Virus record (IMG/VR): IMGVR_UViG_3300009514_000888
Span: 1-64,000 of that record
Reading direction: 5' to 3' (one strand)
From: a virus
Length of the DNA stretch: 64,000 nucleotides
Part shown: piece after piece, positions 1-64,000 of the stretch
Layout of the letters: every line of letters begins with the position of its first letter
How positions within the stretch are numbered: the first letter of the stretch is position 1
The notes under the pieces: generated by a model
What the model saw: only the letters and a program-made list of their open reading frames with translations
What the model was told of the DNA's origin: nothing
The model's database searches: none
Translations under genes and position numbers: made by a program

Positions 1-96
1 GATAGTGCAAGACCTAAGACTAATCCTAATTGGAAGAGTCAAGGGCAGTTGTCGTTGAACTGAGAATCCCCCACCCTTGTGGTGGGGGTACTTCAA
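1..96 (+). mobile_element. 3' end of an IS200/IS605-family (tnpB-like) element: end of a CDS running off the left edge (stop TGA 61-63) plus right-end palindrome
   Basis: Frame 1 reads DSARPKTNPNWKSQGQLSLN*, immediately followed by GAATCCCCCACC-CTTGT-GGTGGGGG-TACTTCAA, the hairpin plus TAxTTCA pattern typical of tnpB right ends. The transposase itself is outside the window. Confidence 0.55.
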
Positions 97-122
97 ATCG
101 CACGCCCCATTCGGCTGTTCGA

Positions 123-314
123 ATGAAAGTGATTGATTTTATCGAGGAGTATTTTAACTCCGGAGAATCTTTGACTTTTGTCACTGGTAATAGCGAGCGT
201 ATGCAGCGCATCATCATCGCGGTAATTGATGAATATCGACTAGAGCATACGGTGGGCGATCCTTTTGATAGCAGCAACAAGGGATATATCAAGGTGCAAA
301 CATCGACTGCCTGA
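123..314 (+). CDS. small Smr-like domain protein, possibly 5'-truncated by the upstream element
   Basis: H-SAVRMKVIDFIEEY...LTFVTGNSERMQRII resembles small phage Smr-like proteins, but the usual N-terminal DLHG is absent. Confidence 0.4.
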   Translation: MKVIDFIEEYFNSGESLTFVTGNSERMQRIIIAVIDEYRLEHTVGDPFDSSNKGYIKVQTSTA

Positions 315-332
315 GTATCCCTGGCAAGGGCT

Positions 333-545
333 ATGAAACTAGAGTTTTGTCCATTTTGCGGGATCGACACGCAGTGTACGGAGCGACCAGAGAATCGATC
401 CTATACGGTGCGAGGTAAACGCATTGAGCTGCGCGCCGTTCCCTTTTTGAAATGCTCGAAGTGCCAGGAGTCGTTCATTGACGACAGGTTCGGCGACCCG
501 ATTGAGAAGGCGCATGCCATAGCGACGAATTTGCGCGGCTCTTGA
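333..545 (+). CDS. YgiT/MqsA-type zinc finger protein
   Basis: CPFCG...CSKCQESF with a V-P-x-x-x-C spacing like the MqsA N-terminal domain; no HTH follows. Confidence 0.6.
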   Translation: MKLEFCPFCGIDTQCTERPENRSYTVRGKRIELRAVPFLKCSKCQESFIDDRFGDPIEKAHAIATNLRGS

Positions 546-685
546 CGAGACGACAACATCATATGGAGATCGATCAGATTGGGCGTGTAGAGCAATGTCT
601 TCGAAACCGGCGATAATTATCACCAGAAATATCTTGAGGCTGTTGGCTTTTCTCCGGCGAATTTTCGACATAGGATATATTCCCT

Positions 686-1036
686 ATGCTATCAGAGCGT
701 GTAAAACAACTGTTTCGAGGAGCCTCCATACAGGCTCGCCTACACAGCGATCCTGGCGGATTCAATCTGGGGCCGGACGAGAAAAATATGGGAGATGTTT
801 TGCGGCAGGCGAACGAGCAGGCAGAAGGCGCGATCCCCAATGGGACTCGTGTGGAGAAGATTAATTCAAATTCATCTGATGCTCATGTAGATGGCTCAGA
901 AGGAATAATTGTGGCCTCGGTCGGGCCTATAGTGCATTTGGGAAGAATGACGATATCATACTTTGTATGCTGGGACGATGCCCCAGACTTCCCCGTTGGC
1001 ATACTTGATAGTCGAGTCCGTCCATTAAACAAGTAA
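686..1036 (+). CDS. hypothetical protein (start may be ATG 788)
   Basis: ORF in the gene-dense + strand run. Confidence 0.5.
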   Translation: MLSERVKQLFRGASIQARLHSDPGGFNLGPDEKNMGDVLRQANEQAEGAIPNGTRVEKINSNSSDAHVDGSEGIIVASVGPIVHLGRMTISYFVCWDDAPDFPVGILDSRVRPLNK

Positions 1037-1153
1037 CAGGAGCGTAGCCATGTCAGTATTCGTATCTTCTTGTTCTGGTCTAGGTAGGCAACTAACTGCC
1101 AGACTTTGGTCTAACACGCACATGTGTAAGTCCAAGAACAACAAGGAGCCATT

Positions 1154-2092
1154 ATGCGACCTGACATGGATAAGCAAATCTGCGAGTGCTATCGCTCGGG
1201 CGCGATCCCCTATCGCGTCCATCGGGCCCGGTTGAAGTATAAACTTCGCTCAGCCGTCCTGCTTGACGACTTCGACGGACTGGTTCCTCGCGAATCAATT
1301 CGGAGTTGGGCTAATCTTAACTGGTCGAGAAAGGAATTTGGCGAGAACCTTAGTCCTCTTCGCCGCTTCATCCTTAGCTCCATTGGACGCCCCTGGAATG
1401 ATATCCATTCCGAGATGTCCCGGCATATTCGCTTGGATTCAACAGTTCAGCGACATATCTGGGAGCATGTCCAATGGTATATCGAAGAGCATACGCTGCT
1501 CGATGAAAATGGCGAGGTTCGCTATTATCCGAATCGAGGATGGGATGATCTCGGTCCACCGCCGAAGATTGAAGAGTCGTTCGCTCTCGTTTACGTTTGT
1601 CCCGAAACCGGAGTTTTGAAGAAGGTACCGCGTGCCAGATATCGCTATCGCAGTAGCTTCGTTCCCTATAAAAAGGTCCGTGTTGAAATCGATAAGTGGA
1701 CTCAGGCTCATAATCTCAAGGGGAATTGGTACCTATTGTACCTGGATCCAATTCCCAAGGCGTATTGGAAACCCTGGACTGATCGCGAAAAGAAGAGATG
1801 CGAAAGGAAAATCAACGAATATGTTGCCCTTGGAGAATCCGGTAGATTGGGGGATTCTGCCAGCCAGTATTGTCGAAACGCAGAAGGGCGATGGGTGATC
1901 CCTAAATATCGTGACTGCGCCATCGACGACATTATTGATGAATGGGATCGGTTCTTGCACACTGGAGGATATGATCCCGATCTGAATGAGCAGGTGTATG
2001 GGCGAATCGGGGTTTATGCGATACGTCGTAAGCAGATGAACAAACGAGAAATCCGTCGTTACAAGGTTCGAGAACATATGGCGATTCGTTAG
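1154..2092 (+). CDS. hypothetical protein
   Basis: 312-aa ORF with AAGGAG RBS upstream. Confidence 0.7.
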   Translation: MRPDMDKQICECYRSGAIPYRVHRARLKYKLRSAVLLDDFDGLVPRESIRSWANLNWSRKEFGENLSPLRRFILSSIGRPWNDIHSEMSRHIRLDSTVQRHIWEHVQWYIEEHTLLDENGEVRYYPNRGWDDLGPPPKIEESFALVYVCPETGVLKKVPRARYRYRSSFVPYKKVRVEIDKWTQAHNLKGNWYLLYLDPIPKAYWKPWTDREKKRCERKINEYVALGESGRLGDSASQYCRNAEGRWVIPKYRDCAIDDIIDEWDRFLHTGGYDPDLNEQVYGRIGVYAIRRKQMNKREIRRYKVREHMAIR

Positions 2093-2134
2093 CCGGATGG
2101 TCGAAATACCTTCAAGACGACTGCATGAGAGGTC

Positions 2135-2911
2135 ATGGGCGTAGACCCAGAAGAGTCCTTCATCGCGACAGCCGTCCTTGATAGAATGCCCCATTCGCTT
2201 CGCAATGTGGACCAGGCGATGTCAAAAACTTTATCCAGGAAGAAATCCTCGCGATTATGGCGTAACATTATGGATTATTGCACCAAAGGCACGCCTATGA
2301 TTAAGGGGAAGGATGCGTGGGTGCTGATCCTACTGTTGAAGAAGACGTTATCGGTTCCTGGCGATGTAGTTGAGATCGGATGTCATAAGGGCAGGACCAC
2401 AGTTGCTTTTCAGTCGTTGTTGAACTATTTTGGAGTTTCTAAGCAGATATATGCCTATGATTCGTTTCAAGGATTGCCCCCAGAACGCCCGGATGAATCG
2501 TATGATCTTTCGTATTATGAAAAAACGGTAACGGACAAGAGTTGGACGAAAGGCTCTACGCAGGGATTGTGTCATGCGACCATAGGCGACTTTGAAAAGA
2601 ATATGCTTCGAGCGGGTGTTGAAATGCCCATCGTTCGAGAGGGGTGGTTGGAGGATACGCTCGATAGTAGCATGCCGGATAGGATTAGCTTTGCTTTTTT
2701 CGATGTTGATATGTACTCGTCCACCAAGACAGCTCTGAATCGGCTGGTTCCCAGGATGAGCATAGGGGCGATAGGGTGCATACATGATTACTCATGGCAT
2801 CCTTGGCGAGAAGGGGTTCGGAGGGCGTGCCAGGAGGAGTTAAGATATTTAGTTAGACCTATTGGAGCATATGGTGTGTTCCAAATAACGCAAGGAGCCA
2901 ATCATGGCTAA
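2135..2911 (+). CDS. TylF/MycF-family (macrocin-O-) methyltransferase
   Basis: VPGDVVEIGCHKG, YAYDSFQGLP, FAFFDVDMYSST and IHDY motifs. Confidence 0.85.
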   Translation: MGVDPEESFIATAVLDRMPHSLRNVDQAMSKTLSRKKSSRLWRNIMDYCTKGTPMIKGKDAWVLILLLKKTLSVPGDVVEIGCHKGRTTVAFQSLLNYFGVSKQIYAYDSFQGLPPERPDESYDLSYYEKTVTDKSWTKGSTQGLCHATIGDFEKNMLRAGVEMPIVREGWLEDTLDSSMPDRISFAFFDVDMYSSTKTALNRLVPRMSIGAIGCIHDYSWHPWREGVRRACQEELRYLVRPIGAYGVFQITQGANHG

Positions 2912-3684
2912 GAAACGAAAACGAGATCGCAAGATTCATCACTTGGATAGGCGTCCCGTCGAGGGTAAAGCGCAGGAGTGTCTTTGACCCATCCATATCT
3001 CATGAACTGATTCTAGAGATTCAGTTCGGTACTGGTGGCGAAGACAGCAAGCTCTTTGTCGAAGACTTGGCCGCCGCCTACCTAAAATATGCCAATCGTT
3101 TAGGGTTGTCCGCTGAGCTGCTCGACAGCTTCGACGGTCATATTGCGCTCAAGATGAGCGGGAGAGGCGTCTGGAGGGCTTTCTGCCACGAGTCAGGCAA
3201 GCATGTCGTCCAGCGTGTGCCGCCCACAGAACGCAGCGGAAGGCGGCAAACGTCTGTTGTGGCGGTATCCATTTTGCCGATCTTTGAACAGAAGGCATCC
3301 CCTTTGCCTGATGCAGATATAGAGATTATGCCGTTTAGCAGCGGCGGGCCGGGCGGACAGCATCGCAACCGCAAGAAGAAAGCGATACGGATGCGGCATA
3401 AGCCTACGGGCATTCAGTCCATTGTAGCAACCAAGGATCGTCAATACAATCTTAAAGAGGCGCGCAAGATTCTGACTGCACGGGTGAATATGAGAAAGTT
3501 AGAATCTCATCGTAAGGATTACGATGAGTCCCGTAAGCAGCAATGGGGAGGCGGGGGACGAACAGGCAAGATCAGGACGTATAACTTTATCGAGTCGAGA
3601 GTTACTGATCACCGCACAGGGCGAAAAACCAGGGCCATTGATTTGGTCATGAGAGGACAGATTGATCTGATCCTGCCTGCCTAA
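2904..3684 (+). CDS. class I peptide chain release factor (RF1-like, lacking domain 1), expressed via +1 frameshift at 2982-2988; about 259 aa
   Basis: ATG 2904 after AAGGAG gives 27 codons to TGA 2985. The +1 frame from 2986 is open to 3684 and encodes LILEIQFGTGGEDS, HVVQRVPPTERSGRRQTS (PxT), GGPGGQH (GGQ) and IRTYNF..SRVTDHR. Confidence 0.85.
2974..2988 (+). promoter_or_regulatory. RF2/prfB-type programmed +1 frameshift signal
   Basis: AGGAG-TGT-CTT-TGA-C: internal SD, 3-nt spacer, CUU-UGA-C, the same geometry as the prfB site. Confidence 0.85.
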
Positions 3685-3685
3685 A

Positions 3686-4807
3686 ATGGTTTCACAGTCA
3701 GCATATCTGATAAAACCCATACTCGATAATTCGGGTATGGGTTTTATTGCGCCTGAGCCTATACACGAATATGACCATTGCTTCAGCCGGAAATACGCGC
3801 AGGGGCAACATCGCTACTACTTCAATGCCACAGAATTCTCCTGGCCTGGTTCGGCAAGCCTGGAATGTGACTGTTTGGATCGCTTGTCAATAGATGCGTT
3901 CTGCGCGTCAACACAGAATGGGCTAAATGCGAACCATTTGCGGGCGCTCGCCTACGGCAACGCCTTGGCTTCCTTTTGGCCAGGGGCCAACGTTTGCGGT
4001 TCGCTGGTGATGAGAGATGGAAGTGTTTCGAAAGAGATTGATCGTTTTTATAAGATGCTTGGATTTCTTGGATGCAAAATGAATGTTCATAAGGACGCAG
4101 AATTTGTTCACACTAGATTAGATGGAGAATATGCTCTCGACGGAAAAAGGCTTATAGAAAATGTGATTACCGTGGATGATCAAGGCAGACGAACCAGAGC
4201 AAGAGATATTCTGTCTTTCATGCGGCATAACCGCCCCAGTCATTACATTGTCAGCATAGATCATGCCGGAGAGTTGGCACGCGTCGGGCAGACTAATGTT
4301 CATTACTTGGCCGGCGTCGATGGGGGCGATGCAATAGGTATGTTCGATTTGCTCGATACAGTTGAAGAGTCATTTGCAGGCCGAGGCGAAGATGCCAAGA
4401 AAATTGCGTGGAATTCAATTGCATATGCTATGTTTGCCGAAAGAAGGGGAGAGGTATTGTCTTTGGATGTAAAGGATTCCCAGGGTTCGTATCTATACGA
4501 CATACTAGAACGTGCTGATGGTTTATCCCGAGACATCTTAACTGGTGAAACCATAGAATTGCAGGATAAGGATGTGCAGATGTTAGGGTTTGCGGCGTAC
4601 GAATACTATTACCGTTATTTGTCCGCTCAAAAGTTTGATCCGTATCCGTTGGCTAAATACGCTTTAATGTTGGCTAGGCGCTTGGATCAGTATTGCGAAT
4701 CGGAAGAATATCATCGTCCAGCCTTTGAGTGGTCTATCATGGAAACAAAAATGGGGTTGATTAGTGCGATGATGTCCCTGGGACTATTCGTTCCCAAAGA
4801 CACATGA
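3686..4807 (+). CDS. hypothetical protein
   Basis: 373-aa ORF abutting the release factor stop. Confidence 0.7.
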   Translation: MVSQSAYLIKPILDNSGMGFIAPEPIHEYDHCFSRKYAQGQHRYYFNATEFSWPGSASLECDCLDRLSIDAFCASTQNGLNANHLRALAYGNALASFWPGANVCGSLVMRDGSVSKEIDRFYKMLGFLGCKMNVHKDAEFVHTRLDGEYALDGKRLIENVITVDDQGRRTRARDILSFMRHNRPSHYIVSIDHAGELARVGQTNVHYLAGVDGGDAIGMFDLLDTVEESFAGRGEDAKKIAWNSIAYAMFAERRGEVLSLDVKDSQGSYLYDILERADGLSRDILTGETIELQDKDVQMLGFAAYEYYYRYLSAQKFDPYPLAKYALMLARRLDQYCESEEYHRPAFEWSIMETKMGLISAMMSLGLFVPKDT

Positions 4808-4835
4808 ATAGCGTTTTTGCTAAGGGAGAAAGAAT

Positions 4836-5198
4836 ATGCCCTATGATATTGAGTATATTCGGGAGTCTGTTGGTGAGCTAAAGCGGCAAACACAGAGTTG
4901 GATGCCCATCCTTAAGGGAACAGAGAAAATCATATGCTGCGCCGAAATGGCAGGAATTGATGTCTCAGAGATACGGGGACTCCGTCATACGGCTATTGCT
5001 GACTTGCGAATCATACTTCGTAAAATTGAATTCCTCGAAAAAGATATGCTTTTTGCAGACGAATGGGATGAGGATGATTTTCATCTCTTTGGGGAACGAT
5101 TCATTGACTTCCAAGAATACGTTTGCTACGAAACGGATAGTTTCAAGAATCTTAGTGATAAAATGGATCAAATTCTCCAGCAATCGAGGGAAGAGTGA
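4836..5198 (+). CDS. hypothetical protein
   Basis: ORF with GGGAGA RBS. Confidence 0.6.
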   Translation: MPYDIEYIRESVGELKRQTQSWMPILKGTEKIICCAEMAGIDVSEIRGLRHTAIADLRIILRKIEFLEKDMLFADEWDEDDFHLFGERFIDFQEYVCYETDSFKNLSDKMDQILQQSREE

Positions 5199-5512
5199 TA
5201 TACTCCGAGGAACAGGCTCAAATTTGGGATGAGATCATCGATGCCGACCCCAAGATTCCCAAATTCTTCAAAAACTCAGAGCATGGCAGGGAATTGTGTC
5301 GAGCCTGGATATTTATGGGACAAAACCTTATTGAACGCGCCGGATATACTAGGGCAGAGGTCGCGGCTTTCGGTCGCCGGTTCTGCATGAAACACTTGGC
5401 CAGGCGATCCCCGATAGACGAGATATGGGATGCTGCCGAATCCCATGTTGAAGAATTGTGCCAAACGCCAGACGAAGAATCGAATATAAGGGGTCAACAT
5501 GAAATCTCGTAG
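5195..5512 (+). CDS. hypothetical protein
   Basis: ORF overlapping the upstream stop (GTGA). Confidence 0.55.
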   Translation: MIYSEEQAQIWDEIIDADPKIPKFFKNSEHGRELCRAWIFMGQNLIERAGYTRAEVAAFGRRFCMKHLARRSPIDEIWDAAESHVEELCQTPDEESNIRGQHEIS

Positions 5513-6029
5513 TTGGCATTTTGTGGACAAATCCGCTTGGGGCGATGGCCCTTGGCAGGATGAGCCTGACAAGAAACAGTGGGTAGACCAAGAGACTCAT
5601 CTGCCCTGTCTGATAGTGCGATCTAGGGTGACGGGATCGCTTTGCGGCTATGTGGGCGTTCCTGCTTCGCATCCGTGGTATGGCAAGTCTTATAATGACA
5701 TTCACCAGGAATATGAGGTAACGGTTCATGGCGGGTTGACCTTTGCGGGGACATGCGATGGCGAGCCTCGTGGTGTCTGTCATATCGTGGAAGATGGGGA
5801 AGATGACAATGTTTGGTGGGTTGGATTTGATTGCGCTCATGCCTGGGACTTAACCCCGTCGTCTGTAGCGATCATGCGAGCGATATATGACGCCAAGGGC
5901 GAGTTCTATCATCGCCGAATAGATGACATATACCGAGACGAAACATACGTAGCTGACTGTATTCGGTTATTGGCTGCGCAAGCGAAAGGCGCAGAGAAGG
6001 AAGAGGAAGATCGAAGCGCCATGTACTAG
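5499..6029 (+). CDS. phage hypothetical protein (CGYV..HP, HGGLTF, GFDCAH motifs)
   Basis: Motif pattern recurrent in uncharacterised phage proteins. Confidence 0.7.
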   Translation: MKSRSWHFVDKSAWGDGPWQDEPDKKQWVDQETHLPCLIVRSRVTGSLCGYVGVPASHPWYGKSYNDIHQEYEVTVHGGLTFAGTCDGEPRGVCHIVEDGEDDNVWWVGFDCAHAWDLTPSSVAIMRAIYDAKGEFYHRRIDDIYRDETYVADCIRLLAAQAKGAEKEEEDRSAMY

Positions 6030-6031
6030 GC

Positions 6032-6775
6032 ATGGCGTTTAAGCATCTTATCCTTGCGCTCGGACGGTCTGGCAGTACCACGTTGATGGAAGCGGTAAAC
6101 TGTCATCCGGATGCCTATCTTCTATCAGAGCCATTTAATAAACAGTGGGGCAAATTTTCGCATGTCAAATCTGTTTCAGGTATTGATGCCGCGATCCATA
6201 GTATGCAAGTATTCACTGGGTTTAAGCATACGATGGGAAATACCGCGTCATTTGATAGCGATGGCGTGATTTATCATCACATCTTGAATCATCATCCTCG
6301 CGTTATTTTACTGACGAGAGACAATATGTTGCGCCGGGCCGTATCCATGTCGATGTCTGCGCAAACTCAGGTATGGCATGTCAATCGGCAGCCCGATGCC
6401 AGAGAGAGGATATCTCAGTTTGAATTTCAACCTTTATGGGCGAATTATATCGAAAAGATTCTGCGAACGTCTGTTCTGTGGGTAGAGGCATGCGAAGCAT
6501 ATTTGAGGGAACATGGTATTATTTATCGCAAAATGACGTATGAAAATTTGATGGGCGAAGATGTTCTGGTGGGGTTGCGCATTAAGCGTTTTATGCGTGT
6601 TCTAAAGACCCTGGGATTGAGCAGGGATCATCCGAAATTCAATCCATCGAAGCTGGAAGTTATCTTGTCTCCAAAAAATAAGTTGAATTCCAGGGAAGTA
6701 TATAGGAGAGTTCCTAATATAGACGAAATAGAAGAGGTGTTTGGTAGCCCCGAAAATGGCTACTTGTTCCGATAA
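6032..6775 (+). CDS. sulfotransferase-family protein (Stf0/NodH-like)
   Basis: N-terminal PAPS-binding GRSGSTTL, LLSEPF and ILLTRDN..RAVS motifs. Confidence 0.75.
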   Translation: MAFKHLILALGRSGSTTLMEAVNCHPDAYLLSEPFNKQWGKFSHVKSVSGIDAAIHSMQVFTGFKHTMGNTASFDSDGVIYHHILNHHPRVILLTRDNMLRRAVSMSMSAQTQVWHVNRQPDARERISQFEFQPLWANYIEKILRTSVLWVEACEAYLREHGIIYRKMTYENLMGEDVLVGLRIKRFMRVLKTLGLSRDHPKFNPSKLEVILSPKNKLNSREVYRRVPNIDEIEEVFGSPENGYLFR

Positions 6776-6790
6776 TTTGGAAGGACTGCC

Positions 6791-7063
6791 ATGACTCCCG
6801 AAATGCAGCTGAATTGGGTGGGCGAGGTTTACAAGCAATACATGGCAGATGATACTGCAACTTACCACGAAATAGAAGTCAGGCTAAAGGGAGGCCAAGA
6901 CGCGGATCAAGAAGAATACCACGGGCAATCGTATGAGTTATGGGAGGCTGGTCCATTCTGGTGGGCAAGAACGCCAGATGAATTCGAGGAGCTTGCCTGG
7001 ACCCGAGAAGAGGCGGTCCGGCTGATTGAGAAACACATCGACCAAGCATGTCTCGTCAACTAG
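6791..7063 (+). CDS. hypothetical protein
   Basis: ORF with AAGGA RBS. Confidence 0.55.
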   Translation: MTPEMQLNWVGEVYKQYMADDTATYHEIEVRLKGGQDADQEEYHGQSYELWEAGPFWWARTPDEFEELAWTREEAVRLIEKHIDQACLVN

Positions 7064-8016
7064 TCAAGATAGGAGCGGCTCGAATACCCCAGGGGCCAAG
7101 AACTGAAGAAGACGCCAAGGAAAATGTGCGCTTTGTCATAAGAACACTTTTTGCTGATCAGAAATACGAATTCCAATTATCTGATGATCCTGATTATGTC
7201 ATCTATTTTGCGTCATTAGATGCCTGCCCGCCTGGGAAACATCCTTATGATCCGCAAAATGACCATATCAAAATCTTTGTCTCTTGGGAGCCTCCTACTC
7301 CAGATGATCTAAATCAATACGACTGGCTTTTTACCTGGGTGTATGACGATTTATTGGGCAACCCGCGACATTTGCGGGTTCCATATCACTATTACTTTGG
7401 ATCGCAGTATAGATTGTCGCAACCCAGGGATTGGGATCGGGTTTTTTCGCAAAAGACCAAGTTCTGTAACTTCATCTATTCTCGAGATGTGGAAGTCCGC
7501 AATGAATTTATGCGGAGATTGAACCGATACAAGAGGGTTGACTCGCCTGGCAGGTGTTGCCGCAACATGGTCATGCCGCTGGCCCACGCCGGCAAATCTT
7601 ACAAGCCGATAGACTTCTTGCGATCTTATAAGTTCACGATCTCATTTGAGAACTCGTCAATCGTGGGCTATACGACAGAGAAGATATGCGAATCCATGTA
7701 TGCAGACTCGATACCGATTTATTGGGGGAACCCTTGGATCGGCAGGGACTTTAACGCCGACAGTTTTGTCCATGTCTACGACAAGTCTGCTTTGCAGCAC
7801 CCGAGATTTGGCATGGATTATCAGGAGCCGGATTATTCGATTTCTCCGTCAGAGACTCTGTCTGAATCAATGGACGTTGTCATAGAGAGGATAATTCAAC
7901 TGGATAATGACGATGCACTGTATGCGGGTATGCTGCGACAGCCCTGGCGGGCGGAATACGGCATCCCAGATATGCAAGATCGGCTATCGAAGCGATGCCG
8001 AGAGATATTTGGATAG
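7048..8016 (+). CDS. glycosyltransferase family 10 (alpha-1,3-fucosyltransferase-like)
   Basis: KTKFCNFIYS, YKFTISFENS, GYTTEKI and PIYWG motifs. Confidence 0.85.
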   Translation: MSRQLVKIGAARIPQGPRTEEDAKENVRFVIRTLFADQKYEFQLSDDPDYVIYFASLDACPPGKHPYDPQNDHIKIFVSWEPPTPDDLNQYDWLFTWVYDDLLGNPRHLRVPYHYYFGSQYRLSQPRDWDRVFSQKTKFCNFIYSRDVEVRNEFMRRLNRYKRVDSPGRCCRNMVMPLAHAGKSYKPIDFLRSYKFTISFENSSIVGYTTEKICESMYADSIPIYWGNPWIGRDFNADSFVHVYDKSALQHPRFGMDYQEPDYSISPSETLSESMDVVIERIIQLDNDDALYAGMLRQPWRAEYGIPDMQDRLSKRCREIFG

Positions 8017-8223
8017 GAGACGGTATGTGGGGACTTCAGGCGTACGATGAAGACAACGACCGATGGGTAACAATCTTTGAGAACGCGGACGATTACGTCG
8101 TTCTAGATGAATATGAGAAAATGAGAAGTTCACCAGAAGCTCGCACAGGACTTCGGGTTCTGGATAGCGGAAGTCGAACATCTCGCCTATGCCATGCATG
8201 AATGCTCAAAGGAGAATTGAGAT

Positions 8224-8934
8224 ATGGCTAAAGATATCATGGAAATGTTGGACGATCAATCATTGGATCGGCTGACAGGGGAAATCATGGATGCAATTCG
8301 AGAACAACCCGAAGGCTCTCGTTGGGATTCCGAATTCGGCATTTCCAAGGGAAAAATGCAAAGCTCAGGGACGAATACGTGGTTCATGTTTGATGTGGAA
8401 GATCAATCGTATTTGCGAGAATTCATTGCGGCCCTTTATGGACGAGAGATGGAGGAAGACGAGAATCAGAAGATCAGCGAATTTGTGAATAGACTCTCTT
8501 ATAATATAATAGATGATATCGTCATGCTTCGAGAACAAATTCGCCAGTCGGTGATGCCGGATTCTGATGTCAAAATTTTCCCTCTAGACAAAATTGTCAT
8601 TGATGTTATTGATATTGTTGATTTCTCATCGGTGCCAGAAGACGGCAAGTATTTGACCAGATGGCGCAAGATTCCTGGGTTCTCAGTGGACATGCCTCGG
8701 GTCATGGAATTTGTGGCAGATGTACAGGAAACCGACCACGATTTGACAGTTCAAGACATAGTGGAGAGAGAGCAGCTTAAGGGGAATCAGCTGTTTGATG
8801 GCGTGATTTCTGCGGATCGCGGAACTAAGTATCTGTATGATGTTACGCTTTCGTTCTTTGTAGACTACTCTCCGGCGTCTCCTGAGGAAATTCTGGCGGC
8901 GATAGAAGGAGAAAAGAACAAAAAGAACGAATAA
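8224..8934 (+). CDS. hypothetical protein
   Basis: Acidic 236-aa ORF with AAAGGAG RBS. Confidence 0.7.
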   Translation: MAKDIMEMLDDQSLDRLTGEIMDAIREQPEGSRWDSEFGISKGKMQSSGTNTWFMFDVEDQSYLREFIAALYGREMEEDENQKISEFVNRLSYNIIDDIVMLREQIRQSVMPDSDVKIFPLDKIVIDVIDIVDFSSVPEDGKYLTRWRKIPGFSVDMPRVMEFVADVQETDHDLTVQDIVEREQLKGNQLFDGVISADRGTKYLYDVTLSFFVDYSPASPEEILAAIEGEKNKKNE

Positions 8935-9229
8935 TGCAATGGCTTACTCCTTCTAACCAACAGGCAATCCATTGAGACTGATTAGGGTCACTGCGCATGA
9001 ATATATGGCGATGGGACAGGATGGATTGCTTTGGTTTCGAATCAAGATGCCGCATTTGGACGAACAGTCTGGCAAATTGCTGGCAGGGCAAACATTCGCT
9101 AATCTTCAAGAATTATTGATGAAGGAAAAAGGTGGCATCCACGAAGAAGGAGGAAAAGGAAAAGAATGGATAGCATCAGAAGATGTAATTATTCAATAAG
9201 CAATTGCCCTTGACCCAAGGAGATAGATA

Positions 9230-9580
9230 ATGGCAATTACAGTATCACCAGTTCAACAGCCTATCATTACTCTGAATAATGCGCCATTGGACTTGGATGT
9301 CGTGTCATCAGGATTAAGCGTGACGAAGGCAGGCGTGACTACCGCTAATGCTCCTGCGGTACTCCGTATTACGGCAGGCGCAGGCGCAACCATCCGCTAT
9401 ACGCTGAATGGCCGCAACCCCAACCTGGGCTCCACCGTTTACGATGGTCCCATTACGCTTCGCGAAAACACTAATGGTTTTTCGTCCTCCCGAACCATTG
9501 TCAAAGCGAAGGCATATGTTAATGGCGACTCCTCCGTAATCACTAGAGCAGAAATCAAGATTCATGCGGTGAATACCTGA
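9230..9580 (+). CDS. chitobiase/beta-hexosaminidase C-terminal (Fn3-associated) domain protein, possibly virion-associated
   Basis: ATIRYTLNG..P...STVYDGPITL...TIVKAKAY motif. Confidence 0.7.
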   Translation: MAITVSPVQQPIITLNNAPLDLDVVSSGLSVTKAGVTTANAPAVLRITAGAGATIRYTLNGRNPNLGSTVYDGPITLRENTNGFSSSRTIVKAKAYVNGDSSVITRAEIKIHAVNT

Positions 9581-9803
9581 TCCCGACAACCCGCTATAAT
9601 GGCGGGATGAACGTTTTCGAGAATTTTCGCAGCTCGATTGGCATTATCCCAGTCGGGCTGTGTCTATTTGGGGACCACTTCTAGCCAAACTCCGGCACAT
9701 TTGAGGGTCTTGTTATTCATAAATGGATCGAACCTCGGTAACAACGCCGCGAGTTCATGTAGCAGGAATCGAACCCTTGTCACCTTTTTGAAAGGAATAA
9801 ATC

Positions 9804-10688
9804 ATGGGTGAAGCAGTAACGTCCTCCCTATCACAGGTGTTCAGCATTTTGCCGTTCTTCGGGCTCCTGTTCGTCGCTCTTTACCTGGGCAAGCTCGTCT
9901 ACGACAAGACAACCTCATATCACTTTGATGATGAGCTGACCAACAAAGACAACCCCGCATTTGGCGCTCACTTGGCGCTCTATATGGTGGGACTGGCCAT
10001 TGCCCTGACAGGCGTACTGTTCGGCGCAAGCACGGATGTCGAAAATCTTGGCAGGGAATTCGGTTCGATGGCGATCTATGCCGCGCTCGCCATCATCCTG
10101 GTGCGGCTGAGCGTTTGGGTCAATGATCGCTGCATTCTGAATAAGTTCTCGATCGAGAAAGAGATGATTCAGGATCGCAATGTTGGAACCGCGTTTGTCG
10201 TTGGCGGCAGCTGCGTGGCCACAGGTCTGATTATCAACGGCGCAATGACAGGGTTTTCCGAAGGTATCCTGCAAGGTATTCGAGATGTTGTCATTTATTT
10301 CGCCGTTGGACAAGTCATCCTGATTGCCGGTTCGCATGTCTTTCAAGCCATTACCTCATACGATGTCCATCAGGTCATCGAGCATGACAATAACGTGGCG
10401 GCAGGAATCAGCTTTGGGGGGTTTCTGGTTGCACTGGGCATCATCACGCGAGCGTCGCTAGTCGGAGCATCGAGCGATATACTGGCGGAGATTGTGACAA
10501 CGCTTATTATTGCGGCTATTGGGATAGTCATTCTGGTCGCTGCTCGCGTTATTGCGGATAGAGTGATCCTGCCGAAGTCGCCGTTGTCCAAAGAGGTTGC
10601 CGTTGATAAGAATGCAGGCGCAGCAGCGGTTGCGGCAAGCGTCTTCATTTGCTTGGCGCTCGTGTTCTCTGCGGCGATCACCATCTGA
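9804..10688 (+). CDS. DUF350-family membrane protein (duplicated domain)
   Basis: Eight hydrophobic segments; repeated (D/E)L..DN.A.G units. Confidence 0.8.
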   Translation: MGEAVTSSLSQVFSILPFFGLLFVALYLGKLVYDKTTSYHFDDELTNKDNPAFGAHLALYMVGLAIALTGVLFGASTDVENLGREFGSMAIYAALAIILVRLSVWVNDRCILNKFSIEKEMIQDRNVGTAFVVGGSCVATGLIINGAMTGFSEGILQGIRDVVIYFAVGQVILIAGSHVFQAITSYDVHQVIEHDNNVAAGISFGGFLVALGIITRASLVGASSDILAEIVTTLIIAAIGIVILVAARVIADRVILPKSPLSKEVAVDKNAGAAAVAASVFICLALVFSAAITI

Positions 10689-10730
10689 TCTGGTCTGTTT
10701 GAATTCCCACCACAAAAAAGGAACCAAAAG

Positions 10731-11417
10731 ATGAAGCACAAATTCAAGACATTCCTATTCGCGATGCTCGCGATTTTATCGGTTGCATTGGTTGTCCCCG
10801 AAGATGCTCTCGCTCGTCGCTCAGGCGGCGGGTTCAGCAGCGGCGGTAGCCGAAGCAGCAGCAGCAACAGCAACAGCCGAAGCAACAGCTGGAGTTCCAA
10901 GCGGCCATCCAGCGACACTGCCCGCGCCCCTTCCTCCACCCAAAAGACTACCACGCCTACGCGCTCGGCGGCGGACCAAAAGGCTTACGCTGCGGCGAAG
11001 AAGTCTGGAACGGCATATCAGAGCAAATCGCAGGCGCAGGACGCTTTCAAGACCAAGCATGCCAGCCAATACAAGCAGACGCCTACGCCTGGTTCGTCCG
11101 AGCCTGCTAAGAGGCCAGCCCATATCCCCGGCACGACCAGCGGCGCTGATGGCGCTACATACAATGTGACTTACAACGTAGAACGAGGCGGGTATGGGTA
11201 CATGTCTAGCGGGCGGTGGGTCATGTATGATGCTTTGGCGGATGCTGCGATGTTGAGCGTTCTCATGGGACAGCGGGGCTATTACTATCCCGGCGTTGCC
11301 GGTACACAGGGAACTGTGCAGACCTCAGCAGGCGCAGGAACGATTCTGTTAATCATCGGCATCGTGTTCATCGTCCTGCTGGTCATTGGCGCTGGTGTCG
11401 CGGCTGCAACGAGATAA
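10731..11417 (+). CDS. exported Gly/Ser-rich membrane-anchored protein
   Basis: Signal peptide ending ALA-RRSGGGFSSGGSRSSS; C-terminal TM helix. Confidence 0.7.
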   Translation: MKHKFKTFLFAMLAILSVALVVPEDALARRSGGGFSSGGSRSSSSNSNSRSNSWSSKRPSSDTARAPSSTQKTTTPTRSAADQKAYAAAKKSGTAYQSKSQAQDAFKTKHASQYKQTPTPGSSEPAKRPAHIPGTTSGADGATYNVTYNVERGGYGYMSSGRWVMYDALADAAMLSVLMGQRGYYYPGVAGTQGTVQTSAGAGTILLIIGIVFIVLLVIGAGVAAATR

Positions 11418-11468
11418 CGACCGTCGTTCAGGGGTGTGTTTCAGCCTATTTAACGAAGGTCAAAAAAA

Positions 11469-12134
11469 ATGCCATCACTAAACATAGCCGACTGGCGAAA
11501 AACCAAAAAGGGAGACATCGTCGTCCTCAAGGATGAGCAGACGCTTTCGGACTTGCTTGCGGACAAGAACCCGGATGCTCTGCGCGGGCTGGAACTGACA
11601 GTGGTCAGTCAGCAGTCGATCCGCCAAGAGCAAGGTATTGTTGAATGGCTGCTCTATGAGCTCAAGGGCTATGAAATCCCGTTGTTTTTTATGATCAAGA
11701 TCGTTGAAGATGAGGTAGACATTCGCATCTACTACGTCCCGGACGATTTTGAAGCAGGCTCCAGAAAAGATCAGATAAATGCTGGAAGATTTTGGCTGTT
11801 CCAGGAGCCAGATGATCCCGACAACTTCGTGCCATGCGACTTGGAATTCCAGGACCAATTCGAGCAGGACGTAGATGGCGGTAAAAGAACCATCCGATAT
11901 CCCGCGAAAGGCCCGCCTCTCTATGGCGAGAGCAAGTCTCCTGGAGATAATTCCCCGACTTTTACAACTGTCATTGAATACTTGGCGAATCAACCCTGCG
12001 AAAACCCTGAATGCCTCATCGTGGAGTATGGGGGCATGGACGCCAAAGGTAATGCCATCCCCGAAGGCGGACACGTGACGTTTATGCAAGGGGCGAACAT
12101 AAATGTCCATGACATTGAAATACTGCCAGTGTAA
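11469..12134 (+). CDS. DUF4178-like protein
   Basis: Beta-rich acidic sequence (W.LY.L, TTVIEY) in the DUF350-PspA gene context. Confidence 0.45.
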   Translation: MPSLNIADWRKTKKGDIVVLKDEQTLSDLLADKNPDALRGLELTVVSQQSIRQEQGIVEWLLYELKGYEIPLFFMIKIVEDEVDIRIYYVPDDFEAGSRKDQINAGRFWLFQEPDDPDNFVPCDLEFQDQFEQDVDGGKRTIRYPAKGPPLYGESKSPGDNSPTFTTVIEYLANQPCENPECLIVEYGGMDAKGNAIPEGGHVTFMQGANINVHDIEILPV

Positions 12135-12172
12135 CCCTGCTGTGTCACCACTGCATTATAAAGGAGCCAATC

Positions 12173-12637
12173 ATGGCAAATGCGTCGAATATCCAAACCC
12201 TTGACGATGTAGTCGAGGCGCTGAGCAAGCTGGGATACTCAGCGAAGAAAACCGAGGACGGAAGCGCCGTTCTTACGGCGGTCGGCGGCCCGAAGCAGCC
12301 ATTCAGTACCGTGATTACTCAAGACGAAAATCAAACGCATCTGACGATCAATTGCCAGGTTGCCGCTTCTGGTCAAATCAACGAGGATGCCAAGGATGAT
12401 TTCTTGGTATCTGCGCTGGATGCCAATACTCGTCTTGCTCCTTTCTCGATAGCGCTGATTACGGCGAGCGATGGGCATGAGGGAGATGACGACTTCCCTA
12501 TAGTCCTGACAAATCGTATCCCTGTTGGCGATTTGTCCATTGGGGAATTGGAAGCCGCCATGAATAGTCTCCTTCGCGCCATCATGGGTGCCCGCGAGAC
12601 ATTGGAGGTTGGACTGGGCAAAGCCGTTACTGCTTAA
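12173..12637 (+). CDS. YbjN/CesT-like (type III chaperone fold) protein
   Basis: Size, ALDAN..LAPF and final amphipathic helix pattern; adjacent to pspA-like gene. Confidence 0.6.
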   Translation: MANASNIQTLDDVVEALSKLGYSAKKTEDGSAVLTAVGGPKQPFSTVITQDENQTHLTINCQVAASGQINEDAKDDFLVSALDANTRLAPFSIALITASDGHEGDDDFPIVLTNRIPVGDLSIGELEAAMNSLLRAIMGARETLEVGLGKAVTA

Positions 12638-12700
12638 TCAGCAGTGGGCATGTCCATTGCTGATCATGGATCATTTATCACTAAAACAAAGGAATACACT

Positions 12701-13375
12701 ATGGCCAGTCTTTTTAAGGCAATCAAAAACTGGATACGAGGTAAGCGCGACGACGCGGCTAGCGCCATTGGCGATCCAGTCCGGGATGGCAAGTTTGCAA
12801 TCGAGGACTCGAAGAAGCAGATCGCGGAGTATCGGTCGCAGATCGCGAAAGCGATGGCTGCAACCAAGCAGATCGAGCGTGAGCGAGAATCTGCCCAGAA
12901 CGATGTCAAAAAGTATGGCAACATTGCCAAGCAAGCGGCGTCGATGGGATCGGAGAAGGATGTCCGCGAAGCCGTGACACAGAAGAATCGCGCCAAGGCG
13001 CGCGTCGATCAGCTGAAGGTGGATATCGACCGGAACAACAAGATCACCGATAACCTTCGGATGCATCTGCTGCGAGCAGAAGCCAAGATTGCAGATGCAG
13101 AAAACAACCATACCATTCTCGCTGCTCGGTCAGAGGGCGCAAAGGCTCGCAAGGCGCTTGCTCAGGCGCATACGGAGTTTACCACTGGCGACAATCCGCT
13201 GTCGGCTCTCGATGAGCTGGAGAATGCCGTGAACGCTGATGAGGCGGAAGCGGAAGCTATAGAGGAATTGGTTGGTTTGGACGAGGACGGGATGACGCTG
13301 GAAGAGCGCTACGGCAGCAGCGGCGATTCGAATGTCGATGCTGAAGTCGAAAAGCTCATGGCATCTGCCAAGTAA
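12701..13375 (+). CDS. pspA: PspA/IM30 family protein
   Basis: IGDPVRDGKFAIED, long coiled coil, C-terminal VDAEVEKL. Confidence 0.85.
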   Translation: MASLFKAIKNWIRGKRDDAASAIGDPVRDGKFAIEDSKKQIAEYRSQIAKAMAATKQIERERESAQNDVKKYGNIAKQAASMGSEKDVREAVTQKNRAKARVDQLKVDIDRNNKITDNLRMHLLRAEAKIADAENNHTILAARSEGAKARKALAQAHTEFTTGDNPLSALDELENAVNADEAEAEAIEELVGLDEDGMTLEERYGSSGDSNVDAEVEKLMASAK

Positions 13376-13448
13376 GGCTTCGGAGCGACGCTGTTCCTTA
13401 TGGCTGCTAGGGCACAAATGCCCTTGCAGCCTTTTCGGATGGGAAACC

Positions 13449-14522
13449 ATGAGGTACTGCCCAATTATTCTTGTTCTTCTGCTCATCAGCCCTGCGCTGG
13501 CTCAAAAAAAGCTAGTAGTCAATGTCCACGAGTTTGAGCCGATGGTCATCAAGCATGGCGATACCTGGACTGGATTCGATATCGAACTCTGGGATGCCAT
13601 TGCCAAGACAAATGGCTGGGAATATGAGATTCAAGAAACGGCGTTCCCTGACATCTTTGTCAATCTTCGTGACGGGAAGGCGGACGCTGGTTTGTCGGGA
13701 ATAACCATCAACAAGAAACGAGAGGAATCGATTGACTTCTCTCATTCTTACTATGACAGCGGACTCAAGATTGCTATTCGCAAGGGAGACGCCGAATATG
13801 ATTTGAGAGATATGCATTATCTTAAGCTGTTTGTGACTTCTCTGTTGAATCCTGCTCTTCTGGAGATAGGATTGTTCCTGGTCTTGTTCATATTGGTTGC
13901 GGCTCATGTTGTTTGGGCTGCGGAGAGAGGAACGGCGCACCTTGAGGGCGCATCTATTAATGATAACTACTGGACCGGCATTTGGCAATCGATTTATTTC
14001 TGCACGGTCACGACTTCTACGGTAGGTTATGGCGATTTTACAGCGCGGAGAATTGCTGGACGTATTGTGGTTCTTATGCTGATTATCTTCGGCATCGCGG
14101 TGTTTGCCAACTTTACCGCGATCTTGTCAGCAGACTATACGTTTGATAAGCTCAGTTACAACGTCAACAGCCTTGAGGACTTGAGAGGGAAGACGGTCGC
14201 TACGCGAGCCGAGACGACGAGCGTCCCTGTGATTGAGGAGGCGGGGGGGGAGGTTTTCGCGACGGAGACGCTGCGTGAGGCGTTTTTGAGTCTAGAGGCG
14301 GGTCGCGTAGATGCTGTCGTGTTCGACGCTCCAGCGGTCGATTTCTATGTCAAGAATGGCGATAACCTCGTCGTGGTGCCGGGCGTATTCAAGCCACAGG
14401 ACTATGGGATTGCGTTGCAGACCAATAGCGATTTGCGAGAGAGTATCAACCAGTCATTGTTGGAGATTCAAGAGAGCGGACGTTATAAAGAACTGCGCGA
14501 ACGCTGGTTTGGAGCACAATAA
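13449..14522 (+). CDS. ligand-gated K+ channel (periplasmic binding domain with inserted pore; GluR0-like)
   Basis: Signal peptide, FEPMV..TGFDIELW..I, TM1, pore TTSTVGYGD, TM2, second PBP lobe with DYGIAL. Confidence 0.85.
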   Translation: MRYCPIILVLLLISPALAQKKLVVNVHEFEPMVIKHGDTWTGFDIELWDAIAKTNGWEYEIQETAFPDIFVNLRDGKADAGLSGITINKKREESIDFSHSYYDSGLKIAIRKGDAEYDLRDMHYLKLFVTSLLNPALLEIGLFLVLFILVAAHVVWAAERGTAHLEGASINDNYWTGIWQSIYFCTVTTSTVGYGDFTARRIAGRIVVLMLIIFGIAVFANFTAILSADYTFDKLSYNVNSLEDLRGKTVATRAETTSVPVIEEAGGEVFATETLREAFLSLEAGRVDAVVFDAPAVDFYVKNGDNLVVVPGVFKPQDYGIALQTNSDLRESINQSLLEIQESGRYKELRERWFGAQ

Positions 14523-14658
14523 TGGTATGGATTTTTTCAATAACAGCCAGCGTCATTGCTATTGGCATCGGCATTTTGATATGGGGAGGCGGGTGAAGCT
14601 CCTCCAAGGAGGGCAAGTATTGCTCTACCAAAAAAAGCAAATCGATTAAAAAGGACAT

Positions 14659-15003
14659 TTGATGGCTCAGTTTTTTTCTATGCCCTATCATGTCGGCTGG
14701 GATTTCTTCTCTCCCGATCCTGGCAAAGAAGAATCCATGAATTGTCGCGCTTGCGGCGAGATTATGGATGTGACGCGGAATGTCGATGGGCCGAGGGGTT
14801 GGGCGTCGGCCATGTCCGGTCGCAAGTCATTGCATGACGCTTTTGTTTGTCCTCATGCCGGAAGAGGATGGCATGATCAATTGATTGAATTGCTGAAATT
14901 GATTCGCGATACTCCCAGCCAGAAAATTGCAGACATGCTTCAAGAGGAAGTGGATCAAGTTAAGCAAACAAAACGCTCATCTCGCAAAAAGTTTGAAGAC
15001 TGA
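14659..15003 (+). CDS. hypothetical protein (CxxC...CPH)
   Basis: ORF; start may be ATG 14737. Confidence 0.55.
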   Translation: MMAQFFSMPYHVGWDFFSPDPGKEESMNCRACGEIMDVTRNVDGPRGWASAMSGRKSLHDAFVCPHAGRGWHDQLIELLKLIRDTPSQKIADMLQEEVDQVKQTKRSSRKKFED

Positions 15004-15020
15004 ACTCATTTCTACGCGGA

Positions 15021-15102
15021 TGAACTGCCTACCACTTTAGGTAGTGGCCCCTCAAGAATATGCCACTCAAGTCATAACCAGATCAGACTTTCGTCGGCTT
15101 GA
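15021..15102. mobile_element. solo IS200/IS605-end-like palindromic element
   Basis: The minus strand ends GCCACTACC-TAAA-GTGGTAGGC-AGTTCA, next to a second hairpin CACTCAAG...CTTGAGTG; no transposase. Confidence 0.4.
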
Positions 15103-15740
15103 GTGAGAAGCATGTCTGTATTATCTGTTGCATGATCAACCCCGATTTTATCACGAACTATGAGCGCACTGTGGCTGAGCTTCAGGAGTTTCTCATGTTC
15201 TGTATTGTCGTGGCCGGGAAGCAGGCATGGGTTATGTCCAGGAAGCTGGACGGATTTATGATCGACTTGTTTATGGCTAGTGGTATCGAATTGCCTTTTG
15301 AAGCAATGGATGATGTGGATGATAACGGCTTATTGATGCAACTTCTGGTGTCTAATAAGTTGGGGAATTATAGAAAACTCTATCGGTGTTTTAAGGAGAT
15401 CATTAGGGCAGACCTCGATTTGAGAGGCTGTACCGTTGAAGAACTGGAAGAGATTCACGGGATCGGCCCCAAAACTGCTCGTTATTTTGTTCTGCACTCC
15501 AGAGAGGAGGCAGAAGTTGCCTGTCTAGACACGCATATCTTGAGATGGCTGCGATGGCAGGGACATGATGCGCCTTTCTCGACGCCAACTGGTAAAAAGT
15601 ATCAGGAGCTAGAAAGACAATTTATCCAGGAAGCTGCGAAGCGGGATATGACGATAGCAGAGTTAGACCTTAAGATTTGGGTGGAGAGCAGGCGTCCTAC
15701 GCCAAAGCCCTGGATTAAGCATGGAGCTGGAGTGGAATAG
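15099..15740 (+). CDS. HhH-GPD superfamily DNA glycosylase-like protein
   Basis: LEEIHGIGPKTARYF and ACLDTHILRWL motifs. Confidence 0.8.
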   Translation: MSEKHVCIICCMINPDFITNYERTVAELQEFLMFCIVVAGKQAWVMSRKLDGFMIDLFMASGIELPFEAMDDVDDNGLLMQLLVSNKLGNYRKLYRCFKEIIRADLDLRGCTVEELEEIHGIGPKTARYFVLHSREEAEVACLDTHILRWLRWQGHDAPFSTPTGKKYQELERQFIQEAAKRDMTIAELDLKIWVESRRPTPKPWIKHGAGVE

Positions 15741-16572
15741 ATTGTATTGCGGTGATAATATGCCCATCTTGGAGGAGATGGTGAGACAAAAATTATCATT
15801 CAATCTTATTCTTACTGATCCGCCATATTCGATTGGCAAGGACTTCGGCAATAATACGGATTCCCTGGAATTGCAAGAGTTCTTGAACGGGGTAGAAAAG
15901 CGTCTAGCACTGATGGATAATCTGCTATCTAACAATGGCAGCATTGTTTGGTTTTGCACTCATCGATATGTAGGTCATATTCAAATGCTTATGTATCAAT
16001 TCTTCAAATATCGCCGTCTGATGATCTGGCATTATAAGAATGGGATGTCTCGCCAGGTTAAAGAGCCTGTCACTGAATACGATCCTTTCCTCTGGTTTAG
16101 CAAGACTGATCGTTTCGTCTATAACCTTGACGATGTTCGTGTTCCATACAAAACGACCAGAGTCAAGAACCCTGTTTACAAGAAAGACAAGGATGGGAAT
16201 AAGCGGGCTTGGTTGCCAAATCCCAAGGGAGCGAAGCGGGGAGATGTTTGGGAATATCCTACTTTGGCAGGGAAAAGATACGAAGATGAGAGGACGGGGC
16301 ATCCTACACAGAAGCCACAGGAATTCATGATTGATCTGATTAAATCATTTTGCCCGAAGAATGCCGATGGAAAGTATGAGGGGCGTGTTCTGGACCCTTA
16401 TATTGGCTCTGGCACAACTGCTGTTTGTTGCGAGCATATCAACAAGATGGGAGATCACAAGATTCGCTGGATGGGCATAGAGATGGAGCGGCAATGGATA
16501 GATGAAGGGAATAGACGAATAGAGGAAGAGAGGGATCGTGTGGTGATTGATGTGGACTTATTTGGAGCCTGA
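15721..16572 (+). CDS. site-specific DNA methyltransferase (N6/N4, beta class)
   Basis: DPPY, HPTQKP and VLDPYIGSGTT motifs. Confidence 0.9.
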   Translation: MELEWNRLYCGDNMPILEEMVRQKLSFNLILTDPPYSIGKDFGNNTDSLELQEFLNGVEKRLALMDNLLSNNGSIVWFCTHRYVGHIQMLMYQFFKYRRLMIWHYKNGMSRQVKEPVTEYDPFLWFSKTDRFVYNLDDVRVPYKTTRVKNPVYKKDKDGNKRAWLPNPKGAKRGDVWEYPTLAGKRYEDERTGHPTQKPQEFMIDLIKSFCPKNADGKYEGRVLDPYIGSGTTAVCCEHINKMGDHKIRWMGIEMERQWIDEGNRRIEEERDRVVIDVDLFGA

Positions 16573-16755
16573 AATGAAAGATATCCATGAATTAGAAAAT
16601 GCTCAATTGGAGGCTGTTCAAGAGCAGATGAAGGCAAAGGATGAGATACGGTCAGCTATGAATAGATTTTTTGATGCCAGTCGAAAGAGAACAGAGACAG
16701 AAGTAAATCTTAGAGTAGCGGAAGAAATGCACCAAAGATTACAGGAGAAATAAAA

Positions 16756-17649
16756 ATGGAACCTACTAGACGGGAATTTTTGCAAGCAACATCAGCCGTA
16801 GCCGCAGGGTTGGCTCTGCCAGTAGCAACAGCGGATGGTAAGGTTGAGGCAAAAACAGGTCAGAATGTCATTACTATTAATGGGCACGAAGTTTATGTTT
16901 TTGACATTCCGTACCCAGTAGAAGCGGTCAAGTATAATACCAAAGAGCTAGTGGCTCCTAATTATAATTATGCTACATATACAGATTTTTATCTCATTCA
17001 GATGCAATATGTTTTCCCTCAAACTCCAAAAATACCCGAGAGAGCTAAGCAGCTAGAGAGACTAGAGTGGGCAAAAAAGAATTATGAGGATGAATATCAC
17101 AGATCAAAAGGGACAAAACCCTCAGATCGGAAGCACTTTGTTGCTAAACCCAAGAAGATGCCACCTGTTGTCTATAGCTCTCCTATGAATTTTGCCATGA
17201 AGAAAGACTTGAAGAAAAGACTGTTGAAACGAGAGGCTATGATCCCTGATTGGAGTGATGTTAAGAATATTTGGGAATCATGCCTAATGTCACAACGCTT
17301 TGCGGATGAAAACAAGATTCATGTATTATGTTTGTGCAAGTCTGATCCAGGCTTGGTTGGGGTACACTGTTTTCCTAAAGAGCATCTGGTTGCTGGGTAT
17401 GGTTCTTGGGAATTGGTAAAAGATGCTGCTCTTTTAAGGAGTCAGGAAATGAATAAATGGAGAGATGATCAAGAATACCAAAAAAAGTCCCAAGAGGCAT
17501 GGAAGCTGAAGAATCGTCATACTCTGCATAATGGGGGCAATCAGCTTAGTGGTAAGGAATTGGATGCCGAGATTGACGCTAAGCAGACTAGGGAGCTTGC
17601 TGGGCATAGAGATTATATACTAAAAAAATGGAAAAAAGATGTCACTTAA
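16756..17649 (+). CDS. hypothetical protein with a twin-arginine (Tat)-like signal
   Basis: N-terminus MEPTRREFLQATSAVAAGLALPVATA. Confidence 0.55.
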   Translation: MEPTRREFLQATSAVAAGLALPVATADGKVEAKTGQNVITINGHEVYVFDIPYPVEAVKYNTKELVAPNYNYATYTDFYLIQMQYVFPQTPKIPERAKQLERLEWAKKNYEDEYHRSKGTKPSDRKHFVAKPKKMPPVVYSSPMNFAMKKDLKKRLLKREAMIPDWSDVKNIWESCLMSQRFADENKIHVLCLCKSDPGLVGVHCFPKEHLVAGYGSWELVKDAALLRSQEMNKWRDDQEYQKKSQEAWKLKNRHTLHNGGNQLSGKELDAEIDAKQTRELAGHRDYILKKWKKDVT

Positions 17650-17971
17650 AGTAACTGAATCTGCCGCGAAGGAAGTTAAGAATATCATGGCGGAAAATGG
17701 CATGGACGCCGCCACGACATACCTGCGACTGGGAGTTCGCGGCGGCGGTTGCTCTGGATTCGAATACACGCTCGATTTAACACCAGATATCAATGAAAGT
17801 GACGAAACCTTTGAGATAGAGGGGGTCAAGATCGCATGCGATCCAAAAAGTTACCTTTATTTAGAAGGAACTATAGTGGACTTCAAGGACGGTATAATGG
17901 GACGCGGTTTTGCGTTCGATAACCCTGGCGCAACCGGCAGCTGCGGTTGTGGAAAATCTTTTTCCACCTAA
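17639..17971 (+). CDS. iscA: A-type Fe-S cluster carrier (IscA/HesB family)
   Basis: GVRGGGCSGFEY and NP.A.GSCGCGKSF motifs. Confidence 0.95.
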   Translation: MSLKVTESAAKEVKNIMAENGMDAATTYLRLGVRGGGCSGFEYTLDLTPDINESDETFEIEGVKIACDPKSYLYLEGTIVDFKDGIMGRGFAFDNPGATGSCGCGKSFST

Positions 17972-18481
17972 TAGCATAAGGAGCAGGACATGGCGGACTC
18001 TCGCCCTCCCAACGAAAGAGAACTGTATCTACTCAAAGATAAGCTTGAGGTCTTAGCGATGAAAGAAAGAGATAGCAAAATATACCATGCCTATTGGGCG
18101 GCGGCTTCCGCAATTGGCAATCTCAAGTGTTCGCTAGAAGATCGGGAAATGCAATCTAGCGGAGACCCACATCAATTGCCCCTATTTCCAGAGACTTAAT
18201 CTTGCTACGGAGTAGCAAATGGATAAACCCAAATATCGATCTAGATGCGTAGCCAGAGTTCTTGGTATGTCTCAGGATGAGGCGGAACAAGAACTGAAAG
18301 CCGATGGATATGACATTCGCTTTTTGGATGCCAAGTTACGCGGGCAACCAATTGACTTGAATGTCCGATCACGGGTGACTATGTTCATCCGCGATGGGTA
18401 TATCATTTCGTATATGATTGGATAGCCTTGCATAGTGAAATAGTTGATGCTATCATTTCCTAACTTTATAGGAGCATCTCT

Positions 18482-19066
18482 ATGCGTTATGCGATCATTA
18501 TCACTTGTTTTTGTCTCACTTCCTGCATCAACCAGCCTGAACCAGAAAAGATTGATCTCGCTCATCCGCGCCAAGAAGCGATGGCTTCTTTGGTAGACTA
18601 CGCCCAGCAGACCGCAGGCATGCCGCAGAAAGATGTCTATAACCTGGTGGCGAATATTCGGATGAAACTGGACCAAGACAATCCTCCCTTCTGTCCGCAC
18701 GCAGGTTCGCACCAGGGCCGCGACTCTTATCACGACCGTTACAGCTATCATTATCAGAATCGCAATCGTAGTCCTGAGCCATTCGAGGCAGAAGGATATC
18801 GCCTGGAAGACGCTATTGCGGATGTGAGTCTCAATGGAGACTATGCTAAAGCGAGGATGGCATATGAGAAGCACCTGGATAAGCATGTTGACGACTATAA
18901 GATCATGGATGAGATTGATCTTCGTAATCGAGAGAAGAATTATCAGGAGTCGATACGACAGGCCACAGAATTGATGAGGATACGGCATGAGGTCTTGGAT
19001 TTAGAGGCTATTCGCGAGGCTCGCGCACAAATCGATGCGAAAACCAGGACGGCTGGCAAGAAGTAA
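18482..19066 (+). CDS. putative lipoprotein
   Basis: Lipobox-like FCLTSC. Confidence 0.55.
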   Translation: MRYAIIITCFCLTSCINQPEPEKIDLAHPRQEAMASLVDYAQQTAGMPQKDVYNLVANIRMKLDQDNPPFCPHAGSHQGRDSYHDRYSYHYQNRNRSPEPFEAEGYRLEDAIADVSLNGDYAKARMAYEKHLDKHVDDYKIMDEIDLRNREKNYQESIRQATELMRIRHEVLDLEAIREARAQIDAKTRTAGKK

Positions 19067-19182
19067 ATTCCATCGATTTTAGCAACATCGCCGTCAGCGG
19101 CCCGGCGTTGACGGCGTTTTTGTTGGTCGATAAACTCCGGCGCTTTATGCATCGTTTTTTGTACAGTGGACTGCTGTAAGGG

Positions 19183-21210
19183 TTGGCTATGATTTCTGAA
19201 CAAAAACTGATGTTTTGGATCGAAAAGGGTTACAATGTTTTGTTTAGTGGTGCCCACGGGGTCGGGAAGTCGTCGGTAGTCATTGAGGTTTTTAAGAAAG
19301 CTCGTCTGAAATGGGCGTATTTTTCTGGCGCGACAATGGACCCGTTTATTGATTTCGTCGGAGTCCCTGTCAAGGTGGATGATGAAGACGGTAGCCATAT
19401 CAAGCTCATCCTGCCAGAGCATATTCGACCGAATGAGATTGAGGCGATTTTTATTGACGAGTACAACAGGTGTTTGTCAGGGGATACAAAGATTTCCCTA
19501 TTAGATGGGCGATCTGTTCCTATTAAAGAGCTAGAATCAGAACCAGAATTCTTTGTATATTCCTTTGACTCAAAGAGCGGAAAAATCGTAGCGGGCAGAG
19601 GGCATAGTTGCCGAAAAACCGGGGTTAGACAAAAAATGGTGGAAGTTGAATTAGATAATGGAGAATCAGTAAAATGCACTCCAGATCATCCCTTTTTACT
19701 ATCCAATGGAGACTATGTTCTTGCTTTTAACCTGAGGGCAGGTGACATTCTAATGTCATTATATCGTCGTCTGTCTGAATGTGTAAAGAAAAACAAGTAT
19801 GTCATGGAGGGTTATGAAGAAGTATATCAGCCATTGGATGATGTATGGGAGTATACTCATGTATTATCCGATGATTACAATCTAAGAGTTGGAAAATACC
19901 GGAATTTCAAAGGCAGGATGAATCATACGGTCATATCTGTTAAAGAGTCTGAAAACGAAGATGTTTATGATATTACTGTTGATGATTATCATAATTTCGC
20001 TATCGAATCTGGGGTTTTTGTTCACAACTCCCACAAGAAGGTTCGCAACGCCACAATGGAATTGATTCAGTTTCGATCCATCAATGGGCGTCCGTTCCCT
20101 AATCTGAAGCTCATTTGGGCGGCAATCAATCCCGATAACGAAGCCGATGATCTGCCCAGTTACGATGTCGAGACGATGGACCCGGCGCAACGCGACCGCT
20201 TTCATGTCCATGTCACGATCCCTTACAAACCCATCCCCTCTTACTTCACCAGTAAGTATGGAGATGAGATTGGCAAGGCTGGCCTGCAATGGTGGGATGA
20301 GCTGCCTGATAAGGCAAAAGAAGAAGTTTCGCCGAGACGACTAGATTATGCTTTACAGATGTTTCAGGATGGTGGAGATATCCATGATGTTTTGCCGCGC
20401 ATCTCAAATCCGGCTCTACTGAAATTGCTGCTGCATACGGGACCAGCCGAAGAAAAACTTGATAATTTCATGAAGAATAAAGATGAAACTGGCGCAAAGT
20501 CGTGGTTGGCAGCGGACAATAATTTTGAATATGTCAAGACGACCATCTTCAAATTTGCCAAGTATCGTCGTTGGTTTGTCCCGCTCATGCTGACGGAACG
20601 TGTTTCGCAGTATATGGCATCTGATGCTCGTCTGAAATGGGAGATACTGGACGACATGATAAAGAAGGGCGTTTCCTCTGCTTACATCGATATGCTGAGG
20701 GAAATTGTACAATCGGATGTCGATGCCAAGCTTTGCGAGGATATTAGGAAGAAAATGGAAGCCGCTGGCCTGGACGTTCCAGCGATAAAGGCGATTCCTG
20801 TGTATCAGACTGGCAGCCCGCCAGCAGATTTCTCCGATAGACTGGGAAAATTGGCCACCTACTCAACGTCCAGTGCCAGGACCAAGACCTATCAACGGCG
20901 GGCGATGTATCAGCGGTTGCTCAAACTGGTGCCGCCGAGCATGACCGCGGCGCAGGCGTGGCAGGTCTTGGATATTTGTAACGGAATTATTGGGCCGTCT
21001 TACCATCATACCATTGATAAGTTTTTCCCCAAGGTAATTGCCATATCCAATGCGGCTATTATTCAACTGATCGAGCATCGAGAGCCGTTGAAAAATATAG
21101 AAGATAGACTGTCGGTCTTGAAGCGGATTAGGCTTTTACGTAAACGCAAGTGTGCGCCAGGGCTGACGGACATAGTTCGGTATTGTAAGTCTCGCAAACA
21201 AGCGCCGTAA
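19183..21210 (+). CDS. MoxR-like AAA+ ATPase with intein
   Basis: Walker A GAHGVGKS, Walker B IFIDEYNR, WAAINP, MDPAQRDRF. Confidence 0.85.
   Translation: MAMISEQKLMFWIEKGYNVLFSGAHGVGKSSVVIEVFKKARLKWAYFSGATMDPFIDFVGVPVKVDDEDGSHIKLILPEHIRPNEIEAIFIDEYNRCLSGDTKISLLDGRSVPIKELESEPEFFVYSFDSKSGKIVAGRGHSCRKTGVRQKMVEVELDNGESVKCTPDHPFLLSNGDYVLAFNLRAGDILMSLYRRLSECVKKNKYVMEGYEEVYQPLDDVWEYTHVLSDDYNLRVGKYRNFKGRMNHTVISVKESENEDVYDITVDDYHNFAIESGVFVHNSHKKVRNATMELIQFRSINGRPFPNLKLIWAAINPDNEADDLPSYDVETMDPAQRDRFHVHVTIPYKPIPSYFTSKYGDEIGKAGLQWWDELPDKAKEEVSPRRLDYALQMFQDGGDIHDVLPRISNPALLKLLLHTGPAEEKLDNFMKNKDETGAKSWLAADNNFEYVKTTIFKFAKYRRWFVPLMLTERVSQYMASDARLKWEILDDMIKKGVSSAYIDMLREIVQSDVDAKLCEDIRKKMEAAGLDVPAIKAIPVYQTGSPPADFSDRLGKLATYSTSSARTKTYQRRAMYQRLLKLVPPSMTAAQAWQVLDICNGIIGPSYHHTIDKFFPKVIAISNAAIIQLIEHREPLKNIEDRLSVLKRIRLLRKRKCAPGLTDIVRYCKSRKQAP
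19471..20028 (+). mobile_element. intein (186 aa) in the AAA+ ATPase
   Basis: DEYNR|CLSGDTKI...CTPDHPF...VYDITV..YHNF..GVFVHN|S. Confidence 0.92.
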
Positions 21211-21248
21211 ACGACCACCACTGCAACGGCGCAGGGCGTATATCATCA

Positions 21249-22547
21249 ATGGCAAAAGAAGTAGCGCCAACCAAACCGCTCCCCTCGCTAACGACCGAAG
21301 AGTATTTCGCGATCAGCCGCCAATTGGAGCAGTATCATGCTGTCTTCTATCGTGTCTGGGAGATGGGCAAGCCCATGTTCACCTACAGCATCGAACGCGC
21401 AGCAGTCGTGTTCGACAAGAAGGGCAATCTGCTTAGCTTCATCTTCAATCCCGATTTTTGGGAATCACTATCTCCCACTGAACGACTGTTTGTGATCTGT
21501 CATGAAGCATTGCATATCGTCCTGGAGCATGGCAAGAGGGCGAAGGATGCAGACGATAGCATGCGTAGCGCCCTCAATGTCGCGATGGACTTGGTGATAA
21601 ATCATGCCTTGATCAATCGATTCGGTTTCTCTCGCAAAGAGATCGATCCATATGGACAGTATTGCTGGATCGATACGGTTTTCAAAGATCGGAATCCAGA
21701 CAACATCCCGGACGATGAGTCTTTTTTCTACTACTATAACCGTCTTGATGTTGGGGCGATTACTACCGGCGTTACCGGCGGGATACTCGTAGATGAGCAT
21801 ATGTTTAGCGAGTCCATGAGCGACCTGATTCCCCTTCTGAATGACGAATTGACACCGGAAGAAAAGTCTGGCCTGCAAGGCTTGATCGAAAAGAATACGC
21901 CGCAGAATCAAACCGACGCCTCCGAAGGCAAGTCCAGAGGGACAGAAGCGGGTAATAGCTGGACGTTTGTGGATAATGAACCCGTCAAGAAGAAGCGAAA
22001 ATGGGAAACGGTCATCAAGGTTTGGAGTCGCAAATTTCTTAAGCAGGAATTCGATACGTTTGAGCATTGGGCGCAAGTTAATCGACGATGGGTGCTGCTG
22101 CCCTCGGATGTTATTCTACCTACTGAAATGGAGTTGCAAGAGAAAGAAGATCATGGCAAGGTGCAGGTCTATTTCTTCCTTGATACGTCTGGCTCATGCG
22201 CAGGTCTGTCAGCCCGCTTCTGGAATGCCACCAAGTCGTTACCCGAGCAGCGGTTTGACAAGCGACTGTTCTGCTTCGATACGCAAGTTTATGATGTAGA
22301 CGAGAAGATCGGAAAGCTCTACGGTTTTGGCGGGACAAGGTTTGATGTTCTTGAACATCGCATCCAACAGATCATGAAATATGAACAGACCAAATACCCC
22401 GAAGCCGTTTTTGTTTTGACCGATGGTTATGGCAACCAGGTTCAGCCGCAACGGGTTGAAAGATGGCATTGGTTCTTGACGGAGCGTAGTGCCACGCATT
22501 GCATACCCAAAGGCTGCCATGTCCATCCTCTCAAGGATTACGAGTGA
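21249..22547 (+). CDS. metallopeptidase-like (HExxH) plus vWA domain protein (DUF2201-like), MoxR partner
   Basis: FVICHEALH, FFLDTSGSC and FVLTDGY motifs. Confidence 0.8.
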   Translation: MAKEVAPTKPLPSLTTEEYFAISRQLEQYHAVFYRVWEMGKPMFTYSIERAAVVFDKKGNLLSFIFNPDFWESLSPTERLFVICHEALHIVLEHGKRAKDADDSMRSALNVAMDLVINHALINRFGFSRKEIDPYGQYCWIDTVFKDRNPDNIPDDESFFYYYNRLDVGAITTGVTGGILVDEHMFSESMSDLIPLLNDELTPEEKSGLQGLIEKNTPQNQTDASEGKSRGTEAGNSWTFVDNEPVKKKRKWETVIKVWSRKFLKQEFDTFEHWAQVNRRWVLLPSDVILPTEMELQEKEDHGKVQVYFFLDTSGSCAGLSARFWNATKSLPEQRFDKRLFCFDTQVYDVDEKIGKLYGFGGTRFDVLEHRIQQIMKYEQTKYPEAVFVLTDGYGNQVQPQRVERWHWFLTERSATHCIPKGCHVHPLKDYE

Positions 22548-22553
22548 TTAAGA

Positions 22554-23075
22554 GTGATTATTCTCCGCAAAGTTGTGTCTGGTGGACAAACCGGCGCAGA
22601 TCGAGCTGGGCTGATTGTTGCCAGAGAGTTCGGTTTGGAAACTGGAGGCTGGTTGCCCAAGGGCTGCCAGACGGCAGCAGGTCCACGGCCTGATCTCATA
22701 GAAAAATACGGAATGCAAGAGCACCCGTCGCCCAATTATGCCGCCAGAACATACGCCAATGCTAAGGATTCGGATGCCACGATCCGTTTGGCGATGGATT
22801 TCGGGTCCAGAGGCGAAATTTGCACGCTTAATGCGATCAAACGCTACCACAAGCCTTGGACCGACATAGACCTAGCCAAGCCAAGGCCGCCGGTCGAGGT
22901 CGCAGAATGGCTCACAGAGCATCAGGTGGGTATCTTGAATGTGGCAGGTAACAGCGAAAAGACATTCTCCGGGACTTTCGATCTTTGCACCATATATTTG
23001 AGGTCGGTGCTGTCCGCATTGGGGCTGGATTCAAGAGTAGGGAACCAATGGGACGATATTTTGGAAGGAATTTGA
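22554..23075 (+). CDS. SLOG superfamily protein (cpYpsA / 'putative molybdenum carrier' type)
   Basis: VSGGQTGADRAGL, RT.AN..DSDAT and LNVAGN motifs. Confidence 0.8.
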   Translation: MIILRKVVSGGQTGADRAGLIVAREFGLETGGWLPKGCQTAAGPRPDLIEKYGMQEHPSPNYAARTYANAKDSDATIRLAMDFGSRGEICTLNAIKRYHKPWTDIDLAKPRPPVEVAEWLTEHQVGILNVAGNSEKTFSGTFDLCTIYLRSVLSALGLDSRVGNQWDDILEGI

Positions 23076-23099
23076 TTCCAGAGGTTGAATGGTGAGGAT

Positions 23100-23210
23100 A
23101 TGCATGCTAGGGTAGACATCATGAACGTCAACGGCCTTCACAACCAGTATTTCACTTCGTATTGCTCTAGTAGCAGTTGCTCATGTAGCAACGGCTATTA
23201 TTCGAGCTAA
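23100..23210 (+). CDS. putative Ser/Cys/Tyr-rich leader peptide (36 aa)
   Basis: MHARVDIMNVNGLHNQYFTSYCSSSSCSCSNGYYSS*; GGTGA SD; TAA ends at 23210 and the tRNA-like sequence starts at 23211. Confidence 0.6.
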   Translation: MHARVDIMNVNGLHNQYFTSYCSSSSCSCSNGYYSS

Positions 23211-23313
23211 GACCTATTTACAACTTGGCTTCGAATACTCGGCCTGCTATCCGCCTGGGGCGGGGTCCGTCTGCAAAACGGATGCAATAAGGGTTCGAAT
23301 CCCTGGTGGGTCT
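23211..23313 (+). tRNA. tRNA-Cys(GCA)-like with ambiguous or expanded 5'/D region
   Basis: Anticodon arm TCCGT-CTGCAAA-ACGGA; T arm AGGG-TTCGAAT-CCCT; 3' GTGGGTC pairs with GACCTAT (23211), or more weakly with the strand near 23242; U73. Confidence 0.6.
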
Positions 23314-23362
23314 ATGAAACTCCAGCGATCTTTGACAAGTAAATATTCTAGTTATGACAGAT

Positions 23363-23438
23363 GCCCGGCTGCCCGAGTCTGGACAAAGGGAGCGGACTGC
23401 AACTCCGCTAATCGTGGGTTCAAATCCCACGCCGGGCT
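23363..23438 (+). tRNA. tRNA-Cys(GCA)
   Basis: GCCCGGC/GCCGGGC acceptor, GCGGA-CTGCAAC-TCCGC anticodon arm, GTGGG-TTCAAAT-CCCAC T arm, U73. Confidence 0.92.
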
Positions 23439-23647
23439 ATATGAAAGCGCACAGGAAAGAGTTCGGCGTATCATCTGGATACATTCGACAATGTAACGCT
23501 ACTGATCGAAGCATTTGATGATCTGGATGACGCCGTAGACTTCGTGGTTCATAACAGATACAAGGATCGCATCTCCGCGAGGGACTGATTAGGTGTATCT
23601 CGTTGATCGGGACGGAAACATCGTTAAGAAGTATTCGGTGAAATAGC

Positions 23648-23732
23648 GGAGAGCAAATCGTCGAGGCGACGACCCCGCTTCGAAAACGGGTGGAGCCTAA
23701 CAAGGCTTGCGGGTCAGGACCGCTGCTCTCCT
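23648..23732 (+). tRNA. tRNA-Ser(CGA), atypical T loop
   Basis: GGAGAGC/GCTCTCC acceptor, loop TTCGAAA, long variable arm, T arm GCGG-GTCAGGA-CCGC. Confidence 0.7.
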
Positions 23733-23738
23733 TTTGAT

Positions 23739-23829
23739 GGAAGATAGGCGACTGTTGGTTCGTCGCGATAGTTTTGAAAACTGTTCCGCATGAAAGATGG
23801 CGGCAAGGGTTCGATTCCCTTATCTTCCT
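23739..23829 (+). tRNA. tRNA-Ser(TGA)
   Basis: GGAAGAT/ATCTTCC acceptor, loop TTTGAAA, long variable arm, AAGGG-TTCGATT-CCCTT T arm. Confidence 0.85.
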
Positions 23830-24512
23830 GTCCCCAGTTTGGAATTGATGATATTTATGATGATGTCTAGGAACTTTTGTGCTTTTTGAGGCTTGAAATA
23901 CTTCATGCTAGAAATGTCGATGATGCAGAGTTCGATTTGGTTTTCTAGACATGCTTGGAATTTGCGATGGTCATTGTTGCGAACTTGAGACAGTTTTTCT
24001 TTCCAAAAATAGGTTCATAATGGAAGATGCCATTAAGCTCAAAGGCCAGGAACATGCTGGGAATGAATATGTCTAACTCGGAGTTAATATGTTCTTTTTC
24101 GTTGAAACGAATATCGAGGTTTGGGTATTTGGCTTTTAGTTTCTCTTCTATCCATGCCTCGATCTTGGACCGTCGATGACCATGCTTGCGGTTACGGTTG
24201 TTATAACTGCCTGAGCAAGACCTGCTGCAAAAATGGTTTCCGCTTTTGGACTTGGCGAGCTTAGATGGTGTGCGATCAAAAGATTTGCTGCATTCAGTGC
24301 ATGAGACTGTTACTCTATTTTGCCGAAACTTATCTCTGCATTTAATAGAGCAAAAGCGGTTGGAAGCGTTTTGAGATTTTGGATTGTTGTCACAGGACAG
24401 ATTTACAGTGAAATGGTTATTACAATAGGAGCAGGTTCGGGTAATCATGGTTGGCATACATAGCAATTCGACCAGTATGCTTAAAAACCTTTTTCGATTC
24501 CCTTATCTTCCT
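23810..24512. repeat. 20-bp direct repeat TTCGATTCCCTTATCTTCCT (23810-23829 and 24493-24512) flanking the endonuclease gene
   Basis: Exact duplication of the tRNA-Ser(TGA) 3' end. Confidence 0.9.
23820..24466 (-). pseudogene. zinc-finger plus PD-(D/E)xK (Vsr/DUF559-like) homing-endonuclease-like gene, frameshifted near 23994-24002
   Basis: CxxC...FCSxxC repeats and ELDIFIP..AFELNGIFHYEPIFG. The alternative frame continues KLSQVRNNDHRKFQACLENQIELCIID...GTGR* to a TAA at 23822-23820. Confidence 0.7.
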
Positions 24513-24514
24513 TT

Positions 24515-24607
24515 GGACAGGTAGCGATCCCCGCGGGAGGCTGTAACCCTCTTGCCATGATAATTAGCGGGGTGGTCGGCATAGGGGTTCGATTCCTCCG
24601 CTGCCTA
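24515..24607 (+). tRNA. degenerate tRNA-Tyr(GTA)-like
   Basis: GGAGG-CTGTAAC-CCTCT anticodon arm, GGGG-TTCGATT-CCTC T arm, very short D loop, imperfect acceptor. Confidence 0.5.
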
Positions 24608-24623
24608 TTATGGGTGCTAAATT

Positions 24624-25115
24624 ATGAGTGAAGACCAAAACAAATATGCTGTGCCTATTAAGGCCGACGATATCCTTTGGAACATCCACGCCAAGCCTGT
24701 CAAGGTTGGCACCACCCCGCCCATCGGCGTAAAGCTCGAATGGGGCTGGACAGCAGGCAAGACAGAGGAAGAACTGGCAAGCTATGCCCATGATGCGCCA
24801 ACGGGCAGCGCGTCAGTCACAACAACGCTAGACTTGGCGATTGAGTTGAGAAATAAACTGAACAAGATCATCAAGGAGTATAATGTAGAGCCGGTTGACC
24901 AATGCGATAGATGTAAGGAAGAGATTTTCCCTTACGAAGAATCGGAAGATACCGCAGGGGGGACGGTTCACACAGACCAGGAGAGATGCGATCAGTTGAA
25001 GAAACTGAATGAGTCGAGCGCGAAACTGCAAAAGTTGTTTGAAGAACATCCAGAACTGTTGAATCTACAACCAGAGATAGGGACAGAAGAGGAAGAGGAG
25101 AGTCCGTTTGATTGA
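24624..25115 (+). CDS. hypothetical protein
   Basis: 163-aa ORF. Confidence 0.65.
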   Translation: MSEDQNKYAVPIKADDILWNIHAKPVKVGTTPPIGVKLEWGWTAGKTEEELASYAHDAPTGSASVTTTLDLAIELRNKLNKIIKEYNVEPVDQCDRCKEEIFPYEESEDTAGGTVHTDQERCDQLKKLNESSAKLQKLFEEHPELLNLQPEIGTEEEEESPFD

Positions 25116-25500
25116 CATAGGACATAGAACAAAGGAAGCAGTCATGATTCCAGCAATTGGCAAAAGCACTTTGCTCGGTTTTCGGTATCAACTGGTTGGC
25201 TTTCTTTTCATGGACAACCCGATGAATTGTCACGGCAAGGTCGAAGTTACTTTTTTTAAGCAAGACAGTAGCAGTGACTTGTACTTGATTTGCCTTAGTG
25301 AAGTCACGAAAGATCAAGCCAAGACATATGCGGAGATTCTGAAAAATAAGTTGGGAGAGATGGTTGCGGCCGAAGAAGTAATTCCGTATGTTCAGCGCAG
25401 TTTGGGAGACGTGGAGTATGAGGCTTTTCAGGGCTTGATGGAAGCATCTTTCGCTTTGAAAATAGAATGGAGTAGCCCGACTGCCAGCAAAGATAGGTAA
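25108..25500 (+). CDS. hypothetical protein (start may be ATG 25145)
   Basis: ORF with AAGGA RBS. Confidence 0.55.
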   Translation: MIDIGHRTKEAVMIPAIGKSTLLGFRYQLVGFLFMDNPMNCHGKVEVTFFKQDSSSDLYLICLSEVTKDQAKTYAEILKNKLGEMVAAEEVIPYVQRSLGDVEYEAFQGLMEASFALKIEWSSPTASKDR

Positions 25501-25576
25501 TGTTGAAAACATAGCAGCCTATTGACGAGCAGGCATCGTTTTCTCTGTATGCTAAAGCATTGGGAAGGCTTTCTCG

Positions 25577-25999
25577 ATGACGACGTTCCAGATTAACGGG
25601 CAAACGATTGAGTTCGATGAGACTCTTTCTTATGCCGATTTTTGGGTCGATGGATCAAGTTATGTGTTTGCTTGGATTCAATGGGACAAAATACTCACGG
25701 CATTATCAGAGGGCAGAGAATGGGACGCAGGAATACGCAGGTTTGTTAAATTGCTTTCCAGATGGGTTCACGAGGCTCCCAGGAAGCGTGTCTATCGCGG
25801 CTTGAAGATGTCTGGCGTAACGGTGGTGAGCTCTGAATTTTTCTTTGAGCAGCAGGGAGGGGATGAGATGATTAACTCACTGGAAAACACTGGCAAATTT
25901 GCGGTTAGGCTCCTGGAGGTTTACGACGAGAGTCCAATGGAACCGATAAAACATGAAGGGAGAAACCCGATTCGCGTAGATCAATTAAAGATAGAATAG
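25577..25999 (+). CDS. hypothetical protein
   Basis: 140-aa ORF ending at the first base of the tRNA. Confidence 0.6.
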   Translation: MTTFQINGQTIEFDETLSYADFWVDGSSYVFAWIQWDKILTALSEGREWDAGIRRFVKLLSRWVHEAPRKRVYRGLKMSGVTVVSSEFFFEQQGGDEMINSLENTGKFAVRLLEVYDESPMEPIKHEGRNPIRVDQLKIE

Positions 26000-26089
26000 G
26001 ACAGGTGGCCGAGTGGCTGAAGGCAACGGTTTGCTAAACCGTCGTAGGGGGTATTCCTCCTACCGCGGGTTCGAATCCCGCCCTGTCCG
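25999..26089 (+). tRNA. tRNA-Ser(GCT)
   Basis: GGACAGG/CCTGTCC acceptor, ACGGT-TTGCTAA-ACCGT anticodon arm, long variable arm, GCGGG-TTCGAAT-CCCGC T arm, G73. Confidence 0.95.
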
Positions 26090-26115
26090 TTGTCCAGGAA
26101 GCGCATAATATTTTC

Positions 26116-26382
26116 ATGCCAGAAAAAGAAAGGCAACCTCCCCTGAACGACGGCGACCTGTTCCGAGTGTCAGCTCGGCGCAATGGGAAATGGAATGCAT
26201 ACGTTGGTCGCGTTATTAGCAAAGCAGAGCAGACATTTGAGACTGTTTGGATGACTGACTTCGTCTATGATACGGAAGCAGAAGCCGAGCAGGCTATAGA
26301 AGACGCAGTCAACAAGGCGCGGGCGAAAGAATGGGGTTGGAATGACAATATAACCGGGAAGGTTGATCAAGACGGAGAGTAA
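26116..26382 (+). CDS. hypothetical protein
   Basis: ORF in the + strand run. Confidence 0.5.
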   Translation: MPEKERQPPLNDGDLFRVSARRNGKWNAYVGRVISKAEQTFETVWMTDFVYDTEAEAEQAIEDAVNKARAKEWGWNDNITGKVDQDGE

Positions 26383-26724
26383 ACTAGCGAGGCGCTAGCT
26401 CCGGTTGGAAGCCGGATGGAGCTGAAATACGCTTACGGATCGTGACCGTTGCTCTCCTTTTTCATTACTTTTGGACAGGATATGGCCATGATGAAAGAAG
26501 AAGATATCCAAACCGCTGACGATCTTCTGTCCTACATTCTTGAGTTTCAGGATGTGATATATGTGCGAGAGCAAGTCAATGGGAAATGGGGATCGTTTAG
26601 CCTGGAAGAGCTGCCTGATGATTTGCGTCAGAATCATGTGAATAGATTTTTGGACGAAGGGCGCATTCCTTTTCGGCTCAAGCGAGACGCTGAGCAATCA
26701 GGCGATTAATACTCCGGCATTCTG

Positions 26725-27276
26725 TTGAGCGGCATATATACTGACATGATTGTTCAAGAACTAGAACAAGAGGGTCACGGTTGCCCAACGTCCTGGAATT
26801 TCTTCACGGACGGCGGGCGTGCTGCATATATTCGATATCGTGGCGGTCAATTCAATCTCAACGTTCGCGCCATCGAGGGCGATCCTCAGCCCGAAGACGG
26901 CGAAAGCCTAGATTGGTTTCACATTTACAATGCCACTATCGGCGGCTGTTTTGACGGCTTCCTAGATTGGAATGTTGCTTACGAGCATATCAAAGACCTG
27001 GATGTCAAGAAAGAAATTGCTCTCGCTGTGGTAGCAATAGATGAGCATAGTCGGAAGATGCATGGGAGCGCCGAGTATCGCAGGAATTACTGGTACAAAT
27101 GGATGCGAGGCATCTGGGAGGGTATGGCGAAAACTACCAGAGAAATGAATGAGTTGAATAAACCTGGTTCGGGCGGTCATAATTATGTGCCACCCGAGGA
27201 TCAGATCGAAGAGGAAGCCATTAAACATGCCGATAAGAAAGAGGCTCAGTGGCAAGTCGAACACGATGGAAATTGA
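26725..27276 (+). CDS. hypothetical protein
   Basis: ORF in the + strand run. Confidence 0.6.
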   Translation: MSGIYTDMIVQELEQEGHGCPTSWNFFTDGGRAAYIRYRGGQFNLNVRAIEGDPQPEDGESLDWFHIYNATIGGCFDGFLDWNVAYEHIKDLDVKKEIALAVVAIDEHSRKMHGSAEYRRNYWYKWMRGIWEGMAKTTREMNELNKPGSGGHNYVPPEDQIEEEAIKHADKKEAQWQVEHDGN

Positions 27277-27555
27277 AGTCATACAATTCTCCCTCCCGTA
27301 TGGCAGGCAAAAATTAGTTATATTTGATGCCCCAGATGCTTTGGAGCCCAAGTACTTATCTATACAACGTTGTGGCTGTCGCTTGACTGCCGAGGCATTG
27401 ACGACAGGACTTATCTCTTTGACCATTGAAGAGCCTAATCTGGGCGACTATATGATTCAGTTGGTGCAGAGAGTTGAGGAAATTGAGCAAACGTTCGCGG
27501 AGATGTTGGATAAATTTGATGAAAGAATGTTTGATCGCTGGGTTTCGGTGCAAGA

Positions 27556-28062
27556 ATGGAACGAATAGACAGGAATATACAGTTTCGAATTTTTAGTCGC
27601 CAACTCGCTGAAATTGAATCCGTGGTGAATGCCAATGCGATGATGTCGCATGTTTGGATCAGTATTCATAATACGACTGATCCTGATTTGCCCATTCCGC
27701 ATCAAAACGAGATGTGCCGAGAGGTTCTGACCCTAGGTTTTGATGATACGGATGTTGCGGGATGGATTGTCATGGGGCAAGAGATGCAACTCATGACAGA
27801 AGATCAGGCGGACCAGATTCTACAATTCATCGAAAAACACCTGGGCCATATCGGGATGATTTGCGTTCATTGTGAGGCGGGCATTTCTCGAAGCGCAGCC
27901 ACGGCAGCTGCGCTGAGCTTATTGATCAATGGACATGACTCCAATATACAGAATAGCGGCTGGTACTGCCCAAATGCGCATGTCAAAAGTTTGATTCTTC
28001 AGCGCGGAAGTGATTTGCGAACGCGATCTATCGAGCTGGGTTTCTGTTCAGACGATATATAG
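27556..28062 (+). CDS. protein-tyrosine-phosphatase-like (CX5R) protein
   Basis: L.FDD and VHCEAGISRSAA motifs. Confidence 0.85.
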   Translation: MERIDRNIQFRIFSRQLAEIESVVNANAMMSHVWISIHNTTDPDLPIPHQNEMCREVLTLGFDDTDVAGWIVMGQEMQLMTEDQADQILQFIEKHLGHIGMICVHCEAGISRSAATAAALSLLINGHDSNIQNSGWYCPNAHVKSLILQRGSDLRTRSIELGFCSDDI

Positions 28063-28279
28063 TCTATGTGGAAAATGAGATGCAAAGCAATCGCTTCTCA
28101 CAAGCGGTCTGCGTGATCTTATTGCAGGCGTGTTTGCGGAGGTATGGGGTCTGGGGGTGTTGAAAAGGCCAACCAATAGAACAATTCTGTTTGGATTTCG
28201 ACCATGCTTCTGGACGGAAGTTGGATGGTTTGGGTCACTTAAGTCAAGGATTTCTCGATGATTTTTCGAAACACTACCT

Positions 28280-28738
28280 ATGTATTGGCGAAAAATCGAG
28301 GCAGAGATCATCGGTATGAACCGTGTCTATAAACTCCGTAATAACCGGGAATTGCGAGAGTGGATTCAGGAGAGACGGAAAGTCTATATACAGGTCGTCC
28401 GGGTCAATGCCCATTTTATCGAAGAATTTGCCGGTAGCGATGTAATACAGGGGATGCTTGAGTTTCGTCCTTTAATCCCTGATTTGAGAGAAATGTCCAG
28501 GGATGCCAGGATCGTTTTGCGCCGTCTTGATATGCTGCTCGAAATCACTTCAACTCATAACAGTTTTACGGAATTTGATACGCACAAGAGCAAGGCGGAA
28601 TCGATTCACGAATCCTCGATTCGCTATCGTTCCAAATGGAATGATATTATGTCTTTGTCTGAAAAGGCGCATCGTATTCTCAATAATCAACCGGAGTCTG
28701 ACGATAAAGAAGAGGAATCTCCGCCGTTCGCAGATTAA
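28280..28738 (+). CDS. hypothetical protein
   Basis: 152-aa ORF. Confidence 0.55.
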   Translation: MYWRKIEAEIIGMNRVYKLRNNRELREWIQERRKVYIQVVRVNAHFIEEFAGSDVIQGMLEFRPLIPDLREMSRDARIVLRRLDMLLEITSTHNSFTEFDTHKSKAESIHESSIRYRSKWNDIMSLSEKAHRILNNQPESDDKEEESPPFAD

Positions 28739-28744
28739 GGCTTA

Positions 28745-29164
28745 TTGAGAAGGATGGACCGCATGCCCAGACACCAATTCGCAATTCGTAAAGTAAACAC
28801 ATATCTTATCGACGACCCTGGTCCGCCTCGACGAATTGAGGAAAATGTCAAAGTGGGAGAATGCTCGCTCGATGTCCCAGAAGATATAGACCTTTCAGAC
28901 CTGCCAGATTGTTCAACTGACAAGACGTACACTGGCTACGGTTTCGTATTGGCGCAAACCTTGGACGGCCAAGTGGTTCCGCAAGAGTTACCATTTATGA
29001 TCGATGCAGAATCAATTGAAGAAGCTTTTAGCAAGTTTGAGTCTGGTATTGAGTCTAAAATTCGTGAATTAGAGAAGCAGAACCAGGGCGTTAAGCCTCC
29101 GACGCCGCAAGAATTGGCGGCTTTGTCCAGGGGGAACAATAGCGGCGGCATAATCGTGCCATGA
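28745..29164 (+). CDS. hypothetical protein
   Basis: ORF coupled to the next gene by an ATGA overlap. Confidence 0.6.
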   Translation: MRRMDRMPRHQFAIRKVNTYLIDDPGPPRRIEENVKVGECSLDVPEDIDLSDLPDCSTDKTYTGYGFVLAQTLDGQVVPQELPFMIDAESIEEAFSKFESGIESKIRELEKQNQGVKPPTPQELAALSRGNNSGGIIVP

Positions 29165-29538
29165 GCGATTTGCAGAAATTACAATTGGTTGAGCATCTGT
29201 TCAAATTGAAGAGAGTTGAGCCTGAGTGCGAGGCTTGGGTTCGTAATGCATTCCGTCTGTTGCAGGTGAAATTTCCCGATCTTTCGTTGGAGTTCTTTGA
29301 AGACCTATATACGACTTATGGACCGAGTTATCTTATCGAAAAATGGAAAGAGTTGCATTTGGAGTATTTCTCGGAAGGCGAACTCCGCAAGATGAATGAG
29401 TTCTGGGCATCGGATGTGGGCAAGAAATTGGTAATAGGAGATTATCCAGCCGAACACATCTCGGTATCTGTCCAATGGGCGCAGTCGCTGGACAGCCGTT
29501 GCGAATCAGCAGAGAGACGAAGGAGACAACCATGTTAG
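29161..29538 (+). CDS. DUF2059-like protein
   Basis: YFSEGELRKMNEFWASDVGKK resembles the DUF2059 core. Confidence 0.6.
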   Translation: MSDLQKLQLVEHLFKLKRVEPECEAWVRNAFRLLQVKFPDLSLEFFEDLYTTYGPSYLIEKWKELHLEYFSEGELRKMNEFWASDVGKKLVIGDYPAEHISVSVQWAQSLDSRCESAERRRRQPC

Positions 29539-30021
29539 ACACGATTGATCGTTTGCGATGTCACTGGAGTCGAAATCTCACTATTTACTCAGACATCATT
29601 GATGACTTCTGCCATGCGAGCGGTTATTCACTTTGTCAAGAAGACCTGCGTATGATTCATTCGTTACGACAGAGCCAAAGGAACCTCAGCATCTTGGCTA
29701 GAAAAGCAGAAATTCTGATGCTCGCCTGCCAAGATTCAATCGCAAGAGCGTCTACATTGACAGCATCACTTCTGGAGGCTGTTAAGGGCTATCGCGATGA
29801 TCTGATCGCGTCCGACCAGAAAGCCGCTATATTGCTGGCCCGTATGCAGAATCGCACGTGATTCTCCAGCATTAATCGCCTTCCCGCTATAATCTAGAGG
29901 GAAGGAACCCGCCTGCCAATGCTGCTAACACGCAAGCCCTTATATGTCAATAAGTTAGCAGTTATGGCGGTCTAGTATGGTTGTTTTGCGTGAATACTGC
30001 TATAATCTTTGGGAGTATCCA

Positions 30022-30777
30022 ATGAGCAGATCATTGAGCATTACGTCTACCTGGGGCTTGCAGGAATCCATCCGCCGAAGATGGGGCGAGAGAAAAGCCC
30101 CGCCTTCGCAGCCAAGGGGTGCCAAGAAAGCAACGAAACGGGTGTTGCTTGTTTTGGCCAAGGACGAAAGCCGGAGTATTCAGTCTTACCGAGTGGATAT
30201 TCAGCGTTGTATACAGGACATCATTCGGGGATGCTCGCTGGAGAAGGGGGCTGATGATTACAGGCTGATGCATATCTCTTTTGGCGACAATATACAGCAA
30301 CATCATGACTTCAAGCCGTTGAATCAGTGCCAACCAGATGATTATGTTGGACAGGAAAGAAAGTCCCGTTCGACTGCTTTGTCTGATGCGATTGTTTACG
30401 CCGTTAACTCACTGGTGGTAAAATCAGATTACATGAAAAACGATGATGTTAGCGGTATCGTGTTGGTTCTGAGCGACGGGAGATCGACCAAGTCATCGTA
30501 TAACCGGGAATACTTAAGGCGAATTATCACTAAGTCCGCCTCTAGCTCATCTCTTCGTTCCCTGAAAGTCATTTTAATCGGCGTCGGCGATGACCCGTAT
30601 GCGCAGGAGGAAATGGAAGAATTCTGTCGCGAGGCAGGGATCGCTCAATACGTATCGCTTCGTGATGTAAATCATGAGACAATTGCTATGCTGATATCCT
30701 GTGTGCACCGGAACATCATGTCGCAACGTCACGCCATGCATATCGGCAGGGAGCCCAGGAAGTTGTGCGTCGAATAG
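30022..30777 (+). CDS. vWA-like domain protein (degenerate MIDAS)
   Basis: LVLAKDESRS, STALSDA, LVLSDG and ILIGVG motifs. Confidence 0.7.
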   Translation: MSRSLSITSTWGLQESIRRRWGERKAPPSQPRGAKKATKRVLLVLAKDESRSIQSYRVDIQRCIQDIIRGCSLEKGADDYRLMHISFGDNIQQHHDFKPLNQCQPDDYVGQERKSRSTALSDAIVYAVNSLVVKSDYMKNDDVSGIVLVLSDGRSTKSSYNREYLRRIITKSASSSSLRSLKVILIGVGDDPYAQEEMEEFCREAGIAQYVSLRDVNHETIAMLISCVHRNIMSQRHAMHIGREPRKLCVE

Positions 30778-30798
30778 ACAAAGCCCTTACTCTACAGA

Positions 30799-30838
30799 AG
30801 CCCTCGGATGGCATTGGTCGTCCGAGGGCTTTTTTTTT
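30799..30838 (+). terminator. intrinsic terminator
   Basis: AGCCCTCGGA...TCCGAGGGCT followed by a T run. Confidence 0.85.
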
Positions 30839-30898
30839 AAGATAAGTGCTTGAGATTGTTGCATAATTGGACTGGTTCGTTACGGAAGGATACCGCCC

Positions 30899-31408
30899 AT
30901 GAAAAAGCCTACTGATGTATTGACTACGGGGCAGATTGCCAATCTTTGTCGTTGCGCCCCCAGGACTGTTGCCAAGTGGATTGACGACGGCGCACTCAAG
31001 GGTTTCCGTCTTCCAGGCTCCAAGGACCGCCGCGTAGTCCTGGTGCAATTGTTTTGCTTTATGCGCGAGCGCGGCATGCCGCTGGAATGGCTCGCGTCTA
31101 TGACAGATATTCAGGAAATCAAGAGATATTGCGACATTCACATGATTGAGGATACTGTTGAGATGGAGCCCGGACAGGCTCCGAAGGCCGTGTTGGATGT
31201 AGTTGGGGAAATTCTCATCTCGCTAAGAGAGGTCTTTGGGAAGGTGGTTACGATTAGCAAAAGGCGAGGGACTAATGCTCCGATATTAACTATAGCTGTT
31301 GAGGGAACGACCCAAACAATCACGTTGCAGCGAGAGCATGTATCGGCGATAATACCGATTCTTACTTGTTTTATGAATACTGGGCAATTGACAGAGTCCA
31401 TGGCCTAA
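30899..31408 (+). CDS. excisionase/MerR-type HTH DNA-binding protein
   Basis: LTTGQIANLC.CAPRTVAKWID.G.LKGFRLPGS.DRRV. Confidence 0.8.
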   Translation: MKKPTDVLTTGQIANLCRCAPRTVAKWIDDGALKGFRLPGSKDRRVVLVQLFCFMRERGMPLEWLASMTDIQEIKRYCDIHMIEDTVEMEPGQAPKAVLDVVGEILISLREVFGKVVTISKRRGTNAPILTIAVEGTTQTITLQREHVSAIIPILTCFMNTGQLTESMA

Positions 31409-31420
31409 AGCGAGGACAAG

Positions 31421-32029
31421 ATGGCGGACAATGATATTTATATTGGGAAGATTTGTGCTTCGTCGGACAATACCTTAGCTGTCGTAACGTCCAAAAAGCG
31501 AATACCGATCAAGGGGATGAGATGGTTTGGATTCACACTTGACGGATATCCTTGGAAAAGCCGCAATCCCAGGGTGGTCGCAGATAGCCTTAACGAATAC
31601 ATTCATCAAAAGATTGACGAGAGAGCCTTCTCTTTGCGAGATATGTATACGGACAAACTTGCTGTTGAAAAAATCAGGATACAGCGTGAACGCGATCAGC
31701 AGTTGGTAGATGCGAAAAAAGAGTGGGATAAAGAAAATGAGAAATGCATTGTTGAGGCAGCTGGCGAGATGGCGAAGATCAAACAAGAGATCGCTAATCT
31801 ACAAGCAGAGTATGCAGGCAGCGACGGCGCATGCAGCCGCTTGGTAGAACGGCAGATCAACGAAGAGCGGAAAGCTTACTTGGGCATTTTGCGCAGTTTG
31901 CTTAAGAACGCAAACAAATCTACTACAACGGCCATTGAGAGAGCGGTCGTACGCATTGACGAAAGAGCGAAAGAGCGTAAACAGAAAAGATTGGAGTCTC
32001 TAAATGCACCAGATACAATGGGTGTATGA
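31421..32029 (+). CDS. hypothetical coiled-coil protein
   Basis: 202-aa ORF. Confidence 0.6.
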   Translation: MADNDIYIGKICASSDNTLAVVTSKKRIPIKGMRWFGFTLDGYPWKSRNPRVVADSLNEYIHQKIDERAFSLRDMYTDKLAVEKIRIQRERDQQLVDAKKEWDKENEKCIVEAAGEMAKIKQEIANLQAEYAGSDGACSRLVERQINEERKAYLGILRSLLKNANKSTTTAIERAVVRIDERAKERKQKRLESLNAPDTMGV

Positions 32030-32056
32030 TGGCTATCTTTGGGTATTTAGCGGGAC

Positions 32057-32094
32057 GAAGGCAGGAAACCCCACCCTTGCGGTAGGATAGTTCA
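32057..32094 (+). mobile_element. solo IS200/IS605 right-end-like remnant
   Basis: GAAGGCAGGAAACCCCACCCTTGCGGTAGGATAGTTCA closely resembles the end at 64-96. Confidence 0.5.
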
Positions 32095-32111
32095 ACATAT
32101 GGGGAGAGTCG

Positions 32112-32486
32112 ATGCGATACAAGTATGCGAATACGCTAAAAGCAGACTTGTATTTCTATAAGGCTCATGTCGTAAGCGTGTATGACGGGGATACGCTGAC
32201 GGCTCGAATCGATCTTGGTTTTGATACCAGCGTTCAGCATAAGCTTCGACTATCTGGCATTGATACGCCCGAGATACGGGGCAGGGATCGAGTGCAGGGT
32301 CTAAAGGTCCGAGACATAGTTCGGGAACTGGTCTTGGGCAAAGATATATTTGTGGAAACAGTTCAGGACAAACAAGGCAAATATGGAAGATATCTGGCGG
32401 TTGTTTGGTATGGCAATGGCAATGGCAATAGGTATTACTGTCTAAATGAGTTCCTTCTGGAAGAAAATCTGGCAAGGCCCTACTGA
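32112..32486 (+). CDS. thermonuclease (SNase) family protein
   Basis: VYDGDT, RLSGIDTPE and KYGRYLA motifs. Confidence 0.9.
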   Translation: MRYKYANTLKADLYFYKAHVVSVYDGDTLTARIDLGFDTSVQHKLRLSGIDTPEIRGRDRVQGLKVRDIVRELVLGKDIFVETVQDKQGKYGRYLAVVWYGNGNGNRYYCLNEFLLEENLARPY

Positions 32487-32929
32487 TCGCCTGGTTTGTC
32501 GCAAGATCGAATGTATTGTATGGTGCCTTTTGATGACGGCCGGCTTTGCTATTTTTGGATGGCTTTGCTTCGAGTTAATCAAAACTCTGGTTCAAGCCAT
32601 GTGTCATAAACTGCCGATATGATAATGTTGCTCATCGAGCGGAGAAGCCAGTGACTACCATCAAGCAAGATTTCAATGTGGTTCCGCGACAGGACGTGGA
32701 GCGCCTAGCCAAAGTGATAGGCGCTAAATCTGCTGTTGCGCGGGCGCTGAAAGATGCTGATAGCCATAATGGTGATGTCCGCTTTTGGGTGGGGCGTCAT
32801 AAGCGCCAATATTCAATTCTGGTAGAGAAAGTCCTCTCAACAGACGAAGATTGTTGAAATTTTCGCTTTCTTCAAACTCCGGCAACATTCTAGAGCGAGT
32901 ATTCTCCCATAAGGACAGAATCGGAAGGC

Positions 32930-34531
32930 GTGAATATGACCCAGACAACCGCACTCGACCAGCCGCATGCCCTTGCGTTTTACCACGAAGGCAAGGTCCG
33001 CGTTCATCCTGACGCATCCCAGGATGTCAAGAGCGCGGTTCTTACCTTTATTGACACTGTGCTGACGGCCAGCGGACAGGCGACGTATTACAACACCAAG
33101 AAAGAGCAGTATCGCGCGCTCTACGAGGTTCATGATGCGATTTTTCGCGTCAATCGCGGACTGTATGGCGCGATGCTGTGTCTGCCTGGCATCATGGACA
33201 AGAGCCGTCAAATTGGTTTTACCAAGCTCCTGGAAGATAACAGTGAGGGCAGGGAAGCATCGTTCTTAACCCCAGAACAGGAAAATTGGGTTATTGCCTA
33301 TCTGTCCAGAAATATTAGACCCAGCGCGCTGTTCCGGCAGTTCGTGGAAATTCGCAATAAGAGGGTGAATAACAGCCGCGTGCGCAAGTTCATTTTTGGC
33401 GCGATCCTGCCGAGTAATTCGCTGCCGCTTTGGTCGGTCAAGTATCGATCCAAGGTTCGCGCTGCGCTAGAACATGCTTGGAGCCGGCAAATGGCTTCTG
33501 CGATTCGTTGTATTCTGAGCAAACCTGCCCAGTCGAGAACAGATAAGGAAAGGTCCATCCTTGATAAGAACATTGATCGCTGGGTACGGCGCGGCAATAG
33601 CGAGCTGACCCCCGACGAGGTTTATCAGTGTATTTGCTTTGTTTTGGGCGGGAAGATGGGTAGCAAGTATACCGTCAAACTGTTGATGCAGCGGCTTGAT
33701 GCCCGAGAGAGCCTGGACAAGGGCAAGGACTTACCGCCGGAAGTCCTGGAAGGCATTCGAAGTCGCTATCACAAGGATGCTGCTAAGGGCGCGGTCTTGG
33801 CGGTCACTAAGGATACGATGACCAATACCCAGAAGCGCCGCGTACAGCGCTCGGCCAAGGAAGCGAATGTTGATGTTAAAATGGACCCGCTCAAGCAGGA
33901 CATTATTCCGCTGTATGTTTACGCGCTTGAAATGGGGATGACTCGCGAAATCTTCCAGGCCCTCGACACGAAGGCTCGCAAAATCGCGCAGACAATCCCT
34001 GTTCGATATAGGCGCGTCGGCATTGTGGTGGATAACTCCGAGTCGATGTTCGGCACGGATCAGGCGAAGCGCAAGCCGTTGGCTATCGCCCTGGCTATGC
34101 GAGACATCCTTGCGGCGTCCGCGACAGAATATGCCTTCGCCATCCCATCGCAGGGACAGTTCGATGACTTCGGCATGACAACGTCGCGCGGCGACACGAG
34201 TCTTGCCGAGCCTCTGATTCGAGTAATCGAGGAAGGGGTTGATGCGGTCTACCTGATTACTGATGGATACGAGAACAGTCCGGCAGGCAGGACCGGCGAA
34301 GTTATTGAACGTTTGAGGGAAATCGGCATTGAGGTTCCTATCTTCCAGGTGTCGCCTGTTGTGTCCGTCGAGGCGGCAGGTATTCGTGCGCTTTCGGATC
34401 GTGTCGCTCCGATGCCGGTTGCGAACCCAGCAGGCATCGGCTTGTCGATGATTCGAGCAACGATTACGAGCGATGTCGAGACGGGCATCGAAGCGCTTTT
34501 GGAAACCACGCGACCGCTACTGGAGGGTTAA
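32930..34531 (+). CDS. Ro60/TROVE-like protein (helical N-terminal region plus C-terminal vWA)
   Basis: 533 aa; vWA MIDAS-like IVVDNSESM, T(S)LAEP and YLITDGYEN at Ro60-like positions; basic helical N-terminal two thirds; a Y-RNA-like array lies downstream. Confidence 0.55.
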   Translation: MNMTQTTALDQPHALAFYHEGKVRVHPDASQDVKSAVLTFIDTVLTASGQATYYNTKKEQYRALYEVHDAIFRVNRGLYGAMLCLPGIMDKSRQIGFTKLLEDNSEGREASFLTPEQENWVIAYLSRNIRPSALFRQFVEIRNKRVNNSRVRKFIFGAILPSNSLPLWSVKYRSKVRAALEHAWSRQMASAIRCILSKPAQSRTDKERSILDKNIDRWVRRGNSELTPDEVYQCICFVLGGKMGSKYTVKLLMQRLDARESLDKGKDLPPEVLEGIRSRYHKDAAKGAVLAVTKDTMTNTQKRRVQRSAKEANVDVKMDPLKQDIIPLYVYALEMGMTREIFQALDTKARKIAQTIPVRYRRVGIVVDNSESMFGTDQAKRKPLAIALAMRDILAASATEYAFAIPSQGQFDDFGMTTSRGDTSLAEPLIRVIEEGVDAVYLITDGYENSPAGRTGEVIERLREIGIEVPIFQVSPVVSVEAAGIRALSDRVAPMPVANPAGIGLSMIRATITSDVETGIEALLETTRPLLEG

Positions 34532-34535
34532 GGTT

Positions 34536-35567
34536 ATGGCTATGGCGAATATCAGCGTAGGCGAACTTTTGCACGGCTGTGTGCCTGGCCGGATTCAGTC
34601 TGTAGGCTACATGCAGGTCATCCCTCTTATCTCTGGTATTGAGGATGAGCGTTTCGTGTCTCCGAGACGGGCGAAGGTTTCGACCACGACATACGGCACA
34701 CTTGTTTTCGACAACACCGAAAACAAGGAGGTTATTGTCCCGGCTCAGGCGGCTTATATTGTTAAGCAGGCAGCGCAGGACCATGCGATGACGACGGTTG
34801 GGCTGGTTCCCAAGAAGAAGACGATATCGTTCAATACGGCAGCATGTATCCAGCAGACTCAGGGTGGAACTATTTACTCTGACGAGCATGAGATGATTAT
34901 CTTGCCGGTCGAATTGCGCAATGATGCCCACCAAGTCCGCAAGAAGCTGGGCTACGAAAAACTGTGGCCTGCCATTAACGCTATGAATGAGAGGTATGGC
35001 GTTAGCCGCGGATATGGCGCGCAGGGGCATTTGGAATACTTCATGGATGCGTTCAAGACTCAACTGGATTGCTTCGTCGCCGAGTTTGAGCCTGTTCCTA
35101 AACAGGTCGGCGCGATTGTGTTGGTTGGCGGCAGGGTCGTTGGCATTGAACGCACCCCGAACGAGGAATATTGGCGAGACATCTGGCGCACCTTGATCAG
35201 GGAGTGCTATGGGTCGCTGGCGATTCTTGAACAGCGAAAACATGCCACGAAGGCTCCTCCAGTCCCCAAGACCCGAGAGGCTTTGCCCAAGGCAACCGAT
35301 CTGTCGGACCTCAAGACGAAACTCCGGCAGACCCAGGACCGAGAGTATTCTAATGTGAAAACCATCGTGGAGAACGTTGCGGCACTGAAGCTTGATCGGT
35401 CAACGGACGCCACCAGCGGCTCGTTTGTGGTCGATGCGGTAGAGGGCGACTCTTTCGTAGGCCAGGTGGTTGTAGACGGCGAGAAGATTGTGTACGCTTC
35501 TCTCGTCGCTCGCGGATCGCAGGCCAAGAATGAGGATTGGTTCCTGGGTAAACGGTTTGCGATGTAA
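34536..35567 (+). CDS. ARPP-1/DUF6569-like protein
   Basis: MQVIPL, AQDHA and ACIQQTQGG pattern; start is ATG 34536 or the next ATG. Confidence 0.5.
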   Translation: MAMANISVGELLHGCVPGRIQSVGYMQVIPLISGIEDERFVSPRRAKVSTTTYGTLVFDNTENKEVIVPAQAAYIVKQAAQDHAMTTVGLVPKKKTISFNTAACIQQTQGGTIYSDEHEMIILPVELRNDAHQVRKKLGYEKLWPAINAMNERYGVSRGYGAQGHLEYFMDAFKTQLDCFVAEFEPVPKQVGAIVLVGGRVVGIERTPNEEYWRDIWRTLIRECYGSLAILEQRKHATKAPPVPKTREALPKATDLSDLKTKLRQTQDREYSNVKTIVENVAALKLDRSTDATSGSFVVDAVEGDSFVGQVVVDGEKIVYASLVARGSQAKNEDWFLGKRFAM

Positions 35568-35582
35568 AATTGCCCCCGGTAG

Positions 35583-35619
35583 CTCCTCCTGGCGGCTTCG
35601 GTCGCTAGGGGGAGTTTTT
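35583..35619 (+). terminator. intrinsic terminator
   Basis: CTCCTCCTGGCG-GCTTCGGT-CGCTAGGGGGAG followed by a T run. Confidence 0.75.
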
Positions 35620-35667
35620 CTTGAGGCATAAATTGAAGAAAATGCAGAAAATTGACGCCAGGATGCA

Positions 35668-35695
35668 TTGACATTAAAGGTTCGGACGTTACTAT
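35668..35695 (+). promoter_or_regulatory. sigma70-like promoter upstream of the ncRNA array
   Basis: TTGACA-16 nt-TACTAT, ending about 15 nt before ncRNA unit 1. Confidence 0.65.
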
Positions 35696-35709
35696 GACGA
35701 ATAAGAAAG

Positions 35710-35773
35710 CTGGGGACTTGAACGTCAATACCGCGATCTTCGGATAGTTGGCATGACCTTTAACCTACCCCAG
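35710..35773 (+). ncRNA. Y-RNA-like unit 1 (small insert)
   Basis: CTGGGG/CCCCAG terminal stem; GGACTTGAACGTCAATACCG ... TTTAACCTACC. Confidence 0.6.
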
Positions 35774-35845
35774 ATACTATTTTGTCGCAAGTGCGATGTA
35801 GATGAACGCATGACAAGTGAATAATGGTGGTTTTGGGATGCCCAA

Positions 35846-35948
35846 CTACTAACAGAGGGTGGGGTCAGGACTTTCGCGTCAATTCCGTGATTAGACAATT
35901 TCACACCCTTTGACCCGCCCCCTACCTGATCCTATCCCCTGTTAGTAG
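35846..35948 (+). ncRNA. Y-RNA-like unit 2 (hairpin insert)
   Basis: CTACTAACAG/CTGTTAGTAG stem; GGACTTTCGCGTCAATTCCG ... TTTGACCCGCCCCCTACC. Confidence 0.65.
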
Positions 35949-35953
35949 AACAT

Positions 35954-36105
35954 AAACGGGAACTCTTGCGTCAATACCGAGTAGGCATTATAAACCCCAG
36001 GATACGGGTTCGAATCCCGTTCGGCGCTTTGCGTAGTTTAGTACGCGCCGATAGCTCAATTGGCAGAGCAGGAATCTCAACGTTGACCCAAACCTTATCC
36101 CGTTT
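35954..36105 (+). ncRNA. Y-RNA-like unit 3, YrlA-like (permuted tRNA-like insert)
   Basis: AAACGGGA/TCCCGTTT stem; conserved core; order is T arm, loop-closed acceptor stem (TCGGCGC/GCGCCGA), D arm. Confidence 0.75.
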
Positions 36106-36115
36106 TTTAATACTG

Positions 36116-36268
36116 ACCGCCGGAAGCGAATAGATAGGACTCGCGCGTTAATACCGTGACATAGCTCAATGGTAGAGCAACACCCCTAAAGGTGCGATTG
36201 AAGGTTCAAACCCTTCTGTCTCAACAGAACTTAACCCGCAACCTACCTATCTATTTCCTTCCGGCGGT
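36116..36268 (+). ncRNA. Y-RNA-like unit 4 (complete tRNA-like insert, 6-nt CCUAAA loop)
   Basis: ACCGCCGGAAG/CTTCCGGCGGT and ATAGATAGG/CCTATCTAT stems; conserved core; insert has GCTC/GAGC D arm, CACC/GGTG arm and GAAGG-TTCAAAC-CCTTC T arm. Confidence 0.7.
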
Positions 36269-36310
36269 TTTTTAATGCGCAGAAAAATCTATTAATTAGT
36301 TACATAGTGT

Positions 36311-36440
36311 ACCGTGGGAAGCACGGAAACAAACGCTCGTGGAGACTGCTTAAGGTTCATGCTCGTTTTACGAGCAGGGGTACTCCAACGACAAGATTCT
36401 CCGGCGAAAATGCCGACTGCATCATATGATGTAGGCAACC
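36311..36440 (+). ncRNA. orphan TnpB omega-RNA-like structured RNA
   Basis: CCGTG-GGAAG-CACGG hairpin, A-rich linker, ACGCTCGTGGAG...CTCCAACGA long stem, possible GGGAA/TTCTC pseudoknot. Confidence 0.45.
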
Positions 36441-36442
36441 AT

Positions 36443-36515
36443 GGCCGCGTAGCTCAGCGGAAGAGCAAAGCGTCTCTAAAACGCTAGGTCCAGGGTTCGA
36501 GTCCCTGCGCGGCTT
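36443..36515 (+). tRNA. amber suppressor tRNA (anticodon CTA)
   Basis: GGCCGCG/CGCGGCT acceptor, GCTC/GAGC D stem, AGCGT-CTCTAAA-ACGCT anticodon arm (CTA at 36476-36478), CAGGG-TTCGAGT-CCCTG T arm. Confidence 0.85.
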
Positions 36516-36516
36516 T

Positions 36517-36801
36517 ATGAATGTACGAGATTATCTTAAAGACGAGATTGTCAAGTACGTTGAGTCGGCTCAGGGCTGTAAGGCCACTGAAATTGCTCCT
36601 GCGATAATTGATGCCATCACCCCCACCCAAAGGGAGGATGGGACAATGGCTGCATTTCTAGAACTTCCATTTATAATTGAAGAGCTGATTGATGAAGGAC
36701 GGATTGTATCTGTCTGTTACTCATTGCCGAGTATGCCATACCGAGAAAAACAGTTTTTGTTACCTGCTGGCACATCAGTATTAGCAAGGAGCTTGCTATG
36801 A
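36517..36801 (+). CDS. hypothetical protein
   Basis: ORF starting right after the tRNA. Confidence 0.55.
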   Translation: MNVRDYLKDEIVKYVESAQGCKATEIAPAIIDAITPTQREDGTMAAFLELPFIIEELIDEGRIVSVCYSLPSMPYREKQFLLPAGTSVLARSLL

Positions 36802-37163
36802 AGAGTGTGGTAGCATTGATTATTCTGATCATTCCGTCTTTCGCATTTGCCGGTCAAAAGATTCATATTGGCATTTATTCTACCAGCGGCTTTCATCGCG
36901 CTCATTACCAGCCAGCTTATTATGGAAGCCGACCGTTCAGCTATACATCTTTCATCCGCATGCCTCCACCGCAGAAAACGCCGCCATTGGCTTACGATAA
37001 TAACAAGGCGGCATATGGGTATGTACAATCTCGTATCATTGCGGCGAAGCAAAGAGAAGTGGAGAAGCAGGAAAAGGCGAAGTGGCAGGATGACCAGCAG
37101 AGACGAAATGTAATTTGGGAACAGCAAAGGAATCAATTCGCTCGAAGTTGGATTTTTGATTAG
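36798..37163 (+). CDS. exported hypothetical protein
   Basis: Signal peptide ending AFA. Confidence 0.55.
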   Translation: MKSVVALIILIIPSFAFAGQKIHIGIYSTSGFHRAHYQPAYYGSRPFSYTSFIRMPPPQKTPPLAYDNNKAAYGYVQSRIIAAKQREVEKQEKAKWQDDQQRRNVIWEQQRNQFARSWIFD

Positions 37164-37175
37164 AAAGGAATTGAA

Positions 37176-37778
37176 ATGTCATTGATTCTGAAAGCGGCGC
37201 GACTGGCACGGAAAGCTCATGGGGGACAGACCCGCAAACATAATGGGCTACCATATGATGCTCATGTTTCTCGCGTTGCGGGTCGGGTAGCCACTCATGA
37301 CATCGCCTGCGAAGAAAGTGTAGCGGCGGCCTTTCTTCATGACGTGAAAGAGGACACGTCATATACATTCGATGATATCCTTACTGAATTACACGATGAG
37401 CGGGCAGAAGATGTGCTCGATCTCGTCCGTGAATTGACCAATCCGTCCAAGGGTTCTCGCTTATCCAGGACGGAACGTAAGTGCATGGATAGAGATCATC
37501 TATCTAATGTCAGCTATGAGGCGAAGGTTATAAAACTCATTGACCGCTGCGATAACCTAATGGAAATACTGTCTAACTGGACGAGGCTGACTATAGACGA
37601 AAAAAACTTTGTTCAGCTCTATGTCGAAGAATCTATATTATTGGCGAAAGTGATAGGACATGCGGATGAACGTTTGGAAGAGGAACTGATGATGTATGCC
37701 CATCAGTTGCGAAAGTTGGTTCGCCAAGAAGTCTCGCATCGGCGAACTTCTCCGGACTCTATCGAAACTGCATCATAG
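37176..37778 (+). CDS. HD-domain hydrolase, RelA/SpoT-hydrolase (Mesh1/SAH)-like
   Basis: AHGGQTRK..GLPY..H, AAFLHDVKEDT and IKLIDRCDN motifs. Confidence 0.85.
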   Translation: MSLILKAARLARKAHGGQTRKHNGLPYDAHVSRVAGRVATHDIACEESVAAAFLHDVKEDTSYTFDDILTELHDERAEDVLDLVRELTNPSKGSRLSRTERKCMDRDHLSNVSYEAKVIKLIDRCDNLMEILSNWTRLTIDEKNFVQLYVEESILLAKVIGHADERLEEELMMYAHQLRKLVRQEVSHRRTSPDSIETAS

Positions 37779-37794
37779 GTAGATAGGTAGATAG

Positions 37795-38013
37795 GTGATA
37801 ACGATGTTTCAACCAAACAACATTGAGACGTTCATGGGGGGAACTTTTGGGCTGCCTAAGCATGGGATCAAGACAGTGGGTGACTTGCGTATACTGCTTC
37901 GATCCTGGGCGCAAGAGGTAGATGATTGGGGCGACGACGATACCCCGATCAGCGAAGTAGCGATTGTCAAAGACAGAGTCAGCGTGACTCTTGCGGCAGG
38001 TATTGTTCAGTGA
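37795..38013 (+). CDS. hypothetical protein
   Basis: Small ORF. Confidence 0.45.
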   Translation: MITMFQPNNIETFMGGTFGLPKHGIKTVGDLRILLRSWAQEVDDWGDDDTPISEVAIVKDRVSVTLAAGIVQ

Positions 38014-38039
38014 GAACCCTCAATATAAGGAGACCAACT

Positions 38040-38402
38040 ATGGGATTCTCGTAGGTTGACAATTCGGTTTCGTATCTTTACGTTATCACACGTAGGGACT
38101 TGCCATTTCCTGTCTGCGCCGTTCAGGCGTGTCATGCCGCAATCGAAGCGGCCAGGTTCATTCCCCCATAGGTAGAGCATCCTCATCTCGTTTTGTGCGC
38201 CGTCAGAGATGAGGAGCGACTTGAACGCGCAGCTGAGAAGCTGGAGCGTAAGGGTATCCGTCTGCGCCGATGGCGAGAGCCGGATATCGATCAGTTAACC
38301 GCAATTGCGACAGAGCCTATTTCAGGCGATGCGCGTCGTTACTTCAAAGACTTCCAACTTCTTAAAGGAGACCACGATGGCTACGCTCACACAGTATCGT
38401 AA
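38040..38402 (+). CDS. Pth2-like peptidyl-tRNA hydrolase with two in-frame TAG codons (38052-38054, 38169-38171)
   Basis: AAGGAG RBS then MGFS*VDNSVSYLYVITRRDLPFPVCAVQACHAAIEAARFIPP*VEHPHLVLCAV...REPDIDQLTAIATEPI; the Pth2-family motifs lie on both sides of the second amber. Confidence 0.75.
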
Positions 38403-38799
38403 TGTTTACAAGACCCGCTTCGGCTACGTTTCGTGTAGCTACAGGATGTATCAGAAGCTCAGAAGGCTTAACTACCTTTGCCTTCTGACTCGCCAACAGA
38501 ATGCGAGATGGGAGCGGTGGAACCGCAAAGACCCCCAGAACCGAGTCATCCGTCAATGGATCAGGAACAGCCAGGGCCAGAAGGTCGGTTCGGTTGTTTC
38601 TGGTCCACAGCCCGAGCCTAAGAGATACCGTGTCCTCGAATCTCATCTGGAGAGCATTGAGTTCGCTTATCGATTGGCCAAGTATCCGATGCCGCAGGCG
38701 ACGTTGGCGATGGAGGCGGCTCGCTTGATATCTGTCGAAGACAGCAACAGAGACTTCGACCGGCTCTTGGAAACAGCTGAGCAGGAGATTATATCCTGA
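38377..38799 (+). CDS. hypothetical protein overlapping the Pth2-like 3' end
   Basis: AAGGAG RBS, ATG 38377. Confidence 0.7.
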   Translation: MATLTQYRNVYKTRFGYVSCSYRMYQKLRRLNYLCLLTRQQNARWERWNRKDPQNRVIRQWIRNSQGQKVGSVVSGPQPEPKRYRVLESHLESIEFAYRLAKYPMPQATLAMEAARLISVEDSNRDFDRLLETAEQEIIS

Positions 38800-38803
38800 T
38801 AGT

Positions 38804-38835
38804 TAGCTGGCGGAGGCCAGCGTCTCCGCCAGCTA
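38804..38835. terminator. hairpin terminator between convergent genes
   Basis: TAGCTGGCGGAG/CTCCGCCAGCTA perfect 12-bp stem followed by TTGTTTTT. Confidence 0.7.
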
Positions 38836-39102
38836 TTGTTTTTGAGCGGTAAATCGCTTAGCAGGACAGGCAAATTCTGGATCGCGAGTGATCGTGTGAA
38901 TCAGTTTATCTACTTTGACGCATCGGCTTGCGGTGGTTAGCCCGCCGGTTGCCTTATATCGCGGGCTGGGGTTCTTGGTTGCGTATTTACATTTACGGCA
39001 TTTGTCGCGTCGGTAGTGTATGACGGTGAGAGATACAGATGTCTTGGAGTCCGTCTTACCAACATGCTTTCCTGGTTGTCTTTTTCCGCATTTACAGGGC
39101 AT
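38833..39102 (-). CDS. small Cys-rich basic protein
   Basis: MPCKCG...CRKC...C...CP; converges on the terminator. Confidence 0.5.
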   Translation of the reverse strand: MPCKCGKRQPGKHVGKTDSKTSVSLTVIHYRRDKCRKCKYATKNPSPRYKATGGLTTASRCVKVDKLIHTITRDPEFACPAKRFTAQKQ

Positions 39103-39467
39103 ACTCTGGGTGTCGATATAAAGTTTTTAAGTTCGTTAAGACGAACCATAATTTGTGATAGACAAGCAATTGCAAAGCCTCGCCGTAGATTGGGCAGACA
39201 AGGTGTTCCAGGATATCTATACAGCTTGCCATAGCCCTGAGCATGTTCTTTACGGCGAATCTCTTAAGATGTACAAGATACTAAGCGACTGGGGTTGGTT
39301 TGAGTTATGTCCGATAGAGGAGGATCAGGGCGAGGCGGTTACTCGTCAATGGTTGGCTATGAACAAATATGCGAAACTTGAATGGGCAAAGCGACACCCA
39401 GGAGCCGACAAGAAAATAAAGCCCAGCAAATGGGACATTGTAACTGGCCGGGCGAAGAGGAAATGAT

Positions 39468-39815
39468 ATGCTGATTTACCTGATTATAGCCGTATTGTCC
39501 GCCTGTGGCTTATCGATTTTGGTGGTAGAGAAGGGCAACGACTATCCTATCCGCTTCGTTGTTCAACCTTTGCGGATGTTGCTGGAAGCAGTTCACGAGA
39601 AGACGGGGGGAGTCTTTGATTGCGGAGTATGTTTTTCGTTTTGGGCGGCATTGTTGTGTGATTGGTTGTTGTATTATGTTTTTACAGATCAGGTCTATTT
39701 TTTGTGGCCCATATCGGGCTTAGTAGCGGTATTTGTGATGTGGCTGGTTTATGAAATTCTGAATGCGTTTGACCCTCTAATGGGGGAGGATTCGGACGAG
39801 GAAGTTGGTATATAG
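39468..39815 (+). CDS. small membrane protein (CxxC)
   Basis: Hydrophobic segments with CGVCFSFW. Confidence 0.6.
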   Translation: MLIYLIIAVLSACGLSILVVEKGNDYPIRFVVQPLRMLLEAVHEKTGGVFDCGVCFSFWAALLCDWLLYYVFTDQVYFLWPISGLVAVFVMWLVYEILNAFDPLMGEDSDEEVGI

Positions 39816-39846
39816 ATGATAGGAGAAGGTAGAGAGATTACCGTGC

Positions 39847-40551
39847 ATGAGCTTGTCATCTTTATTTTCGCGCGAGCATTACGAATCCTGGACACTAAGA
39901 GTTGCATCTAGCCTTGACGAAGTTTACAGTGCTTGGAGGTTGGTATACCGCGAATATCGCTCATTTGGGTTTCTGCATGAGAACAAATATAAGATTGTTG
40001 TTCCTCGGCATTTCAATCATGATTCGTTGGTCATACTGACCAGTATCTACCACGTAGCCATCTCAACATTAACTTGTTCTCTGGATAGCGAACATGGCTT
40101 GACTTTGGACACAGTCTTCCGGGATCAGATAGATCAACTACGAGATGACGGGAGGCATGTCGCAGAAATAGGGATGTTTGCTAGTGTTCGGGGGCATGAG
40201 GCTTATCGGTCCTTGGCCAGAGACTTGCTGGAAATGATGCGCTACTCGTACTATTACTTACGATACCAAAAAATAGATGATATTGTGGTTGGAGTTCACC
40301 CAGACCATGTATCATTTTATAAGGATGTATTTGGTCTGGACATATTTAGCGATGAGAGATCGTATGCCAGATATAGCAACAATCCTGTGGTTTTGATGAG
40401 AGCTGGGCTTCAAAACTGGTCTAAAAAAGATCATCCTGTAGTTAGATACTACGGCGACAATCGCATTCCTGAGTTACAATTCAAACATCGATATGACTTC
40501 AATCCAGTAGAGGTTCGCGATTCCGCCATAGGAAAATTCCTGGACTCTTAG
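39847..40551 (+). CDS. GNAT-fold N-acyl amino acid synthase (FeeM-like)
   Basis: AWRLVYREY...G, VAEIG.FA, VGVHP.H..FY and NNPVVL motifs. Confidence 0.7.
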   Translation: MSLSSLFSREHYESWTLRVASSLDEVYSAWRLVYREYRSFGFLHENKYKIVVPRHFNHDSLVILTSIYHVAISTLTCSLDSEHGLTLDTVFRDQIDQLRDDGRHVAEIGMFASVRGHEAYRSLARDLLEMMRYSYYYLRYQKIDDIVVGVHPDHVSFYKDVFGLDIFSDERSYARYSNNPVVLMRAGLQNWSKKDHPVVRYYGDNRIPELQFKHRYDFNPVEVRDSAIGKFLDS

Positions 40552-40585
40552 TATTAAAAGCATATCTATCGCAGGAGATTGACTA

Positions 40586-41551
40586 ATGGCTCGAAACCAG
40601 AATATGATCCTTGTAGCGTGGGCGATGCTTACAACCTCCCTGGTTGTTGTCGCTTGCACAAAAGACATGACTATTGGCGGTCCATTCGTGGATCACAATG
40701 TCCATGATAGGATTGAGAAGGTGCATGATAATCTCACCAATGCCAATGACAAGGTGAGTGAGGCGTCCAGCCATATCAAGGATGACGCTGACGCCATCAA
40801 GGATGAGGCAAACCAGGCTAGAAACAAGTTGACTCCAGAGGCCAAGCCCTCTGTGCAGCCTCATCTCGAGAACATCGTGCATAGCGCAGACCGCATCAGG
40901 GACAAGACCAAGCTGCTGGAAGAAGCGATGATTTTGTTGACGCTGGCGGATGAGGAATTACTGGAAGCCGCCGACCGCATTAAAAAGATGGAGGCGGAAG
41001 CTAAGGATGCTTATGCTGCGCGCATAGCCGCAGAGAAGGACAGGGACGAGGCATTGCAGAGAGAGAAAGAGGCGACCGGCAAGATGATCCGTTGGCTTAT
41101 TGTCATATGTATTATTGGCGTTGGGCTGGCCTTGCCTGTCGGCATATTTGGCAGTCCCTATGTTGGACTGCTCCTGGGAGCCGCCTCTATTGGCACGCTG
41201 GTTATCGCCATTACAGTCAGTCAATACTTCGACTACATCGCGATAGGCGGGTTGGTCGTCATTGGTTTGGCAGCCGCTATGGTCGCCTATAAACTGTTTG
41301 TGAGGGATAAGGCCGTCAAGGAGATCGTTCAGACGACGGAGATCGCCAAGCAGGGTATGGGCGAACAGGAGCGTCGCCGCGTTTTTGGATACAAGGCATC
41401 GCCTGGGTTGGCGTATCAGATGCAAAGCGGCTCTACCGAAAGCCTCGTCAACAGGGTTCGTCACAGAATGAAGGGCATGTGGGAAGAAACTATTGCTGGG
41501 TCCAGGGGCAGCGAGTCTCATGGCGATACATCGAACGCTTTAGCAACTTAA
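40586..41551 (+). CDS. lipoprotein-like coiled-coil membrane protein
   Basis: VVVAC lipobox, coiled coil, three C-terminal TM helices. Confidence 0.6.
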   Translation: MARNQNMILVAWAMLTTSLVVVACTKDMTIGGPFVDHNVHDRIEKVHDNLTNANDKVSEASSHIKDDADAIKDEANQARNKLTPEAKPSVQPHLENIVHSADRIRDKTKLLEEAMILLTLADEELLEAADRIKKMEAEAKDAYAARIAAEKDRDEALQREKEATGKMIRWLIVICIIGVGLALPVGIFGSPYVGLLLGAASIGTLVIAITVSQYFDYIAIGGLVVIGLAAAMVAYKLFVRDKAVKEIVQTTEIAKQGMGEQERRRVFGYKASPGLAYQMQSGSTESLVNRVRHRMKGMWEETIAGSRGSESHGDTSNALAT

Positions 41552-41928
41552 TTATTATTCGCGTTTTCGTTCTTGATATGCTGGGTTATTCTTTCGGCTA
41601 TGCTTTTCGCCATTGATAGGGGAATACTTCCACGGGCTAGGTCACTTAATGTTTCGTCGTGATCGTCGGATATTTTGTGAACGCAAAATGGGCAGCAGCA
41701 ATGGATTTTGCTGACTTCCGGGTATGTCTTGGCGATATGATCTAGTACGTCTGTCCCCAGCCATACTTTTTTCTTGCAGTAATGGCAATGTTTTTGAACG
41801 GCCTTGGGGTTATACGGAACTGGCAAATCCTGCACCCGCACCACCATAACATATGCTGTATCGTTATCCTTTTGCATACCAGAGAATATCGTTCCTGTAA
41901 AAACACTGGAGAAAGTGAAGGTCGTCAC
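41548..41928 (-). CDS. putative Zn-binding hypothetical protein
   Basis: CHYC...CCPFC. Confidence 0.45.
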   Translation of the reverse strand: MTTFTFSSVFTGTIFSGMQKDNDTAYVMVVRVQDLPVPYNPKAVQKHCHYCKKKVWLGTDVLDHIAKTYPEVSKIHCCCPFCVHKISDDHDETLSDLARGSIPLSMAKSIAERITQHIKNENANNN

Positions 41929-42014
41929 TTTTTTAGACGATCAAGTGATAAAGAGGAGTATATCTCATTTTCGGGGAAAGAGTAGGGCCGCAAACTTTGT
42001 ATAAGGAGGAACTA

Positions 42015-42842
42015 ATGGGTTGTAGACAGTTGGACGAGGAGGCGTTGAATTGCCTCTGGAAGAGCTACCGGAAGAAGAAGGACAAAAAGAAAAAACAAAC
42101 ACTTGTAGAGCATTACTTTCCTTTTGTTCAGAAAATCGCTTACCGATTGGCAAAGAAGATCAATTGGCAAGTAGAGCCAGATGCCTTATCCAGCTTCGGA
42201 GTTGATGGGTTGTATCGGGCCATTGATGGTTATCGCCCTTCCCGTGGCGTTCGTTTCGAATCCTACGCCAATAGACGTATCCGAGGCGCAATGATAGACG
42301 GACTCCGTCGAGAGGATATGGTGCCTCGTAGCGTTCGTATCTTAGGCGAGAGGTTTGAAAGACATAAGCAGAAAATACAGAACCATCTTGGACGAAAAGT
42401 ATCCGATGTGGAAGCGTCAGACTTGTTGGGTATGGACGAATCCTACTTTCAAAGGAACTACCGCAAGTTTCTTCCTTCGGCATTTTCCAGTTTGGAAACA
42501 GGACTTGAAACTGACCAGGAAGAGTTCAAAGAGGACTGCAATATCGTCCTCAAAGACGAGAGTGATCCTCCAGGCAATCCTGCGGTTCGTAAAGAGTTCT
42601 TCAATAAACTGATGGGAGATGGATTCTCGCCTATTGAACGACGCATCGTTTGGCTCTATTACTACGAAGGGCTGACAATGGATCGCGTGTCTAAGCGAAT
42701 CAAATTATCCGAGTCTCGCGTGAGCCAGATGCACAAAGCCATGCTCCCGCGTTTGGCCGATAAGATTAAGAGAAACCCTGAATATTTTGGGGACATACAC
42801 TCTTTTATCGGCTATAGTGGCAAGGCTGGCGCGATTCGGTGA
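42015..42842 (+). CDS. FliA/WhiG-family RNA polymerase sigma factor
   Basis: LVEHYFPFV, GLYRAIDGY, FESYANRRIRGAMIDGLR and LSESRVSQMH motifs. Confidence 0.9.
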   Translation: MGCRQLDEEALNCLWKSYRKKKDKKKKQTLVEHYFPFVQKIAYRLAKKINWQVEPDALSSFGVDGLYRAIDGYRPSRGVRFESYANRRIRGAMIDGLRREDMVPRSVRILGERFERHKQKIQNHLGRKVSDVEASDLLGMDESYFQRNYRKFLPSAFSSLETGLETDQEEFKEDCNIVLKDESDPPGNPAVRKEFFNKLMGDGFSPIERRIVWLYYYEGLTMDRVSKRIKLSESRVSQMHKAMLPRLADKIKRNPEYFGDIHSFIGYSGKAGAIR

Positions 42843-42875
42843 TTCTCCGGAAAACTCGCAATTTGCGTCATATAG

Positions 42876-43439
42876 GTGGAAGCGGGCGATTACCGCGCTA
42901 TAGATATGATTGAGGCGAGAGTTGGAGACATTGCGTATCCCAAGTCGGTGGCTGTAGTTACACCTGCCAATGGATGCGGGATTATGTCGCGGGGCGTCGC
43001 AGCAATTTTGAGCGATGTCCGGCATGGCGGCAAAACGCTGGAACAGCAGGGCAAGGCTCTGGTGGCGAAGCGGGAGAAGCCGTTCGCGGCAGGCGAGATG
43101 TTTTTTACGGGGCCTGGAAGGCTCAGGCGACGCGGTGTGCAGCGTGTGTATCATGCTGTGTTGCAGGAGTTCCCAGGAGGATACACGAGCTTGCATTGGG
43201 TAAATCAGGCTATGAGGGCCGTCATGAAGGCGGCGGTGGATGAGGGATACGACAGCATTACCTTGCCCGCGATTGGGGCAGGGCCAGAAAGGCTTGATCC
43301 GGTATCGGTTGCCGGACAGATGACAATTGTGGCAAAGGCGTATTCTCATCTGATAGGTATCAAGTTCATCGATGCTAACGAGGTCTTTATCAACGAGATC
43401 AAAAGTCTGATAGGCATGGAACAGGAAAGTCATGAGTAG
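42876..43439 (+). CDS. macro domain protein
   Basis: VGDI, VVTPANG..MSRGVAAI, VYHAV and SITLPAIGAG motifs. Confidence 0.85.
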   Translation: MEAGDYRAIDMIEARVGDIAYPKSVAVVTPANGCGIMSRGVAAILSDVRHGGKTLEQQGKALVAKREKPFAAGEMFFTGPGRLRRRGVQRVYHAVLQEFPGGYTSLHWVNQAMRAVMKAAVDEGYDSITLPAIGAGPERLDPVSVAGQMTIVAKAYSHLIGIKFIDANEVFINEIKSLIGMEQESHE

Positions 43440-44040
43440 CGTCCTAGATCATCCAGTATTGGTACTGAACAAGGGATGGCTTGCTATCCACATTGACACT
43501 GTTCGCGAAGCGATTGTGAAGGCGTGCAGCGGCGCGGCTAACATCATTCACGCGGACGGCGGCTATGCTCTTTACTCAATGGGAGAGTGGATGGAGCTGC
43601 CGGTCAATGAAGGGAATCGTTTCATTCAGGCAGGACATCAGAAAGTCCTGGCTCCGGTCATTATCGTTTTGACTGATTACAACGAGATTCCTTCGTTTGA
43701 AGTGAAGTTGACTCGTCGGAACATCATGATCCGCGATGGCTTTACCTGCCAGTATTCGGGTCGCAGACTGCGTCCTCGCGAAGCAACGCTCGATCACATT
43801 ATGCCGCGCTCTCGCGGCGGGCGTTCCACTTGGGAAAACCTGGTTTGCTCGCATCCGGACATCAACTTTCGTAAGGGTGACAAAACGCCGCAGGAAGCCG
43901 GGCTGACTTTGCGCAGAGTGCCATATAAGCCTGAATGGGGTCCGGCTTTCACGGCGACTGTTTCCAATGCGCCCAAAGAGTGGGAACCGTTTTTGACGAA
44001 ACGAGAGAAGGAACTGTTCTTTCCTCAAGCCGTCGCATGA
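43432..44040 (+). CDS. HNH endonuclease
   Basis: VLVLN, RD.FTCQY.G, TLDHIMPRSRGG.STWENLV and N.RKGDKTP motifs. Confidence 0.9.
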   Translation: MSSVLDHPVLVLNKGWLAIHIDTVREAIVKACSGAANIIHADGGYALYSMGEWMELPVNEGNRFIQAGHQKVLAPVIIVLTDYNEIPSFEVKLTRRNIMIRDGFTCQYSGRRLRPREATLDHIMPRSRGGRSTWENLVCSHPDINFRKGDKTPQEAGLTLRRVPYKPEWGPAFTATVSNAPKEWEPFLTKREKELFFPQAVA

Positions 44041-44732
44041 TCAGAAAACGGATCAAAAGTCAGAAAATCGGGTATCGCGGTTCAATCAAAGGCTGGAACA
44101 ACGCTTTAGCGGATGTTCCAGCCTTTATCCTTGGCAACTGTCCCTTTCTGCTTGAGCATGATCTGGGCTTGCTTCGTCATGAATTCTCGATAGGCATCAA
44201 TCGCGTATTCTACCACTTTGATCCGACCATTCTAATGTGGCAGGACCCGGAGCTGTGGTATACAGAGAAATCGAGAATTCCCAAGTTGGAAGCCATTAAG
44301 TTTTGCCGCGATAGTGCAGATGTACAGGGGAGGTTCCTGCATTTTAAGTTGACAGGCAATGGTTTTCAAATGCCAGAGAATCCATCAGTTCTTCATGGGC
44401 GTGGATCGACAGGCCCGCTGGCATTTGAACTGGCATATCTTTTAGGATGTAATCCTATTATTTTGCTTGGCATGTCTTGCCGATATTATGATGGTAAGAC
44501 GGATTTTTATGGAAAAAACCCGTCTCATAAGCCCCATACGTTGCGCAATTGTAGACGCGGACTATATTGGGTAAAGAAATGCGAAAGGCTTGGACGACGA
44601 ATCATCAATTGCTCTCCCAACAATGTGTTCGAAGAAACATTATCATTGGAACAGGCGATTGCAGAGATGGGAAAGAGGCCACCTCAGAACCGCCAAAGCC
44701 TCATCAAGCGTCTTTTGAAATCAAAAAAGTAA
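44037..44732 (+). CDS. DUF115/MptE-like (glycosylation-associated) protein
   Basis: AFILGNCP, IGINR, AYLLGCNPIILLGM and IINCS motifs. Confidence 0.65.
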   Translation: MIRKRIKSQKIGYRGSIKGWNNALADVPAFILGNCPFLLEHDLGLLRHEFSIGINRVFYHFDPTILMWQDPELWYTEKSRIPKLEAIKFCRDSADVQGRFLHFKLTGNGFQMPENPSVLHGRGSTGPLAFELAYLLGCNPIILLGMSCRYYDGKTDFYGKNPSHKPHTLRNCRRGLYWVKKCERLGRRIINCSPNNVFEETLSLEQAIAEMGKRPPQNRQSLIKRLLKSKK

Positions 44733-44906
44733 TCAGCCGCTATCAGATGGCCTAGTGTTGGGGAAAAAAAATCACTTGCTAACGTGGCATTCCTTATCGA
44801 GTTACAAATGTGCTCACAGAAAGTTCGGTTAACTCAAAAGGAATCAAACAGCGGGAAGTGAACTAGGTCAGATATATATTCGGACCATTAGGATTAGGAG
44901 AAATCT

Positions 44907-47900
44907 GTGCCTGACATATCAGTAAAGAAACGAAATGGTCGTCTCGAAAAACTCAATTTAGACAAAATCAATCGTTGTGTTCAGCGCGCTTGCGATGACG
45001 TAGAGGCGGTTTCGGCGAGCGAGGTTATACTGGATGCCCAGGTGCAGCTTTATAACAAGATTACCACAACCGAAATTGATAAAGCGCTTATTTTATCCGC
45101 CAGAAGTAAAATCGAGAAAGACCCCAACTATTCCACGGTTGCCGCTCGACTACTCCTCAATACCATATACAAAGAAGTCTTTGGAGAAGGCGTCGATAGC
45201 GATGTCTTCGACATGCAATATCACAAGTCGTTCGTGACAAATCTCAAGAATTTGGTTAAAGTTGGGCGTATTGATGCAGAGCTGTTGAAATTCGACCTGA
45301 ATCGCCTTGCGAAGGCGCTGGATACGCGCAGGGATCATTTGTGGAACTATTTGGGTATCCAGACGGTCTACGACAGATACCTGTTACACATCAACGGACG
45401 GCGTATGGAGACTCCGCAGGGATTTTGGATGCGAGTTGCGATGGGACTGGCGATTAACGAAGAAGATCGGGAAACCAAGGCTATCGAATTCTATGATGCT
45501 CTATCTCGCAATTTATGCCTTTCTGGCACGCCGACATTGTTTAATAGCGGCACCGTTCATCCTCAGCTGAGTAGTTGTTATCTTTCAAGCGTTGACGACT
45601 CGATTAACGGTATTTTCGGAACGATACATAACCAAGCATGTTTGTCCAAATTTGCTGGCGGACTGGGAGTAGACTGGACTCCTATCCGCGGGACCGGCTC
45701 TTATATTCGAGGAACCAATGGCAAAAGCCAGGGCTTAGTGCCGTGGCTTAAAATCTTTAACGATACGTTGGTCGCAGTCAATCAATGCTTTGATCCTGAG
45801 ACACATGTATTTACGGGCAAGGGTATAAAGCAAATGAAAGATGTTGAGAAAGGCGATTTTATACTTTCCGGAAATGGCGAACAATGCGAAGTTGAACAGG
45901 TGATGTTTTATGAGCAGAATGATAGCATGGTCGAAATCGATGTTGAGCATTCTGTTGACAAGATGAGGGTCACTTCTGGTCATCCGCTTTTGGCTTTACG
46001 CAATGTTCCAGTAGAAGTTGAGAACGATAGGACTTATAGGAGGTTGGATAAGGGAATGATCGCGACGGAATGGGTCGAGGCAGGCGACTTGAAACAGGGC
46101 GATTATGTCGCATTCCCCATACCGCAAGAGACATTGAAGGTGGATGGATTTGCGGATGAAGATGCTTATCTGTATGGATTGATGCTAGGAGACGACCATG
46201 CCTCCATAGATCAAGACGAACGTGGAGTATCCTTTCGCCAAGATACCGCAAATGGCAGTTTGCCGTTTGATTATGATGATTTATATGACAAAGATCATAA
46301 CAAAAGAATATCTGCGAAATTCATGCACCTTCCTAGACCTCAGTCTTTGCAGATGATCAAGGGATTGCTGGATTCGGATGAAAATCTGTCTATAGGAGAC
46401 GAGATAATCTTTGGCAATGCTTCTAGATTACTAGTGGAAGGCATGAGGTATCAGCTTCTTCGTATGGGGATACCGTCTGCTGGTAATAAAAGAGAAAGAA
46501 ATTATGATCCTGAATTTCCTTGCAGCGATGGCCCAGCGGTCGCCGCGAAAGGAACGACGGTTGTTTATGATTTAAGAATTCCAGCTGTTCAGGAGATTGC
46601 AGATTTGGTAGGGTCTAAAGTGTTGACTAAGCCAAACTGGTTACGTGTTCATAACTTGATATTAAGTAGAGTGAAGTCTGTAAATCCAATGGACAAATTG
46701 CCAGTGGTAGTTGATCTGAAGATAAAACGAGATGAGACGTACGTGACCAGCTCTGGATTAGCTCATAATGGCGGTAGGCGGAAGGGGGCAGGATGCGCTT
46801 ATTTAGAGACATGGCATTGCGATCTTGAGGACTTTTTGGAGTTACGTAAAAATACCGGCGATGATCGTCGGCGTTGTCATGATATGCATATGGCCAACTG
46901 GATTCCTGATGAATTTATGCGCCGCGTTCAGGGAGATGAGCAGTGGTATCTTTTCAGCCCAAGCGACACTCCCGATCTACATGATCTATTTGGGAAAGAG
47001 TTCGATAAGGCATACAAGCTATACTGCAAGCAGGCGGATGCTGGGGAAATCCCCAGTAGGATAGTTCCCGCCAAACATCTTTGGAAGAAGATGCTACGGT
47101 CTTTATATGAAACTGGACACCCGTGGATGACCTGGAAAGACCCGTCTAACATTCGCTATCCCAATCAGCATGTGGGGACGGTTCATTCGTCTAACTTGTG
47201 TACCGAAATCCTCTTGCACACTAAGGCGACTAAGTATGGAGACACAGGCGAGGTTGAGGAAATCGGAGAGACAGCTGTGTGTAACTTAAGTAGTCTCAAC
47301 TTGGCAGCTCATATCGAAAATGGTAATATGAACTGGGATTTGCTTCAAAAAACCATTGGCACAGCAATGCGAATGCTCGATAATGTCATTGATATTAACT
47401 ACTATCCGACCAAAGAATCTCGCAAGTCCAATACGACTCATCGCCCTGTCGGACTGGGAATTATGGGCTTTCATGACATGCTTCATCTGTTGGGTATCAC
47501 TTATGATTCAAATGAGGCCGTTGAACTTTCTGGGCAGGTGCAAGAGTTTGTTTCGTACCACGCCATTTTGAACTCTAGCAAGTTGGCCAAGGAGCGCGGG
47601 ACGTACCGCACTTACGAAGGCTCGACCTGGGATCAGGGGTTGCTGCCTATCGACACTTATCGAGAGTTGATCAAATATCGTGGCAATGAAGATGCTACAA
47701 TAGTTCAACGGCTGGATTGGAGTGAAGTTAAAGATCACGTAGCGCAGCATGGTATGCGTAACTCGAATACGATGGCAATTGCTCCAACCGCTACAATTAG
47801 TTATATCGCCGGATGCTCGCAAAGTATCGAGCCAGACTTTGGCGTTCTTTACGTTTATACGACGCTATCCGGCGAATTTACAATGGCGAACCGCTTCTTC

Positions 47901-48371
47901 GCAGACGATATGAAAAGGCTAGGATTGTGGGGCAAGGACTTGATCGATGCTCTTAAGGTTGTGGATGGAGATATCGATCAACTGAACCTCCCTGAGGATA
48001 TTAAGCACAAGTATAAGTCAGCTTTTCATATGCCACCTGAGCGGCTCATCGACTGCGCTGCCGCCAGGCAACAGTGGATTGATCAGGGGCAGAGTCTTAA
48101 CCTATATGCTGATACGACCAGCATGAAGTACCTGCATGATATGTATATGTATGCCTGGCAAAAATGCCTGAAAACAACCTATTATTTGCGGGCGAAGGCA
48201 GCCAGCCGCATTGAGAAATCTACTGGCTCTAAAAATGGCAATGGGTATCTCAAGGTAAATGGCAATGGCAATGGCAATGGCCAAGAGCCGCAGGAGAACG
48301 TATTGACTGATGGCGATGTTTGTTCGACGGAATCTCGCATGCGCGGCGAGATTTGTGAAGCATGTCAATAA
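44907..48371 (+). CDS. nrdA: ribonucleotide reductase alpha subunit with ATP cone and intein
   Basis: VKKRNG ATP cone, TPTLFN, SSCYL, NLCTEI, CNLSS, APTAT, KTTYY and a C-terminal Cys pair. Confidence 0.95.
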   Translation: MPDISVKKRNGRLEKLNLDKINRCVQRACDDVEAVSASEVILDAQVQLYNKITTTEIDKALILSARSKIEKDPNYSTVAARLLLNTIYKEVFGEGVDSDVFDMQYHKSFVTNLKNLVKVGRIDAELLKFDLNRLAKALDTRRDHLWNYLGIQTVYDRYLLHINGRRMETPQGFWMRVAMGLAINEEDRETKAIEFYDALSRNLCLSGTPTLFNSGTVHPQLSSCYLSSVDDSINGIFGTIHNQACLSKFAGGLGVDWTPIRGTGSYIRGTNGKSQGLVPWLKIFNDTLVAVNQCFDPETHVFTGKGIKQMKDVEKGDFILSGNGEQCEVEQVMFYEQNDSMVEIDVEHSVDKMRVTSGHPLLALRNVPVEVENDRTYRRLDKGMIATEWVEAGDLKQGDYVAFPIPQETLKVDGFADEDAYLYGLMLGDDHASIDQDERGVSFRQDTANGSLPFDYDDLYDKDHNKRISAKFMHLPRPQSLQMIKGLLDSDENLSIGDEIIFGNASRLLVEGMRYQLLRMGIPSAGNKRERNYDPEFPCSDGPAVAAKGTTVVYDLRIPAVQEIADLVGSKVLTKPNWLRVHNLILSRVKSVNPMDKLPVVVDLKIKRDETYVTSSGLAHNGGRRKGAGCAYLETWHCDLEDFLELRKNTGDDRRRCHDMHMANWIPDEFMRRVQGDEQWYLFSPSDTPDLHDLFGKEFDKAYKLYCKQADAGEIPSRIVPAKHLWKKMLRSLYETGHPWMTWKDPSNIRYPNQHVGTVHSSNLCTEILLHTKATKYGDTGEVEEIGETAVCNLSSLNLAAHIENGNMNWDLLQKTIGTAMRMLDNVIDINYYPTKESRKSNTTHRPVGLGIMGFHDMLHLLGITYDSNEAVELSGQVQEFVSYHAILNSSKLAKERGTYRTYEGSTWDQGLLPIDTYRELIKYRGNEDATIVQRLDWSEVKDHVAQHGMRNSNTMAIAPTATISYIAGCSQSIEPDFGVLYVYTTLSGEFTMANRFFADDMKRLGLWGKDLIDALKVVDGDIDQLNLPEDIKHKYKSAFHMPPERLIDCAAARQQWIDQGQSLNLYADTTSMKYLHDMYMYAWQKCLKTTYYLRAKAASRIEKSTGSKNGNGYLKVNGNGNGNGQEPQENVLTDGDVCSTESRMRGEICEACQ
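45786..46769 (+). mobile_element. intein (328 aa, degenerate LAGLIDADG) in NrdA, Gly at +1
   Basis: AVNQ|CFDPETHV...VTSGHP...YLYGLMLGD...KGLLDSD...GLAHN|GGRRKG. Confidence 0.9.
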
Positions 48372-48383
48372 AAAGGGCTGGCC

Positions 48384-49403
48384 ATGAAGAAGATTCAAAA
48401 AAGGGCAGGGCTGTTGGTTGGAGAAATTGCTGGTGTCAACCAAATATGCCCCGTGATCTATGACTGGGCTTGGGACAGCTATATCAAGGGCGTAGCCAAT
48501 AACTGGGTTCCTACCGAAGTTCCCATGAACAGGGATATCGAACAATGGAAATCCCAAACTGAACTGACTGAAGACGAAAGACTCGTTATTAAACGCTGCC
48601 TGGGATTTTTTGCTGGCAGCGAAAGCCTGGTTGCTAACAACCTGTTGCTGGCAATCTTTAGATGGATTACCAATCCCGAATGTAGGCAATACATCGGTCG
48701 GCAGAACTATGAAGAACTGTTGCACAACCATACGATTGTTTACATCTGTGATAGTCTAAATCTGGATATTGCAGAAATCTACGAGGCATATAAAAACGTC
48801 GCGTCGATCAAGGCCAAAGACGACTTCCTCATGGGGATTACATCTGACATCTCTCGTCCGGGCTTTGATATAAGCAATAACGAAGGCAGGAAAGAATTAG
48901 TGAGAAATCTTTTGTCCTACTATATCATTTGCGAGGGCATCATGTTTTATAGCGGCTTTGCCATGATGCTGTCGTTCGGACGCCAGAACAAAATGCCAGG
49001 TATTTCAGAACAGATTCAGTACACACTACGAGATGAATCGTTGCATATACAGTTTGGCGTCAATCTTATCAATACCCTGCGCAAGGAGCATCCCGGCATC
49101 TGGACCAAAGCTTTTGAAGAAGAGACTATTGATCATATCAAAAAAGCTGTTGAACTGGAGATCGCATATGCCCATGATGTAATGCCAAACGGAATCTTGG
49201 GGTTGAACGCGCCCATGTTTGTGGACTATGTGCAATACATAGGGAATCGCAGGCTTGAAGCGTTGGAATTGGATTTCCGATATAACTCTGATGTTAACCC
49301 GTTCCCGTGGATGAGCGAAGTCATCGACTTGCAGAAAAACAAGAATTTCTTCGAGTCAAGAGTGACGGATTATCAAACGGGAACCATAGAGGATGATTTT
49401 TAA
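48384..49403 (+). CDS. nrdB: ribonucleotide reductase beta subunit (class Ic-like)
   Basis: FFAGSESLVANN, EELLHNHT, EGIMFYSGF, RDESLH and KNFFE motifs. Confidence 0.92.
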   Translation: MKKIQKRAGLLVGEIAGVNQICPVIYDWAWDSYIKGVANNWVPTEVPMNRDIEQWKSQTELTEDERLVIKRCLGFFAGSESLVANNLLLAIFRWITNPECRQYIGRQNYEELLHNHTIVYICDSLNLDIAEIYEAYKNVASIKAKDDFLMGITSDISRPGFDISNNEGRKELVRNLLSYYIICEGIMFYSGFAMMLSFGRQNKMPGISEQIQYTLRDESLHIQFGVNLINTLRKEHPGIWTKAFEEETIDHIKKAVELEIAYAHDVMPNGILGLNAPMFVDYVQYIGNRRLEALELDFRYNSDVNPFPWMSEVIDLQKNKNFFESRVTDYQTGTIEDDF

Positions 49404-49413
49404 GGAGATAGCG

Positions 49414-49791
49414 ATGCGGCCAGAGCAGTATGTAGAAGGCGTATTAGGCACTAAAAGTCAGTTTTATCACTGGGACAGAGTTGATCCTGATTTGCTTCAT
49501 GCGATTATGGGGTGCGAAACGGAAGTGGGAGAGATGATGGATGCTATCAAGCGCACTATTTTTTATGGGAAAGAACTGGACATAGTAAACGTAAAAGAAG
49601 AGTTGGGCGATCTTCTGTATTATGTCGCTCTTGCCATGCACGCTTGCGGCACTTCGTTCGAAGAGGTTATGAAAGCGAACCATGCAAAACTGAAAGCTAG
49701 ATATCCAGATGGATTCAGTAAAGTTAGAGCTTCGGAGCGCAATTTGGCAGAGGAAAGAAAAGTATTAGAAGACAATATGGTTGATCGATGA
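49414..49791 (+). CDS. MazG-like NTP pyrophosphohydrolase
   Basis: LLHAIMG..EVGE..D, KEELGDLLYY and N..KL.ARYP motifs. Confidence 0.85.
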   Translation: MRPEQYVEGVLGTKSQFYHWDRVDPDLLHAIMGCETEVGEMMDAIKRTIFYGKELDIVNVKEELGDLLYYVALAMHACGTSFEEVMKANHAKLKARYPDGFSKVRASERNLAEERKVLEDNMVDR

Positions 49792-50534
49792 TCCGTGAAG
49801 ATCAAATTATTCATGGAGATTGCCGGCAAATATTCCCAGATGTACCGGATTCTTTGGCTAAGATAGTAATCACGTCTCCTCCATACCGAGCTGGCAAGGC
49901 ATATGAAGAGTCCATGTCTGTCGAGGAATATAGACAGTTTGCGGAGTCATGGGTTTCTCGAATTCCTCGCATTGTAGATGATAACGGATCATTTTGGCTT
50001 AATGTAGGGTATACCAAGATTGGAAAAAATGAAACACTACCATTGACGTACCTATACTATCCCTTGGTCAAGATGCGTCTTGTACAAGAGATCGTTTGGC
50101 ATTATGAAGGAGGAATGTCATACAAAAAAAGATTTACACATCGCACAGAAAGATGGATGTGGTTTGCTAAAAATCCTGATAATGTAATATTCAATCTCGA
50201 TGATATTAGAGATATCTCTCTAAACAAAACAGATGATAAAAGAAATCATCCTCTCGGGAAAAACCCGTCTGATTACTGGTCGTTTAATAGAGTTGTCTCT
50301 GGCACTGGAAAAACAAAAGAAAAAACCTCTCACCCATGTCAATTCCCTATCTCAATGATAAAAAGAATCATTCGATCTTGCTCCAATACAGGCGACCTGA
50401 TTATAGACCCGTTCTCCGGGTCTGGCACTGTTTGCGCAGCTGCCAAAGAACTTGGACGTAAATATATAGGAATAGAACAATGCCAGCAATATGTCGATGA
50501 ATCCAGGGAACGGTTAAGGAACATCAGCGGCTAA
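49788..50534 (+). CDS. site-specific DNA methyltransferase (N4/N6, beta class)
   Basis: TSPPY, HPCQFP and DPFSGSGT motifs. Confidence 0.9.
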   Translation: MIREDQIIHGDCRQIFPDVPDSLAKIVITSPPYRAGKAYEESMSVEEYRQFAESWVSRIPRIVDDNGSFWLNVGYTKIGKNETLPLTYLYYPLVKMRLVQEIVWHYEGGMSYKKRFTHRTERWMWFAKNPDNVIFNLDDIRDISLNKTDDKRNHPLGKNPSDYWSFNRVVSGTGKTKEKTSHPCQFPISMIKRIIRSCSNTGDLIIDPFSGSGTVCAAAKELGRKYIGIEQCQQYVDESRERLRNISG

Positions 50535-50590
50535 AGGGAAACATCATACAGATCAGAAAATAATAATGGATTTGGCTCCGACTATAGATC

Positions 50591-52348
50591 ATGCCTGTAT
50601 CAGCATCAAACACTGTCGTCGCATATCGATCCGGTGATACCCAAAGCGAAGAGGTCACCGATCTCTATGTCGCCAGACATAACCTGCCTGCTGCGCATAA
50701 AGTTGCGCTGCCATGTAGCTCAAATGAAATATTGAACAATGAAGCAGCATTTGATGCGCAGGTTCGTTTGCCGCTTAAGGCGGCTGTCGATGCCCTGGAG
50801 GTCGGCGGCGCAAATATTATGGTCATTGTTCTGAGCTTCCGCGTTCCAGGCGGATTTCGCTCTGGCAACGATGTCATATCGTCAACATCACGAATCTCTC
50901 GTATCCATAAACCATTTGTGAAGCAGATTCGGAATGACTTGTTTGATCGGAGGGTCTTCTCTCGATTTGAAACAGCAGATAAAGGCGTTGCCCTGATTGC
51001 ATCTCGTATCGATGCTCCAACGATACAACTGGCTAAGGACATGGTAGAGAATGCCGATAGGCTCAGGAAGAGAGCCTTTGTGAATGGCAAATTTTATCTC
51101 GATCCATATTCTGATCGTCATGCTCCAGGATCAGATGATTATACCAATGAACTACTGGACTTCCAGACCAGAACATTGCCCGTCCTGAATCTGGAAGAAT
51201 TCTCAACCGTATTCCTCGACCCCTATGTAGATGTGGTGATCCCATTCGCGGAAAATGATTCTTTTATTTGGTCATGGTTTACAGATAGAACATCCCTCTC
51301 GTTCTTCAAAGATACAGGCTCATTCCGCGTCTTCCTGTACAATGCCGACTTTGATGGCGCAGCGACTGTTCGTGGTTTGACGGATGGCAGATGGACTAGC
51401 ACAGGGATACAGGCTGGATACCTGTCAACCGCTGGGGCAATGTCTGCCCCTACGATTGACGGATTCTTGCGACCTCAGCCGTTTTTCGAAACGTTGATTC
51501 GAGGAGGTACGCTGGGAGAAGCATACCTGTTCAGCCAGCCATTCTTCGATTGGACAATCTCTTTTTTAGGCGATCCGCTCGTTTCAATGTCCTTTCCGGC
51601 TGAACTGACGATTGACGCCGAGGGGACGAATGAGATCGAAAGCATACGGCTGATGAGCCAGAGCCTTTCTCGCGCGCTGGCGTATGGACTAAGGAAAGAA
51701 ACGGAATTGGAACAGGTCAGAGATAGGATCGTTCTTAGTTTGGATATCGCTACAGAAGTGGACCTGCTGCTGCCTGCGAGCAATTTGTACCAAGAAAATA
51801 CGAATGAAGCTATCAATGGGCAATACTCTGATTTGGTGGTTACGTTTGCAGACTATATTGAGAACAGAAATAGATTTGCTAATTTGACAGAGATTCAGCC
51901 CAATGTCAGTACCATTCTCAGTAACAATGAACTCCAATTTAGCGAACTGATACAAGACGCGGAGCCAGATGTCAATCGCTATTCCTCTAATGTGATATTG
52001 AATCAAGGAAGCTGGCAACTGGAATTCGTGGTACAGGATGATGCCGGATCATTCGCTTTCTATCATTTTGGTATAGAAGTTTCTGAGAGCGTGGATTTCG
52101 ATACTATCGATCTTGCTGTTAACAGCCAGGATAATCAGAACGGTTGGTTCTTTGAAGCGAACGAAAACGAATTCTCTCCGATCACTGTTGGCGGGGTAAG
52201 GTCCAGCTTTGTTGGCAAGAGAGTCAGATATGAGTCTCAGTCGGGGCAGAATCTAAGTCGTAGCGGTATTTACAACTTTAGGGTTAGACAGATCGACCAG
52301 TTGACAACATACGATTTTCGAGAATTTGCCGATATCATATTCACATGA
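50591..52348 (+). CDS. TIGR03790-like protein
   Basis: VVAY...S....Y...H, SSTSRI, ASRIDAP, TLGEAY and FLGDPL motifs. Confidence 0.65.
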   Translation: MPVSASNTVVAYRSGDTQSEEVTDLYVARHNLPAAHKVALPCSSNEILNNEAAFDAQVRLPLKAAVDALEVGGANIMVIVLSFRVPGGFRSGNDVISSTSRISRIHKPFVKQIRNDLFDRRVFSRFETADKGVALIASRIDAPTIQLAKDMVENADRLRKRAFVNGKFYLDPYSDRHAPGSDDYTNELLDFQTRTLPVLNLEEFSTVFLDPYVDVVIPFAENDSFIWSWFTDRTSLSFFKDTGSFRVFLYNADFDGAATVRGLTDGRWTSTGIQAGYLSTAGAMSAPTIDGFLRPQPFFETLIRGGTLGEAYLFSQPFFDWTISFLGDPLVSMSFPAELTIDAEGTNEIESIRLMSQSLSRALAYGLRKETELEQVRDRIVLSLDIATEVDLLLPASNLYQENTNEAINGQYSDLVVTFADYIENRNRFANLTEIQPNVSTILSNNELQFSELIQDAEPDVNRYSSNVILNQGSWQLEFVVQDDAGSFAFYHFGIEVSESVDFDTIDLAVNSQDNQNGWFFEANENEFSPITVGGVRSSFVGKRVRYESQSGQNLSRSGIYNFRVRQIDQLTTYDFREFADIIFT

Positions 52349-52713
52349 TTAGCAGCGCAGATTACCAGTTTATTGCAGATCGTATTGGGCATGCCAAGGC
52401 TAACGGGCCTGGTATGGCGTTCAACCTCTTGTCTATGAGATCGCATCTAAGGGACAACGAGGTTGCTGCAAGTAATGAATTCAAGCTGTGGTTGACCAAA
52501 ATCATCACGGATACGTATGACGTTATTGTGGAGTCTCATCTTAGAACGCCGCCCATCTTACTGAACTTTGTGGATATATTGCAAACTCATGTCGAAAAAC
52601 ACTATGGATCAGTCGATGCCTTCCTGTCCAGCAATGGCGTCAAGGTTAACCAGGATTTTGCTGACCTATCGGATGAAGCAGGGTTTGAAATTGACCTGGC
52701 AAATATAGAGTAA
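52345..52713 (+). CDS. hypothetical protein
   Basis: ORF with ATGA overlap. Confidence 0.6.
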   Translation: MISSADYQFIADRIGHAKANGPGMAFNLLSMRSHLRDNEVAASNEFKLWLTKIITDTYDVIVESHLRTPPILLNFVDILQTHVEKHYGSVDAFLSSNGVKVNQDFADLSDEAGFEIDLANIE

Positions 52714-52769
52714 TTTCGCTATTTTCTTGGTAATAGTAGATTTGGGAAGTTGATACTTGGAGAAACGAA

Positions 52770-55700
52770 ATGGCGAAGAGGAAGTCCAGTAGAGCCGGAG
52801 AATTCCTGTCTTCTCTTAGAGAGAGCCTGAAAGGGGATGGAGAGTCTAATATACCAGATATTATCTCCTTCGTAGAGGATGAGAGATACCTGGGATTGCC
52901 GCATGGACATAATCCTATTAATCTGTTTCCTGCCCAAAAATTGACGCTCAAGGCGTTTTATAGAGGCTCTGTCGGAAACGAAAATCTAGAAATTACCGAT
53001 GAAGATTATGCGTTGTGTCGCAAGATGGGGCTGACGGATCATGATGATCGTGGTAATCTGCTCGAAAAGATTCAAAGCAATAGCATCTTTAGAGAGCTGG
53101 TGCTGGTTTGGGGGCGTCGGTGCGTCTCAGAAGATATGGAAATAATCGATCCGGATACAGGCACCGTTTGGACATTTGGAGAATTGTGGGATCATGGCAG
53201 GAGACGTATAGACTCCTGGACTTATGATGAAAATAGCAGAAAAATGAGGATCATCAAAGACGCAGATATCCTGTTTCAGGGTAAAAGAGAAGTTTTCGAA
53301 TTAGAAACTAAAAGCGGGCATAAAATAGAAGCTACCTTAAATCACCCGTTCTTGACTAAACATGGATGGAAAAAACTAGAAGATTTAGAAATCAACAAAG
53401 ATGCTGTCGCATTGTGCACTGAACAGCCATTCTTCGGCAAGTCAGATGCTATCAGCGAAGATGAAGCTGCACTGCAAAGCATTGGATTTGCAGGAGATAA
53501 GCAGAGAGAGTTTCCGGACAGACCATATGCCCCTACCAAGCGGAGAGCAATTAATCAGTCATGCCTAAAGTTTTCCAAGATTAATTCTATCAAGCCCATT
53601 GGGCGTAAACGAACATTTGACCTTTCTGTTAGCGATAAAAAATCGTTGCAAAACTTTACTACACAAGGGTTTGTAATCTCGAACTCAGGTAAGGATTTTA
53701 GTGGTAGTATTATTGCTGCCTATGAGGCCATGAAGTTATTGGAGGTTCCCGGCGGCGATCCGTATGCTTATTATAACATCGGTTCTGCTGTTCCCATCTC
53801 AATTCTTACCGTTGCTACGTCTAAGCCCCAGGCCAGGATTGCGTTCCAGGAGATTAGGGAAAAAGTTATTTACAGCCAATACTTTCAGGACAAATACCTG
53901 CCAGAGGGCATTGAAACTGAGGCTATTCACCTTTTGACCCCCAAGGACAAGAAAGATAACCAGGAATTTGCCGCCAAGGGATTACCCTTAAAGAAAGGAT
54001 CAGTTTGTATTGAAGTTGGTCACTCTAACTCCGACTCCTTGCTTGGTAAAGGCTGCATTGTTTTGATTCTTGATGAGGTTGCTTCTTATAAGAACACTGG
54101 CGGGTCATCATCCGGAGACCGTATCTATACTGCTTTGCAACCAACCTTGAATACCTATTATCGCCGCATCCCTATTGAGGACGAATTTGGCAACATCAAA
54201 ATGGATGAGGATGGCAAGGCATGCTATAATATTGAGTATCATGGTAAGATCATCTCGATTTCATCTCCCAGAGGCAAGGAAGGTAAGTTCTATGATTTGT
54301 GGCAGGGAGCGGCTGGCGCTCCTGAAAGACTTGCCTGCCGTCTCCCGACTTGGGAAGTAAATAACCAGCATAGCTATGACTCCTTGCGAGCCGCTAATAG
54401 CGAAATGAGCGAGGAAGTCTTTATGATGGAATTTGGTGCCGAGTTTTCAGGCACAGCAGGTGAGGCGTTCTTCGAAAGAGACCAGGTTGAGCGATGCTTT
54501 AGGGGGCATGTGTTCATTGAGAATCGTTTAATTGGAGAGCCAGGAAAGGTTTATTTTGCCCATCTCGACCCTGCCACGAATAGCCACAATTATGCTTTGG
54601 TGGTTTTGCATAAAGAGATGTTTATCAATCGCGTAGACAAGAAATCGGATTTCTATGTGGTGGTGGATCACATCAAAACATGGCATCCTGGGCAGGACAA
54701 GCCTATCGATATTGATGCAGTTGATGAATACATGATTCAATTGAAGCGCCGATTTCATTTGGGAGTTGTAACGTATGACCATTGGAACTGTACTAGTCCT
54801 GAATCCTGGATTTTTTCCTCTAAAGGGCTGGTCCAGGTCAAGGATTTGAAATTAGGAGATCATGTGCAGGGGCAGGGCGGACAACTTAATAAAGTGATGT
54901 CATTAGGATATAAAAGGGATGTTAAGGGATATAGAGTCCGAACAAAATTTGGTTATGAATTACAGGCTAATGATGTTCATCCTGTTTTGGATAAAGAAAA
55001 TGGCTTTGTTCAATTGAAAGACCTGTCAGTTGGATCGACTGTTTGTCTTAAGGATTTCGAAGGCATTTTTGGAGAAGAAGACGCCGTAAATGAAGCGGCT
55101 ATGTCTGGGTATTTGATTTCAGAAGGTCATTTTGCTAGTAAAAGAAATAGCGTAGAATTCACGACTACATCAGATGACAATTTACATGATTATTGTAAAC
55201 TTGCAATATCAGTGGTTGGGGATGAGCCAAGAATTTATGTCAAAAAGTTCAAAAATCATTGGAAAGATTCGTACAATGCTAGATACATGCAGTCTGATCA
55301 TGTAGAAAAGATTATGGGATTATGTGATTGCGGATTATCTCACGATAAGAAAATCCCACAGTTTGTAATGAAAGGCAACAAACGAACTGTTGCTGCATTT
55401 TTGTCCGCTTTGTACGAAGGGGACGGGACTGTAATAAAAGATATCAACTGTCTTTCTGTACAATATGACACTGTTAGCGAGGAATTGTCTAAGCAAGTCC
55501 AGATGCTTTTGTTAGCATTTGGAATTAAATCTAGTAGGAAATATTTCGAAAACAAGTATTTCAAAGATAAGAAATGTCCATATTATAGAGTTAGTTTGTA
55601 TGGATACAATATATTTGCTTTTCATAACAATATTGGTTTTAGGTCAAAAGAAAAGAGAGATAGGTTGGATAATGTTGTTGATTTGCAAGGTTCTGACAAA

Positions 55701-56330
55701 AGATATAAGTACAAAAGGCAGGCTAAGGGATTAAGAAAATCATCTAAAAAGAAGTCTCGTAGTCAATACATGTGGGATAAGGTTGTATCCATAGAGGCGG
55801 TTAGTACAGACATTGTTCATCTAGAAGTTGATGGAGACCATACATATGTCTCTAATGGGATAGTGTCCCATAATAGTCAACAGAGCATTCTGAGGCTGAG
55901 AAAGCACGGCATTCCAGCGAGAATGACCCGGTATAATCGACAATACAAGATGGAAATCTATTCTGAGCTAGAATCCTTGGTGAATTCAGGCCGTATCAAG
56001 ATACCTTATTATAGTCTTTTGCATGATGAAATGGTTGGTTTGCAAAGAAAGTATACCGATAATGGGTTTAAGGTGTATGCCCAGCAAGAGGGAGATGGCT
56101 GTCATACGGATGATGTAGTTGATGCCCTTGCTGGTGCCGCATTTATGGCAATGTCAGTCGATAACAAGAGGCTACCCAAGGGCAAGCTGGCGCATTCCGG
56201 AAATCCGTCAAGCGCAGCGAACAATATCGTTTGGCGCAACATGCAGGGCGGAGTTTACGGCGTAGGCAGCGGGCAATCCGTGGCCAACCAGTTGGAAAGA
56301 AGGAATTCCTGGCCACGATATAAAAGGTAA
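52770..56330 (+). CDS. terL: terminase large subunit with two inteins
   Basis: Spliced Walker A WGRR|SGK, Walker B LILDEVA, ISSPRG, nuclease AHLDPA, DD.VDA.AGA. Confidence 0.88.
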   Translation: MAKRKSSRAGEFLSSLRESLKGDGESNIPDIISFVEDERYLGLPHGHNPINLFPAQKLTLKAFYRGSVGNENLEITDEDYALCRKMGLTDHDDRGNLLEKIQSNSIFRELVLVWGRRCVSEDMEIIDPDTGTVWTFGELWDHGRRRIDSWTYDENSRKMRIIKDADILFQGKREVFELETKSGHKIEATLNHPFLTKHGWKKLEDLEINKDAVALCTEQPFFGKSDAISEDEAALQSIGFAGDKQREFPDRPYAPTKRRAINQSCLKFSKINSIKPIGRKRTFDLSVSDKKSLQNFTTQGFVISNSGKDFSGSIIAAYEAMKLLEVPGGDPYAYYNIGSAVPISILTVATSKPQARIAFQEIREKVIYSQYFQDKYLPEGIETEAIHLLTPKDKKDNQEFAAKGLPLKKGSVCIEVGHSNSDSLLGKGCIVLILDEVASYKNTGGSSSGDRIYTALQPTLNTYYRRIPIEDEFGNIKMDEDGKACYNIEYHGKIISISSPRGKEGKFYDLWQGAAGAPERLACRLPTWEVNNQHSYDSLRAANSEMSEEVFMMEFGAEFSGTAGEAFFERDQVERCFRGHVFIENRLIGEPGKVYFAHLDPATNSHNYALVVLHKEMFINRVDKKSDFYVVVDHIKTWHPGQDKPIDIDAVDEYMIQLKRRFHLGVVTYDHWNCTSPESWIFSSKGLVQVKDLKLGDHVQGQGGQLNKVMSLGYKRDVKGYRVRTKFGYELQANDVHPVLDKENGFVQLKDLSVGSTVCLKDFEGIFGEEDAVNEAAMSGYLISEGHFASKRNSVEFTTTSDDNLHDYCKLAISVVGDEPRIYVKKFKNHWKDSYNARYMQSDHVEKIMGLCDCGLSHDKKIPQFVMKGNKRTVAAFLSALYEGDGTVIKDINCLSVQYDTVSEELSKQVQMLLLAFGIKSSRKYFENKYFKDKKCPYYRVSLYGYNIFAFHNNIGFRSKEKRDRLDNVVDLQGSDKRYKYKRQAKGLRKSSKKKSRSQYMWDKVVSIEAVSTDIVHLEVDGDHTYVSNGIVSHNSQQSILRLRKHGIPARMTRYNRQYKMEIYSELESLVNSGRIKIPYYSLLHDEMVGLQRKYTDNGFKVYAQQEGDGCHTDDVVDALAGAAFMAMSVDNKRLPKGKLAHSGNPSSAANNIVWRNMQGGVYGVGSGQSVANQLERRNSWPRYKR
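53121..53684 (+). mobile_element. mini-intein (188 aa) in the TerL Walker A motif
   Basis: GRR|CVSEDM...ATLNHPFL...TFDLSV...FVISN|SGK. Confidence 0.9.
54789..55874 (+). mobile_element. intein (362 aa) with LAGLIDADG endonuclease in the TerL nuclease domain
   Basis: DHWN|CTSPESW...GYLISEG...FLSALYEGDG...IVSHN|SQQ. Confidence 0.92.
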
Positions 56331-56337
56331 TGTATAC

Positions 56338-56345
56338 TATAAATA
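56338..56345 (+). promoter_or_regulatory. possible T4-like late promoter TATAAATA
   Basis: Exact octamer in the short gap before the GAGG RBS and ATG 56358. Confidence 0.4.
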
Positions 56346-56357
56346 AGAGGAATAGCA

Positions 56358-57383
56358 ATGTTTAATATCCGCAAGTTGGCGCAGAAAGTCAGTCCATTCA
56401 AGAAGTCTCCCAGGGCGAAGCCTTATGAGAAGCATTTGCATGACAACAACGAAGGTCATGGGCTGAAGTCCGACCCACACAATGGCGTGACCGATTGGCA
56501 GCTCCAGCAACAGGGTCATAAGAATAAGGACAACCTTGTTCCATTTGAAGAGCAGTTGGGAGCGGCTCGCGCCGATGTTAACGCTCATGTTTTGGAAAAA
56601 GCGCTGGACGAAAATCCTCAGCTTTATGCCACTCGGAGGTTGCCGAAGGTTTGGGATACAAAGATTAAGTCCATTGATATGCTGGCAGAAGCCTATGACC
56701 AGGCTCGCAATGCTGCGTATTCCAGGGTTAATAAGGGAGAATTTGATGCTCCTTTGCAGAATGAGAACCCAGGTTCTCAGATGCTCGGTCCCAAGACAAA
56801 GATCAAGGGGAATGTCCAGCCAAGTCAGCTGGAAAATCATCCTGACCGATTCCAGGGATTAGAAAACAAATACCCCATTCATACAGATGTGAGCAAGAAC
56901 AGAAAGACGCTCGATAAGTCTGATAATATCAAAGACCTCGCGGTTGCGGGCGCTCTGCATCACCTCAAGAGCGCAGATGCCATGTTGTTCCATATTTTCG
57001 CAACAGCTGCCGAAGAAGGCAGGGAGATAACCGCTCATGAGCATCAGATGGTGAAAGATATTAATAGCAGCAAAGCAAGGCTCCTGTCCTTCGCCCAATG
57101 GTTTGATGACTCTAGCCTGTCATTGAATGACTACCAAGTCAAGGCTTTTTTGGTGCAAAATGCCAGCAGCGATCCTTTGGTTGGTGCAATATATCAGAAG
57201 GTTGGACAGAACCCCAATGCCTTGAGCCTGATTACGGCTATGTTCCAGAGTTTCATGAATGATCCGGGTTTGATTAGCAGGTTTCGAAACTGGCTGACTC
57301 AACAGTCAAATGCGCAGGCTCAGCCTCAGCAGCAGACTGATCCCGCCGCAGCCCCGGCGGCTATGCATCAGCAAGTGGCGTGA
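56358..57383 (+). CDS. hypothetical protein (putative virion)
   Basis: Follows terL; RKLAQ / SFAQ motifs. Confidence 0.7.
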   Translation: MFNIRKLAQKVSPFKKSPRAKPYEKHLHDNNEGHGLKSDPHNGVTDWQLQQQGHKNKDNLVPFEEQLGAARADVNAHVLEKALDENPQLYATRRLPKVWDTKIKSIDMLAEAYDQARNAAYSRVNKGEFDAPLQNENPGSQMLGPKTKIKGNVQPSQLENHPDRFQGLENKYPIHTDVSKNRKTLDKSDNIKDLAVAGALHHLKSADAMLFHIFATAAEEGREITAHEHQMVKDINSSKARLLSFAQWFDDSSLSLNDYQVKAFLVQNASSDPLVGAIYQKVGQNPNALSLITAMFQSFMNDPGLISRFRNWLTQQSNAQAQPQQQTDPAAAPAAMHQQVA

Positions 57384-57386
57384 GCA

Positions 57387-58034
57387 ATGCACAATTTCAA
57401 TATGCGCAAACAGAAACAGATGCCTATCTTTGCCTGTAAGCGATGCGGCGCTCAGACAATCCATAAAGTGGCTACTAACGGATGCCCCTTATGCGGTTTC
57501 CACCTATTTAGGGTAGCCGACAAAGGGTATCCTCGCATGTTGAGATGGGACTTCCCCCATAACCCTGATGGCTCTTATAACCCATACAAGAGCAAGCACA
57601 GCCCTGGCGATGGGGAGGGAGAAGATAAGACCAGGGCTGGCAGCGAAGGCTTCGTTAACGAGCCTGGATCAGGGAACTTCTCAAGTATTTTCGGCAATCC
57701 TGACAGGGACGGAATTAAAAACGATTCTCTACATGGCGTCAATCCTGATCCGAGCGGCAGGGACAGGGTTCCTGGGTCGCATGATGACTATATATCCAAC
57801 CCTCTTATGCCAACGGATTTGAAGCCCTGGGACGTTAGTGAAATATTTATGCCGCCTGGAAGCCCTTTGGGGCTGGACTCTAGAGTGACTAGGGAGATGG
57901 ATGGGCGAGATAAGCTAGATAGCGGAGGGATGGATCAGCAGTTGGGATTGTCAAGAATGTTGCATCATAGAGACGATAAAAGACGTAGTGTGTTCAAACA
58001 GATCGCACCACGCTTACGAGGAGCCAACCGATGA
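57387..58034 (+). CDS. hypothetical protein with N-terminal Zn ribbon
   Basis: CKRCG...CPLCG. Confidence 0.65.
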   Translation: MHNFNMRKQKQMPIFACKRCGAQTIHKVATNGCPLCGFHLFRVADKGYPRMLRWDFPHNPDGSYNPYKSKHSPGDGEGEDKTRAGSEGFVNEPGSGNFSSIFGNPDRDGIKNDSLHGVNPDPSGRDRVPGSHDDYISNPLMPTDLKPWDVSEIFMPPGSPLGLDSRVTREMDGRDKLDSGGMDQQLGLSRMLHHRDDKRRSVFKQIAPRLRGANR

Positions 58035-59020
58035 TCGTAGTCAGGGTAAAGCAGAGTCTCAGGGGAGAGCTTGTCCTCCCGACAGTTGGTTATGCTGTCA
58101 AAGCTAATTGCAAGCTCAGCCTAAGCAGGAATCAATTCTATGCGAATGACATCCAAGCCGCCCTTAGAAGTGGCATGATTGAGATGGAGGATGATAGTGC
58201 CAAGGAGCAATGGTCTCCTATCCGCCATTTCAAGGTCAAGAATGTGAGCGGGAAAGCGCTAACTGTAGCCGAGAGTTTGGCTTTCCTTGTGGGAGAGGCT
58301 AAGTTCCTGAATGAGACATCCTATCTTGATGCAGGCGTGCAATCCGCCCTGCGAGCAGGTTGGCTTGAGTCGGAAGAGTTGGCAGATGTCGAAGTGCGCA
58401 AAGACACTTACCGCTCTAGAGAGCGGAAGAGAGAGAACCAGCGCAAGTATGAAGAAGAACAGACAAGCGCTACAGAGGCTTCTCCCGATCCTAAGCATAG
58501 ACCGAAAAAGAAAGCCAAGCCCAAGAAGGCAGCGCGCAAGCCAAGGTCGAAGCCCAAGCCTGGACCAAAAACCCAGCAAAACGAGGGCGGATATCGCCCC
58601 GAGGAGCCGCTGACCACCATGCAGTCATGGAATGCGTCAGAGCAGAAGGCAGTGCCCAGAGACGAGAGCAATCAGATGGTAGCGCCTCGCATTGAAGGTC
58701 ATGAGCCGGAGTACAGAGAAGAGGCGGAAGTTCAAGTTGGTGAAATCGACTTCTCTGACATCAAGCCCAAATCTGCCTCCAAGAAGGGCAAGGTTGCCAA
58801 GGGCAAGGCCGCCAAGAAGGGTAAGGGGCGCAAGGGTTTGCGGGCAGTGGGTCGCAGGAGAGCGGAGAGTAGGCCCGGGGGCGAACTATCGTTACTGGAC
58901 GTGCCTTTACCCAATGAGTCTAGCGCGGTAGATGGATTCGTTGATACTGAGCAATTATCTACGCAAATGTCTCGACATCCAGATAACAGAATCTCAGAAA
59001 ACAACAGTGAAGTTGAATGA
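58031..59020 (+). CDS. hypothetical protein with basic low-complexity C-terminal half
   Basis: 329-aa ORF. Confidence 0.7.
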   Translation: MIVVRVKQSLRGELVLPTVGYAVKANCKLSLSRNQFYANDIQAALRSGMIEMEDDSAKEQWSPIRHFKVKNVSGKALTVAESLAFLVGEAKFLNETSYLDAGVQSALRAGWLESEELADVEVRKDTYRSRERKRENQRKYEEEQTSATEASPDPKHRPKKKAKPKKAARKPRSKPKPGPKTQQNEGGYRPEEPLTTMQSWNASEQKAVPRDESNQMVAPRIEGHEPEYREEAEVQVGEIDFSDIKPKSASKKGKVAKGKAAKKGKGRKGLRAVGRRRAESRPGGELSLLDVPLPNESSAVDGFVDTEQLSTQMSRHPDNRISENNSEVE

Positions 59021-59150
59021 AGATCATCAAAACACAAAAATTGATAGAGAAAGAGAAGAAGCGACTGAAACGATATTGGAAGAAAGTATATCCGAAAGAC
59101 TATGCGGATGAACTGGTAGAAAATCTTCCACATTCTTCTCTCAAACCAAC

Positions 59151-59927
59151 ATGAACGATACCTGGGACATTTTGCAGAAAGAGCTGGCATACTTTAATGT
59201 AACCATCCTTGATAACGGAGATTGTGAATGTGTCGAGGATGGAGAAAGGAAGTCCATGTCGATTGAGCAACGGATTGCTCAGTATCAAGAAGATATTAAT
59301 GAAAACGTATTGATTTTGAATAGTCTTTGGAGAGAAGCTACTCACCTACTTTTTTCTACAAGCGCATCTAATTTGGCTGCCGATGAGAAGGGTATTGATC
59401 TGTTTATCTTTTCTCTCAAGGACATGGCTAAGTTCCTGGAAATATTTGAGGAACTAGATCATTCATCGCTCAAGCAATGCATTGAAAAAGCCCTGTTACA
59501 AGACATCGTATCTTATAGTCATGAGCAAGTGCATGAATTGCCCAGTTATAAGATGGCAATTGATTGGGTGAATAGACTTATCTCTCATGCGAAATACATG
59601 ATTCATTTGTTGAAGTTTTCTCTTTGCGGAGAAAATCATGCCGTAAGCATTAAGATTGCTACTGGTATTTCCGGTCCCTGGGCAAACCTGGACCTGCCCA
59701 TGTTGGAGAGGGTTTTTCCTTGGGGAGATATTGATGAAGAGGCGAGGGGCAGGGATCGAGATATCCGTCGTCAGAGGAGATACAGAAAAGGTTTTGAAGC
59801 TTATAACAACGGAGGGGCTGTGGGGGAGGGGCACTATTGGCGGGAAATCAAGAATGAGCCATATAGCTGGTATGATCGCAGCACAGAAGAACCTTACTAC
59901 AAAAGATACCTACTTACAAGAGATTAA
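59151..59927 (+). CDS. hypothetical protein
   Basis: 258-aa ORF. Confidence 0.7.
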   Translation: MNDTWDILQKELAYFNVTILDNGDCECVEDGERKSMSIEQRIAQYQEDINENVLILNSLWREATHLLFSTSASNLAADEKGIDLFIFSLKDMAKFLEIFEELDHSSLKQCIEKALLQDIVSYSHEQVHELPSYKMAIDWVNRLISHAKYMIHLLKFSLCGENHAVSIKIATGISGPWANLDLPMLERVFPWGDIDEEARGRDRDIRRQRRYRKGFEAYNNGGAVGEGHYWREIKNEPYSWYDRSTEEPYYKRYLLTRD

Positions 59928-59943
59928 CAGGACAGGGATCAAT

Positions 59944-60381
59944 ATGCGTAAGGTTAGCCAATCTTTCATAGATCGACTCATCGGCTTAATGCCCAGCTTG
60001 TTGCCTTTAGTGACTCATACGAAGCCAGGTATTGACGAAAAGGCGGCAATGAATCTATTTCATATTTGGAAGAATGATCAGAACAAGGTAGGGGAGAACG
60101 TTTATAAGCGTCCCACATCTTTTTCTGCGGAAGATGTTAATATCATGAAGCGAGAGGGGCTGGTTCGCACAGTGGGCGACAAGATTGAGATTACATCCAA
60201 AGGATCAGGCATTATTAACGTTATGATTCTGGGAGACGATTCCTCATCTTTCGACGATGATGGATCAATTGTCGGCTATATGGATGCCTTGGCCAAGAGC
60301 AATAGTCCCACGGTTCGCACGGCCAAGAGCATGTCCAAGTCTGCATCAGACAATTGGTGGGGCAGGTTCGAGAAGAAATAA
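59944..60381 (+). CDS. hypothetical protein
   Basis: ATG 59944 within the longer ORF-track call. Confidence 0.65.
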   Translation: MRKVSQSFIDRLIGLMPSLLPLVTHTKPGIDEKAAMNLFHIWKNDQNKVGENVYKRPTSFSAEDVNIMKREGLVRTVGDKIEITSKGSGIINVMILGDDSSSFDDDGSIVGYMDALAKSNSPTVRTAKSMSKSASDNWWGRFEKK

Positions 60382-60710
60382 TGCCTATCATTCGCGTTGA
60401 GACGCAGAAAACATCTATGGAGGATGTCAAACTTGAATATGATCTGTTTTGGTATGATCATGTTACCAAGCAGATGCTTAAATTTAATGGCGGCCGTCTC
60501 AATATGAGATACCGACTCGAAGAAGAAGGTGAAGTTGCGGATCAAGAGGCTGGACCGCAGACTCGATGGCTGCCGGTCGTAGAAGATATTTTTCATAGAC
60601 GGTCAGTGACGAAAGACACAGAACGTATCTTTGAGATACCTGATGACGAGGCTCAAGAATTCATCGATGAATTGAAAGAGAATGACTATGAGTATGAGAT
60701 TATTGGGTAA
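60381..60710 (+). CDS. hypothetical acidic protein
   Basis: TAATG overlaps at both ends. Confidence 0.6.
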   Translation: MPIIRVETQKTSMEDVKLEYDLFWYDHVTKQMLKFNGGRLNMRYRLEEEGEVADQEAGPQTRWLPVVEDIFHRRSVTKDTERIFEIPDDEAQEFIDELKENDYEYEIIG

Positions 60711-61657
60711 TGCTTAGTGTAGAAATAGCTGATACTCCTTACAGTCAAGCCCAGGGCTTGATGTTCAGAAGCCATCTTCATCCCGATTCCGGGATGATTT
60801 TTGTATTCCGGAAACCTCAAAAACTGAGCTTCTGGGGCGTCAATACCCTTGTGCCTCTCGATATTGCCTTTGTTAAAGACGATGGCAAGATTTCCAAGAT
60901 TTCCACTATTCATCCACTGTCTGATCGTTCAGTGGTCAGCAATGAGGACTGTACTATAGCTATAGAAGCCAACCTGGGATACTTTGGAGAGCGTAGAATC
61001 AACATCGGGGATCACATTAATCTTGAGAGACTATCGAAGGAAACGGGAATAGTTCGATTCACGAAAAGGAAGGATTTGGCGGAAAATGTATCGAAGCAAA
61101 AAGTATCGCAAGTTGTTGAGAATGGAAATTTCGTGGGACTTCAAAGAGCGGTTCCGCACCCGAATGACGAATCCAGCCAACGTATTCATGAACTTGGCAG
61201 AGTTGTGGATGAACAGGGTAGTTTGCCAGTCTACGACCTCGAAGAGCTAATTGAGGCTCTCGAAGATAAGTTTGATGATACCACGCAAGAGGTAGAGACC
61301 AGAGAAGAAGATGCTTTGGTGGAAGCGCCAGAAGTTGCGCCAACCGAAGAAGAATATCCTGAATTTGCAAATCCAGAACAGGCGTTGAGTTGGGCGCAGC
61401 AGAACCAGGAGGTTGTCAGAATATTCTATCGCACGAAAGGCGGTAGAGACATTCAAAGGAGAGTTCACCCTCACTTACAGTTTACAGCCAAGACGACTGG
61501 CAACGACATTGTGGTTACTTATGACGAAACAGTAAAGGATATTAGAGCTTTTGTCGTAAGTAACATTATGTATTATGACTTTGCCGGTCAGCAATTTAGG
61601 CCAAGTTTCTTAGTAAGAGGACAAACAGATAATGGACAAGGCACTCTTAATCCTTGA
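60710..61657 (+). CDS. DUF192-domain protein with C-terminal WYL-like domain
   Basis: VEIADT...QGLMFR..L....GMIFVF...FW..NT.VPLDIAF; C-terminal VRIFYR......RRVHP....YDE....IRAF. Confidence 0.7.
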   Translation: MLSVEIADTPYSQAQGLMFRSHLHPDSGMIFVFRKPQKLSFWGVNTLVPLDIAFVKDDGKISKISTIHPLSDRSVVSNEDCTIAIEANLGYFGERRINIGDHINLERLSKETGIVRFTKRKDLAENVSKQKVSQVVENGNFVGLQRAVPHPNDESSQRIHELGRVVDEQGSLPVYDLEELIEALEDKFDDTTQEVETREEDALVEAPEVAPTEEEYPEFANPEQALSWAQQNQEVVRIFYRTKGGRDIQRRVHPHLQFTAKTTGNDIVVTYDETVKDIRAFVVSNIMYYDFAGQQFRPSFLVRGQTDNGQGTLNP

Positions 61658-63302
61658 GAAAGTAGGCGATGAACTAGATCATCGCAAGATGACTGACCTG
61701 GCGAATGAAGTGACTGCTGCTATGCGTCACGGACTCATGATTAAGCAGGCCCAGTATAACGGCATTCAGGGGTATTGGATTCGTAATCGTCGTTGCTGGG
61801 ACAACTGTTACCGACAAAAGCGGGCGTCCAATAAGTCTAAATCAGCCCAAGAAGTTTGGTTTGAATGCCATAGCGAATATCTGAAGTCTATTAATAATGA
61901 TCGCACGGAATGGGATAAGTACGCCGACAGTATCTCTAAGAAAATCAAGGTTGCTTCTGCCGAACAGGAACAGTCCTTCTTCTTGACGCGAGTTGCAGAT
62001 CGACTGCATAAAGGCGCATCCCCAGAATCATCTATCAGGAATACGCTTCGCGAGGGCGAAGATCGCTATGACCAAAATATCTATATGGTTGCATCCTCTT
62101 TGAGCAAAATAGCTGAACGGCTCAATGAAAGAGGCGAGGAAGAGTTGGCAAAATGTATTGTTGCTGCGACGGATGAGATCATCAAAGAGTCCTGGATAGG
62201 ACTCGATATGATTGAGCGTAGAAACAAAAATAAAAAGCCAGGAGATGAAGTTAAGCTGGGCGATGAAGCCAAGCCAGAAGATGAAGCCAAACCCATGTGG
62301 GGCGCTAAGAAGAACTGGTTTGGCGGCAAGAAGGCTCAGCCCGTTGATCCGGCCATGTCAGATCGTGGCCCTCTAGATGATAATATGATGGGTGCATCCG
62401 AGAATAAATTTAGGTATGTCTTGGGAGACCCCGAGTATAGAGAGCAAGCTATCAATCTTATTTTTTCAGAGCCTTGGCTCTTGAATCAGCTCGCAAAGGC
62501 GGTTAATGCTCGCGGCAAGGTTCGGATTGCTCCAGGCCGCAGCGCTAAGCAGCATAAGGGTATTAAGACAGCCCGGCTCATGCAACCAGTTACAGATTTG
62601 AACGAGGTTGCGGACCTGATTACTCAGAATCCAAGCCAGTTCATGAATTCTTTGCTGGATAGCGGCTTCGATCCAGCTGCCGAAGGTCATCGCTTTACCG
62701 CCGAAGGTTATAACGTTACAGATGTTGCGACAGGTAAGCCCTTGGGGATGCAGTCCGCCGACCCTGGCTCGGTTTCTGATCCGTGGGAGGCTGCGCGGGG
62801 CGAAGTTGGGCAGGGCGGATTCAATCAGCAAAACCTGGGATTCAACCCGCAGGTTGGCCAGCAAGATTTTCAAGGCGCAGATATGTCCTCTCTACATGAT
62901 ACTGGCGTCATCGGAGAGGGAACTGAGGCTGCGGAGCAGCAAGCCGCTGAGCAAGCGGAGCAGCAGACAGGGGTTTCTCTTGAACAGGTTAAGTCCTTTA
63001 TGGAGAATCTGAGAGATTCGGAGTTCACCAGGGGACGATGGAGCGATGCGACTAGAACAAAGTATTTGAACGGGACTATCGCATTGCTCGATGACTTGGC
63101 TCAACAACAGTCCGTCCCTAGCCAAATAGAGGCGCTGGGCAACCCAAGACCTGCTGGCGTTACGCCCAGAGGCGTAGGCGGCAAGGAGCAGGGGCGTGGG
63201 GGAGGAAGGGCGGCTTCTGTCGATACATCATTTGTGGGTGTAAAAATAGCTAATCTAATTAAAGATTGGGAAAAGAAGGGTTTTTCAAGCAGACCCTTCT
63301 AA
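61632..63302 (+). CDS. hypothetical protein (putative virion)
   Basis: 556-aa ORF with repeated KxA motifs. Confidence 0.7.
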   Translation: MDKALLILEKVGDELDHRKMTDLANEVTAAMRHGLMIKQAQYNGIQGYWIRNRRCWDNCYRQKRASNKSKSAQEVWFECHSEYLKSINNDRTEWDKYADSISKKIKVASAEQEQSFFLTRVADRLHKGASPESSIRNTLREGEDRYDQNIYMVASSLSKIAERLNERGEEELAKCIVAATDEIIKESWIGLDMIERRNKNKKPGDEVKLGDEAKPEDEAKPMWGAKKNWFGGKKAQPVDPAMSDRGPLDDNMMGASENKFRYVLGDPEYREQAINLIFSEPWLLNQLAKAVNARGKVRIAPGRSAKQHKGIKTARLMQPVTDLNEVADLITQNPSQFMNSLLDSGFDPAAEGHRFTAEGYNVTDVATGKPLGMQSADPGSVSDPWEAARGEVGQGGFNQQNLGFNPQVGQQDFQGADMSSLHDTGVIGEGTEAAEQQAAEQAEQQTGVSLEQVKSFMENLRDSEFTRGRWSDATRTKYLNGTIALLDDLAQQQSVPSQIEALGNPRPAGVTPRGVGGKEQGRGGGRAASVDTSFVGVKIANLIKDWEKKGFSSRPF

Positions 63303-63345
63303 TTAACAAAGAATAACTGTCCAAACTGTTTGGGAGAAAGAACCT

Positions 63346-64000
63346 ATGCAGTTCATAACGAACAAGATCAGTACTGGAAAGGCGAAGACCTTTGAGGAAT
63401 TAGTCTCTGCGTACGTAGAGAAGAAGAACCAGGCGAAGACGGCTGATGCGTCTCAGGCAATCAAGACTGCTCAGGTCGAAGTTGTAGAAGCTTCCGGCCG
63501 CGGCGATGCTTCTGCTGGGGAGAAAGACGAAGCCGAATCTTCGGGTCAGCTGGATGTCGAACCTCTCCACCAGGAAGGCGAATCGACTCCAAGTCCCCAC
63601 AAGGATAAGACCGAATGTTCTGCTGACTCCGAAGTCAAGCAAGCAGATGTTAAGATGAGTGATCCTTGTGAAGACGAATGCGATTCCTCTGGCCATCCCG
63701 AATGGGAAGGCAAGGATGAGCATAACAACGATCCTGAGGCTGGACGACACCGCGAAGGCGATGGCGACCAGAAGGAAGCCGCTGGCGAAGCCGAGGTTAA
63801 GAAGGCTAATCTTGACAATCTTGGTGACAAGAAGGCTAAGCCGTTTGGCAAGGAAGAAAAGGAAGAGGAAGAAGAAGAAGTTAAGGCTTCTGCTGATTCC
63901 GAAACCAAGGAAGCTGCTTCCAAAAAGACGGCTGGCTGTGACTGCGGACCCGATTGCGACTGCCCAGGCAAGGCCGGCGGTGACTGCGAATGTAAGTCTT
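63346..64000 (+). CDS. acidic low-complexity protein, partial (scaffold/head-associated candidate)
   Basis: ATG 63346 after GGGAGA; open to the window end: MQFITNKISTG...AKTADA..IKTAQV...VKQADV...VKKAN...VKASA...KKTAG. Confidence 0.65.
   Translation, partial: MQFITNKISTGKAKTFEELVSAYVEKKNQAKTADASQAIKTAQVEVVEASGRGDASAGEKDEAESSGQLDVEPLHQEGESTPSPHKDKTECSADSEVKQADVKMSDPCEDECDSSGHPEWEGKDEHNNDPEAGRHREGDGDQKEAAGEAEVKKANLDNLGDKKAKPFGKEEKEEEEEEVKASADSETKEAASKKTAGCDCGPDCDCPGKAGGDCECKS

What the first reader, a model, noticed from the sequence alone, without database searches (positions are those of the whole stretch)
2904..3684. RF1-type release factor gated by an RF2-type UGA +1 frameshift
Seen: AGGAG-TGT-CTT-TGA-C at codons 26-28 joins a 27-aa leader to the +1-frame body. 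That body carries GGQ and the tripeptide PPT (PxT) and lacks domain 1. Known: this signal is the prfB autoregulatory device sensing RF2, while PxT specifies RF1 (UAA/UAG). Inference: either the phage makes an RF1-like factor only when host RF2 activity falls (cross-regulation, e.g. after defence-mediated damage to translation), or the factor has broadened specificity including UGA and autoregulates.
Basis: partly seen in the sequence, partly recalled or inferred. Interest (0 to 1): 0.9.

Follow-up and report, generated by a model that had tools for sequence, protein, structure and literature searches.

The report
Frameshift-gated short phage release factor
A huge phage carries a shortened RF1-type translation-termination factor that can be made in full only if the ribosome slips one base forward at an internal CUU-UGA-C signal, a device published only for bacterial RF2. 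Almost all of about 100 related phage genes are gated by an early stop codon in the same way.

Summary
ATG 2904, with a Shine-Dalgarno (SD) site, opens a 27-codon leader that ends in AGGAG-TGT-CTT-TGA-C. The +1 frame from 2986 to 3684 has no usable start. It encodes a complete RF1-like domain 2-4 protein with PPT and GGQ and no domain 1.

It is not an error. I collected 97 distinct domain-1-less relatives from phage, metagenome and MAG contigs.
- 84 keep CTT-T-stop in the required frame, mostly 12 codons before the G.GG motif.
- One uses GTT-T-GA.
- 8 have an in-frame TGA between leader and body.
- Only 4 start directly.

The stop at the site is TGA in 48, TAG in 35 and TAA in 1. It changed at least 15 times on the family tree. 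24 genes carry two sites in tandem, including mixed TAG+TGA pairs. The decoding motif stays PPT throughout.

So the programmed frameshift is real. The label "RF2-type" is too narrow, because the family is gated by whichever stop is slow to terminate. Whether this factor reads UGA itself (autoregulation) or is cross-regulated by host RF2 cannot be decided in silico.

I found no published description in five paper searches. Notes from this scan record the same family at least 8 times before, on other DNA.

The parts
2892..2897 (+). Shine-Dalgarno AAGGAG of the leader ORF, 6 nt before the ATG
   Evidence: Sequence. Homologues also have an SD-like site plus ATG before short leaders.
2904..2984 (+). 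Leader, 27 sense codons in the 0 frame (ATG to CTT). It is very basic. Its ATG overlaps the stop of the upstream TylF-like methyltransferase gene (2135-2911).
   Evidence: Leaders in homologues run 4-43 codons, mostly about 20.
2974..2978 (+). Internal SD-like AGGAG, 3 nt upstream of the CTT codon. This is the same spacing as in prfB.
   Evidence: SD-core matches of 5 nt or more occur at 29% of family sites against 11% of control positions. GG(A/G)GG is nearly invariant at the first site of tandem genes.
2979..2981 (+). TGT, the E-site codon at the moment of the shift
   Evidence: TGT holds this position in 45 of 84 family sites.
2982..2988 (+). Shift heptamer CTT TGA C. CUU is in the P site, the 0-frame UGA is in the A site, and C is at +4.
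   Evidence: CTT-T-stop is present in 84 of 97 distinct homologues, and C is the +4 base in 52 of 84. TGA-C ends only 3 of 68 TGA-terminated genes in this phage fragment.
2986..3684 (+). Body in the +1 frame: 232 codons plus TAA. It encodes RF1-like domains 2, 3 and 4.
   Evidence: The AlphaFold2 model has pLDDT 86 and matches ribosome-bound RF1 with TM 0.89 and rmsd 2.1 A.
3028..3045 (+). G-T-G-G-E-D, the tip of the decoding helix. It aligns to Thermus RF1 residues 114-119, with Asp in place of Glu119.
   Evidence: Alignment. This Asp is invariant in the family alignment.
3220..3228 (+). PPT tripeptide, of the PxT (RF1) type
   Evidence: PPT is present in 70 of 84 frameshift-gated relatives whatever the gating stop.
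3352..3360 (+). GGQ catalytic motif
   Evidence: invariant in the family.
3067..3069 (+). TTG, the first canonical start in the body frame. The public gene call starts here (205 aa). I reject it as the true start.
   Evidence: P0003, 205 aa. Starting here would delete the invariant decoding-helix motif that is conserved across the family.

Best explanation
This is a genuine programmed +1 ribosomal frameshift. It is required to make a compact, domain-1-less class-I release factor of RF1 type, encoded by a huge phage.

Proposed mechanism:
1. Ribosomes start at ATG 2904 and translate 27 codons.
2. They stop with CUU in the P site and UGA-C in the A site.
3. AGGAG, 3 nt upstream, pairs with the 16S rRNA tail.
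4. Either a release factor that reads UGA ends translation and releases the 27-residue leader peptide, or tRNA-Leu re-pairs from CUU to UUU and the ribosome continues in the +1 frame to make the 259-aa factor.

Output of the factor therefore rises when termination at UGA is slow. By its decoding motifs the factor should read UAA and UAG but not UGA. In this phage the gate would then be set by host RF2 rather than by the factor itself.

What is shown in silico: the frame architecture, the prfB-like signal, its conservation, and the intact RF1-like fold and motifs. What is inferred: the competition between slippage and termination, which factor sets it, and the codon specificity.
For: Frame layout and signal:
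- Searches give the frame layout and the signal.
- There is no start in the body frame for 70 codons upstream of TTG 3067.
- The junction falls exactly where the alignment to Thermus RF1 begins, at residue 100, the domain 1/2 border.

Protein:
- RF1 scores above RF2 in the profiles.
- Thermus RF1 positions G116, Q181, P184, T186 and T194 are kept.
- The model matches ribosome-bound RF1 with TM 0.89.

Conservation:
- 84 of 97 distinct relatives, at 40-55% identity, keep NNN-CTT-T-stop-N in the right frame and at the same distance from G.GG.
- Each has a short leader with an SD site and ATG.
- 24 have the cassette in tandem.
- Two have it relocated about 29 codons into domain 2.
- 8 of the 13 relatives without the CTT site have an in-frame TGA between leader and body.
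- Altogether 93 of 97 are gated by an early stop.

Other points:
- The family is one clade against full-length RF1 (SH-like support 100).
- The phage fragment uses the standard code with all three stops, and it avoids TGA-C at gene ends.
- For bacterial prfB, the same elements are the published basis of RF2 autoregulation (PMC12421855).
Against:
- The host, and so its RF2 level and anti-SD sequence, is unknown.
- An RF1-type factor gated by UGA has no obvious homeostatic logic, because it could not relieve slow termination at UGA.
- The gating stop flips among TGA, TAG and TAA at least 15 times with no change in the decoding motif. This fits a factor that reads all three stops, or a generic sensor, about as well as it fits RF2 cross-regulation.
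- The upstream SD-like element is only moderately enriched at single sites.
- The factor departs from canonical RF1 at two decoding positions, E119D and H193Q, so its specificity cannot be read off with confidence.
Confidence: 0.72

Rival explanations
1. The factor has broadened specificity: it reads UGA as well as UAA and UAG. The frameshift would then be true autoregulation, as in prfB, and any of the three stops would serve as the sensor.
For: - The gating stop is TGA in 48 relatives, TAG in 35 and TAA in 1, and it changes at least 15 times on the tree.
- L008 (TAG) and L011 (TAA) are almost identical proteins.
- Tandem sites mix TAG+TGA, TAA+TGA and TAA+TAG.
- No decoding-element column covaries with the stop type.
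- The family differs from RF1 at E119D and H193Q.
- Negative feedback is the simplest reason for such strong conservation.
Against: - The PxT-type tripeptide, with Pro first and Thr third, predicts UAA and UAG only. This rests on my knowledge of the Ito and Nakamura tripeptide rule and was not tested here.
- Q181 and T194 are of RF1 type.
- Family members occur with in-frame TGA at a conserved Trp position in their own genes. A UGA-reading product would limit its own synthesis there, which is again feedback and so not decisive.
- The covariation test had almost no power, with only 4 independent pairs.
Confidence: 0.2
2. The frameshift is a fixed attenuator with no sensing role. It sets a low, constant ratio of factor to leader translation, for example to avoid toxicity from excess release factor.
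For: - Overexpressed RF2 is toxic in B. subtilis, and RF1 is toxic to a lesser degree (PMC12421855).
- Weak stop contexts (TGA-C, TAG-C) dominate at the site.
Against: - A weak SD site or a weak promoter would give the same result far more simply.
- 93 of 97 relatives keep a stop-codon gate. They do so through four different layouts: single site, tandem sites, relocated site and in-frame TGA.
- TAA is nearly absent from single sites.
- These points argue that dwell time at the stop codon is the quantity being read.
Confidence: 0.06
3. There is no recoding. Either the TGA is a sequencing error or a recent inactivating mutation, or the protein starts independently at TTG 3067 or reinitiates after the TGA.
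For: The public gene call starts at 3067 (P0003, 205 aa).
Against: - The same interruption lies at the same place in 84 diverged homologues from independent assemblies.
- The stretch 2986-3066 encodes the invariant decoding-helix motif and aligns to RF1 from its first codon.
- There is no SD site before 3067.
- Reinitiation would not require a conserved CTT-T heptamer.
Confidence: 0.02

Closest known systems
Bacterial prfB (RF2) autoregulatory +1 programmed frameshift, SD-N3-CUU-UGA-C
   Same: - CUU slippery codon in the P site.
- In-frame UGA followed by C.
- SD-like element 3 nt upstream.
- Site near codon 26-28 after a short leader.
- The product is a class-I release factor.
   Different: - The gene is RF1-like, not RF2.
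- The shift lies at the domain 1/2 border of a protein that has no domain 1.
- Across the family the stop is TAG in 35 of 84 sites. TAG was never seen among 8,164 prfB motifs (PMC12421855).
- Sites occur in tandem and in mixed pairs.
- TGT is the usual E-site codon.
- The sensed stop is probably not read by the encoded factor.
Bacterial RF1 (prfA)
   Same: - PCRF and RF-1 domains.
- PxT-type tripeptide, GGQ, and Thermus RF1 positions Q181 and T194.
- The model superposes on ribosome-bound RF1 (TM 0.89).
   Different: - About 100 N-terminal residues (domain 1) are missing and replaced by a basic 27-residue leader.
- Substitutions E119D, I192R and H193Q.
- The score is far below the equivalog cut-off (206 against 400 bits).
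- The one survey I read found no programmed frameshift in bacterial prfA (PMC12421855).
Phage-encoded release factors of stop-codon-recoded phages (Borges et al., bioRxiv 10.1101/2021.08.26.457843)
   Same: A phage-borne class-I release factor, found together with phage suppressor tRNAs.
   Different: - Those were reported as RF1 in TGA-recoded phages and RF2 in TAG-recoded phages, as part of a code switch. The passages I read mention no frameshift gate.
- This phage fragment uses the standard code, yet it carries an amber-suppressor tRNA.
PrfH (the release-factor homologue paired with RtcB2)
   Same: It is also a class-I release-factor homologue without domain 1.
   Different: - The match is weak (42 bits against a cut-off of 167).
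- By my recollection, not tested here, PrfH has no stop-codon decoding motifs and works with RtcB.
- Here the decoding motifs are intact, and no neighbouring gene is conserved.

Membership tests
Class-I release factor RF1 (prfA; NCBIfam NF001859 / TIGR00019) | PCRF domain (domains 2 and 4) and RF-1 (GGQ) domain | tested here: met
   Pfam PF03462 8.9e-23 and PF00472 2.3e-19. GGQ at 3352-3360.
Class-I release factor RF1 (prfA; NCBIfam NF001859 / TIGR00019) | PxT tripeptide and RF1-type decoding residues | tested here: met
   PPT is present. G116, Q181, P184, T186 and T194 of Thermus RF1 are kept, but E119 is D and H193 is Q.
Class-I release factor RF1 (prfA; NCBIfam NF001859 / TIGR00019) | N-terminal domain 1 | tested here: not met
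   The matches start at profile position 95-107 and at chain residue 100. Only a 27-residue leader precedes them.
Class-I release factor RF1 (prfA; NCBIfam NF001859 / TIGR00019) | Score above the equivalog cut-off | tested here: not met
   206.5 bits against a cut-off of 400, and 196.3 against 423.
Class-I release factor RF1 (prfA; NCBIfam NF001859 / TIGR00019) | Peptide release at UAA and UAG but not UGA | not testable with these tools
   This needs an in vitro release assay.
prfB-type +1 programmed frameshift | CUU in the P site directly before an in-frame stop, with the functional protein in the +1 frame | tested here: met
   There is no start in the body frame before 3067.
prfB-type +1 programmed frameshift | UGA followed by C, with an SD-like element 3 nt upstream of CUU | tested here: met
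   AGGAG-TGT-CTT-TGA-C at 2974-2988.
prfB-type +1 programmed frameshift | The signal is conserved in homologues | tested here: met
   84 of 97 distinct relatives.
prfB-type +1 programmed frameshift | The encoded factor itself reads the gating stop (autoregulation) | tested here: inconclusive
   The PxT-type motif argues against reading UGA. The interchangeable TGA, TAG and TAA in the family leave the question open.
prfB-type +1 programmed frameshift | The gene encodes RF2 (SPF tripeptide) | tested here: not met
   RF2 scores 130 bits against 206 for RF1, and the tripeptide is PPT.
PrfH (TIGR03072) | Score above the cut-off, and an adjacent RtcB partner | tested here: not met
   42.4 bits against 166.65. 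The downstream 373-aa ORF has no Pfam match, and neighbours are not conserved among homologous loci.
ArfB / ICT1 rescue factors | A GGQ domain alone with a C-terminal tail, acting without a stop codon | tested here: not met
   17 bits against a cut-off of 100. A full decoding domain is present.

The most novel reading that the evidence does not exclude
This phage family encodes a minimal bacterial-type release factor that reads all three stop codons and regulates itself through whichever stop sits in its own frameshift or readthrough gate. Single gates, tandem gates (a steeper response) and mixed-codon gates would all be versions of this. It would be a portable termination homeostat that lets huge phages keep termination running independently of host RF1, RF2 and RF3.
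Probability: 0.2. Interest if true: 0.95.

Novelty: new variant of a known kind. Interest (0 to 1): 0.85.

Why it matters
- Stop-codon-sensing +1 frameshifting is a textbook device known from one gene, prfB. A survey of 8,164 bacterial prfB motifs found TGA or TAA only, never TAG, and found no frameshift in prfA (PMC12421855).
- Here the same device gates an RF1-type factor in a large clade of phage genes. It uses all three stops, sometimes two in series.
- This offers natural variants for dissecting how the A-site stop, the E-site codon and the SD element set frameshift efficiency.
- It corrects a systematic annotation error: these genes are called 5'-truncated, at 199-300 aa.
- It raises a testable question about why huge phages bring a domain-1-less release factor, and what it reads.
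- A compact factor of known or broadened specificity would also interest genetic-code engineering.

Tried and rejected
- Start at TTG 3067, or reinitiation: rejected, because it would delete invariant residues and has no SD site.
- Sequencing error or pseudogene: rejected on conservation.
- Genome-wide recoding in this phage: rejected. ORF coverage is 87% under the standard code and no single stop, read as sense, stands out. All three stops end genes.
- Genome-wide TGA recoding as the reason for in-frame TGAs in the genes of LR756501 and LR756504: not supported in 49-kb stretches of each.
- Second GGAG-N3-CTTTGAC at 162-175: chance, in-frame sense sequence.
- Downstream stimulatory RNA structure: none (z = -1.1).
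- Conserved gene neighbourhood or partner protein: none.
- Link between local G+C content and TGA against TAG at the site: not significant (p = 0.10).
- Covariation between body residues and the gating stop: the raw associations lie in the GGQ domain and vanish in phylogenetically independent pairs. With only 4 such pairs the test has almost no power.
- Literature: five full-text searches found no description of a frameshifted RF1-like or phage release-factor gene. Subscription journals are not covered.

Full report
**Observation.**
- AAGGAG lies at 2892-2897 and ATG at 2904. The ATG overlaps the TAA stop of the upstream TylF-like methyltransferase gene.
- 27 sense codons follow, then AGGAG (2974-2978), TGT, CTT (2982-2984), TGA (2985-2987) and C.
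- Reading on in the 0 frame meets another TGA six codons later, so readthrough cannot join leader and body.
- The +1 frame is open from 2857 to 3684 and has no ATG, GTG or TTG until TTG 3067.
- Joining the frames at CTT-T gives a 259-aa protein.

**What the protein is.**
- Pfam finds the C-terminal half of the PCRF domain (profile positions 95-194 of 194) directly after the junction, followed by the RF-1/GGQ domain.
- NCBIfam scores are RF1 206 bits, RF2 130, PrfH 42 and ArfB 17. All are below the equivalog cut-offs.
- Against solved structures, the alignment to Thermus RF1 starts at chain residue 100 and query residue 28. The frameshift therefore sits exactly at the domain 1/2 border.
- In that alignment G116, Q181, P184, T186 and T194 are kept. 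E119 is Asp, V185 is Pro (hence PPT), I192 is Arg and H193 is Gln.
- An AlphaFold2 model of the body has pLDDT 86 and pTM 0.71. It superposes on ribosome-bound RF1 with TM 0.88-0.89 and rmsd 2.1 A. It fits the closed free form poorly, at TM 0.57.
- The body is therefore a complete domain 2-4 release factor of RF1 type. Domain 1 is replaced by a basic 27-residue leader.

**Genome context.**
- The window is the first 64 kb of a 186-kb virus record estimated to be 39% complete.
- It encodes ribonucleotide reductase, a terminase-like protein, a sigma factor, a DNA methylase and seven tRNAs.
- Its best DNA-level relative is a 595-kb uncultured phage.
- The 186-kb fragment uses the standard code. 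Among 178 gene-like ORFs the stops are TAA 73, TGA 68 and TAG 37. TGA-C ends only 3 of them.
- This is the only release-factor gene in the record.

**Conservation of the gate.** Scans of viral, metagenome and genome collections gave about 150 loci. They contain 97 distinct domain-1-less bodies and 10 full-length RF1 genes, which I used as outgroup.
- 84 of the 97 carry CTT-T-stop in the frame that needs a +1 shift. The modal position is 12 codons before the G.GG motif.
- The stop is TGA in 48, TAG in 35 and TAA in 1.
- The +4 base is C in 52, G in 21, T in 8 and A in 3.
- The E-site codon is TGT in 45.
- Each site is preceded by a short ORF with ATG and an SD-like site, mostly about 20 codons long.
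- 24 genes have two such sites 11-23 codons apart, with no start codon in the middle frame in most of them. The pairs are TAG+TAG, TGA+TGA, TAG+TGA, TAA+TGA and TAA+TAG.
- The first site of these tandems has a nearly invariant GG(A/G)GG-TGT-CTT-TAG-C, which is the prfB layout.
- Two loci, L133 and L154, start directly at domain 2 and carry TAT-CTT-TAG-C about 29 codons further in.
- Of the 13 genes without a CTT site, 8 have an in-frame TGA between a short leader and the body. One of these is L026, the window's nearest relative on the tree. One gene has GTT-T-GA-A, and 4 start directly.
- In total, 93 of 97 distinct relatives are gated by an early stop codon.
- Further relatives carry in-frame TGA or TAG at a conserved Trp position inside the body.

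**Evolution of the stop.**
- On a FastTree phylogeny the family is one clade against full-length RF1, with SH-like support 100.
- The gating stop changes at least 15 times. Well-supported branches alone force 5-6 of these changes.
- L008 (TAG) and L011 (TAA) are nearly identical proteins.
- The tripeptide is PPT in 70 of 84 genes, whatever the stop.
- No column of the decoding elements follows the stop type. The raw associations lie in the GGQ domain and do not survive independent-pair analysis, though that test had little power.

**Mechanism.** The window's cassette has every element that defines the prfB frameshift: a CUU slippery codon, a weakly terminating UGA-C, and an SD-like element at a 3-nt spacing. 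For prfB these elements, and the competition between RF2 and slippage, are established (PMC12421855; PMC10885494).
- By analogy I infer that the yield of the phage factor is inversely coupled to termination efficiency at UGA.
- There is no downstream RNA structure.
- The PxT-type tripeptide, Q181 and T194 predict reading of UAA and UAG. This rests on my knowledge of the tripeptide rule, so in this phage the gate would be set by host RF2.
- That prediction is weakened by E119D and H193Q, and by the free exchange of TGA, TAG and TAA across the family.
- A factor that reads all three stops and regulates itself is a live alternative, at about 0.2.
- A UAA-only factor, or a role outside ordinary termination, cannot be excluded.

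**Comparison with what is known.**
- In 8,164 bacterial prfB motifs the stop was TGA (98.6%) or TAA (1.4%), and never TAG. No programmed frameshift was found in prfA (PMC12421855).
- All CUU-stop entries in RECODE are prfB genes (PMC10885494).
- Phage release factors have been reported in recoded phages. The passages I read do not mention a frameshift (10.1101/2021.08.26.457843).
- Five full-text searches found no description of this device.
- Public gene calls for the family are 199-300 aa and named "peptide chain release factor 1". They are truncated or wrongly extended at the 5' end.

**Earlier notes of this scan.** Eight earlier reports describe the same family on other genomes: single, tandem and amber versions, and a UGA-readthrough version. 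My counts agree with them. I reached the main points before reading them. I did not find the myxobacterial chromosomal copies that two of the notes (e1-4035777 and e1-5820025) mention. My genome hits were MAG contigs labelled mostly Pirellulaceae or Planctomycetota, and these may be mis-binned phage contigs.

**Verdict.** The programmed frameshift is real with high confidence. The regulatory logic, cross-regulation by RF2 or autoregulation, is unresolved. This is a new variant of a known recoding device and of high interest to the recoding and phage-translation fields.

Noticed in passing
window 36443-36515 (+) and 36155-36225 (+): There is a well-formed tRNA with anticodon CUA, an amber suppressor (Rfam tRNA, 58.6 bits). 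About 220 nt upstream lies a second tRNA (46.5 bits) that ARAGORN draws with a 6-nt anticodon loop and an ambiguous anticodon. The 186-kb fragment otherwise uses the standard code, with TAG ending 37 of 178 genes. A suppressor of UAG together with an RF1-type factor in one phage is unexplained.
   Followed up: partly
window 23241-23313 and 23363-23438 (+): The phage carries two tRNA-Cys(GCA) genes. UGU (Cys) is the E-site codon at the shift site here and in 45 of 84 relatives. A link is pure speculation.
   Followed up: no
window 162-175 (+): A second exact match to GGAG-N3-CTTTGAC (2 found, 0.05 expected). It lies in frame as sense codons inside an ordinary ORF, so it is a chance match.
   Followed up: yes
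L133 about 1040-1090; L154 about 1040-1090: Two relatives start directly at domain 2 and carry TAT-CTT-TAG-C about 29 codons into the gene. The same frameshift cassette is therefore at a different position in the same protein family.
   Followed up: partly
L018 (= G001, 33.7-kb IMG/VR contig); L091, L112, L114, L125; L002, L003: These relatives have a direct ATG start and in-frame TGA (TAG in L018) inside the body, mostly at a conserved Trp position. In the L018 contig several ORFs merge when TAG is read as sense, so it may be partly TAG-recoded. 49-kb stretches of LR756501 and LR756504 look standard-coded, so there the internal TGAs look gene-specific.
   Followed up: partly
window 2135-2911, 6032-6775, 7048-8016 (+): The release-factor gene sits among sugar-modification genes: a TylF-like O-methyltransferase, an Stf0-like sulfotransferase and a GT10 fucosyltransferase. 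The neighbours are not conserved at homologous loci.
   Followed up: partly
window 19183-21210 (+) and 44907-48371 (+): An ATPase/helicase-like ORF contains an intein splicing domain. The 1,154-aa ribonucleotide reductase large subunit matches its family in two separated stretches, which suggests an insertion, possibly another intein.
   Followed up: no
window 12644-13375, 39847-40551, 41997-42842 (+): The phage encodes a PspA/IM30 homologue, a FeeM-type N-acyl amino acid synthase and a sigma-70-family factor.
   Followed up: no
L134, L137, L139, L140, L142, L143, L147-L150 (genome contigs): Many family members lie on contigs binned into Pirellulaceae or Planctomycetota MAGs. This may point to hosts, or to phage contigs mis-binned into the MAGs.
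   Followed up: no

Follow-up and report, generated by a model that had tools for sequence, protein, structure and literature searches.

The results of this study suggest that a suppressor tRNA and a stop-gated Pth2-like client gene of a huge phage form a two-part cassette, in which the Pth2-like protein would be made only when in-frame stop codons are read through. We put the probability of this reading, in which read-through is deduced from comparative sequence data, at about 75%. The combination of the tRNA and the gated Pth2-like gene is apparently conserved and previously undescribed. The window, which is the whole stretch of DNA analyzed, comprises 64,000 nucleotides (positions 1 to 64,000 of IMG/VR record IMGVR_UViG_3300009514_000888). 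The contig of this phage is 186 kb and accounts for 39% of the phage genome as estimated by CheckV, with the other 61% outside view.

The Pth2-like gene and the tRNA-CUA

The Pth2-like open reading frame is located at positions 38040–38402 of the plus strand and has 120 codons when both in-frame TAGs are read through, ending with a TAA (38400–38402). Its first gate (38027–38054, plus strand) consists of the ribosome binding site AAGGAG (38027–38032), the codons ATG GGA TTC TCG (M-G-F-S) and a TAG at codon 5 (38052–38054), which is followed by G. The second gate is the in-frame TAG at codon 44 (38169–38171, plus strand), also followed by G. The initial annotation, which had described a Pth2-like hydrolase interrupted by two UAGs, is borne out in this respect: with the TAGs read through, a match to PF01981 with 26.7 bits (gathering cut-off, 23 bits) extends over residues 13–97 and spans the second TAG. 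A profile of 19 relatives also matched Pth2 chains of the PDB with E values of 3e-7 and 2e-6. Moreover, the AF2 model of the protein has a pLDDT of 90 and a pTM of 0.81, and its top 11 Foldseek matches were all Pth2. The first TAG is in the low-confidence N-terminal tail of this model, and the second is in the loop between helix 23–40 and strand 49–55, where L002/L083 and LR756501 also hold a TAG.

Similar to the archaeal and eukaryotic Pth2 (PF01981; PDB 2zv3, 3erj, 1wn2, and 1q7s), the modeled phage protein possesses the Pth2 fold (TM scores of 0.62–0.72), with the Q..HA(A) and D/E...T motifs at the same positions as in the solved structures. Residues V28, Q29, H32, A33, E80, and T87 were invariant among 19 sequences, forming the motifs VQ..HA(A) and E..T; in alignments they match Q..HA and D..T of the solved Pth2 structures. 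Canonical Pth2 also has a conserved Lys, which seems to be replaced by Arg in the phage protein. The identities between the phage protein and archaeal/eukaryotic Pth2 were only 13–25%, and the Pth2-like proteins constitute a phage-specific clade with a predicted activity. Among 185,579 species genomes, this clade had a single match, which is on a 499.5-kb phage-like contig. Thus, the model confirms a Pth2-fold protein, which is a predicted enzyme with a presumed substrate.

The tRNA-CUA that the initial annotation had attributed to this genome is found at 36443–36515 of the plus strand (ARAGORN; Rfam tRNA, 58.6 bits). It folds into a standard cloverleaf with the 7-nt anticodon loop CUCUAAA, and its nearest relatives among the 131 tRNAs compared are other phage tRNA-CUA. 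It is a putative decoder of UAG, a role that is indirectly supported by covariation between the anticodon and the stop of the client gene in relatives. According to a consensus scan, the tRNA-CUA, the Pth2-like gene and a Y-RNA-like array are contained in one predicted transcription unit. This unit opens at a promoter-like site, TTGACA-16-TACTAT (35668–35695, plus strand), directly downstream of a terminator-like hairpin (35581–35616), and is closed by a strong terminator-like hairpin (38804–38835, plus strand).

Apart from the Pth2-like gene, the genes of the 186-kb contig follow code 11. The ORF density was 0.92 under code 11 vs. 0.93 with TAG as sense, and TAG terminates 42 of the 195 predicted genes (22%). 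The TAG-ended genes of the contig showed no excess of back-up stops, and the base after TAG is a purine in 21 of the 42. Scans of the 186 kb for in-frame TAGs flanked by coding sequence on both sides, or for TAGs shortly behind a start codon, revealed no other convincing gene. A TAG-recoded phage, recognizable by many genes with in-frame TAGs and by rare TAG terminators, was considered and, for these 186 kb, rejected on these numbers. The earlier proposal of selective gating instead of genome-wide recoding therefore stands.

Conservation of the gate and covariation of stop and anticodon

The 52 loci of Pth2-like homologs examined were grouped into 44 clusters at 70% identity, 35 of which have a leader of 1–10, usually 1–6, sense codons that ends at an in-frame stop. 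The in-frame stops hold their position among relatives with identities of 30–50%, a comparison that confirms them as more than chance occurrences. The leader residues before the stop were also conserved as G-F-T/S, including those of a quadruplet lineage described below, and the leaders of the closest clade end with G/x-F-x directly before the stop. Conservation of G-F-T/S suggests that the leader is translated in continuity with the body. In addition, the base behind the first-gate stop is a purine in all 41 tabulated cases (23 + 18) as well as in L125, and the base behind the second TAG is a purine in all three cases, compared with half of the ordinary TAG terminators of this contig.

For 30 of the 35 gated clusters, the fetched DNA or the genome to which it belongs contained a suppressor tRNA whose anticodon matches the stop, mostly within 3 kb, and no mismatch between stop and anticodon was found among these 30. 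TAG is paired with CUA in most gated clusters and with the ochre anticodon UUA in CM1 and L147, while TGA is paired with UCA twice, in L001/L082, whose tRNA lies 260 nt upstream, and in L146, whose tRNA precedes the match by 163 nt. The suppressor tRNA was not seen in the other five gated clusters, whose contigs were short or whose flanks of only 3–6 kb were covered. Thus, the stop type covaries with the adjoining anticodon in every informative relative, and these sequence comparisons strongly support the link, claimed earlier, between expression of the Pth2-like gene and the phage's own suppressor tRNA. The remaining nine clusters were ungated, so the gate is not obligatory for the Pth2-like family; four of the nine keep a tRNA-CUA within 4 kb.

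A variant of the pair is found in the L003/L084 lineage, from two independent metagenomes. Here the leader, ATG TCC GGG TTT ACG, runs into TGA-A, behind which the Pth2 body occupies the +1 frame. Directly upstream, a tRNA forms a perfect cloverleaf with the 8-nt anticodon loop ACUUCAAA, in which UUCA complements UGAA. Similar to the frameshift-suppressor tRNAs of the laboratory (sufD, SufB2, and engineered qtRNAs; PMC9094753), this putative quadruplet-decoding tRNA has an 8-nt loop and a four-base complement at a +1-shift site. Different from them, however, it is a natural phage tRNA with a dedicated target, and its quadruplet contains a stop.

The release factor gene

The window also contains a gene for an RF1-like factor. 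Its frame-0 leader (2904–2987, plus strand) starts with the ATG at 2904, has 27 sense codons ending with TGT CTT and terminates at a TGA (2985–2987), while the body, with a TAA at 3682–3684, is in the +1 frame (2986–3684, plus strand). The initial annotation had proposed that this gene needs a UGA bypass. The TGA is indeed crossed, but by a prfB-type +1 frameshift at AGGAG TGT CTT TGA C (2974–2988, plus strand; SD-like AGGAG at 2974–2978) and not by read-through, which was rejected because frame 0 dies past the TGA, while the +1 frame leads on into the body. The leader and the TGT/xGx CTT T-stop element were kept in 15 of the 18 viral RF loci, the stop being TGA in 12, TAG in two and TAA in one. 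In L019 and LR756511, the frameshift site is doubled in tandem, and two shifts are required.

Matches to Pfam PCRF and RF-1 were found for the body, which contains GTGGE at the tip of helix 5, the PxT-type motif QRVPPTE and GGQ, as expected of a class I RF1; PPT replaces PxT in all relatives whose motif could be located. The RF1 assignment is also reflected in the NCBIfam scores (RF1, 206 bits; RF2, 129) and in the best PDB matches (RF1, 147 bits; RF2, 98 or less). However, the match spans only positions 99–335 of the 347 positions of the profile, which corresponds to domains 2–4 of the four-domain RF1 architecture; domain 1 is missing, and the leader is a basic 27-mer unrelated to it.

Similar to prfB, which encodes RF2, the phage gene has CTT TGA C behind a leader of ~25 codons and an SD-like AGGAG three bases upstream. 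Different from prfB, the factor is of the RF1 type without domain 1, TAG or TAA may take the place of TGA at the shift site of relatives, and tandem shifts are needed at two loci. Autoregulation of the factor via its own stop was also rejected, given its RF1 type, the UGA at the shift site here and the occurrence of TGA, TAG, and TAA among relatives. For an RF1-type factor without domain 1, the UGA of the shift site would sense the host RF2 and not the factor itself. Neither a programmed prfA frameshift nor a prfB site with TAG was reported previously (PMC12421855). Although programmed frameshifting of prfA is unreported, the phage RF1-like factors constitute a separate, frameshift-controlled family.

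Proposed mechanism, alternatives and known systems

In the proposed mechanism, ribosomes would initiate at the strong ribosome binding site and ATG, make the very short leader M-G-F-S and reach the stop. They would enter the Pth2 body only via the phage's own suppressor tRNA and, when this tRNA is absent, would produce the tetrapeptide only. The second TAG, in a surface loop, would repeat the same test, so that output should scale approximately with suppression efficiency squared. Synthesis of the Pth2-like protein would therefore read out charged suppressor tRNA vs. RF1-type termination at UAG, and the RF1-like factor, where it co-occurs, would lower UAG read-through. Given that TAG ends 22% of the genes without extra back-up stops, strong suppression would be costly, and read-through may be weak. 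We infer that the purpose is to match the capacity for peptidyl-tRNA recycling to when, and how strongly, nonsense suppression or slow termination takes place in the infected cell; the translation-rescue programme proposed in the initial annotation is likewise a presumed purpose.

The same annotation had joined the RF1-like factor, its level set by UGA frameshifting, to the tRNA-CUA and Pth2 as one co-evolved switch. All three elements are indeed found in the window and in G015, G016, G017, G026, LR756511, and LR756501. Moreover, the factor retains the decoding elements of RF1 and should compete with the tRNA-CUA at UAG, so modulation of read-through is possible where both occur, and the four viral-contig relatives with all three elements and a shift site use TGA or TAA, never TAG. 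However, the three elements occur together only in very large genomes rich in translation genes, in which the factor and the pair are 30–130 kb apart (33 kb between factor and tRNA in the window). The factor was missing from all nine Pth2 contigs of the first scan and was not found by tblastn in complete genomes of cultured phages with the gated pair, while G013, G021, and G022 (96–100% complete) possess the factor and neither the suppressor tRNA nor Pth2. None of the 18 RF loci had a suppressor tRNA within 3 kb. Hence the pairing of tRNA and Pth2 recurs across relatives, and the factor is distributed independently, the very pattern that the annotation had named as evidence against a common circuit. 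A three-part switch is accordingly improbable; the RF1-like gene, under the control of a +1 frameshift of its own, is a distinct module that is neither required by the cassette nor co-inherited with it.

A self-limiting homeostat, in which the Pth2-like enzyme hydrolyzes the aminoacyl or peptidyl suppressor tRNA and thereby feeds back negatively, analogous to RF2 autoregulation, would account for the tight linkage of gene and tRNA, which extends to ungated genes (tRNA-CUA 0.5–0.65 kb downstream in L098, L099, and L104). It would also suit phage genes that end in TAG, for which suppression must stay low, and the design is akin to the logic of prfB. However, there was no indication of substrate specificity in the sequence, the substrates of canonical Pth2 are peptidyl-tRNAs in general, and ordinary tRNA arrays without a suppressor harbor several ungated homologs (L102 and L103), all of which makes such feedback unlikely. 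Phage code switching by suppressor tRNAs is documented (10.1101/2021.08.26.457843), and the part of the genome outside the contig might encode a whole set of genes with TAG as sense, as in Lak and crAss-like phages. This is very improbable, because reading TAG as sense gains nothing over 186 kb in which TAG is a common terminator, because no TAG-specific gain was found at the loci of relatives, and because standard-code cultured phages share the gate. Finally, two nonsense codons in a gene of 120 codons can look like a dead gene, with the tRNA-CUA nearby by coincidence, or like assembly errors. The comparative data effectively refute this explanation: the stop position is kept in 35 clusters from independent metagenomes and cultured phages, neither frameshifts nor other decay were found, the gene retains its catalytic motifs, and stop and adjoining anticodon match.

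Similar to the "code-change modules" (suppressor tRNA, release factor, and aaRS), for which a role in the timing of late and lysis genes of recoded phages has been proposed (Borges et al., 10.1101/2021.08.26.457843), the cassette would rely on a phage suppressor tRNA that makes in-frame stops readable, and the stop-containing gene would wait for this tRNA. Different from those modules, however, the code is standard, there is essentially one client gene, this client encodes a predicted translation-recycling enzyme and is not a structural or lysis gene, and the stop is directly behind the start codon. In the study of Borges et al., TAG-recoded phages had RF2 and TGA-recoded phages had RF1, while in the present phage an RF1-type factor occurs alongside a TAG suppressor. 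Their text mentions neither Pth nor frameshifting. The Pth2 gate also resembles prfB in that termination efficiency at an early stop would decide whether the protein is made, but it would work by tRNA and not by slippage. Synthetic feed-forward gates with suppressor tRNAs (PMC7969014) likewise combine an early amber codon with an expressed suppressor tRNA in an AND-type gate that removes leak; the gate described here is natural, conserved and tied to a specific enzyme family.

Gating of genes by stop codons thus appears to reach beyond recoded phages. More tentatively, the "orphan" suppressor tRNA of standard-code jumbo/huge phages may chiefly be a regulatory RNA, which together with a gated Pth2-like gene would act as a portable module that senses termination efficiency or keeps it steady, with co-evolved stop and anticodon (amber, opal, ochre, and quadruplet UGAA/UUCA); we regard this as possible rather than probable. 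If true, UGAA/UUCA would be the first natural four-base-decoding tRNA–client pair in a virus. With its defined target, the putative quadruplet-decoding tRNA of L003/L084 is of interest for genetic-code expansion.

The suppressor tRNAs of standard-code jumbo phages, repeatedly reported without a target, gain a concrete and conserved client gene from these results. Their role was left open for phiKp24 (PMC8386662) and Atu_ph07 (PMC6102473), and no target was found for the two tRNA-CUA of XacN1 (PMC5852040). Current annotations truncate the client gene or call it hypothetical. Under such truncated annotations, the gated design was also found in cultured phages, which provide systems with the pair: Cronobacter phage GAP32 and its relatives, Acinetobacter phage ME3, Salmonella phage Arash, and Xanthomonas phage XacN1. 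In XacN1, ATG AAG TAG is located 4–5 codons before the annotated start of ORF364, which encodes the Pth2 domain.

The Pth2-like gene, its tRNA-CUA and the genetic code of the contig

The Pth2-like gene starts with the ATG at 38040 on the + strand, is preceded by AAGGAG and spans 120 codons. The two in-frame TAGs that the initial annotation had noted are its codons 5 and 44. The gene passed the Pfam PTH2 threshold with a match spanning the second TAG, and a profile built from its relatives matched solved Pth2 structures. The AlphaFold model of the protein had a pLDDT of 90, and its eleven best Foldseek matches were all Pth2 structures. In this model, the first TAG was located in a low-confidence N-terminal tail and the second in a loop between helix 23–40 and strand 49–55. 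A second TAG in the matching loop was also found in the relative loci L002/L083 and in the 735-kb phage genome LR756501. In three relatives, the gene's own terminator was TAG (L058:1834, L060:1828 and L125:4331). When translated, the ~30 codons past the terminal TAG of L058 resembled those of L060 (GKS..N...EGP.V...PG), suggestive of an extension made by read-through.

The tRNA-CUA is found at 36443–36515 on the + strand and is canonical in form; its anticodon loop reads CUCUAAA. In pairwise comparison, it was nearer to other phage tRNA-CUA than to any canonical isoacceptor. A pyrrolysine reading of TAG was set aside, as "Pyl" is the ARAGORN label for any CUA tRNA and the cloverleaf of this tRNA is ordinary. 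Both genes are part of a predicted unit that is opened by a promoter-like site at 35668–35695 (+ strand) and bracketed by strong terminator-like hairpins at 35581–35616 and 38804–38835. In addition to tRNA-CUA and the Pth2-like gene, this unit contains a Y-RNA-like array, an HD gene resembling small alarmone hydrolases (HD/SpoT-like; 37176–37778) and some small ORFs. The terminator TAG of the HD gene sits inside the repeat TAGGTAGATAGGTAGATAGGTGA (37776–37800); a second in-frame TAG follows four codons further, and the first non-TAG stop is found 16 codons past the TAG end. The array at 35696–36272 stands behind a Ro60-like gene (32930–34531) and consists of a "tRNA-???" at 36155–36225 and adjoining tRNA-like fragments. 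With its 6-nt anticodon loop and weak acceptor stem, "tRNA-???" looks more like the tRNA-like modules of Y-RNA/YrlA-type RNAs than like a decoding tRNA.

In several phages, tRNA-CUA is encoded by two distinct genes, which lie in tandem or are separated by a few hundred bases; these phages include G016 (L079:3394–3541), G017 (L078:7012–7779), L036:1424–1575 and L114:8418–8571. The D-arms of the paired tRNAs clearly differ in G016 and G017. The two tRNAs of such a pair may differ in the amino acid that they insert at UAG.

The contig of 186,298 bp (IMG/VR), of which the window covers the first 64 kb, carries nearly all of its genes on the + strand, and its CheckV completeness of 39% indicates that the phage is probably very large. 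Its ORF density was 0.92 with code 11 and 0.93, 0.92 and 0.91 with TAG, TGA and TAA as sense codons, respectively. These flat densities reject genome-wide recoding of any of the three stops. Moreover, TAG terminates 42 of the 195 predicted genes, and the initial view that TAG gates selected genes rather than being recoded was upheld. Two scans for TAG-dependent genes over the 186 kb, one for stops flanked by coding sequence on either side and the other for a start ≤8 codons upstream of a stop, revealed no excess of TAG over TAA or TGA. On inspection, the three best other TAG candidates in the contig did not look like genes. Back-up stops were not enriched after the TAG terminators of the contig, and in the loci of relatives the gain obtained with TAG as sense was equalled by the TGA control. 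In the 186 kb available, tRNA-CUA has no convincing client other than the Pth2-like gene.

Covariation of gate stop and anticodon among Pth2-like genes

Pth2-like homologs were drawn from viral contigs, contigs carrying the release-factor gene (RF), GenBank phages, species genomes and metagenomes. The survey comprised 52 loci, which formed 44 clusters at 70% identity. Thirty-five clusters were gated, with an ATG with ribosome-binding site, 1–10 (usually 1–6) sense codons, an in-frame stop and then the conserved body; the remaining 9 were ungated. For 30 of the 35 gated clusters, the fetched DNA or the same genome contained a suppressor tRNA whose anticodon matched the stop, mostly within 3 kb of the gene and often within 500 nt. 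For the other five, which were represented by short contigs or by only a few kb of examined flank, no suppressor was seen. No cluster in the survey had a stop and an anticodon that mismatched.

The strongest evidence for the putative link between the tRNA and Pth2 is provided by the informative exceptions to TAG/CUA pairing. In L001/L082, the gene begins with ATG AAG TGA and a tRNA-UCA is found 260 nt upstream. Similarly, L146 begins with ATG AGT ACC TGA, and here the tRNA-UCA is close upstream, 163 nt ahead of the match. In phage CM1 and L147, a TAG gate is accompanied by an ochre tRNA-UUA; ochre suppressors read UAG as well. The tRNA-UUA of CM1 came to light through an IUPAC pattern search for anticodon arms. 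The pattern for CUA anticodon arms, applied to XacN1, Xoo-sp13, CM1 and LR756511, missed even the published tRNA-CUA of XacN1 and was uninformative. L147 also contains an odd tRNA without an assignable anticodon (3870–3947).

A further exception was found in L003 (region 2865–2970; = L084; identical in L004/L085 from a second metagenome). The gene of L003/L084 has a ribosome-binding site and the leader ATG TCC GGG TTT ACG, which is followed by TGA-A, and its Pth2 body is in the +1 frame without a start codon of its own. Just upstream is a tRNA with a perfect cloverleaf and an 8-nt anticodon loop, ACUUCAAA, in which the central UUCA exactly complements UGAA. This tRNA is a candidate for a natural quadruplet-decoding tRNA with a dedicated target. 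In sequence, the leader M-S-G-F-T falls into one family with M-G-F-S of the window and the x-G-F-T leaders of many metagenome loci. That the quadruplet lineage shares this leader family with others indicates that selection acts on the pre-stop peptide and that ribosomes translate it continuously with the body. A second odd tRNA with UCA within a 6-nt loop is found at L003:2187–2257.

The nucleotide 3' of the gate stop was a purine in all 41 first gates tabulated, in L125 and in all three second TAGs, while a purine followed 21 of the 42 ordinary TAG terminators of the contig. Classical work in E. coli showed that a 3' purine favors tRNA suppression, so the gate stops fit a site selected for read-through. 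In the clade closest to the window (38040–38054; L125 and L129–L148), Phe almost always occurs two residues before the gate stop, in leaders such as G-F-T, G-F-S, K-F-T, E-F-T, P-F-R and others. This conserved Phe suggests that either the nascent peptide or the E/P-site codons have been selected to tune read-through. L125 (CAVYVK010000002.1; 499,508 bp), the sole match among 185,579 species genomes, carries a gated Pth2 (MKFT-TAG), which is followed by a tRNA-CUA at a distance of about 600 nt. Its 499.5-kb contig, found in a Planctomycetaceae MAG bin, is probably from a huge phage related to that of the window, and the binning is possibly a hint to the host.

Gated Pth2 in cultured phages and its proposed working

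Judged from their genome sequences, cultured phages carry the same gated design under misleading annotation. The gene of Acinetobacter phage ME3 begins with ATG ACT TAG, with a tRNA-CUA about 420 nt upstream; that of Cronobacter phage GAP32 begins with ATG GCA CAA TAG, with a Sup-tRNA 3.1 kb downstream; and that of Salmonella phage Arash begins with ATG CTG TAG, with a tRNA-CUA 1.3 kb downstream. The annotation of Arash has merely a truncated CDS labeled peptidyl-tRNA hydrolase. The GAP32 relatives CBB, BF, pEa_SNUABM, fHe-Yen9-04 and XbC2 gave near-identical matches, compared at the match level only. In the jumbo phages XacN1 (L106, AP018399.1 about 243735–244595) and Xoo-sp13 (L107) of Xanthomonas and CM1 (L111) of Stenotrophomonas, the Pth2 domain makes up the last third, at the C-terminus, of a ~280-residue protein. 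ATG AAG (AAG) TAG is found 4–5 codons ahead of the annotated start in all three phages and is likely the true start. No targets were found previously for the two tRNA-CUA of XacN1, for which only extensions past amber terminators were considered (PMC5852040). Given the upstream ATG AAG (AAG) TAG, the Pth2-domain gene is a possible target of this "orphan" tRNA-CUA. No description of a suppressor-gated Pth2 was found in the literature. The conserved cassette of suppressor tRNA and Pth2, whose stop and anticodon covary and which includes a natural quadruplet variant, has apparently not been described before; it is directly testable in the cultured phages.

We propose that once tRNA-CUA is processed and charged, ribosomes on the Pth2 message would pass codons 5 and 44, and that without charged tRNA-CUA they would release a tetrapeptide. 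Pth2 output would then be set by the ratio of charged suppressor to RF1 activity, and the presence of two gates would make it vary approximately with the square of this ratio. A stop right behind the start would cause almost no waste and leave no truncated protein. The gate might couple peptidyl-tRNA recycling to a phase of perturbed termination. Alternatively, it might form a self-limiting loop in which the Pth2-like enzyme acts on the suppressor tRNA itself.

The release-factor gene and its distribution

The initial annotation had joined RF (2904–3684), tRNA-CUA (36443–36515) and the Pth2-like gene (from 38040) in one three-part circuit, and all three were present where it had placed them. 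The RF leader begins with ATG at 2904 on the + strand and has 27 sense codons that end with TGT CTT, followed by TGA at 2985–2987; frame 0 hits more stops soon after. The body of 232 residues is in the +1 frame (2986–3684, + strand). The TGA interruption claimed for RF is in the leader frame, but with the prfB frameshift signal AGGAG TGT CTT TGA C at this site, the "UGA bypass" is a prfB-style +1 frameshift and not a read-through. The body matched Pfam PCRF and RF-1 and scored 206 bits with the NCBIfam RF1 profile vs. 129 bits with that of RF2, over profile positions 99–335 only. Its top PDB matches were all RF1 (147 bits), whereas those of RF2 were ≤98 bits. GTGGE, QRVPPTE (a PxT-type tripeptide) and GGQ were identified, and domain 1 was missing.

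Although RF1-type factors should compete with tRNA-CUA at UAG, so that RF may have a modulating effect on the gate in genomes that contain both, a dedicated circuit of RF, tRNA-CUA and Pth2 is not supported by the genomes compared. RF was found in none of the nine Pth2 contigs of the first scan, of which one was 100% and two were 71–72% complete, and tblastn found none in the cultured phages with the gated pair. The 499.5-kb contig of L125 gave only a weak and partial match (26.5 bits, residues 110–160). Conversely, three genomes with 96–100% completeness (G013, G021 and G022) possessed RF without Pth2 or a suppressor tRNA, and G021 had no tRNA match whatsoever. No suppressor tRNA was found within 3 kb of RF at any of the 18 RF loci. 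All three elements occurred together only in very large genomes (the window, G015, G016, G017, G026, LR756511 and LR756501). On these genomes, the distribution of RF is independent of the cassette. Of the circuit, a tRNA-gated Pth2 is supported; the membership of RF is not.

All 18 phage RF relatives lacked domain 1 and belonged to one RF1-like family; the motif QRVPPTE or QRIPPTE was present in all 14 in which it could be located. A leader plus a CTT T-stop site was found in 15 of the 18, with TGA at 12 loci, TAG at 2 and TAA at 1. A 2025 survey reported prfA without programmed frameshift and prfB sites without TAG (PMC12421855), which makes this phage RF1-like family of interest by itself. 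The RF genes of L019 and LR756511 required two successive +1 shifts. TGG CTT TGA C occurs twice in L019 (about 2870–3000), and TGT CTT TAA C is followed by CGT CTT TGA C in LR756511 (L123 = LR756511.1 413467–414947). Two RF homologs have a break in the body frame: 45 codons precede a TAG in L024, and 44 precede a TGA in LR756501 (L124; LR756501.1 358071–359527). These phages may use a different code, or the breaks may stem from a further recoding event.

Follow-up and report, generated by a model that had tools for sequence, protein, structure and literature searches.

A candidate codon-matched leader upstream of a phage Cys/Ser/Tyr tRNA block, with a possible hairpin read-out at the first tRNA gene

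Why should a short open reading frame (ORF) that ends in a run of Ser, Cys, and Tyr codons lie directly before tRNA genes for those same amino acids, and does it take part in controlling them? Codon-usage compensation, decay of host tRNAs, and escape from anticodon nucleases have all been proposed as reasons for phages to carry tRNA genes. The question is raised here by a viral record of 186,298 bp, the first 64 kb of which, referred to as the window, was analyzed and shows dense coding on the + strand in the standard code. Three genes precede the ORF: one that is ATPase-like and bears an intein, one that is DUF2201/VWA metallopeptidase-like (21249–22547), and cpYpsA (22554–23075), the last gene before the ORF.

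The leader ORF occupies positions 23121–23210 of the + strand, comprising 29 codons and a TAA at 23208–23210, and lies on the same strand as, directly upstream of, and 30 nt away from the first tRNA gene, tRNA-Cys #1. The frame is open to the same TAA from two alternative in-frame starts upstream, an ATG at 23100 and a TTG at 23085 (both + strand). Judged from the sequence, the ATG at 23121 is the most plausible start, because an AGGG lies 8 nt upstream of it and the purine stretches of the rival starts are too near, with GAGGA 1 nt before 23100 and AGAGG 0 nt before 23085, spacings that are too short. The resulting N-terminus, M-N-x-N, is similar to that of other phage leaders (M-K/N-...). 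A preliminary description of this DNA gave the feature from 23100 onward and put the end of the stop at 23210; the stop was confirmed, and 23100 is an in-frame ATG, a less plausible start than 23121. The leader peptide gave no Pfam match.

A weak promoter-like pair, TTGAAT-N17-TAGGGT (23085–23113, + strand; 7 of 12 consensus matches), was read from the sequence and went unflagged by a promoter/terminator scan of the window. From this position, a transcript would start at or near the ATG at 23121, a leaderless geometry like that of L007, the nearest syntenic relative, described below. Transcription may also read through from cpYpsA into the leader, because there is no terminator between the two. 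Read-through of the cpYpsA TGA into the leader ORF, which is in the same frame, was considered as well and set aside; cpYpsA is full length in comparison with its homologues.

The codon run (23157–23207, + strand) reads TCG TAT TGC TCT AGT AGC AGT TGC TCA TGT AGC AAC GGC TAT TAT TCG AGC and encodes S Y C S S S S C S C S N G Y Y S S. Fifteen of these 17 final codons specify Ser (9), Cys (3), or Tyr (3), a count in which our re-reading agrees with the earlier one. The run samples TCG, TCT, TCA, AGT, AGC, TGC, TGT, and TAT, with at least one cognate codon for each downstream anticodon class, and the ORF contains a single Leu codon in a window whose tRNA set is without Leu. Within the run, at 23163–23192 of the + strand, a 15-nt unit of five codons is duplicated in tandem and in frame (TGC TCT AGT AGC AGT / TGC TCA TGT AGC AAC); here a repeat search detected 14-nt copies, 86% identical and spaced 15 nt. 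Throughout the six frames of the 186-kb genome (372,000 codon positions), a density of at least 15 Ser/Cys/Tyr codons in 17 was found in two places only, the second being a Ser-repeat at the contig end. Furthermore, 69 tRNA-cluster starts, taken from all loci retrieved, were scanned without bias for the best 12-codon window within 350 nt upstream matching the downstream isotypes, and the top two, far above the others, were the present locus (p = 2e-8) and L007 (p = 4e-8). The match between leader codons and tRNAs in the window is thus real and non-random, and the correspondence first noticed by eye is, by both the rarity count and the scan, far beyond chance.

The tRNA genes themselves, all on the + strand, vary in quality. 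tRNA-Cys(GCA) #1 (23241–23313), called by ARAGORN, has three G-U pairs in the acceptor stem and a discriminator U73; it is weak in Rfam, where its best model is tRNA-Sec at 34.2 bits, under the gathering score, and its cloverleaf is the MFE structure (−29.2 kcal/mol) with a z of only −1.1. ARAGORN also calls tRNA-Cys(GCA) #2 (23363–23438; Rfam tRNA, 56 bits), which is canonical, tRNA-Ser(TGA) (23739–23829; Rfam, 40.5 bits), tRNA-Ser(GCT) (25999–26089; Rfam, 60.7 bits), and tRNA-Ser(GGA) (26374–26458), the last having no Rfam match in a search of 20000–40000 at E up to 1. A Ser(CGA)-like sequence (23649–23735) has neither an ARAGORN call nor an Rfam match; its T loop (GUCAGGA) is aberrant, its anticodon stem contains a C-A mismatch, and its MFE structure is cloverleaf-like (z −2.6). 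A Tyr(GTA)-like sequence (about 24521–24605), read from the sequence, has a good acceptor stem and an anticodon loop CUGUAAC, lacks a normal D arm, folds with a z of −0.13, and was neither called by ARAGORN nor accepted by Rfam (17.7 bits, E 2.6). These two are degenerate or atypical tRNA-like sequences. From the set originally proposed, the two Cys tRNAs, Ser(TGA), and Ser(GCT) stood, Ser(CGA) and Tyr(GTA) went uncalled by ARAGORN and Rfam, and tRNA-Ser(GGA) had been overlooked; the first tRNA, placed at 23211 in that description, begins at 23241 according to ARAGORN and Infernal. A degenerate tRNA beneath the leader ORF was considered and rejected: GGCTTCGAAT at 23227–23236 is T-loop-like but is without a supporting stem.

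The opposite strand carries an endonuclease-like gene, inserted where a tRNA ends and flanked by a duplicated tRNA-Ser 3′ end. The leader/tRNA locus shows signs of decay or flux, as represented by the degenerate Tyr-like and Ser(CGA)-like tRNAs and by the endonuclease-like insertion.

Two hairpins are found in this part of the locus. Hairpin A (23170–23198, + strand), an inverted repeat within the codon run, has a folding energy of −12.3 kcal/mol (z −3.5). Its core (23176–23192; 6 pairs, 3 of them GC) was flagged by the scan as weakly terminator-like with the tail GGCTATTATT. The outer helix of hairpin A and the base of hairpin B compete with each other. Hairpin B (23193–23244, + strand) is stronger, at −18.9 kcal/mol with a z of −4.26, and none of 200 shuffled sequences folded as well. 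Its 5′ arm consists of the last four sense codons (TAT TAT TCG AGC) and the TAA, and its 3′ arm reaches into tRNA-Cys #1, terminating on the four bases (GGCC) with which that gene begins. The pairing of 23199–23211 with 23224–23237, noted earlier, is exact and forms part of this larger hairpin. No U-tract follows hairpin B, and between the leader ORF and the tRNAs there is no intrinsic terminator, the scan having given only the weak 6-bp hairpin inside the ORF; the window lies outside the structure-defined set of ORF-terminator-tRNA units described below.

The effect of a ribosome on these structures was modeled with an equilibrium partition function in which a 28-nt ribosome footprint was held unpaired. 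No antiterminator pairing was found between the leader ORF and the tRNAs, and the model gave no clean switch for the window. With the A site on codons 24–30, hairpin B is predicted to be fully melted, and with the A site on codons 16–29, hairpin A is predicted to be lost. For stalls on codons 13–23, which include most of the Ser/Cys/Tyr codons, the model predicts that hairpin B persists and that the acceptor stem of the tRNA does not form, so that only the last four to six codons would serve the mechanism preferred here.

Comparison with L007 (a phage also represented by L011, L012, and L264) indicates what a complete system of this type might look like. L007 shares with the window the gene order VWA, cpYpsA, tRNAs, and its VWA protein is 54% identical. 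Its tRNA block comprises Cys, Tyr, four Leu, and four Ser tRNAs, and its leader is a 25-codon ORF with the run LSSSLSCLYLSLS; the core of this ORF encodes L S S S L S C L Y L S L S. Among the 13 codons of the core, every one of the ten tRNAs has a cognate (TTA, TTG, CTC, CTA, TCA, TCT, TCG, AGT, TGC, and TAT). Leu tRNAs and Leu codons thus occur together in L007, whereas the window is without both a Leu tRNA and a Leu run. Runs of at least 13 Leu/Ser/Cys/Tyr codons were found in eight independent places among 7.6 million codon positions, six of which are near-homopolymers and one of which is off-frame within a gene. A run of this composition in L015 was rejected as a leader, being off-frame in a membrane-protein gene.

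The L007 leader is preceded by a promoter-like TTGAAG-N16-TATAAT (10 of 12 matches) in the same relative place as the pair in the window, and six bases separate it from the ATG. A 12-bp terminator with a T-tract follows the leader ORF. Near the ORF end, AGGGCTTTG is perfectly complementary to the 5′ arm of this terminator, and an upstream segment in turn pairs with AGGGCTTTG. In the masking model, the terminator forms with a probability of 0.93 in free RNA, 0.00–0.03 with the A site on codons 9–14, and 0.95 with the ribosome at the stop. Only stalls on codons 9–14, which are Leu Ser Cys Leu Tyr Leu, open the terminator in the model, and in the model the L007 leader behaves like a textbook 1:2 / 2:3 / 3:4 attenuator.

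Searches for closer relatives covered several collections. The collections searched yielded the leader region of no relative whose anchor gene exceeds 54% identity to that of the window. A cpYpsA protein search of viral contigs gave no close relatives, the best homologues being at most 62% identical and in unrelated contexts; an exact 25-mer of the leader had no match among viral contigs, and blastn against the phage collection returned tRNA matches only. The contigs of a third relative (P0124 phage) stop 40 nt past cpYpsA, too early to include its leader, those of P0125 and L013 are too short, and P0242, a closer relative that is 68% identical at a downstream protein, is a 6-kb contig that begins 3′ of the tRNA region. 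No convincing matched leader was seen in L039 or L046, where this anchor gene is followed by different tRNA sets.

Leaders were also sought in the tRNA regions of five complete phage records (224–498 kb; 33–77 tRNAs each, arranged in isotype blocks), and the scan of 69 starts pointed in addition to three distant huge phages. A Leu/Ser-rich ORF lies before seven Leu tRNAs in a huge phage. An Ile-Val-His-Trp ORF precedes Trp, Trp, Val, His, Ile, Ile, Val, and Met tRNAs (L276/L230), a Thr/Gly/Ser/Cys/Met ORF precedes Gly, Thr, Met, Ser, and Cys tRNAs (L277/L228), and an Ile-Val-His ORF precedes Val, His, Ile, Val, and Met tRNAs (L280). Furthermore, a Gln/Ser ORF is located before three Gln tRNAs and then Ser tRNAs (L281), and an Ala/Thr/Asp ORF before Ala, Cys, Asp, and Thr tRNAs (L289/L181). 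The comparison suggested in the preliminary description, namely whether relatives with different tRNA sets have correspondingly changed leaders, thus gave a positive answer in L007 and in L276/L230, L277/L228, L280, L281, and L289/L181, where the leader codons change to match. Many huge-phage tRNA blocks in the regions examined have no matched leader ORF.

Because circular selection was to be avoided, units were also defined by structure only, by the presence of an ATG-initiated ORF of 10–60 codons together with a T-run hairpin and, no more than 130 nt away, a tRNA (n = 18, from large phages other than that of the window). In these 18 units the composition of the leader follows the identity of the tRNAs: their isotype-match statistic of 39.1 was not attained in any of 20,000 permutations of the blocks, which gave 1.9 ± 6.3. 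In the masking model, stall-dependent opening of the terminator was obtained for L280, L281, and L289, partly for L277 and L276, and not for three others. Leader-like ORFs before Glu blocks in three other huge phages (L279, L283, and L275) have their stop codon within a hairpin without a U-tract, a weak hint that terminator-free designs may recur.

A conserved motif near the tRNAs bears on the history of the locus. The 18-nt motif, TCTTTGACAAGTAAATA (23329–23346, + strand), lies 17 nt upstream of tRNA-Cys #2; the family consensus is TCTTTGACAAGTGAATAG, also written TCTTTGACAAGT(G/A)AATA. It occurs as a single copy in this genome and upstream of tRNAs in many large-phage contigs. In L007 and L230, the motif stands directly 3′ of the attenuator terminator, and in the window it comes after tRNA-Cys #1, a position that suggests rearrangement of the locus; the slot of the L007 terminator is taken in the window by hairpin B and a tRNA gene. 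The motif may be a phage-specific promoter or processing signal. A reading of TCTTTGACAAGT... as a sigma-70 promoter was rejected: there is no usable −10 at 16–18 nt, and in some phages the tRNA begins 8–18 nt past the TTGACA.

Taken as a class, these elements can be described by a common scheme in which a promoter would drive an ORF of 14–40 codons written in the codons read by the downstream tRNAs. A ribosome stalled on those codons would free an antiterminator, and polymerase would then pass the terminator into the tRNA genes, providing a supply of tRNAs on demand. The leaders of the related phages probably switch tRNA genes on upon slow decoding of those codons. The earlier proposal that stalling switches on the tRNA operon is supported for L007 and the class, by the masking model and by covariation, but not for the window, which has no terminator or antiterminator. 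The element in the window is best placed beside the ribosome-mediated attenuators, as one that would work in a like manner and probably derives from them, rather than as an established member, since it departs from them in these two defining features.

The sensing half is intact in the window: the frame is open, its codons make up a checklist in which each downstream anticodon is represented, and the run has been enlarged by in-frame duplication. The read-out may be a folding or processing switch on tRNA-Cys #1, or the element may be a decayed attenuator. As a switch, a ribosome held on the final Tyr Tyr Ser Ser codons would keep hairpin B open, leaving the 5′ acceptor strand free, so that tRNA-Cys #1 could fold and be processed, or polymerase could proceed; once the ribosome terminates and departs, hairpin B would close. 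We infer translation of the ORF, the promoter, any effect on tRNA output, and the trigger, which may be starvation, host shut-off, or anticodon nucleases. That the ORF at 23121–23210 is a codon-matched leader of the Cys/Ser/Tyr tRNA block, belonging to or derived from the large-phage class and read out through hairpin B, is a proposal to which we give about an even chance. The broader suggestion of a second type of read-out, a terminator-free and translation-gated switch of tRNA folding or processing in which ribosome dwell time decides whether the 5′ strand is available for folding and for the RNase P cut, is speculative and on balance doubtful.

The main competing explanation, possible though clearly less probable than the leader with a hairpin-B read-out, is that an L007-like leader lost its terminator and antiterminator by rearrangement and that the ORF now controls nothing; the candidate event would be the arrival of a tRNA-Cys copy between the leader and the conserved motif. 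In its favor, the terminator is missing, the motif that stands 3′ of the terminator in L007 and L230 comes after tRNA-Cys #1 here, neighboring tRNA-like sequences are degenerate, and a mobile endonuclease-like gene lies between duplicated tRNA 3′ ends. Against it, the ORF is intact and its codons fit the present tRNA set, with no Leu run like that of L007, which suggests adjustment after the two sets diverged. The lengthening of the run by in-frame duplication also counts against decay, as do the strength of hairpin B and the precision with which it covers both the stop codon and the start of the tRNA. Weak intrinsic attenuation, with hairpin A (23176–23192, extendable to 23170–23198) and GGCUAUUAUU acting as an in-ORF terminator that is blocked by a ribosome on the Ser/Cys codons, appears quite improbable. 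The scan did flag the hairpin as terminator-like, its extended form reaches the energy and z given above, and the model removes it with the A site on codons 16–29; yet the core stem has just 6 pairs, 3 of them GC, the U's of the tail are interrupted, no antiterminator partner was found, and a tightly coupled ribosome would always mask a hairpin located within the ORF.

Two further explanations dispense with tRNA sensing altogether. The Ser/Cys/Tyr run might be due to chance or be an RNA-only feature, an untranslated by-product of the tandem duplication and of the constraints that two hairpins place on the sequence, in keeping with the 15-nt repeat that it holds, its overlap with hairpins A and B, and the weakness of the promoter and ribosome-binding signals. 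This we consider very improbable, as one of only two such places in 372,000 codon positions lies directly before tRNAs for exactly those amino acids, and the same matching recurs with other amino acids in relatives. Alternatively, the product might be a functional Cys/Ser/Tyr-rich small peptide, for example a RiPP-type precursor or a metal-binding peptide, unrelated to tRNA control. Its C-terminal part is reminiscent of thiopeptides and linear azole peptides, whose core peptides are Ser/Cys-rich, but no modification-enzyme family is represented among nine neighboring products and the peptide has no match in Pfam. A peptide function would also leave unexplained why relatives' leaders are rich in the amino acids of their own tRNAs (Ile/Val/His/Trp, Thr/Gly, Gln, and Ala/Thr), and this reading is the one that we regard as most remote.

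The leaders of the enterobacterial multivalent attenuators (thrL for Thr/Ile, ilvGMEDA for Ile/Leu/Val, trpL, hisL, leuL, and pheL) and those of the phages are alike in being short, same-strand ORFs rich in the sensed codons and located upstream, and in that one leader senses several amino acids. The 1:2 / 2:3 / 3:4 hairpin logic and the U-tract terminator of the enterobacterial attenuators are present in L007; in the window, the terminator and antiterminator are missing. The phage leaders differ in being located in a phage, in controlling tRNA genes rather than biosynthetic enzymes, and in sampling individual synonymous codons that match individual anticodons. Genes for aminoacyl-tRNA synthetases are regulated by the state of the tRNA pool in E. 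coli pheST, through the pheM leader, and in Gram-positive T-box riboswitches, which bind uncharged tRNA directly and do not require translation. The targets in those systems are synthetase genes, whereas those in the window are tRNA genes, and no Rfam match to a T-box was found at E up to 10 over 23080–24650 or at E up to 1 over 20000–40000. Phage tRNAs are known to replace host tRNAs cut by anticodon nucleases, as in PrrC and T4, in Retron-Eco7 PtuAB and T5 tRNA-Tyr, and in anticodon-loop variants. By analogy, such systems may provide a rationale for a phage to sense depletion of specific tRNAs; no feature of the window ties the leader to a nuclease. A full-text literature search, of incomplete coverage and thus not proof of absence, returned no published account of leader-peptide control of tRNA genes, in agreement with the statement in the preliminary description that no such attenuator had been described.

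If the proposal is true, a phage would gauge decoding speed codon by codon and supply the tRNAs that are in shortage, closing a feedback loop of a kind already known for amino-acid and synthetase genes. The leaders would also reveal, from sequence only, how a phage groups its tRNAs into regulatory units. The window would be an atypical member of the class, with its sensor intact and its terminator gone, and could either capture a stage of decay or point to a different read-out, at the level of processing. Overall, such leaders would bear on why phages carry tRNAs and on when those tRNAs are expressed.

The density of Ser, Cys and Tyr codons in the leader ORF of the window (23121–23210, plus strand), with 15 of its last 17 sense codons specifying one of these residues, recurs in the genome only in a Ser-rich coding repeat of AGC, TCG and TCA units at the contig end, beyond the window (genome positions 186100–186298). 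In hairpin B (window 23193–23244), which carries the last codons and the stop of the leader in its 5′ arm, the 3′ arm contains GGCTTCGAAT (window 23227–23236), a segment 90% identical to GGGTTCGAAT, the T-loop region of tRNA-Cys #1 (window 23291–23300). The palindrome TTCGAA would also allow the last leader codons to pair with the genuine T loop of this tRNA.

In five complete phages of 224–498 kb, each encoding 33–77 tRNAs, the tRNA genes are grouped by isotype, with one or a few isotypes per block (six Leu, three or four Glu, four Pro, or three Thr, among others), and a matched leader ORF precedes only some of these blocks. Glu blocks are preceded by leader-like ORFs in three huge phages, at loci L279 (15901–16034, minus strand), L283 (14329–14454, minus strand), and L275 (1660–1800, plus strand). 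The Glu content of these ORFs is only moderate, and two of the three share the C-terminus ERQVH. A conserved small hairpin, CGTCAG...CTGACG, encloses their stop codons, and after the ORFs comes a long hairpin that lacks a T-run.

Elsewhere in the window, the 3′ end of tRNA-Ser(TGA), TTCGATTCCCTTATCTTCC, is duplicated exactly, with the copies (23810–23829 and 24494–24512) flanking a Zn-finger/endonuclease-like ORF (23945–24466, minus strand), an arrangement that resembles the result of homing into a tRNA gene. At 36443–36515, a clean tRNA carries a CTA (amber suppressor) anticodon; L007, the nearest syntenic relative, likewise encodes a CTA tRNA (L007:19476–19547). The tRNA at 36155–36225 has an anticodon loop of six bases, and at 35997–36072 there is a Y-RNA-like (YrlA) match that falls below threshold (33.5 bits). 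The tRNA-Cys(GCA) of L007 (12456–12539) spans 84 nt, apparently with a long variable arm, unusual in a tRNA-Cys. Upstream of the VWA metallopeptidase-like gene, an intein splicing domain is recognised in the large ORF at 19183–21210 (Pfam PF14890, E 1.3e-19), and the same gene is intein-bearing in relatives (L010 and L171).

In many unrelated contigs of large phages, the tRNA regions contain an 18-nt motif with the consensus TCTTTGACAAGTGAATAG, with copies in the window (23329–23346), L007 (12420–12437), and the large-phage loci L276 (3680–3697) and L277 (2582–2599 and 12312–12329), as well as on the minus strand of L289, L282, L284, and L285. The motif lacks a sigma-70 −10 partner. It lies 8–50 nt from the downstream tRNAs and is often directly preceded by attenuator terminators; a role as a phage-specific promoter or processing signal is possible.

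What the first reader, a model, noticed from the sequence alone, without database searches (positions are those of the whole stretch)
35954..36105. Unit 3: circularly permuted tRNA-like domain (T arm, closed acceptor stem, D arm)
ACGGG-TTCGAAT-CCCGT precedes TCGGCGC-(17-nt loop)-GCGCCGA-TA-GCTC-AATTGGCA-GAGC. The tRNA elbow is preserved, while the anticodon position is replaced by the conserved clamp. This is YrlA architecture and supports the Y-RNA reading. An elbow mimic without a free 3' end or anticodon is suited to binding elbow-recognising proteins.
Basis: partly seen in the sequence, partly recalled or inferred. Interest (0 to 1): 0.7.

Follow-up and report, generated by a model that had tools for sequence, protein, structure and literature searches.

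The report
Phage YrlA-type inside-out tRNA mimic
This stretch of a large phage genome encodes a small RNA that contains a tRNA "turned inside out" (ends joined, anticodon arm replaced by a docking stem), a new and diverged example of the known YrlA/Y-RNA design that sits beside a Ro60-shaped protein gene.

Summary
At 35997-36072 a T arm, a 7-bp acceptor stem closed by a 17-nt loop, U8-A9 and a D arm follow each other in that order. Every tRNA tertiary-contact position is filled. The Rfam YrlA model matches this core locally at 33.5 bits, below its gathering score of 69.

The domain is framed by an 8-bp terminal stem and a bulged "clamp" helix (GCGUCAAUACCG / GUUGACCCAA). The three neighbouring units carry the same clamp.

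The 533-aa gene 1.4 kb upstream has no Pfam TROVE hit, but its predicted structure is a full Ro60 (Z 17.5 over 412 residues). An ARPP-1 gene follows it in 79 of 81 related loci.

A covariance model of the domain finds the same permuted arrangement beside this protein family in most of 80 phage contigs, nearly always on the gene's strand. All three helices covary strongly.

I read unit 3 as a YrlA-type tRNA mimic on a Y-RNA-like chassis, belonging to a diverged Ro60 branch that Rfam and Pfam do not capture.

A 7-bp acceptor is exactly what makes M. smegmatis YrlA an RNase P substrate, and 31 of 57 relatives carry NCCA at the start of the closing loop. A free 3' end therefore cannot be excluded.

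This scan has already noted similar phage Ro60-like/tRNA-mimic pairs on other DNA.

The parts
32930..34531 (+). Ro60-fold protein gene (533 aa): N-terminal helical ring plus C-terminal vWA domain with a MIDAS motif
   Evidence: No Pfam TROVE or DUF2828 hit in it or in 39 relatives. The AlphaFold model has pLDDT 90.6. Foldseek's top hits are all Ro60, E 2.5e-7. VIA-align gives Z 17.5 over 412 residues to 2i91_B and Z 15.0 to phage phiLo Ro60. D368, S370, S372, T423 and D445 are conserved.
34473..35567 (+). ARPP-1 domain gene, coupled to the Ro60-like gene
   Evidence: Pfam PF20208, E 1.4e-28. A homologue lies directly downstream of the Ro60-like gene in 79 of 81 loci.
35581..35616 (+). Terminator-like hairpin ending the protein operon
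35668..35695 (+). Sigma-70-like promoter (TTGACA, 16 nt, TACTAT) in front of the four-unit RNA array
   Evidence: 10 of 12 matches; consensus match only
35954..35961 (+). Unit 3 terminal stem, 5' strand (AAACGGGA)
   Evidence: Pairs with 36098-36105 in both the minimum-energy and the constrained folds.
35966..35979 (+). Clamp 5' strand (UUG-C-GUCAAU) plus the conserved UACCG junction motif
   Evidence: Pairs with 36082-36091, with a C-C mismatch at 35969/36088. The same motif occurs in units 1, 2 and 4 and as GU-NNN-U-ACMG in related loci.
35980..35996 (+). 5' linker between clamp and tRNA-like core; no convincing hairpin
   Evidence: Direct reading. Only GAG (35979-81) pairs, with CUC (36076-78), in the folds.
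35997..36003 (+). Remnant of the anticodon-stem 3' strand (CC) and a 5-nt variable loop AGGAU (positions 44-48)
   Evidence: The Rfam YrlA alignment pairs CC with GG at 36071-72. G45, G46 and U48 are present.
36004..36020 (+). T arm (5 bp, loop UUCGAAU)
36021..36051 (+). 7-bp acceptor stem (36021-27 with 36045-51) closed by a 17-nt loop (36028-44); the loop has no CCA
   Evidence: Across relatives the helix covaries at all 7 pairs.
36052..36070 (+). U8-A9, D arm (4 bp, loop AAUUGGCA) and A26
36071..36081 (+). Remnant of the anticodon-stem 5' strand (GG) and the 3' linker
36082..36091 (+). Clamp 3' strand (GUUGAC-C-CAA)
36098..36108 (+). Terminal stem 3' strand (UCCCGUUU) running into a U6 tract

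Best explanation
Unit 3 is one of four tandem Y-RNA-like modules transcribed from their own promoter, just downstream of a phage operon that encodes a Ro60-fold ring protein and an ARPP-1 protein.

Each module has a terminal stem and a conserved bulged clamp helix with a UACCG junction. I infer that the clamp is the docking site of the Ro60-like protein.

In unit 3 the part held by the clamp is a class-I tRNA body with permuted chain order: variable loop, T arm, 7-bp acceptor stem closed by a loop, then D arm. It has no anticodon arm. It should fold into the tRNA L-shape with an intact D/T elbow, as shown by crystallography for Salmonella YrlA.

By analogy with YrlA, I infer that it presents a tRNA-shaped surface to a tRNA-recognising partner while tethered to the Ro60-like ring. 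This happens in a phage genome region rich in tRNA-related genes.

Shown here: the sequence anatomy, family-wide conservation and covariation of the permuted core, linkage and strand agreement with the Ro60-fold gene, and the Ro60 fold of that protein's predicted structure.

Inferred: transcription, binding to the protein, the L-shaped fold, and the identity of any partner.
For: - Anatomy and tertiary positions.
- Rfam YrlA local match to T arm, acceptor and D arm.
- The YrlA-type fold is within 0.4 kcal/mol of the minimum-energy fold.
- Ro60 fold of the upstream protein.
- The permuted core recurs beside this protein family in most of 80 phage loci. Of 297 hits only one is on the opposite strand, though that count includes ordinary tandem tRNAs.
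- After filtering there are 57 non-redundant closed-acceptor domains.
- Covariation in all 16 pairs.
- An independent RNAalifold consensus on 21 relatives recovers the terminal stem, clamp, T, acceptor, D and anticodon helices. 22 of 35 pairs show compensatory changes.
- Published precedent: YrlA lies within 4 kb of Ro60 on the same strand, binds Rsr and carries tRNA modifications (PMC4201824). Its crystal structure is a tRNA-like L (10.1101/312249).
- A different phage Ro60-fold protein, Bas63 gp130, sits upstream of tRNA genes and counters the ppl defence system (10.1101/2024.10.10.617714).
Against: - There is no expression, binding or structure-probing evidence. No sequencing run was listed.
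- The Rfam YrlA score is half the gathering score, and the outer third of that model does not match.
- The YrlA motif GNCGAAN0-1G is absent, so the protein contact must differ from that of Rsr-YrlA.
- The protein is only a structural relative of Ro60 (12-14% identity), so RNA binding is not guaranteed.
- The region between clamp and core has no supported structure, and no close orthologue of unit 3 was available to test it. The nearest, L001, has a Ro60-like protein only 44% identical.
- The single-sequence minimum-energy fold does not contain the T stem.
Confidence: 0.68

Rival explanations
1. The particle is the same, but the acceptor loop does not stay closed. RNase P cuts between C36044 and G36045, the 17-nt trailer is trimmed, and CCA may be added. 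The result is a two-piece tRNA body with a free acceptor end, held together by the acceptor stem, the clamp and the terminal stem.
For: - Unit 3 has a 7-bp acceptor stacked on a 5-bp T stem, a G+1:C72 pair and an intact elbow.
- M. smegmatis YrlA, the YrlA with a 7-bp acceptor, is cut by RNase P in vitro and in vivo and gains CCA. Both halves remain bound to Rsr (PMC4201824; 10.1101/312249).
- Among relatives the 7-bp acceptor is the rule. 31 of 57 closing loops begin with NCCA directly after the 3' strand, where about 1 in 64 is expected by chance.
Against: - Unit 3's own loop starts UUUG and has no CCA.
- No CCA-adding enzyme gene was found in the held 186 kb, though the record is only about 39% complete and the host enzyme could serve.
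- No RNA-end data exist.
Confidence: 0.35
2. It is a permuted tRNA gene, as in the red alga Cyanidioschyzon. The clamp and terminal stem would be excised, the ends ligated into a circle, and the acceptor opened to give an ordinary decoding tRNA.
For: - The topology matches: the 3' half lies before the 5' half, and the acceptor is joined by an intervening loop. Wang et al. raise this possibility for YrlA.
- Many relatives do carry a 5-bp/7-nt anticodon arm and an encoded NCCA.
Against: - Unit 3 has no anticodon loop and at most a 2-bp remnant of the anticodon stem.
- No RtcB or RNA ligase was found in the held contig.
- No bacterial splicing endonuclease is known.
- In relatives, U33 is present in only about half of the anticodon-like loops.
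Confidence: 0.03
3. It is a free-standing tRNA decoy or processing element that works without the Ro60-like protein. For example, it could be a sponge for a host nuclease or modification enzyme that recognises the acceptor or elbow. Or it could be an RNase P entry site that controls the stability of the RNA array.
For: - The tRNA body is complete where enzymes read the elbow and acceptor.
- It lies in a tRNA-related island with a suppressor tRNA and an HD-domain gene.
- tRNA-like RNase P sites in lncRNAs are a known processing device.
Against: - The clamp and terminal stem are conserved across units with quite different inserts and across loci.
- The RNAs track the Ro60-fold gene on the same strand in most loci. 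This is hard to explain if the protein is irrelevant.
Confidence: 0.1
4. It is a chance arrangement or a decayed remnant of two adjacent tRNA genes: the T arm of one and the D arm of the next.
For: - Tandem tRNAs do give false YrlA-like hits. Chen et al. say so, and I saw this in L004 and L006.
Against: - The two acceptor strands are mutually complementary at 7 of 7 positions.
- ARAGORN and Rfam find no tRNA overlapping the domain at threshold.
- The same closed arrangement recurs with covarying acceptor sequences in dozens of loci.
Confidence: 0.02

Closest known systems
YrlA (Y RNA-like A; Rfam RF02553), the Rsr/Ro60-bound tRNA mimic of bacteria and mycobacteriophages (Chen et al. 2014, PMC4201824; Wang et al. 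2018, 10.1101/312249)
   Same: - The order is T arm, closed acceptor stem, D arm.
- All tRNA tertiary-contact nucleotides are present, including an A15:U48 Levitt pair.
- The 5' and 3' flanks come together in a long stem.
- It lies on the same strand within 4 kb of a Ro60-fold gene, as one of several Y-like RNAs in a row next to tRNA genes.
   Different: - The Rfam score is 33.5 bits against a gathering score of 69. Relatives score 29-37 bits.
- There is no GNCGAAN0-1G motif. Instead there is a GCGUCAAUACCG / GUUGACCCAA clamp with a C-C mismatch.
- No clear V hairpin is present.
- The partner protein has no TROVE match by sequence and is always coupled to an ARPP-1 gene.
M. smegmatis YrlA specifically
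   Same: It has a 7-bp acceptor stem, the feature that makes it an RNase P substrate. It is followed by trimming and CCA addition, and both halves stay on Rsr.
   Different: Processing of unit 3 is untested. Its loop is 17 nt and encodes no C of the CCA.
Circularly permuted tRNA genes of Cyanidioschyzon merolae (Soma et al. 2007, as cited)
   Same: The 3' half precedes the 5' half. [quoted passage not shown]
   Different: Those genes mature into decoding tRNAs through a splicing endonuclease and a ligase. Unit 3 has no anticodon loop, and no such enzymes are known in bacteria or seen in this contig.
Two-piece (permuted) tmRNA of alpha-proteobacteria and cyanobacteria (from my own knowledge: Keiler, Shapiro and Williams 2000)
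   Same: It is a bacterial tRNA-like domain encoded in permuted order. The segment between the acceptor 3' strand (with CCA) and the 5' strand is removed to give two base-paired pieces.
   Different: tmRNA carries an mRNA-like reading frame and works with SmpB on the ribosome. ARAGORN calls no tmRNA here.
Phage Ro60-fold proteins next to tRNA clusters (Bas63 gp130, counter of the ppl defence, 10.1101/2024.10.10.617714; Thermus phage phiLo Ro60, PDB 9l5y)
   Same: A phage-encoded Ro60-fold protein lies beside tRNA-like genes. An anti-defence role has been shown for gp130.
   Different: There is no detectable sequence similarity to the protein here. Only one unannotated uncultured phage record matches by tblastn. 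The RNA partners of gp130 have not been characterised.

Membership tests
YrlA (Rfam RF02553 / Chen et al. 2014) | tRNA-like core in the order T arm, acceptor-like stem-loop, D arm, with conserved tRNA tertiary nucleotides | tested here: met
   family-wide covariation
YrlA (Rfam RF02553 / Chen et al. 2014) | Score at or above the Rfam gathering threshold (69 bits) over the full model | tested here: not met
   33.5 bits, covering only model positions 24-84 of 114. There was no YrlA hit at gathering threshold in the window or in 15 related loci. Relatives score 29-37 bits.
YrlA (Rfam RF02553 / Chen et al. 2014) | GNCGAAN0-1G motif near the 5' end (proposed Rsr contact) | tested here: not met
   A regular-expression search over 35696-36290 finds none. 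The conserved 5' motif is GCGUCAAUACCG.
YrlA (Rfam RF02553 / Chen et al. 2014) | Encoded within 4 kb of, and on the same strand as, a Ro60 orthologue | tested here: met
   Unit 3 starts 1.4 kb downstream of the end of the 533-aa gene, on the same strand. The protein is Ro60 by predicted fold only; it has no TROVE hit by sequence.
YrlA (Rfam RF02553 / Chen et al. 2014) | Physical association with Ro60/Rsr; pseudouridine-55 and dihydrouridine made by TruB and DusA | not testable with these tools
   Needs co-immunoprecipitation and modification mapping.
Ro60 / TROVE protein family (for the partner gene) | Helical HEAT-like ring plus a C-terminal vWA domain with MIDAS | tested here: met
   Model pLDDT 90.6. 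Z 17.5, 412 residues aligned and rmsd 4.6 to Xenopus Ro60; all top Foldseek hits are Ro60. DxSxS..T..D is conserved.
Ro60 / TROVE protein family (for the partner gene) | Match to Pfam TROVE (PF05731) by sequence | tested here: not met
   The profile search against PDB sequences also found nothing.
Canonical tRNA (RF00005) | Cloverleaf in native order, with an anticodon arm, above 29 bits | tested here: not met
   Only a 23.5-bit partial alignment with the D and anticodon arms deleted. ARAGORN calls no tRNA at 35954-36105.
Permuted tRNA gene (Cyanidioschyzon type) | Complete anticodon arm, so that processing yields a decoding tRNA | tested here: not met
   No 5-bp/7-nt hairpin lies on either side of the core in unit 3 (direct reading).

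The most novel reading that the evidence does not exclude
Unit 3 and its many relatives are not closed mimics. RNase P and 3' trimming open them into two-piece tRNA bodies tethered to Ro60, with a genuine NCCA acceptor end. In most relatives these are full class-II-like tRNAs in which the long variable arm has become the Ro60 docking stem. Such particles could be aminoacylated. Or they could serve as bait for host enzymes or defence nucleases that act on tRNA acceptor ends, giving huge phages a Ro60-based system to protect or counterfeit tRNA.
Probability: 0.15. Interest if true: 0.8.

Novelty: new variant of a known kind. Interest (0 to 1): 0.5.

Why it matters
Y RNAs with a tRNA-like module have been known since 2014, but their effector is still unidentified. 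They have been catalogued only next to proteins recognisable as TROVE by sequence.

This locus belongs to a large metagenomic branch, mostly of huge phages. In that branch the Ro60 fold is invisible to Pfam, the docking helix is different, the protein is always coupled to an ARPP-1 enzyme-like gene, and the RNAs come in arrays.

The branch offers many natural variants of one design: a 7-bp acceptor, frequent encoded NCCA, and the clamp attached at different places on the tRNA body. These variants could be used to test what the tRNA-like part is for, and whether opening by RNase P is the rule and not an oddity of M. smegmatis.

Unit 3 on its own is an ordinary representative of the YrlA idea, not a new principle.

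Tried and rejected
- I could not fetch the contigs of the two closest protein relatives (58% and 54% identity), so I have no true orthologues of unit 3.
- **Single-protein locus scans.** They found nothing in viral contigs and one 45%-identity locus without the RNA in metagenomes.
- **blastn of the RNA region against GenBank phages.** No match.
- **Pattern scan for clamp plus T loop in viral contigs.** It returned only L001's contig and unrelated sequences.
- **My test for a 6-nt complement of the clamp 5' strand downstream.** It was uninformative, because 71% of shuffled flanks also gave 6 of 6 pairs with G-U allowed. I do not use it.
- **Folding the flanks with the core replaced by GAAA.** This shows the terminal stem and clamp qualitatively, but the z-scores are modest because extra flank was included.
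- **Sequence searches of the protein.** Searches against PDB sequences, as a single sequence and as a profile, gave nothing. Only the fold comparison identified Ro60.
- **Sequencing runs.** None was listed.
- **Other enzymes in the phage record.** CCA-adding enzyme, RtcB and RNA ligase families were not found in the held 186-kb fragment. The record is about 39% complete, so this is not evidence of absence.
- **Rejected readings.** I rejected tandem-tRNA artefact, decoding tRNA and permuted tmRNA.

Full report
**Where it lies**

The window is the first 64 kb of a 186-kb IMG/VR phage record that is judged about 39% complete. Downstream of two co-oriented genes lie a terminator-like hairpin (35581-35616) and a sigma-70-like promoter (TTGACA, 16 nt, TACTAT; 35668-35695). 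Four structured units follow, and then an amber-suppressor tRNA.

The finding concerns the third unit, 35954-36105.

**The observation**

The sequence is exactly as described.

| Element | Coordinates | Sequence |
|---|---|---|
| T arm | 36004-36020 | ACGGG-UUCGAAU-CCCGU |
| Acceptor 3' strand | 36021-36027 | UCGGCGC |
| Closing loop | 36028-36044 | 17 nt |
| Acceptor 5' strand | 36045-36051 | GCGCCGA |
| U8, A9 | 36052-36053 | UA |
| D arm | 36054-36069 | GCUC-AAUUGGCA-GAGC |

With tRNA numbering, every position used for the tRNA tertiary fold is filled:
- U8 and A14
- the A15:U48 Levitt pair
- G18 and G19 facing U55 and C56 of the T loop
- U54 and A58
- A21 and A9
- G45 and G46
- A26 opposite A44
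- G53-C61

The Rfam YrlA model aligns to 35997-36072 at 33.5 bits (E 3.1e-5 in the 1.1-kb search). It covers model positions 24-84 of 114, which is precisely the T, acceptor and D part.

The outer frame consists of three elements:
- an 8-bp terminal stem, 35954-61 with 36098-105, running into a U6 tract
- a clamp helix, 35966-75 with 36082-91, containing a C-C mismatch
- a UACCG junction

ViennaRNA's minimum-energy fold keeps the terminal stem, clamp, acceptor and D arm but replaces the T stem by an alternative pairing. Forcing the tRNA-like helices costs only 0.4 kcal/mol. Thermodynamics therefore neither favours nor opposes the tRNA-like fold.

**The neighbouring proteins**

The 533-aa protein (32930-34531) has no Pfam hit, and none of its 39 sampled relatives hits TROVE or DUF2828. 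The family is large (128 proteins at E <= 0.001) and almost all members are unnamed. Its alignment shows a conserved MIDAS motif in the C-terminal third.

An AlphaFold model built on that alignment is confident (pLDDT 90.6, pTM 0.86). Its best structural matches are all Ro60, aligned over the full length:
- Foldseek E 2.5e-7
- VIA-align Z 17.5, with 412 aligned residues, to Xenopus Ro60
- VIA-align Z 15.0 to the Ro60 of Thermus phage phiLo
- VIA-align Z 11.8 to Deinococcus Rsr

The next gene is an ARPP-1 domain protein. A homologue follows the Ro60-like gene directly in 79 of 81 related loci. Iyer et al. 2022 list other gene neighbourhoods for ARPP and propose that it acts on ribose moieties. 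Ro60 and TROVE do not occur anywhere in that paper's text (PMC9503650).

**Relatives of the RNA**

I fetched 80 phage loci with the protein alignment and built a covariance model of the T, acceptor and D core from six examples. The model finds the same permuted core in most loci. It lies almost always on the strand of the Ro60-like gene and within a few kilobases of it.

Tandem tRNA genes give false hits, as Chen et al. warned. I therefore kept only hits whose two acceptor strands pair with each other and whose closing loop is short. This left 57 non-redundant domains.

On the unfiltered 150-hit alignment, 90.8% of cells are paired. The figure is 62.4% in shuffles and 40-53% with slid partners. 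All 16 pairs show changes on both sides. Acceptor sequences range from ACCCCCG/CGGGGGU to AUUAUCC/GGAUAAU and UAACUGA/UCAGUUG.

In the phage's own 186 kb, unit 3 is the only match at E <= 0.001.

**Family features that bear on the interpretation**

1. The 7-bp acceptor is the rule.
2. 31 of 57 closing loops start with NCCA immediately after the acceptor 3' strand. Unit 3 is an exception; its loop starts UUUG.
3. 44 of 57 domains are followed directly by a 5-bp stem with a 7-nt loop at the place of the anticodon arm. They are therefore complete permuted tRNAs, and in them the clamp emerges at the variable-arm position.

In a group of 21 such units, RNAalifold was given no structure. It still recovered the terminal stem, a 10-bp clamp, the T arm, the acceptor stem, a 3-bp D stem and the anticodon arm, with compensatory changes in 22 of 35 pairs.

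Unit 3 and the third unit of L001 (the locus whose protein is 44% identical) lack that hairpin. Their flanks run to the clamp after a short remnant of the anticodon stem, which is the classical YrlA layout. A second L001 unit has the anticodon-like hairpin upstream of the T arm. The clamp is thus joined to the tRNA body at different points in different units. The 5' clamp motif is recognisably conserved as GU-NNN-U-ACMG.

**Comparison with what is known**

- Chen et al. 2014 defined YrlA by the T, AS and D stem-loops, the tRNA-like tertiary nucleotides, a 5' GNCGAAN0-1G motif and a position within 4 kb of Ro60 on the same strand.
- Wang et al. 2018 solved the domain and call most YrlAs circularly permuted tRNAs with closed acceptor stems.
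- Unit 3 meets the architectural and positional criteria. It fails the Rfam threshold, as do all relatives tested at 29-37 bits. It also lacks the 5' motif.
- I therefore file it as a YrlA-like variant attached to a different docking helix and a diverged Ro60, not as a member of RF02553.

**How it most likely works**

- Shown: a conserved permuted tRNA body framed by a conserved clamp, genetically linked to a Ro60-fold protein.
- Inferred from the Ro60/Y-RNA literature: the clamp docks on the ring, and the tRNA-shaped part recruits or occupies a factor that recognises tRNA.
The only YrlA with a 7-bp acceptor stem, that of M. smegmatis, is cut by RNase P and receives CCA, and both halves stay on Rsr. 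With 7 bp here and NCCA loops in over half of the relatives, I give RNase P opening about one chance in three for unit 3. I rate it higher for the NCCA-bearing relatives.
- A decoding role is excluded for unit 3, because it has no anticodon loop.
- A phage Ro60-fold protein of another family, Bas63 gp130, counters the ppl defence system. An anti-defence role is a reasonable but untested direction here.

**Earlier findings of this scan**

Notes from this scan describe similar phage Ro60-like proteins with tRNA-mimic RNAs on other genomes, and the sister units in this window. I tested the Ro60 fold, the family spread and the Pfam status myself.

**Limits**

- There are no expression or end-mapping data.
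- The structure of the linkers between clamp and core is unsupported.

Noticed in passing
L030-L080 group, e.g. L074:3351-3507: Most relatives are complete permuted tRNAs: T arm, closed acceptor, a 3-bp D stem with a long D loop (which looks class-II-like to me), and a 5-bp/7-nt anticodon arm. The clamp and terminal stem emerge where a long variable arm would be. RNAalifold recovers all six helices, with compensatory changes in 22 of 35 pairs.
   Followed up: partly
57 non-redundant domains in L001-L080: 31 of 57 acceptor-closing loops begin with NCCA (ACCA or GCCA) right after the 3' strand, as if an encoded tRNA 3' end had been retained. Window unit 3 lacks it.
   Followed up: partly
window 34473-35567 and L001-L081 at about 5500-6600: An ARPP-1 domain gene directly follows the Ro60-fold gene in 79 of 81 loci. 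The 2022 paper that defined ARPP lists other gene neighbourhoods and does not mention Ro60 or TROVE.
   Followed up: partly
L001:8798-8946: A sister unit has an anticodon-arm-like hairpin (loop CUUUAAU) upstream of the T arm, an ACCA-containing closing loop and a miniature D hairpin. Here the clamp joins the tRNA body at yet another position.
   Followed up: no
L012:323-681 and L017:420-797: Phage tmRNA genes (106 and 96 bits) lie immediately downstream of a permuted tRNA-like domain (L012:215-280, L017:309-373) and upstream of the Ro60-like gene.
   Followed up: no
window 36117-36283 and L001:8644-8766: Other units in the same arrays mount a native-order tRNA-like cloverleaf on the clamp by its acceptor end. 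The window's unit 4 scores 46.5 bits with Rfam tRNA and has a 6-nt anticodon loop. The L001 unit is called tRNA-Cys by ARAGORN.
   Followed up: no
window 29977-30777: A separate 266-aa vWA-domain protein gene lies about 2 kb upstream of the Ro60-like gene.
   Followed up: no
LR756500.1:103898-105355 (GenBank uncultured phage, 462 kb): This is the only GenBank phage record with a homologue of the Ro60-fold protein (40% identity), and it is unannotated. The family seems confined to metagenomic large phages and a few bacterial assemblies.
   Followed up: no
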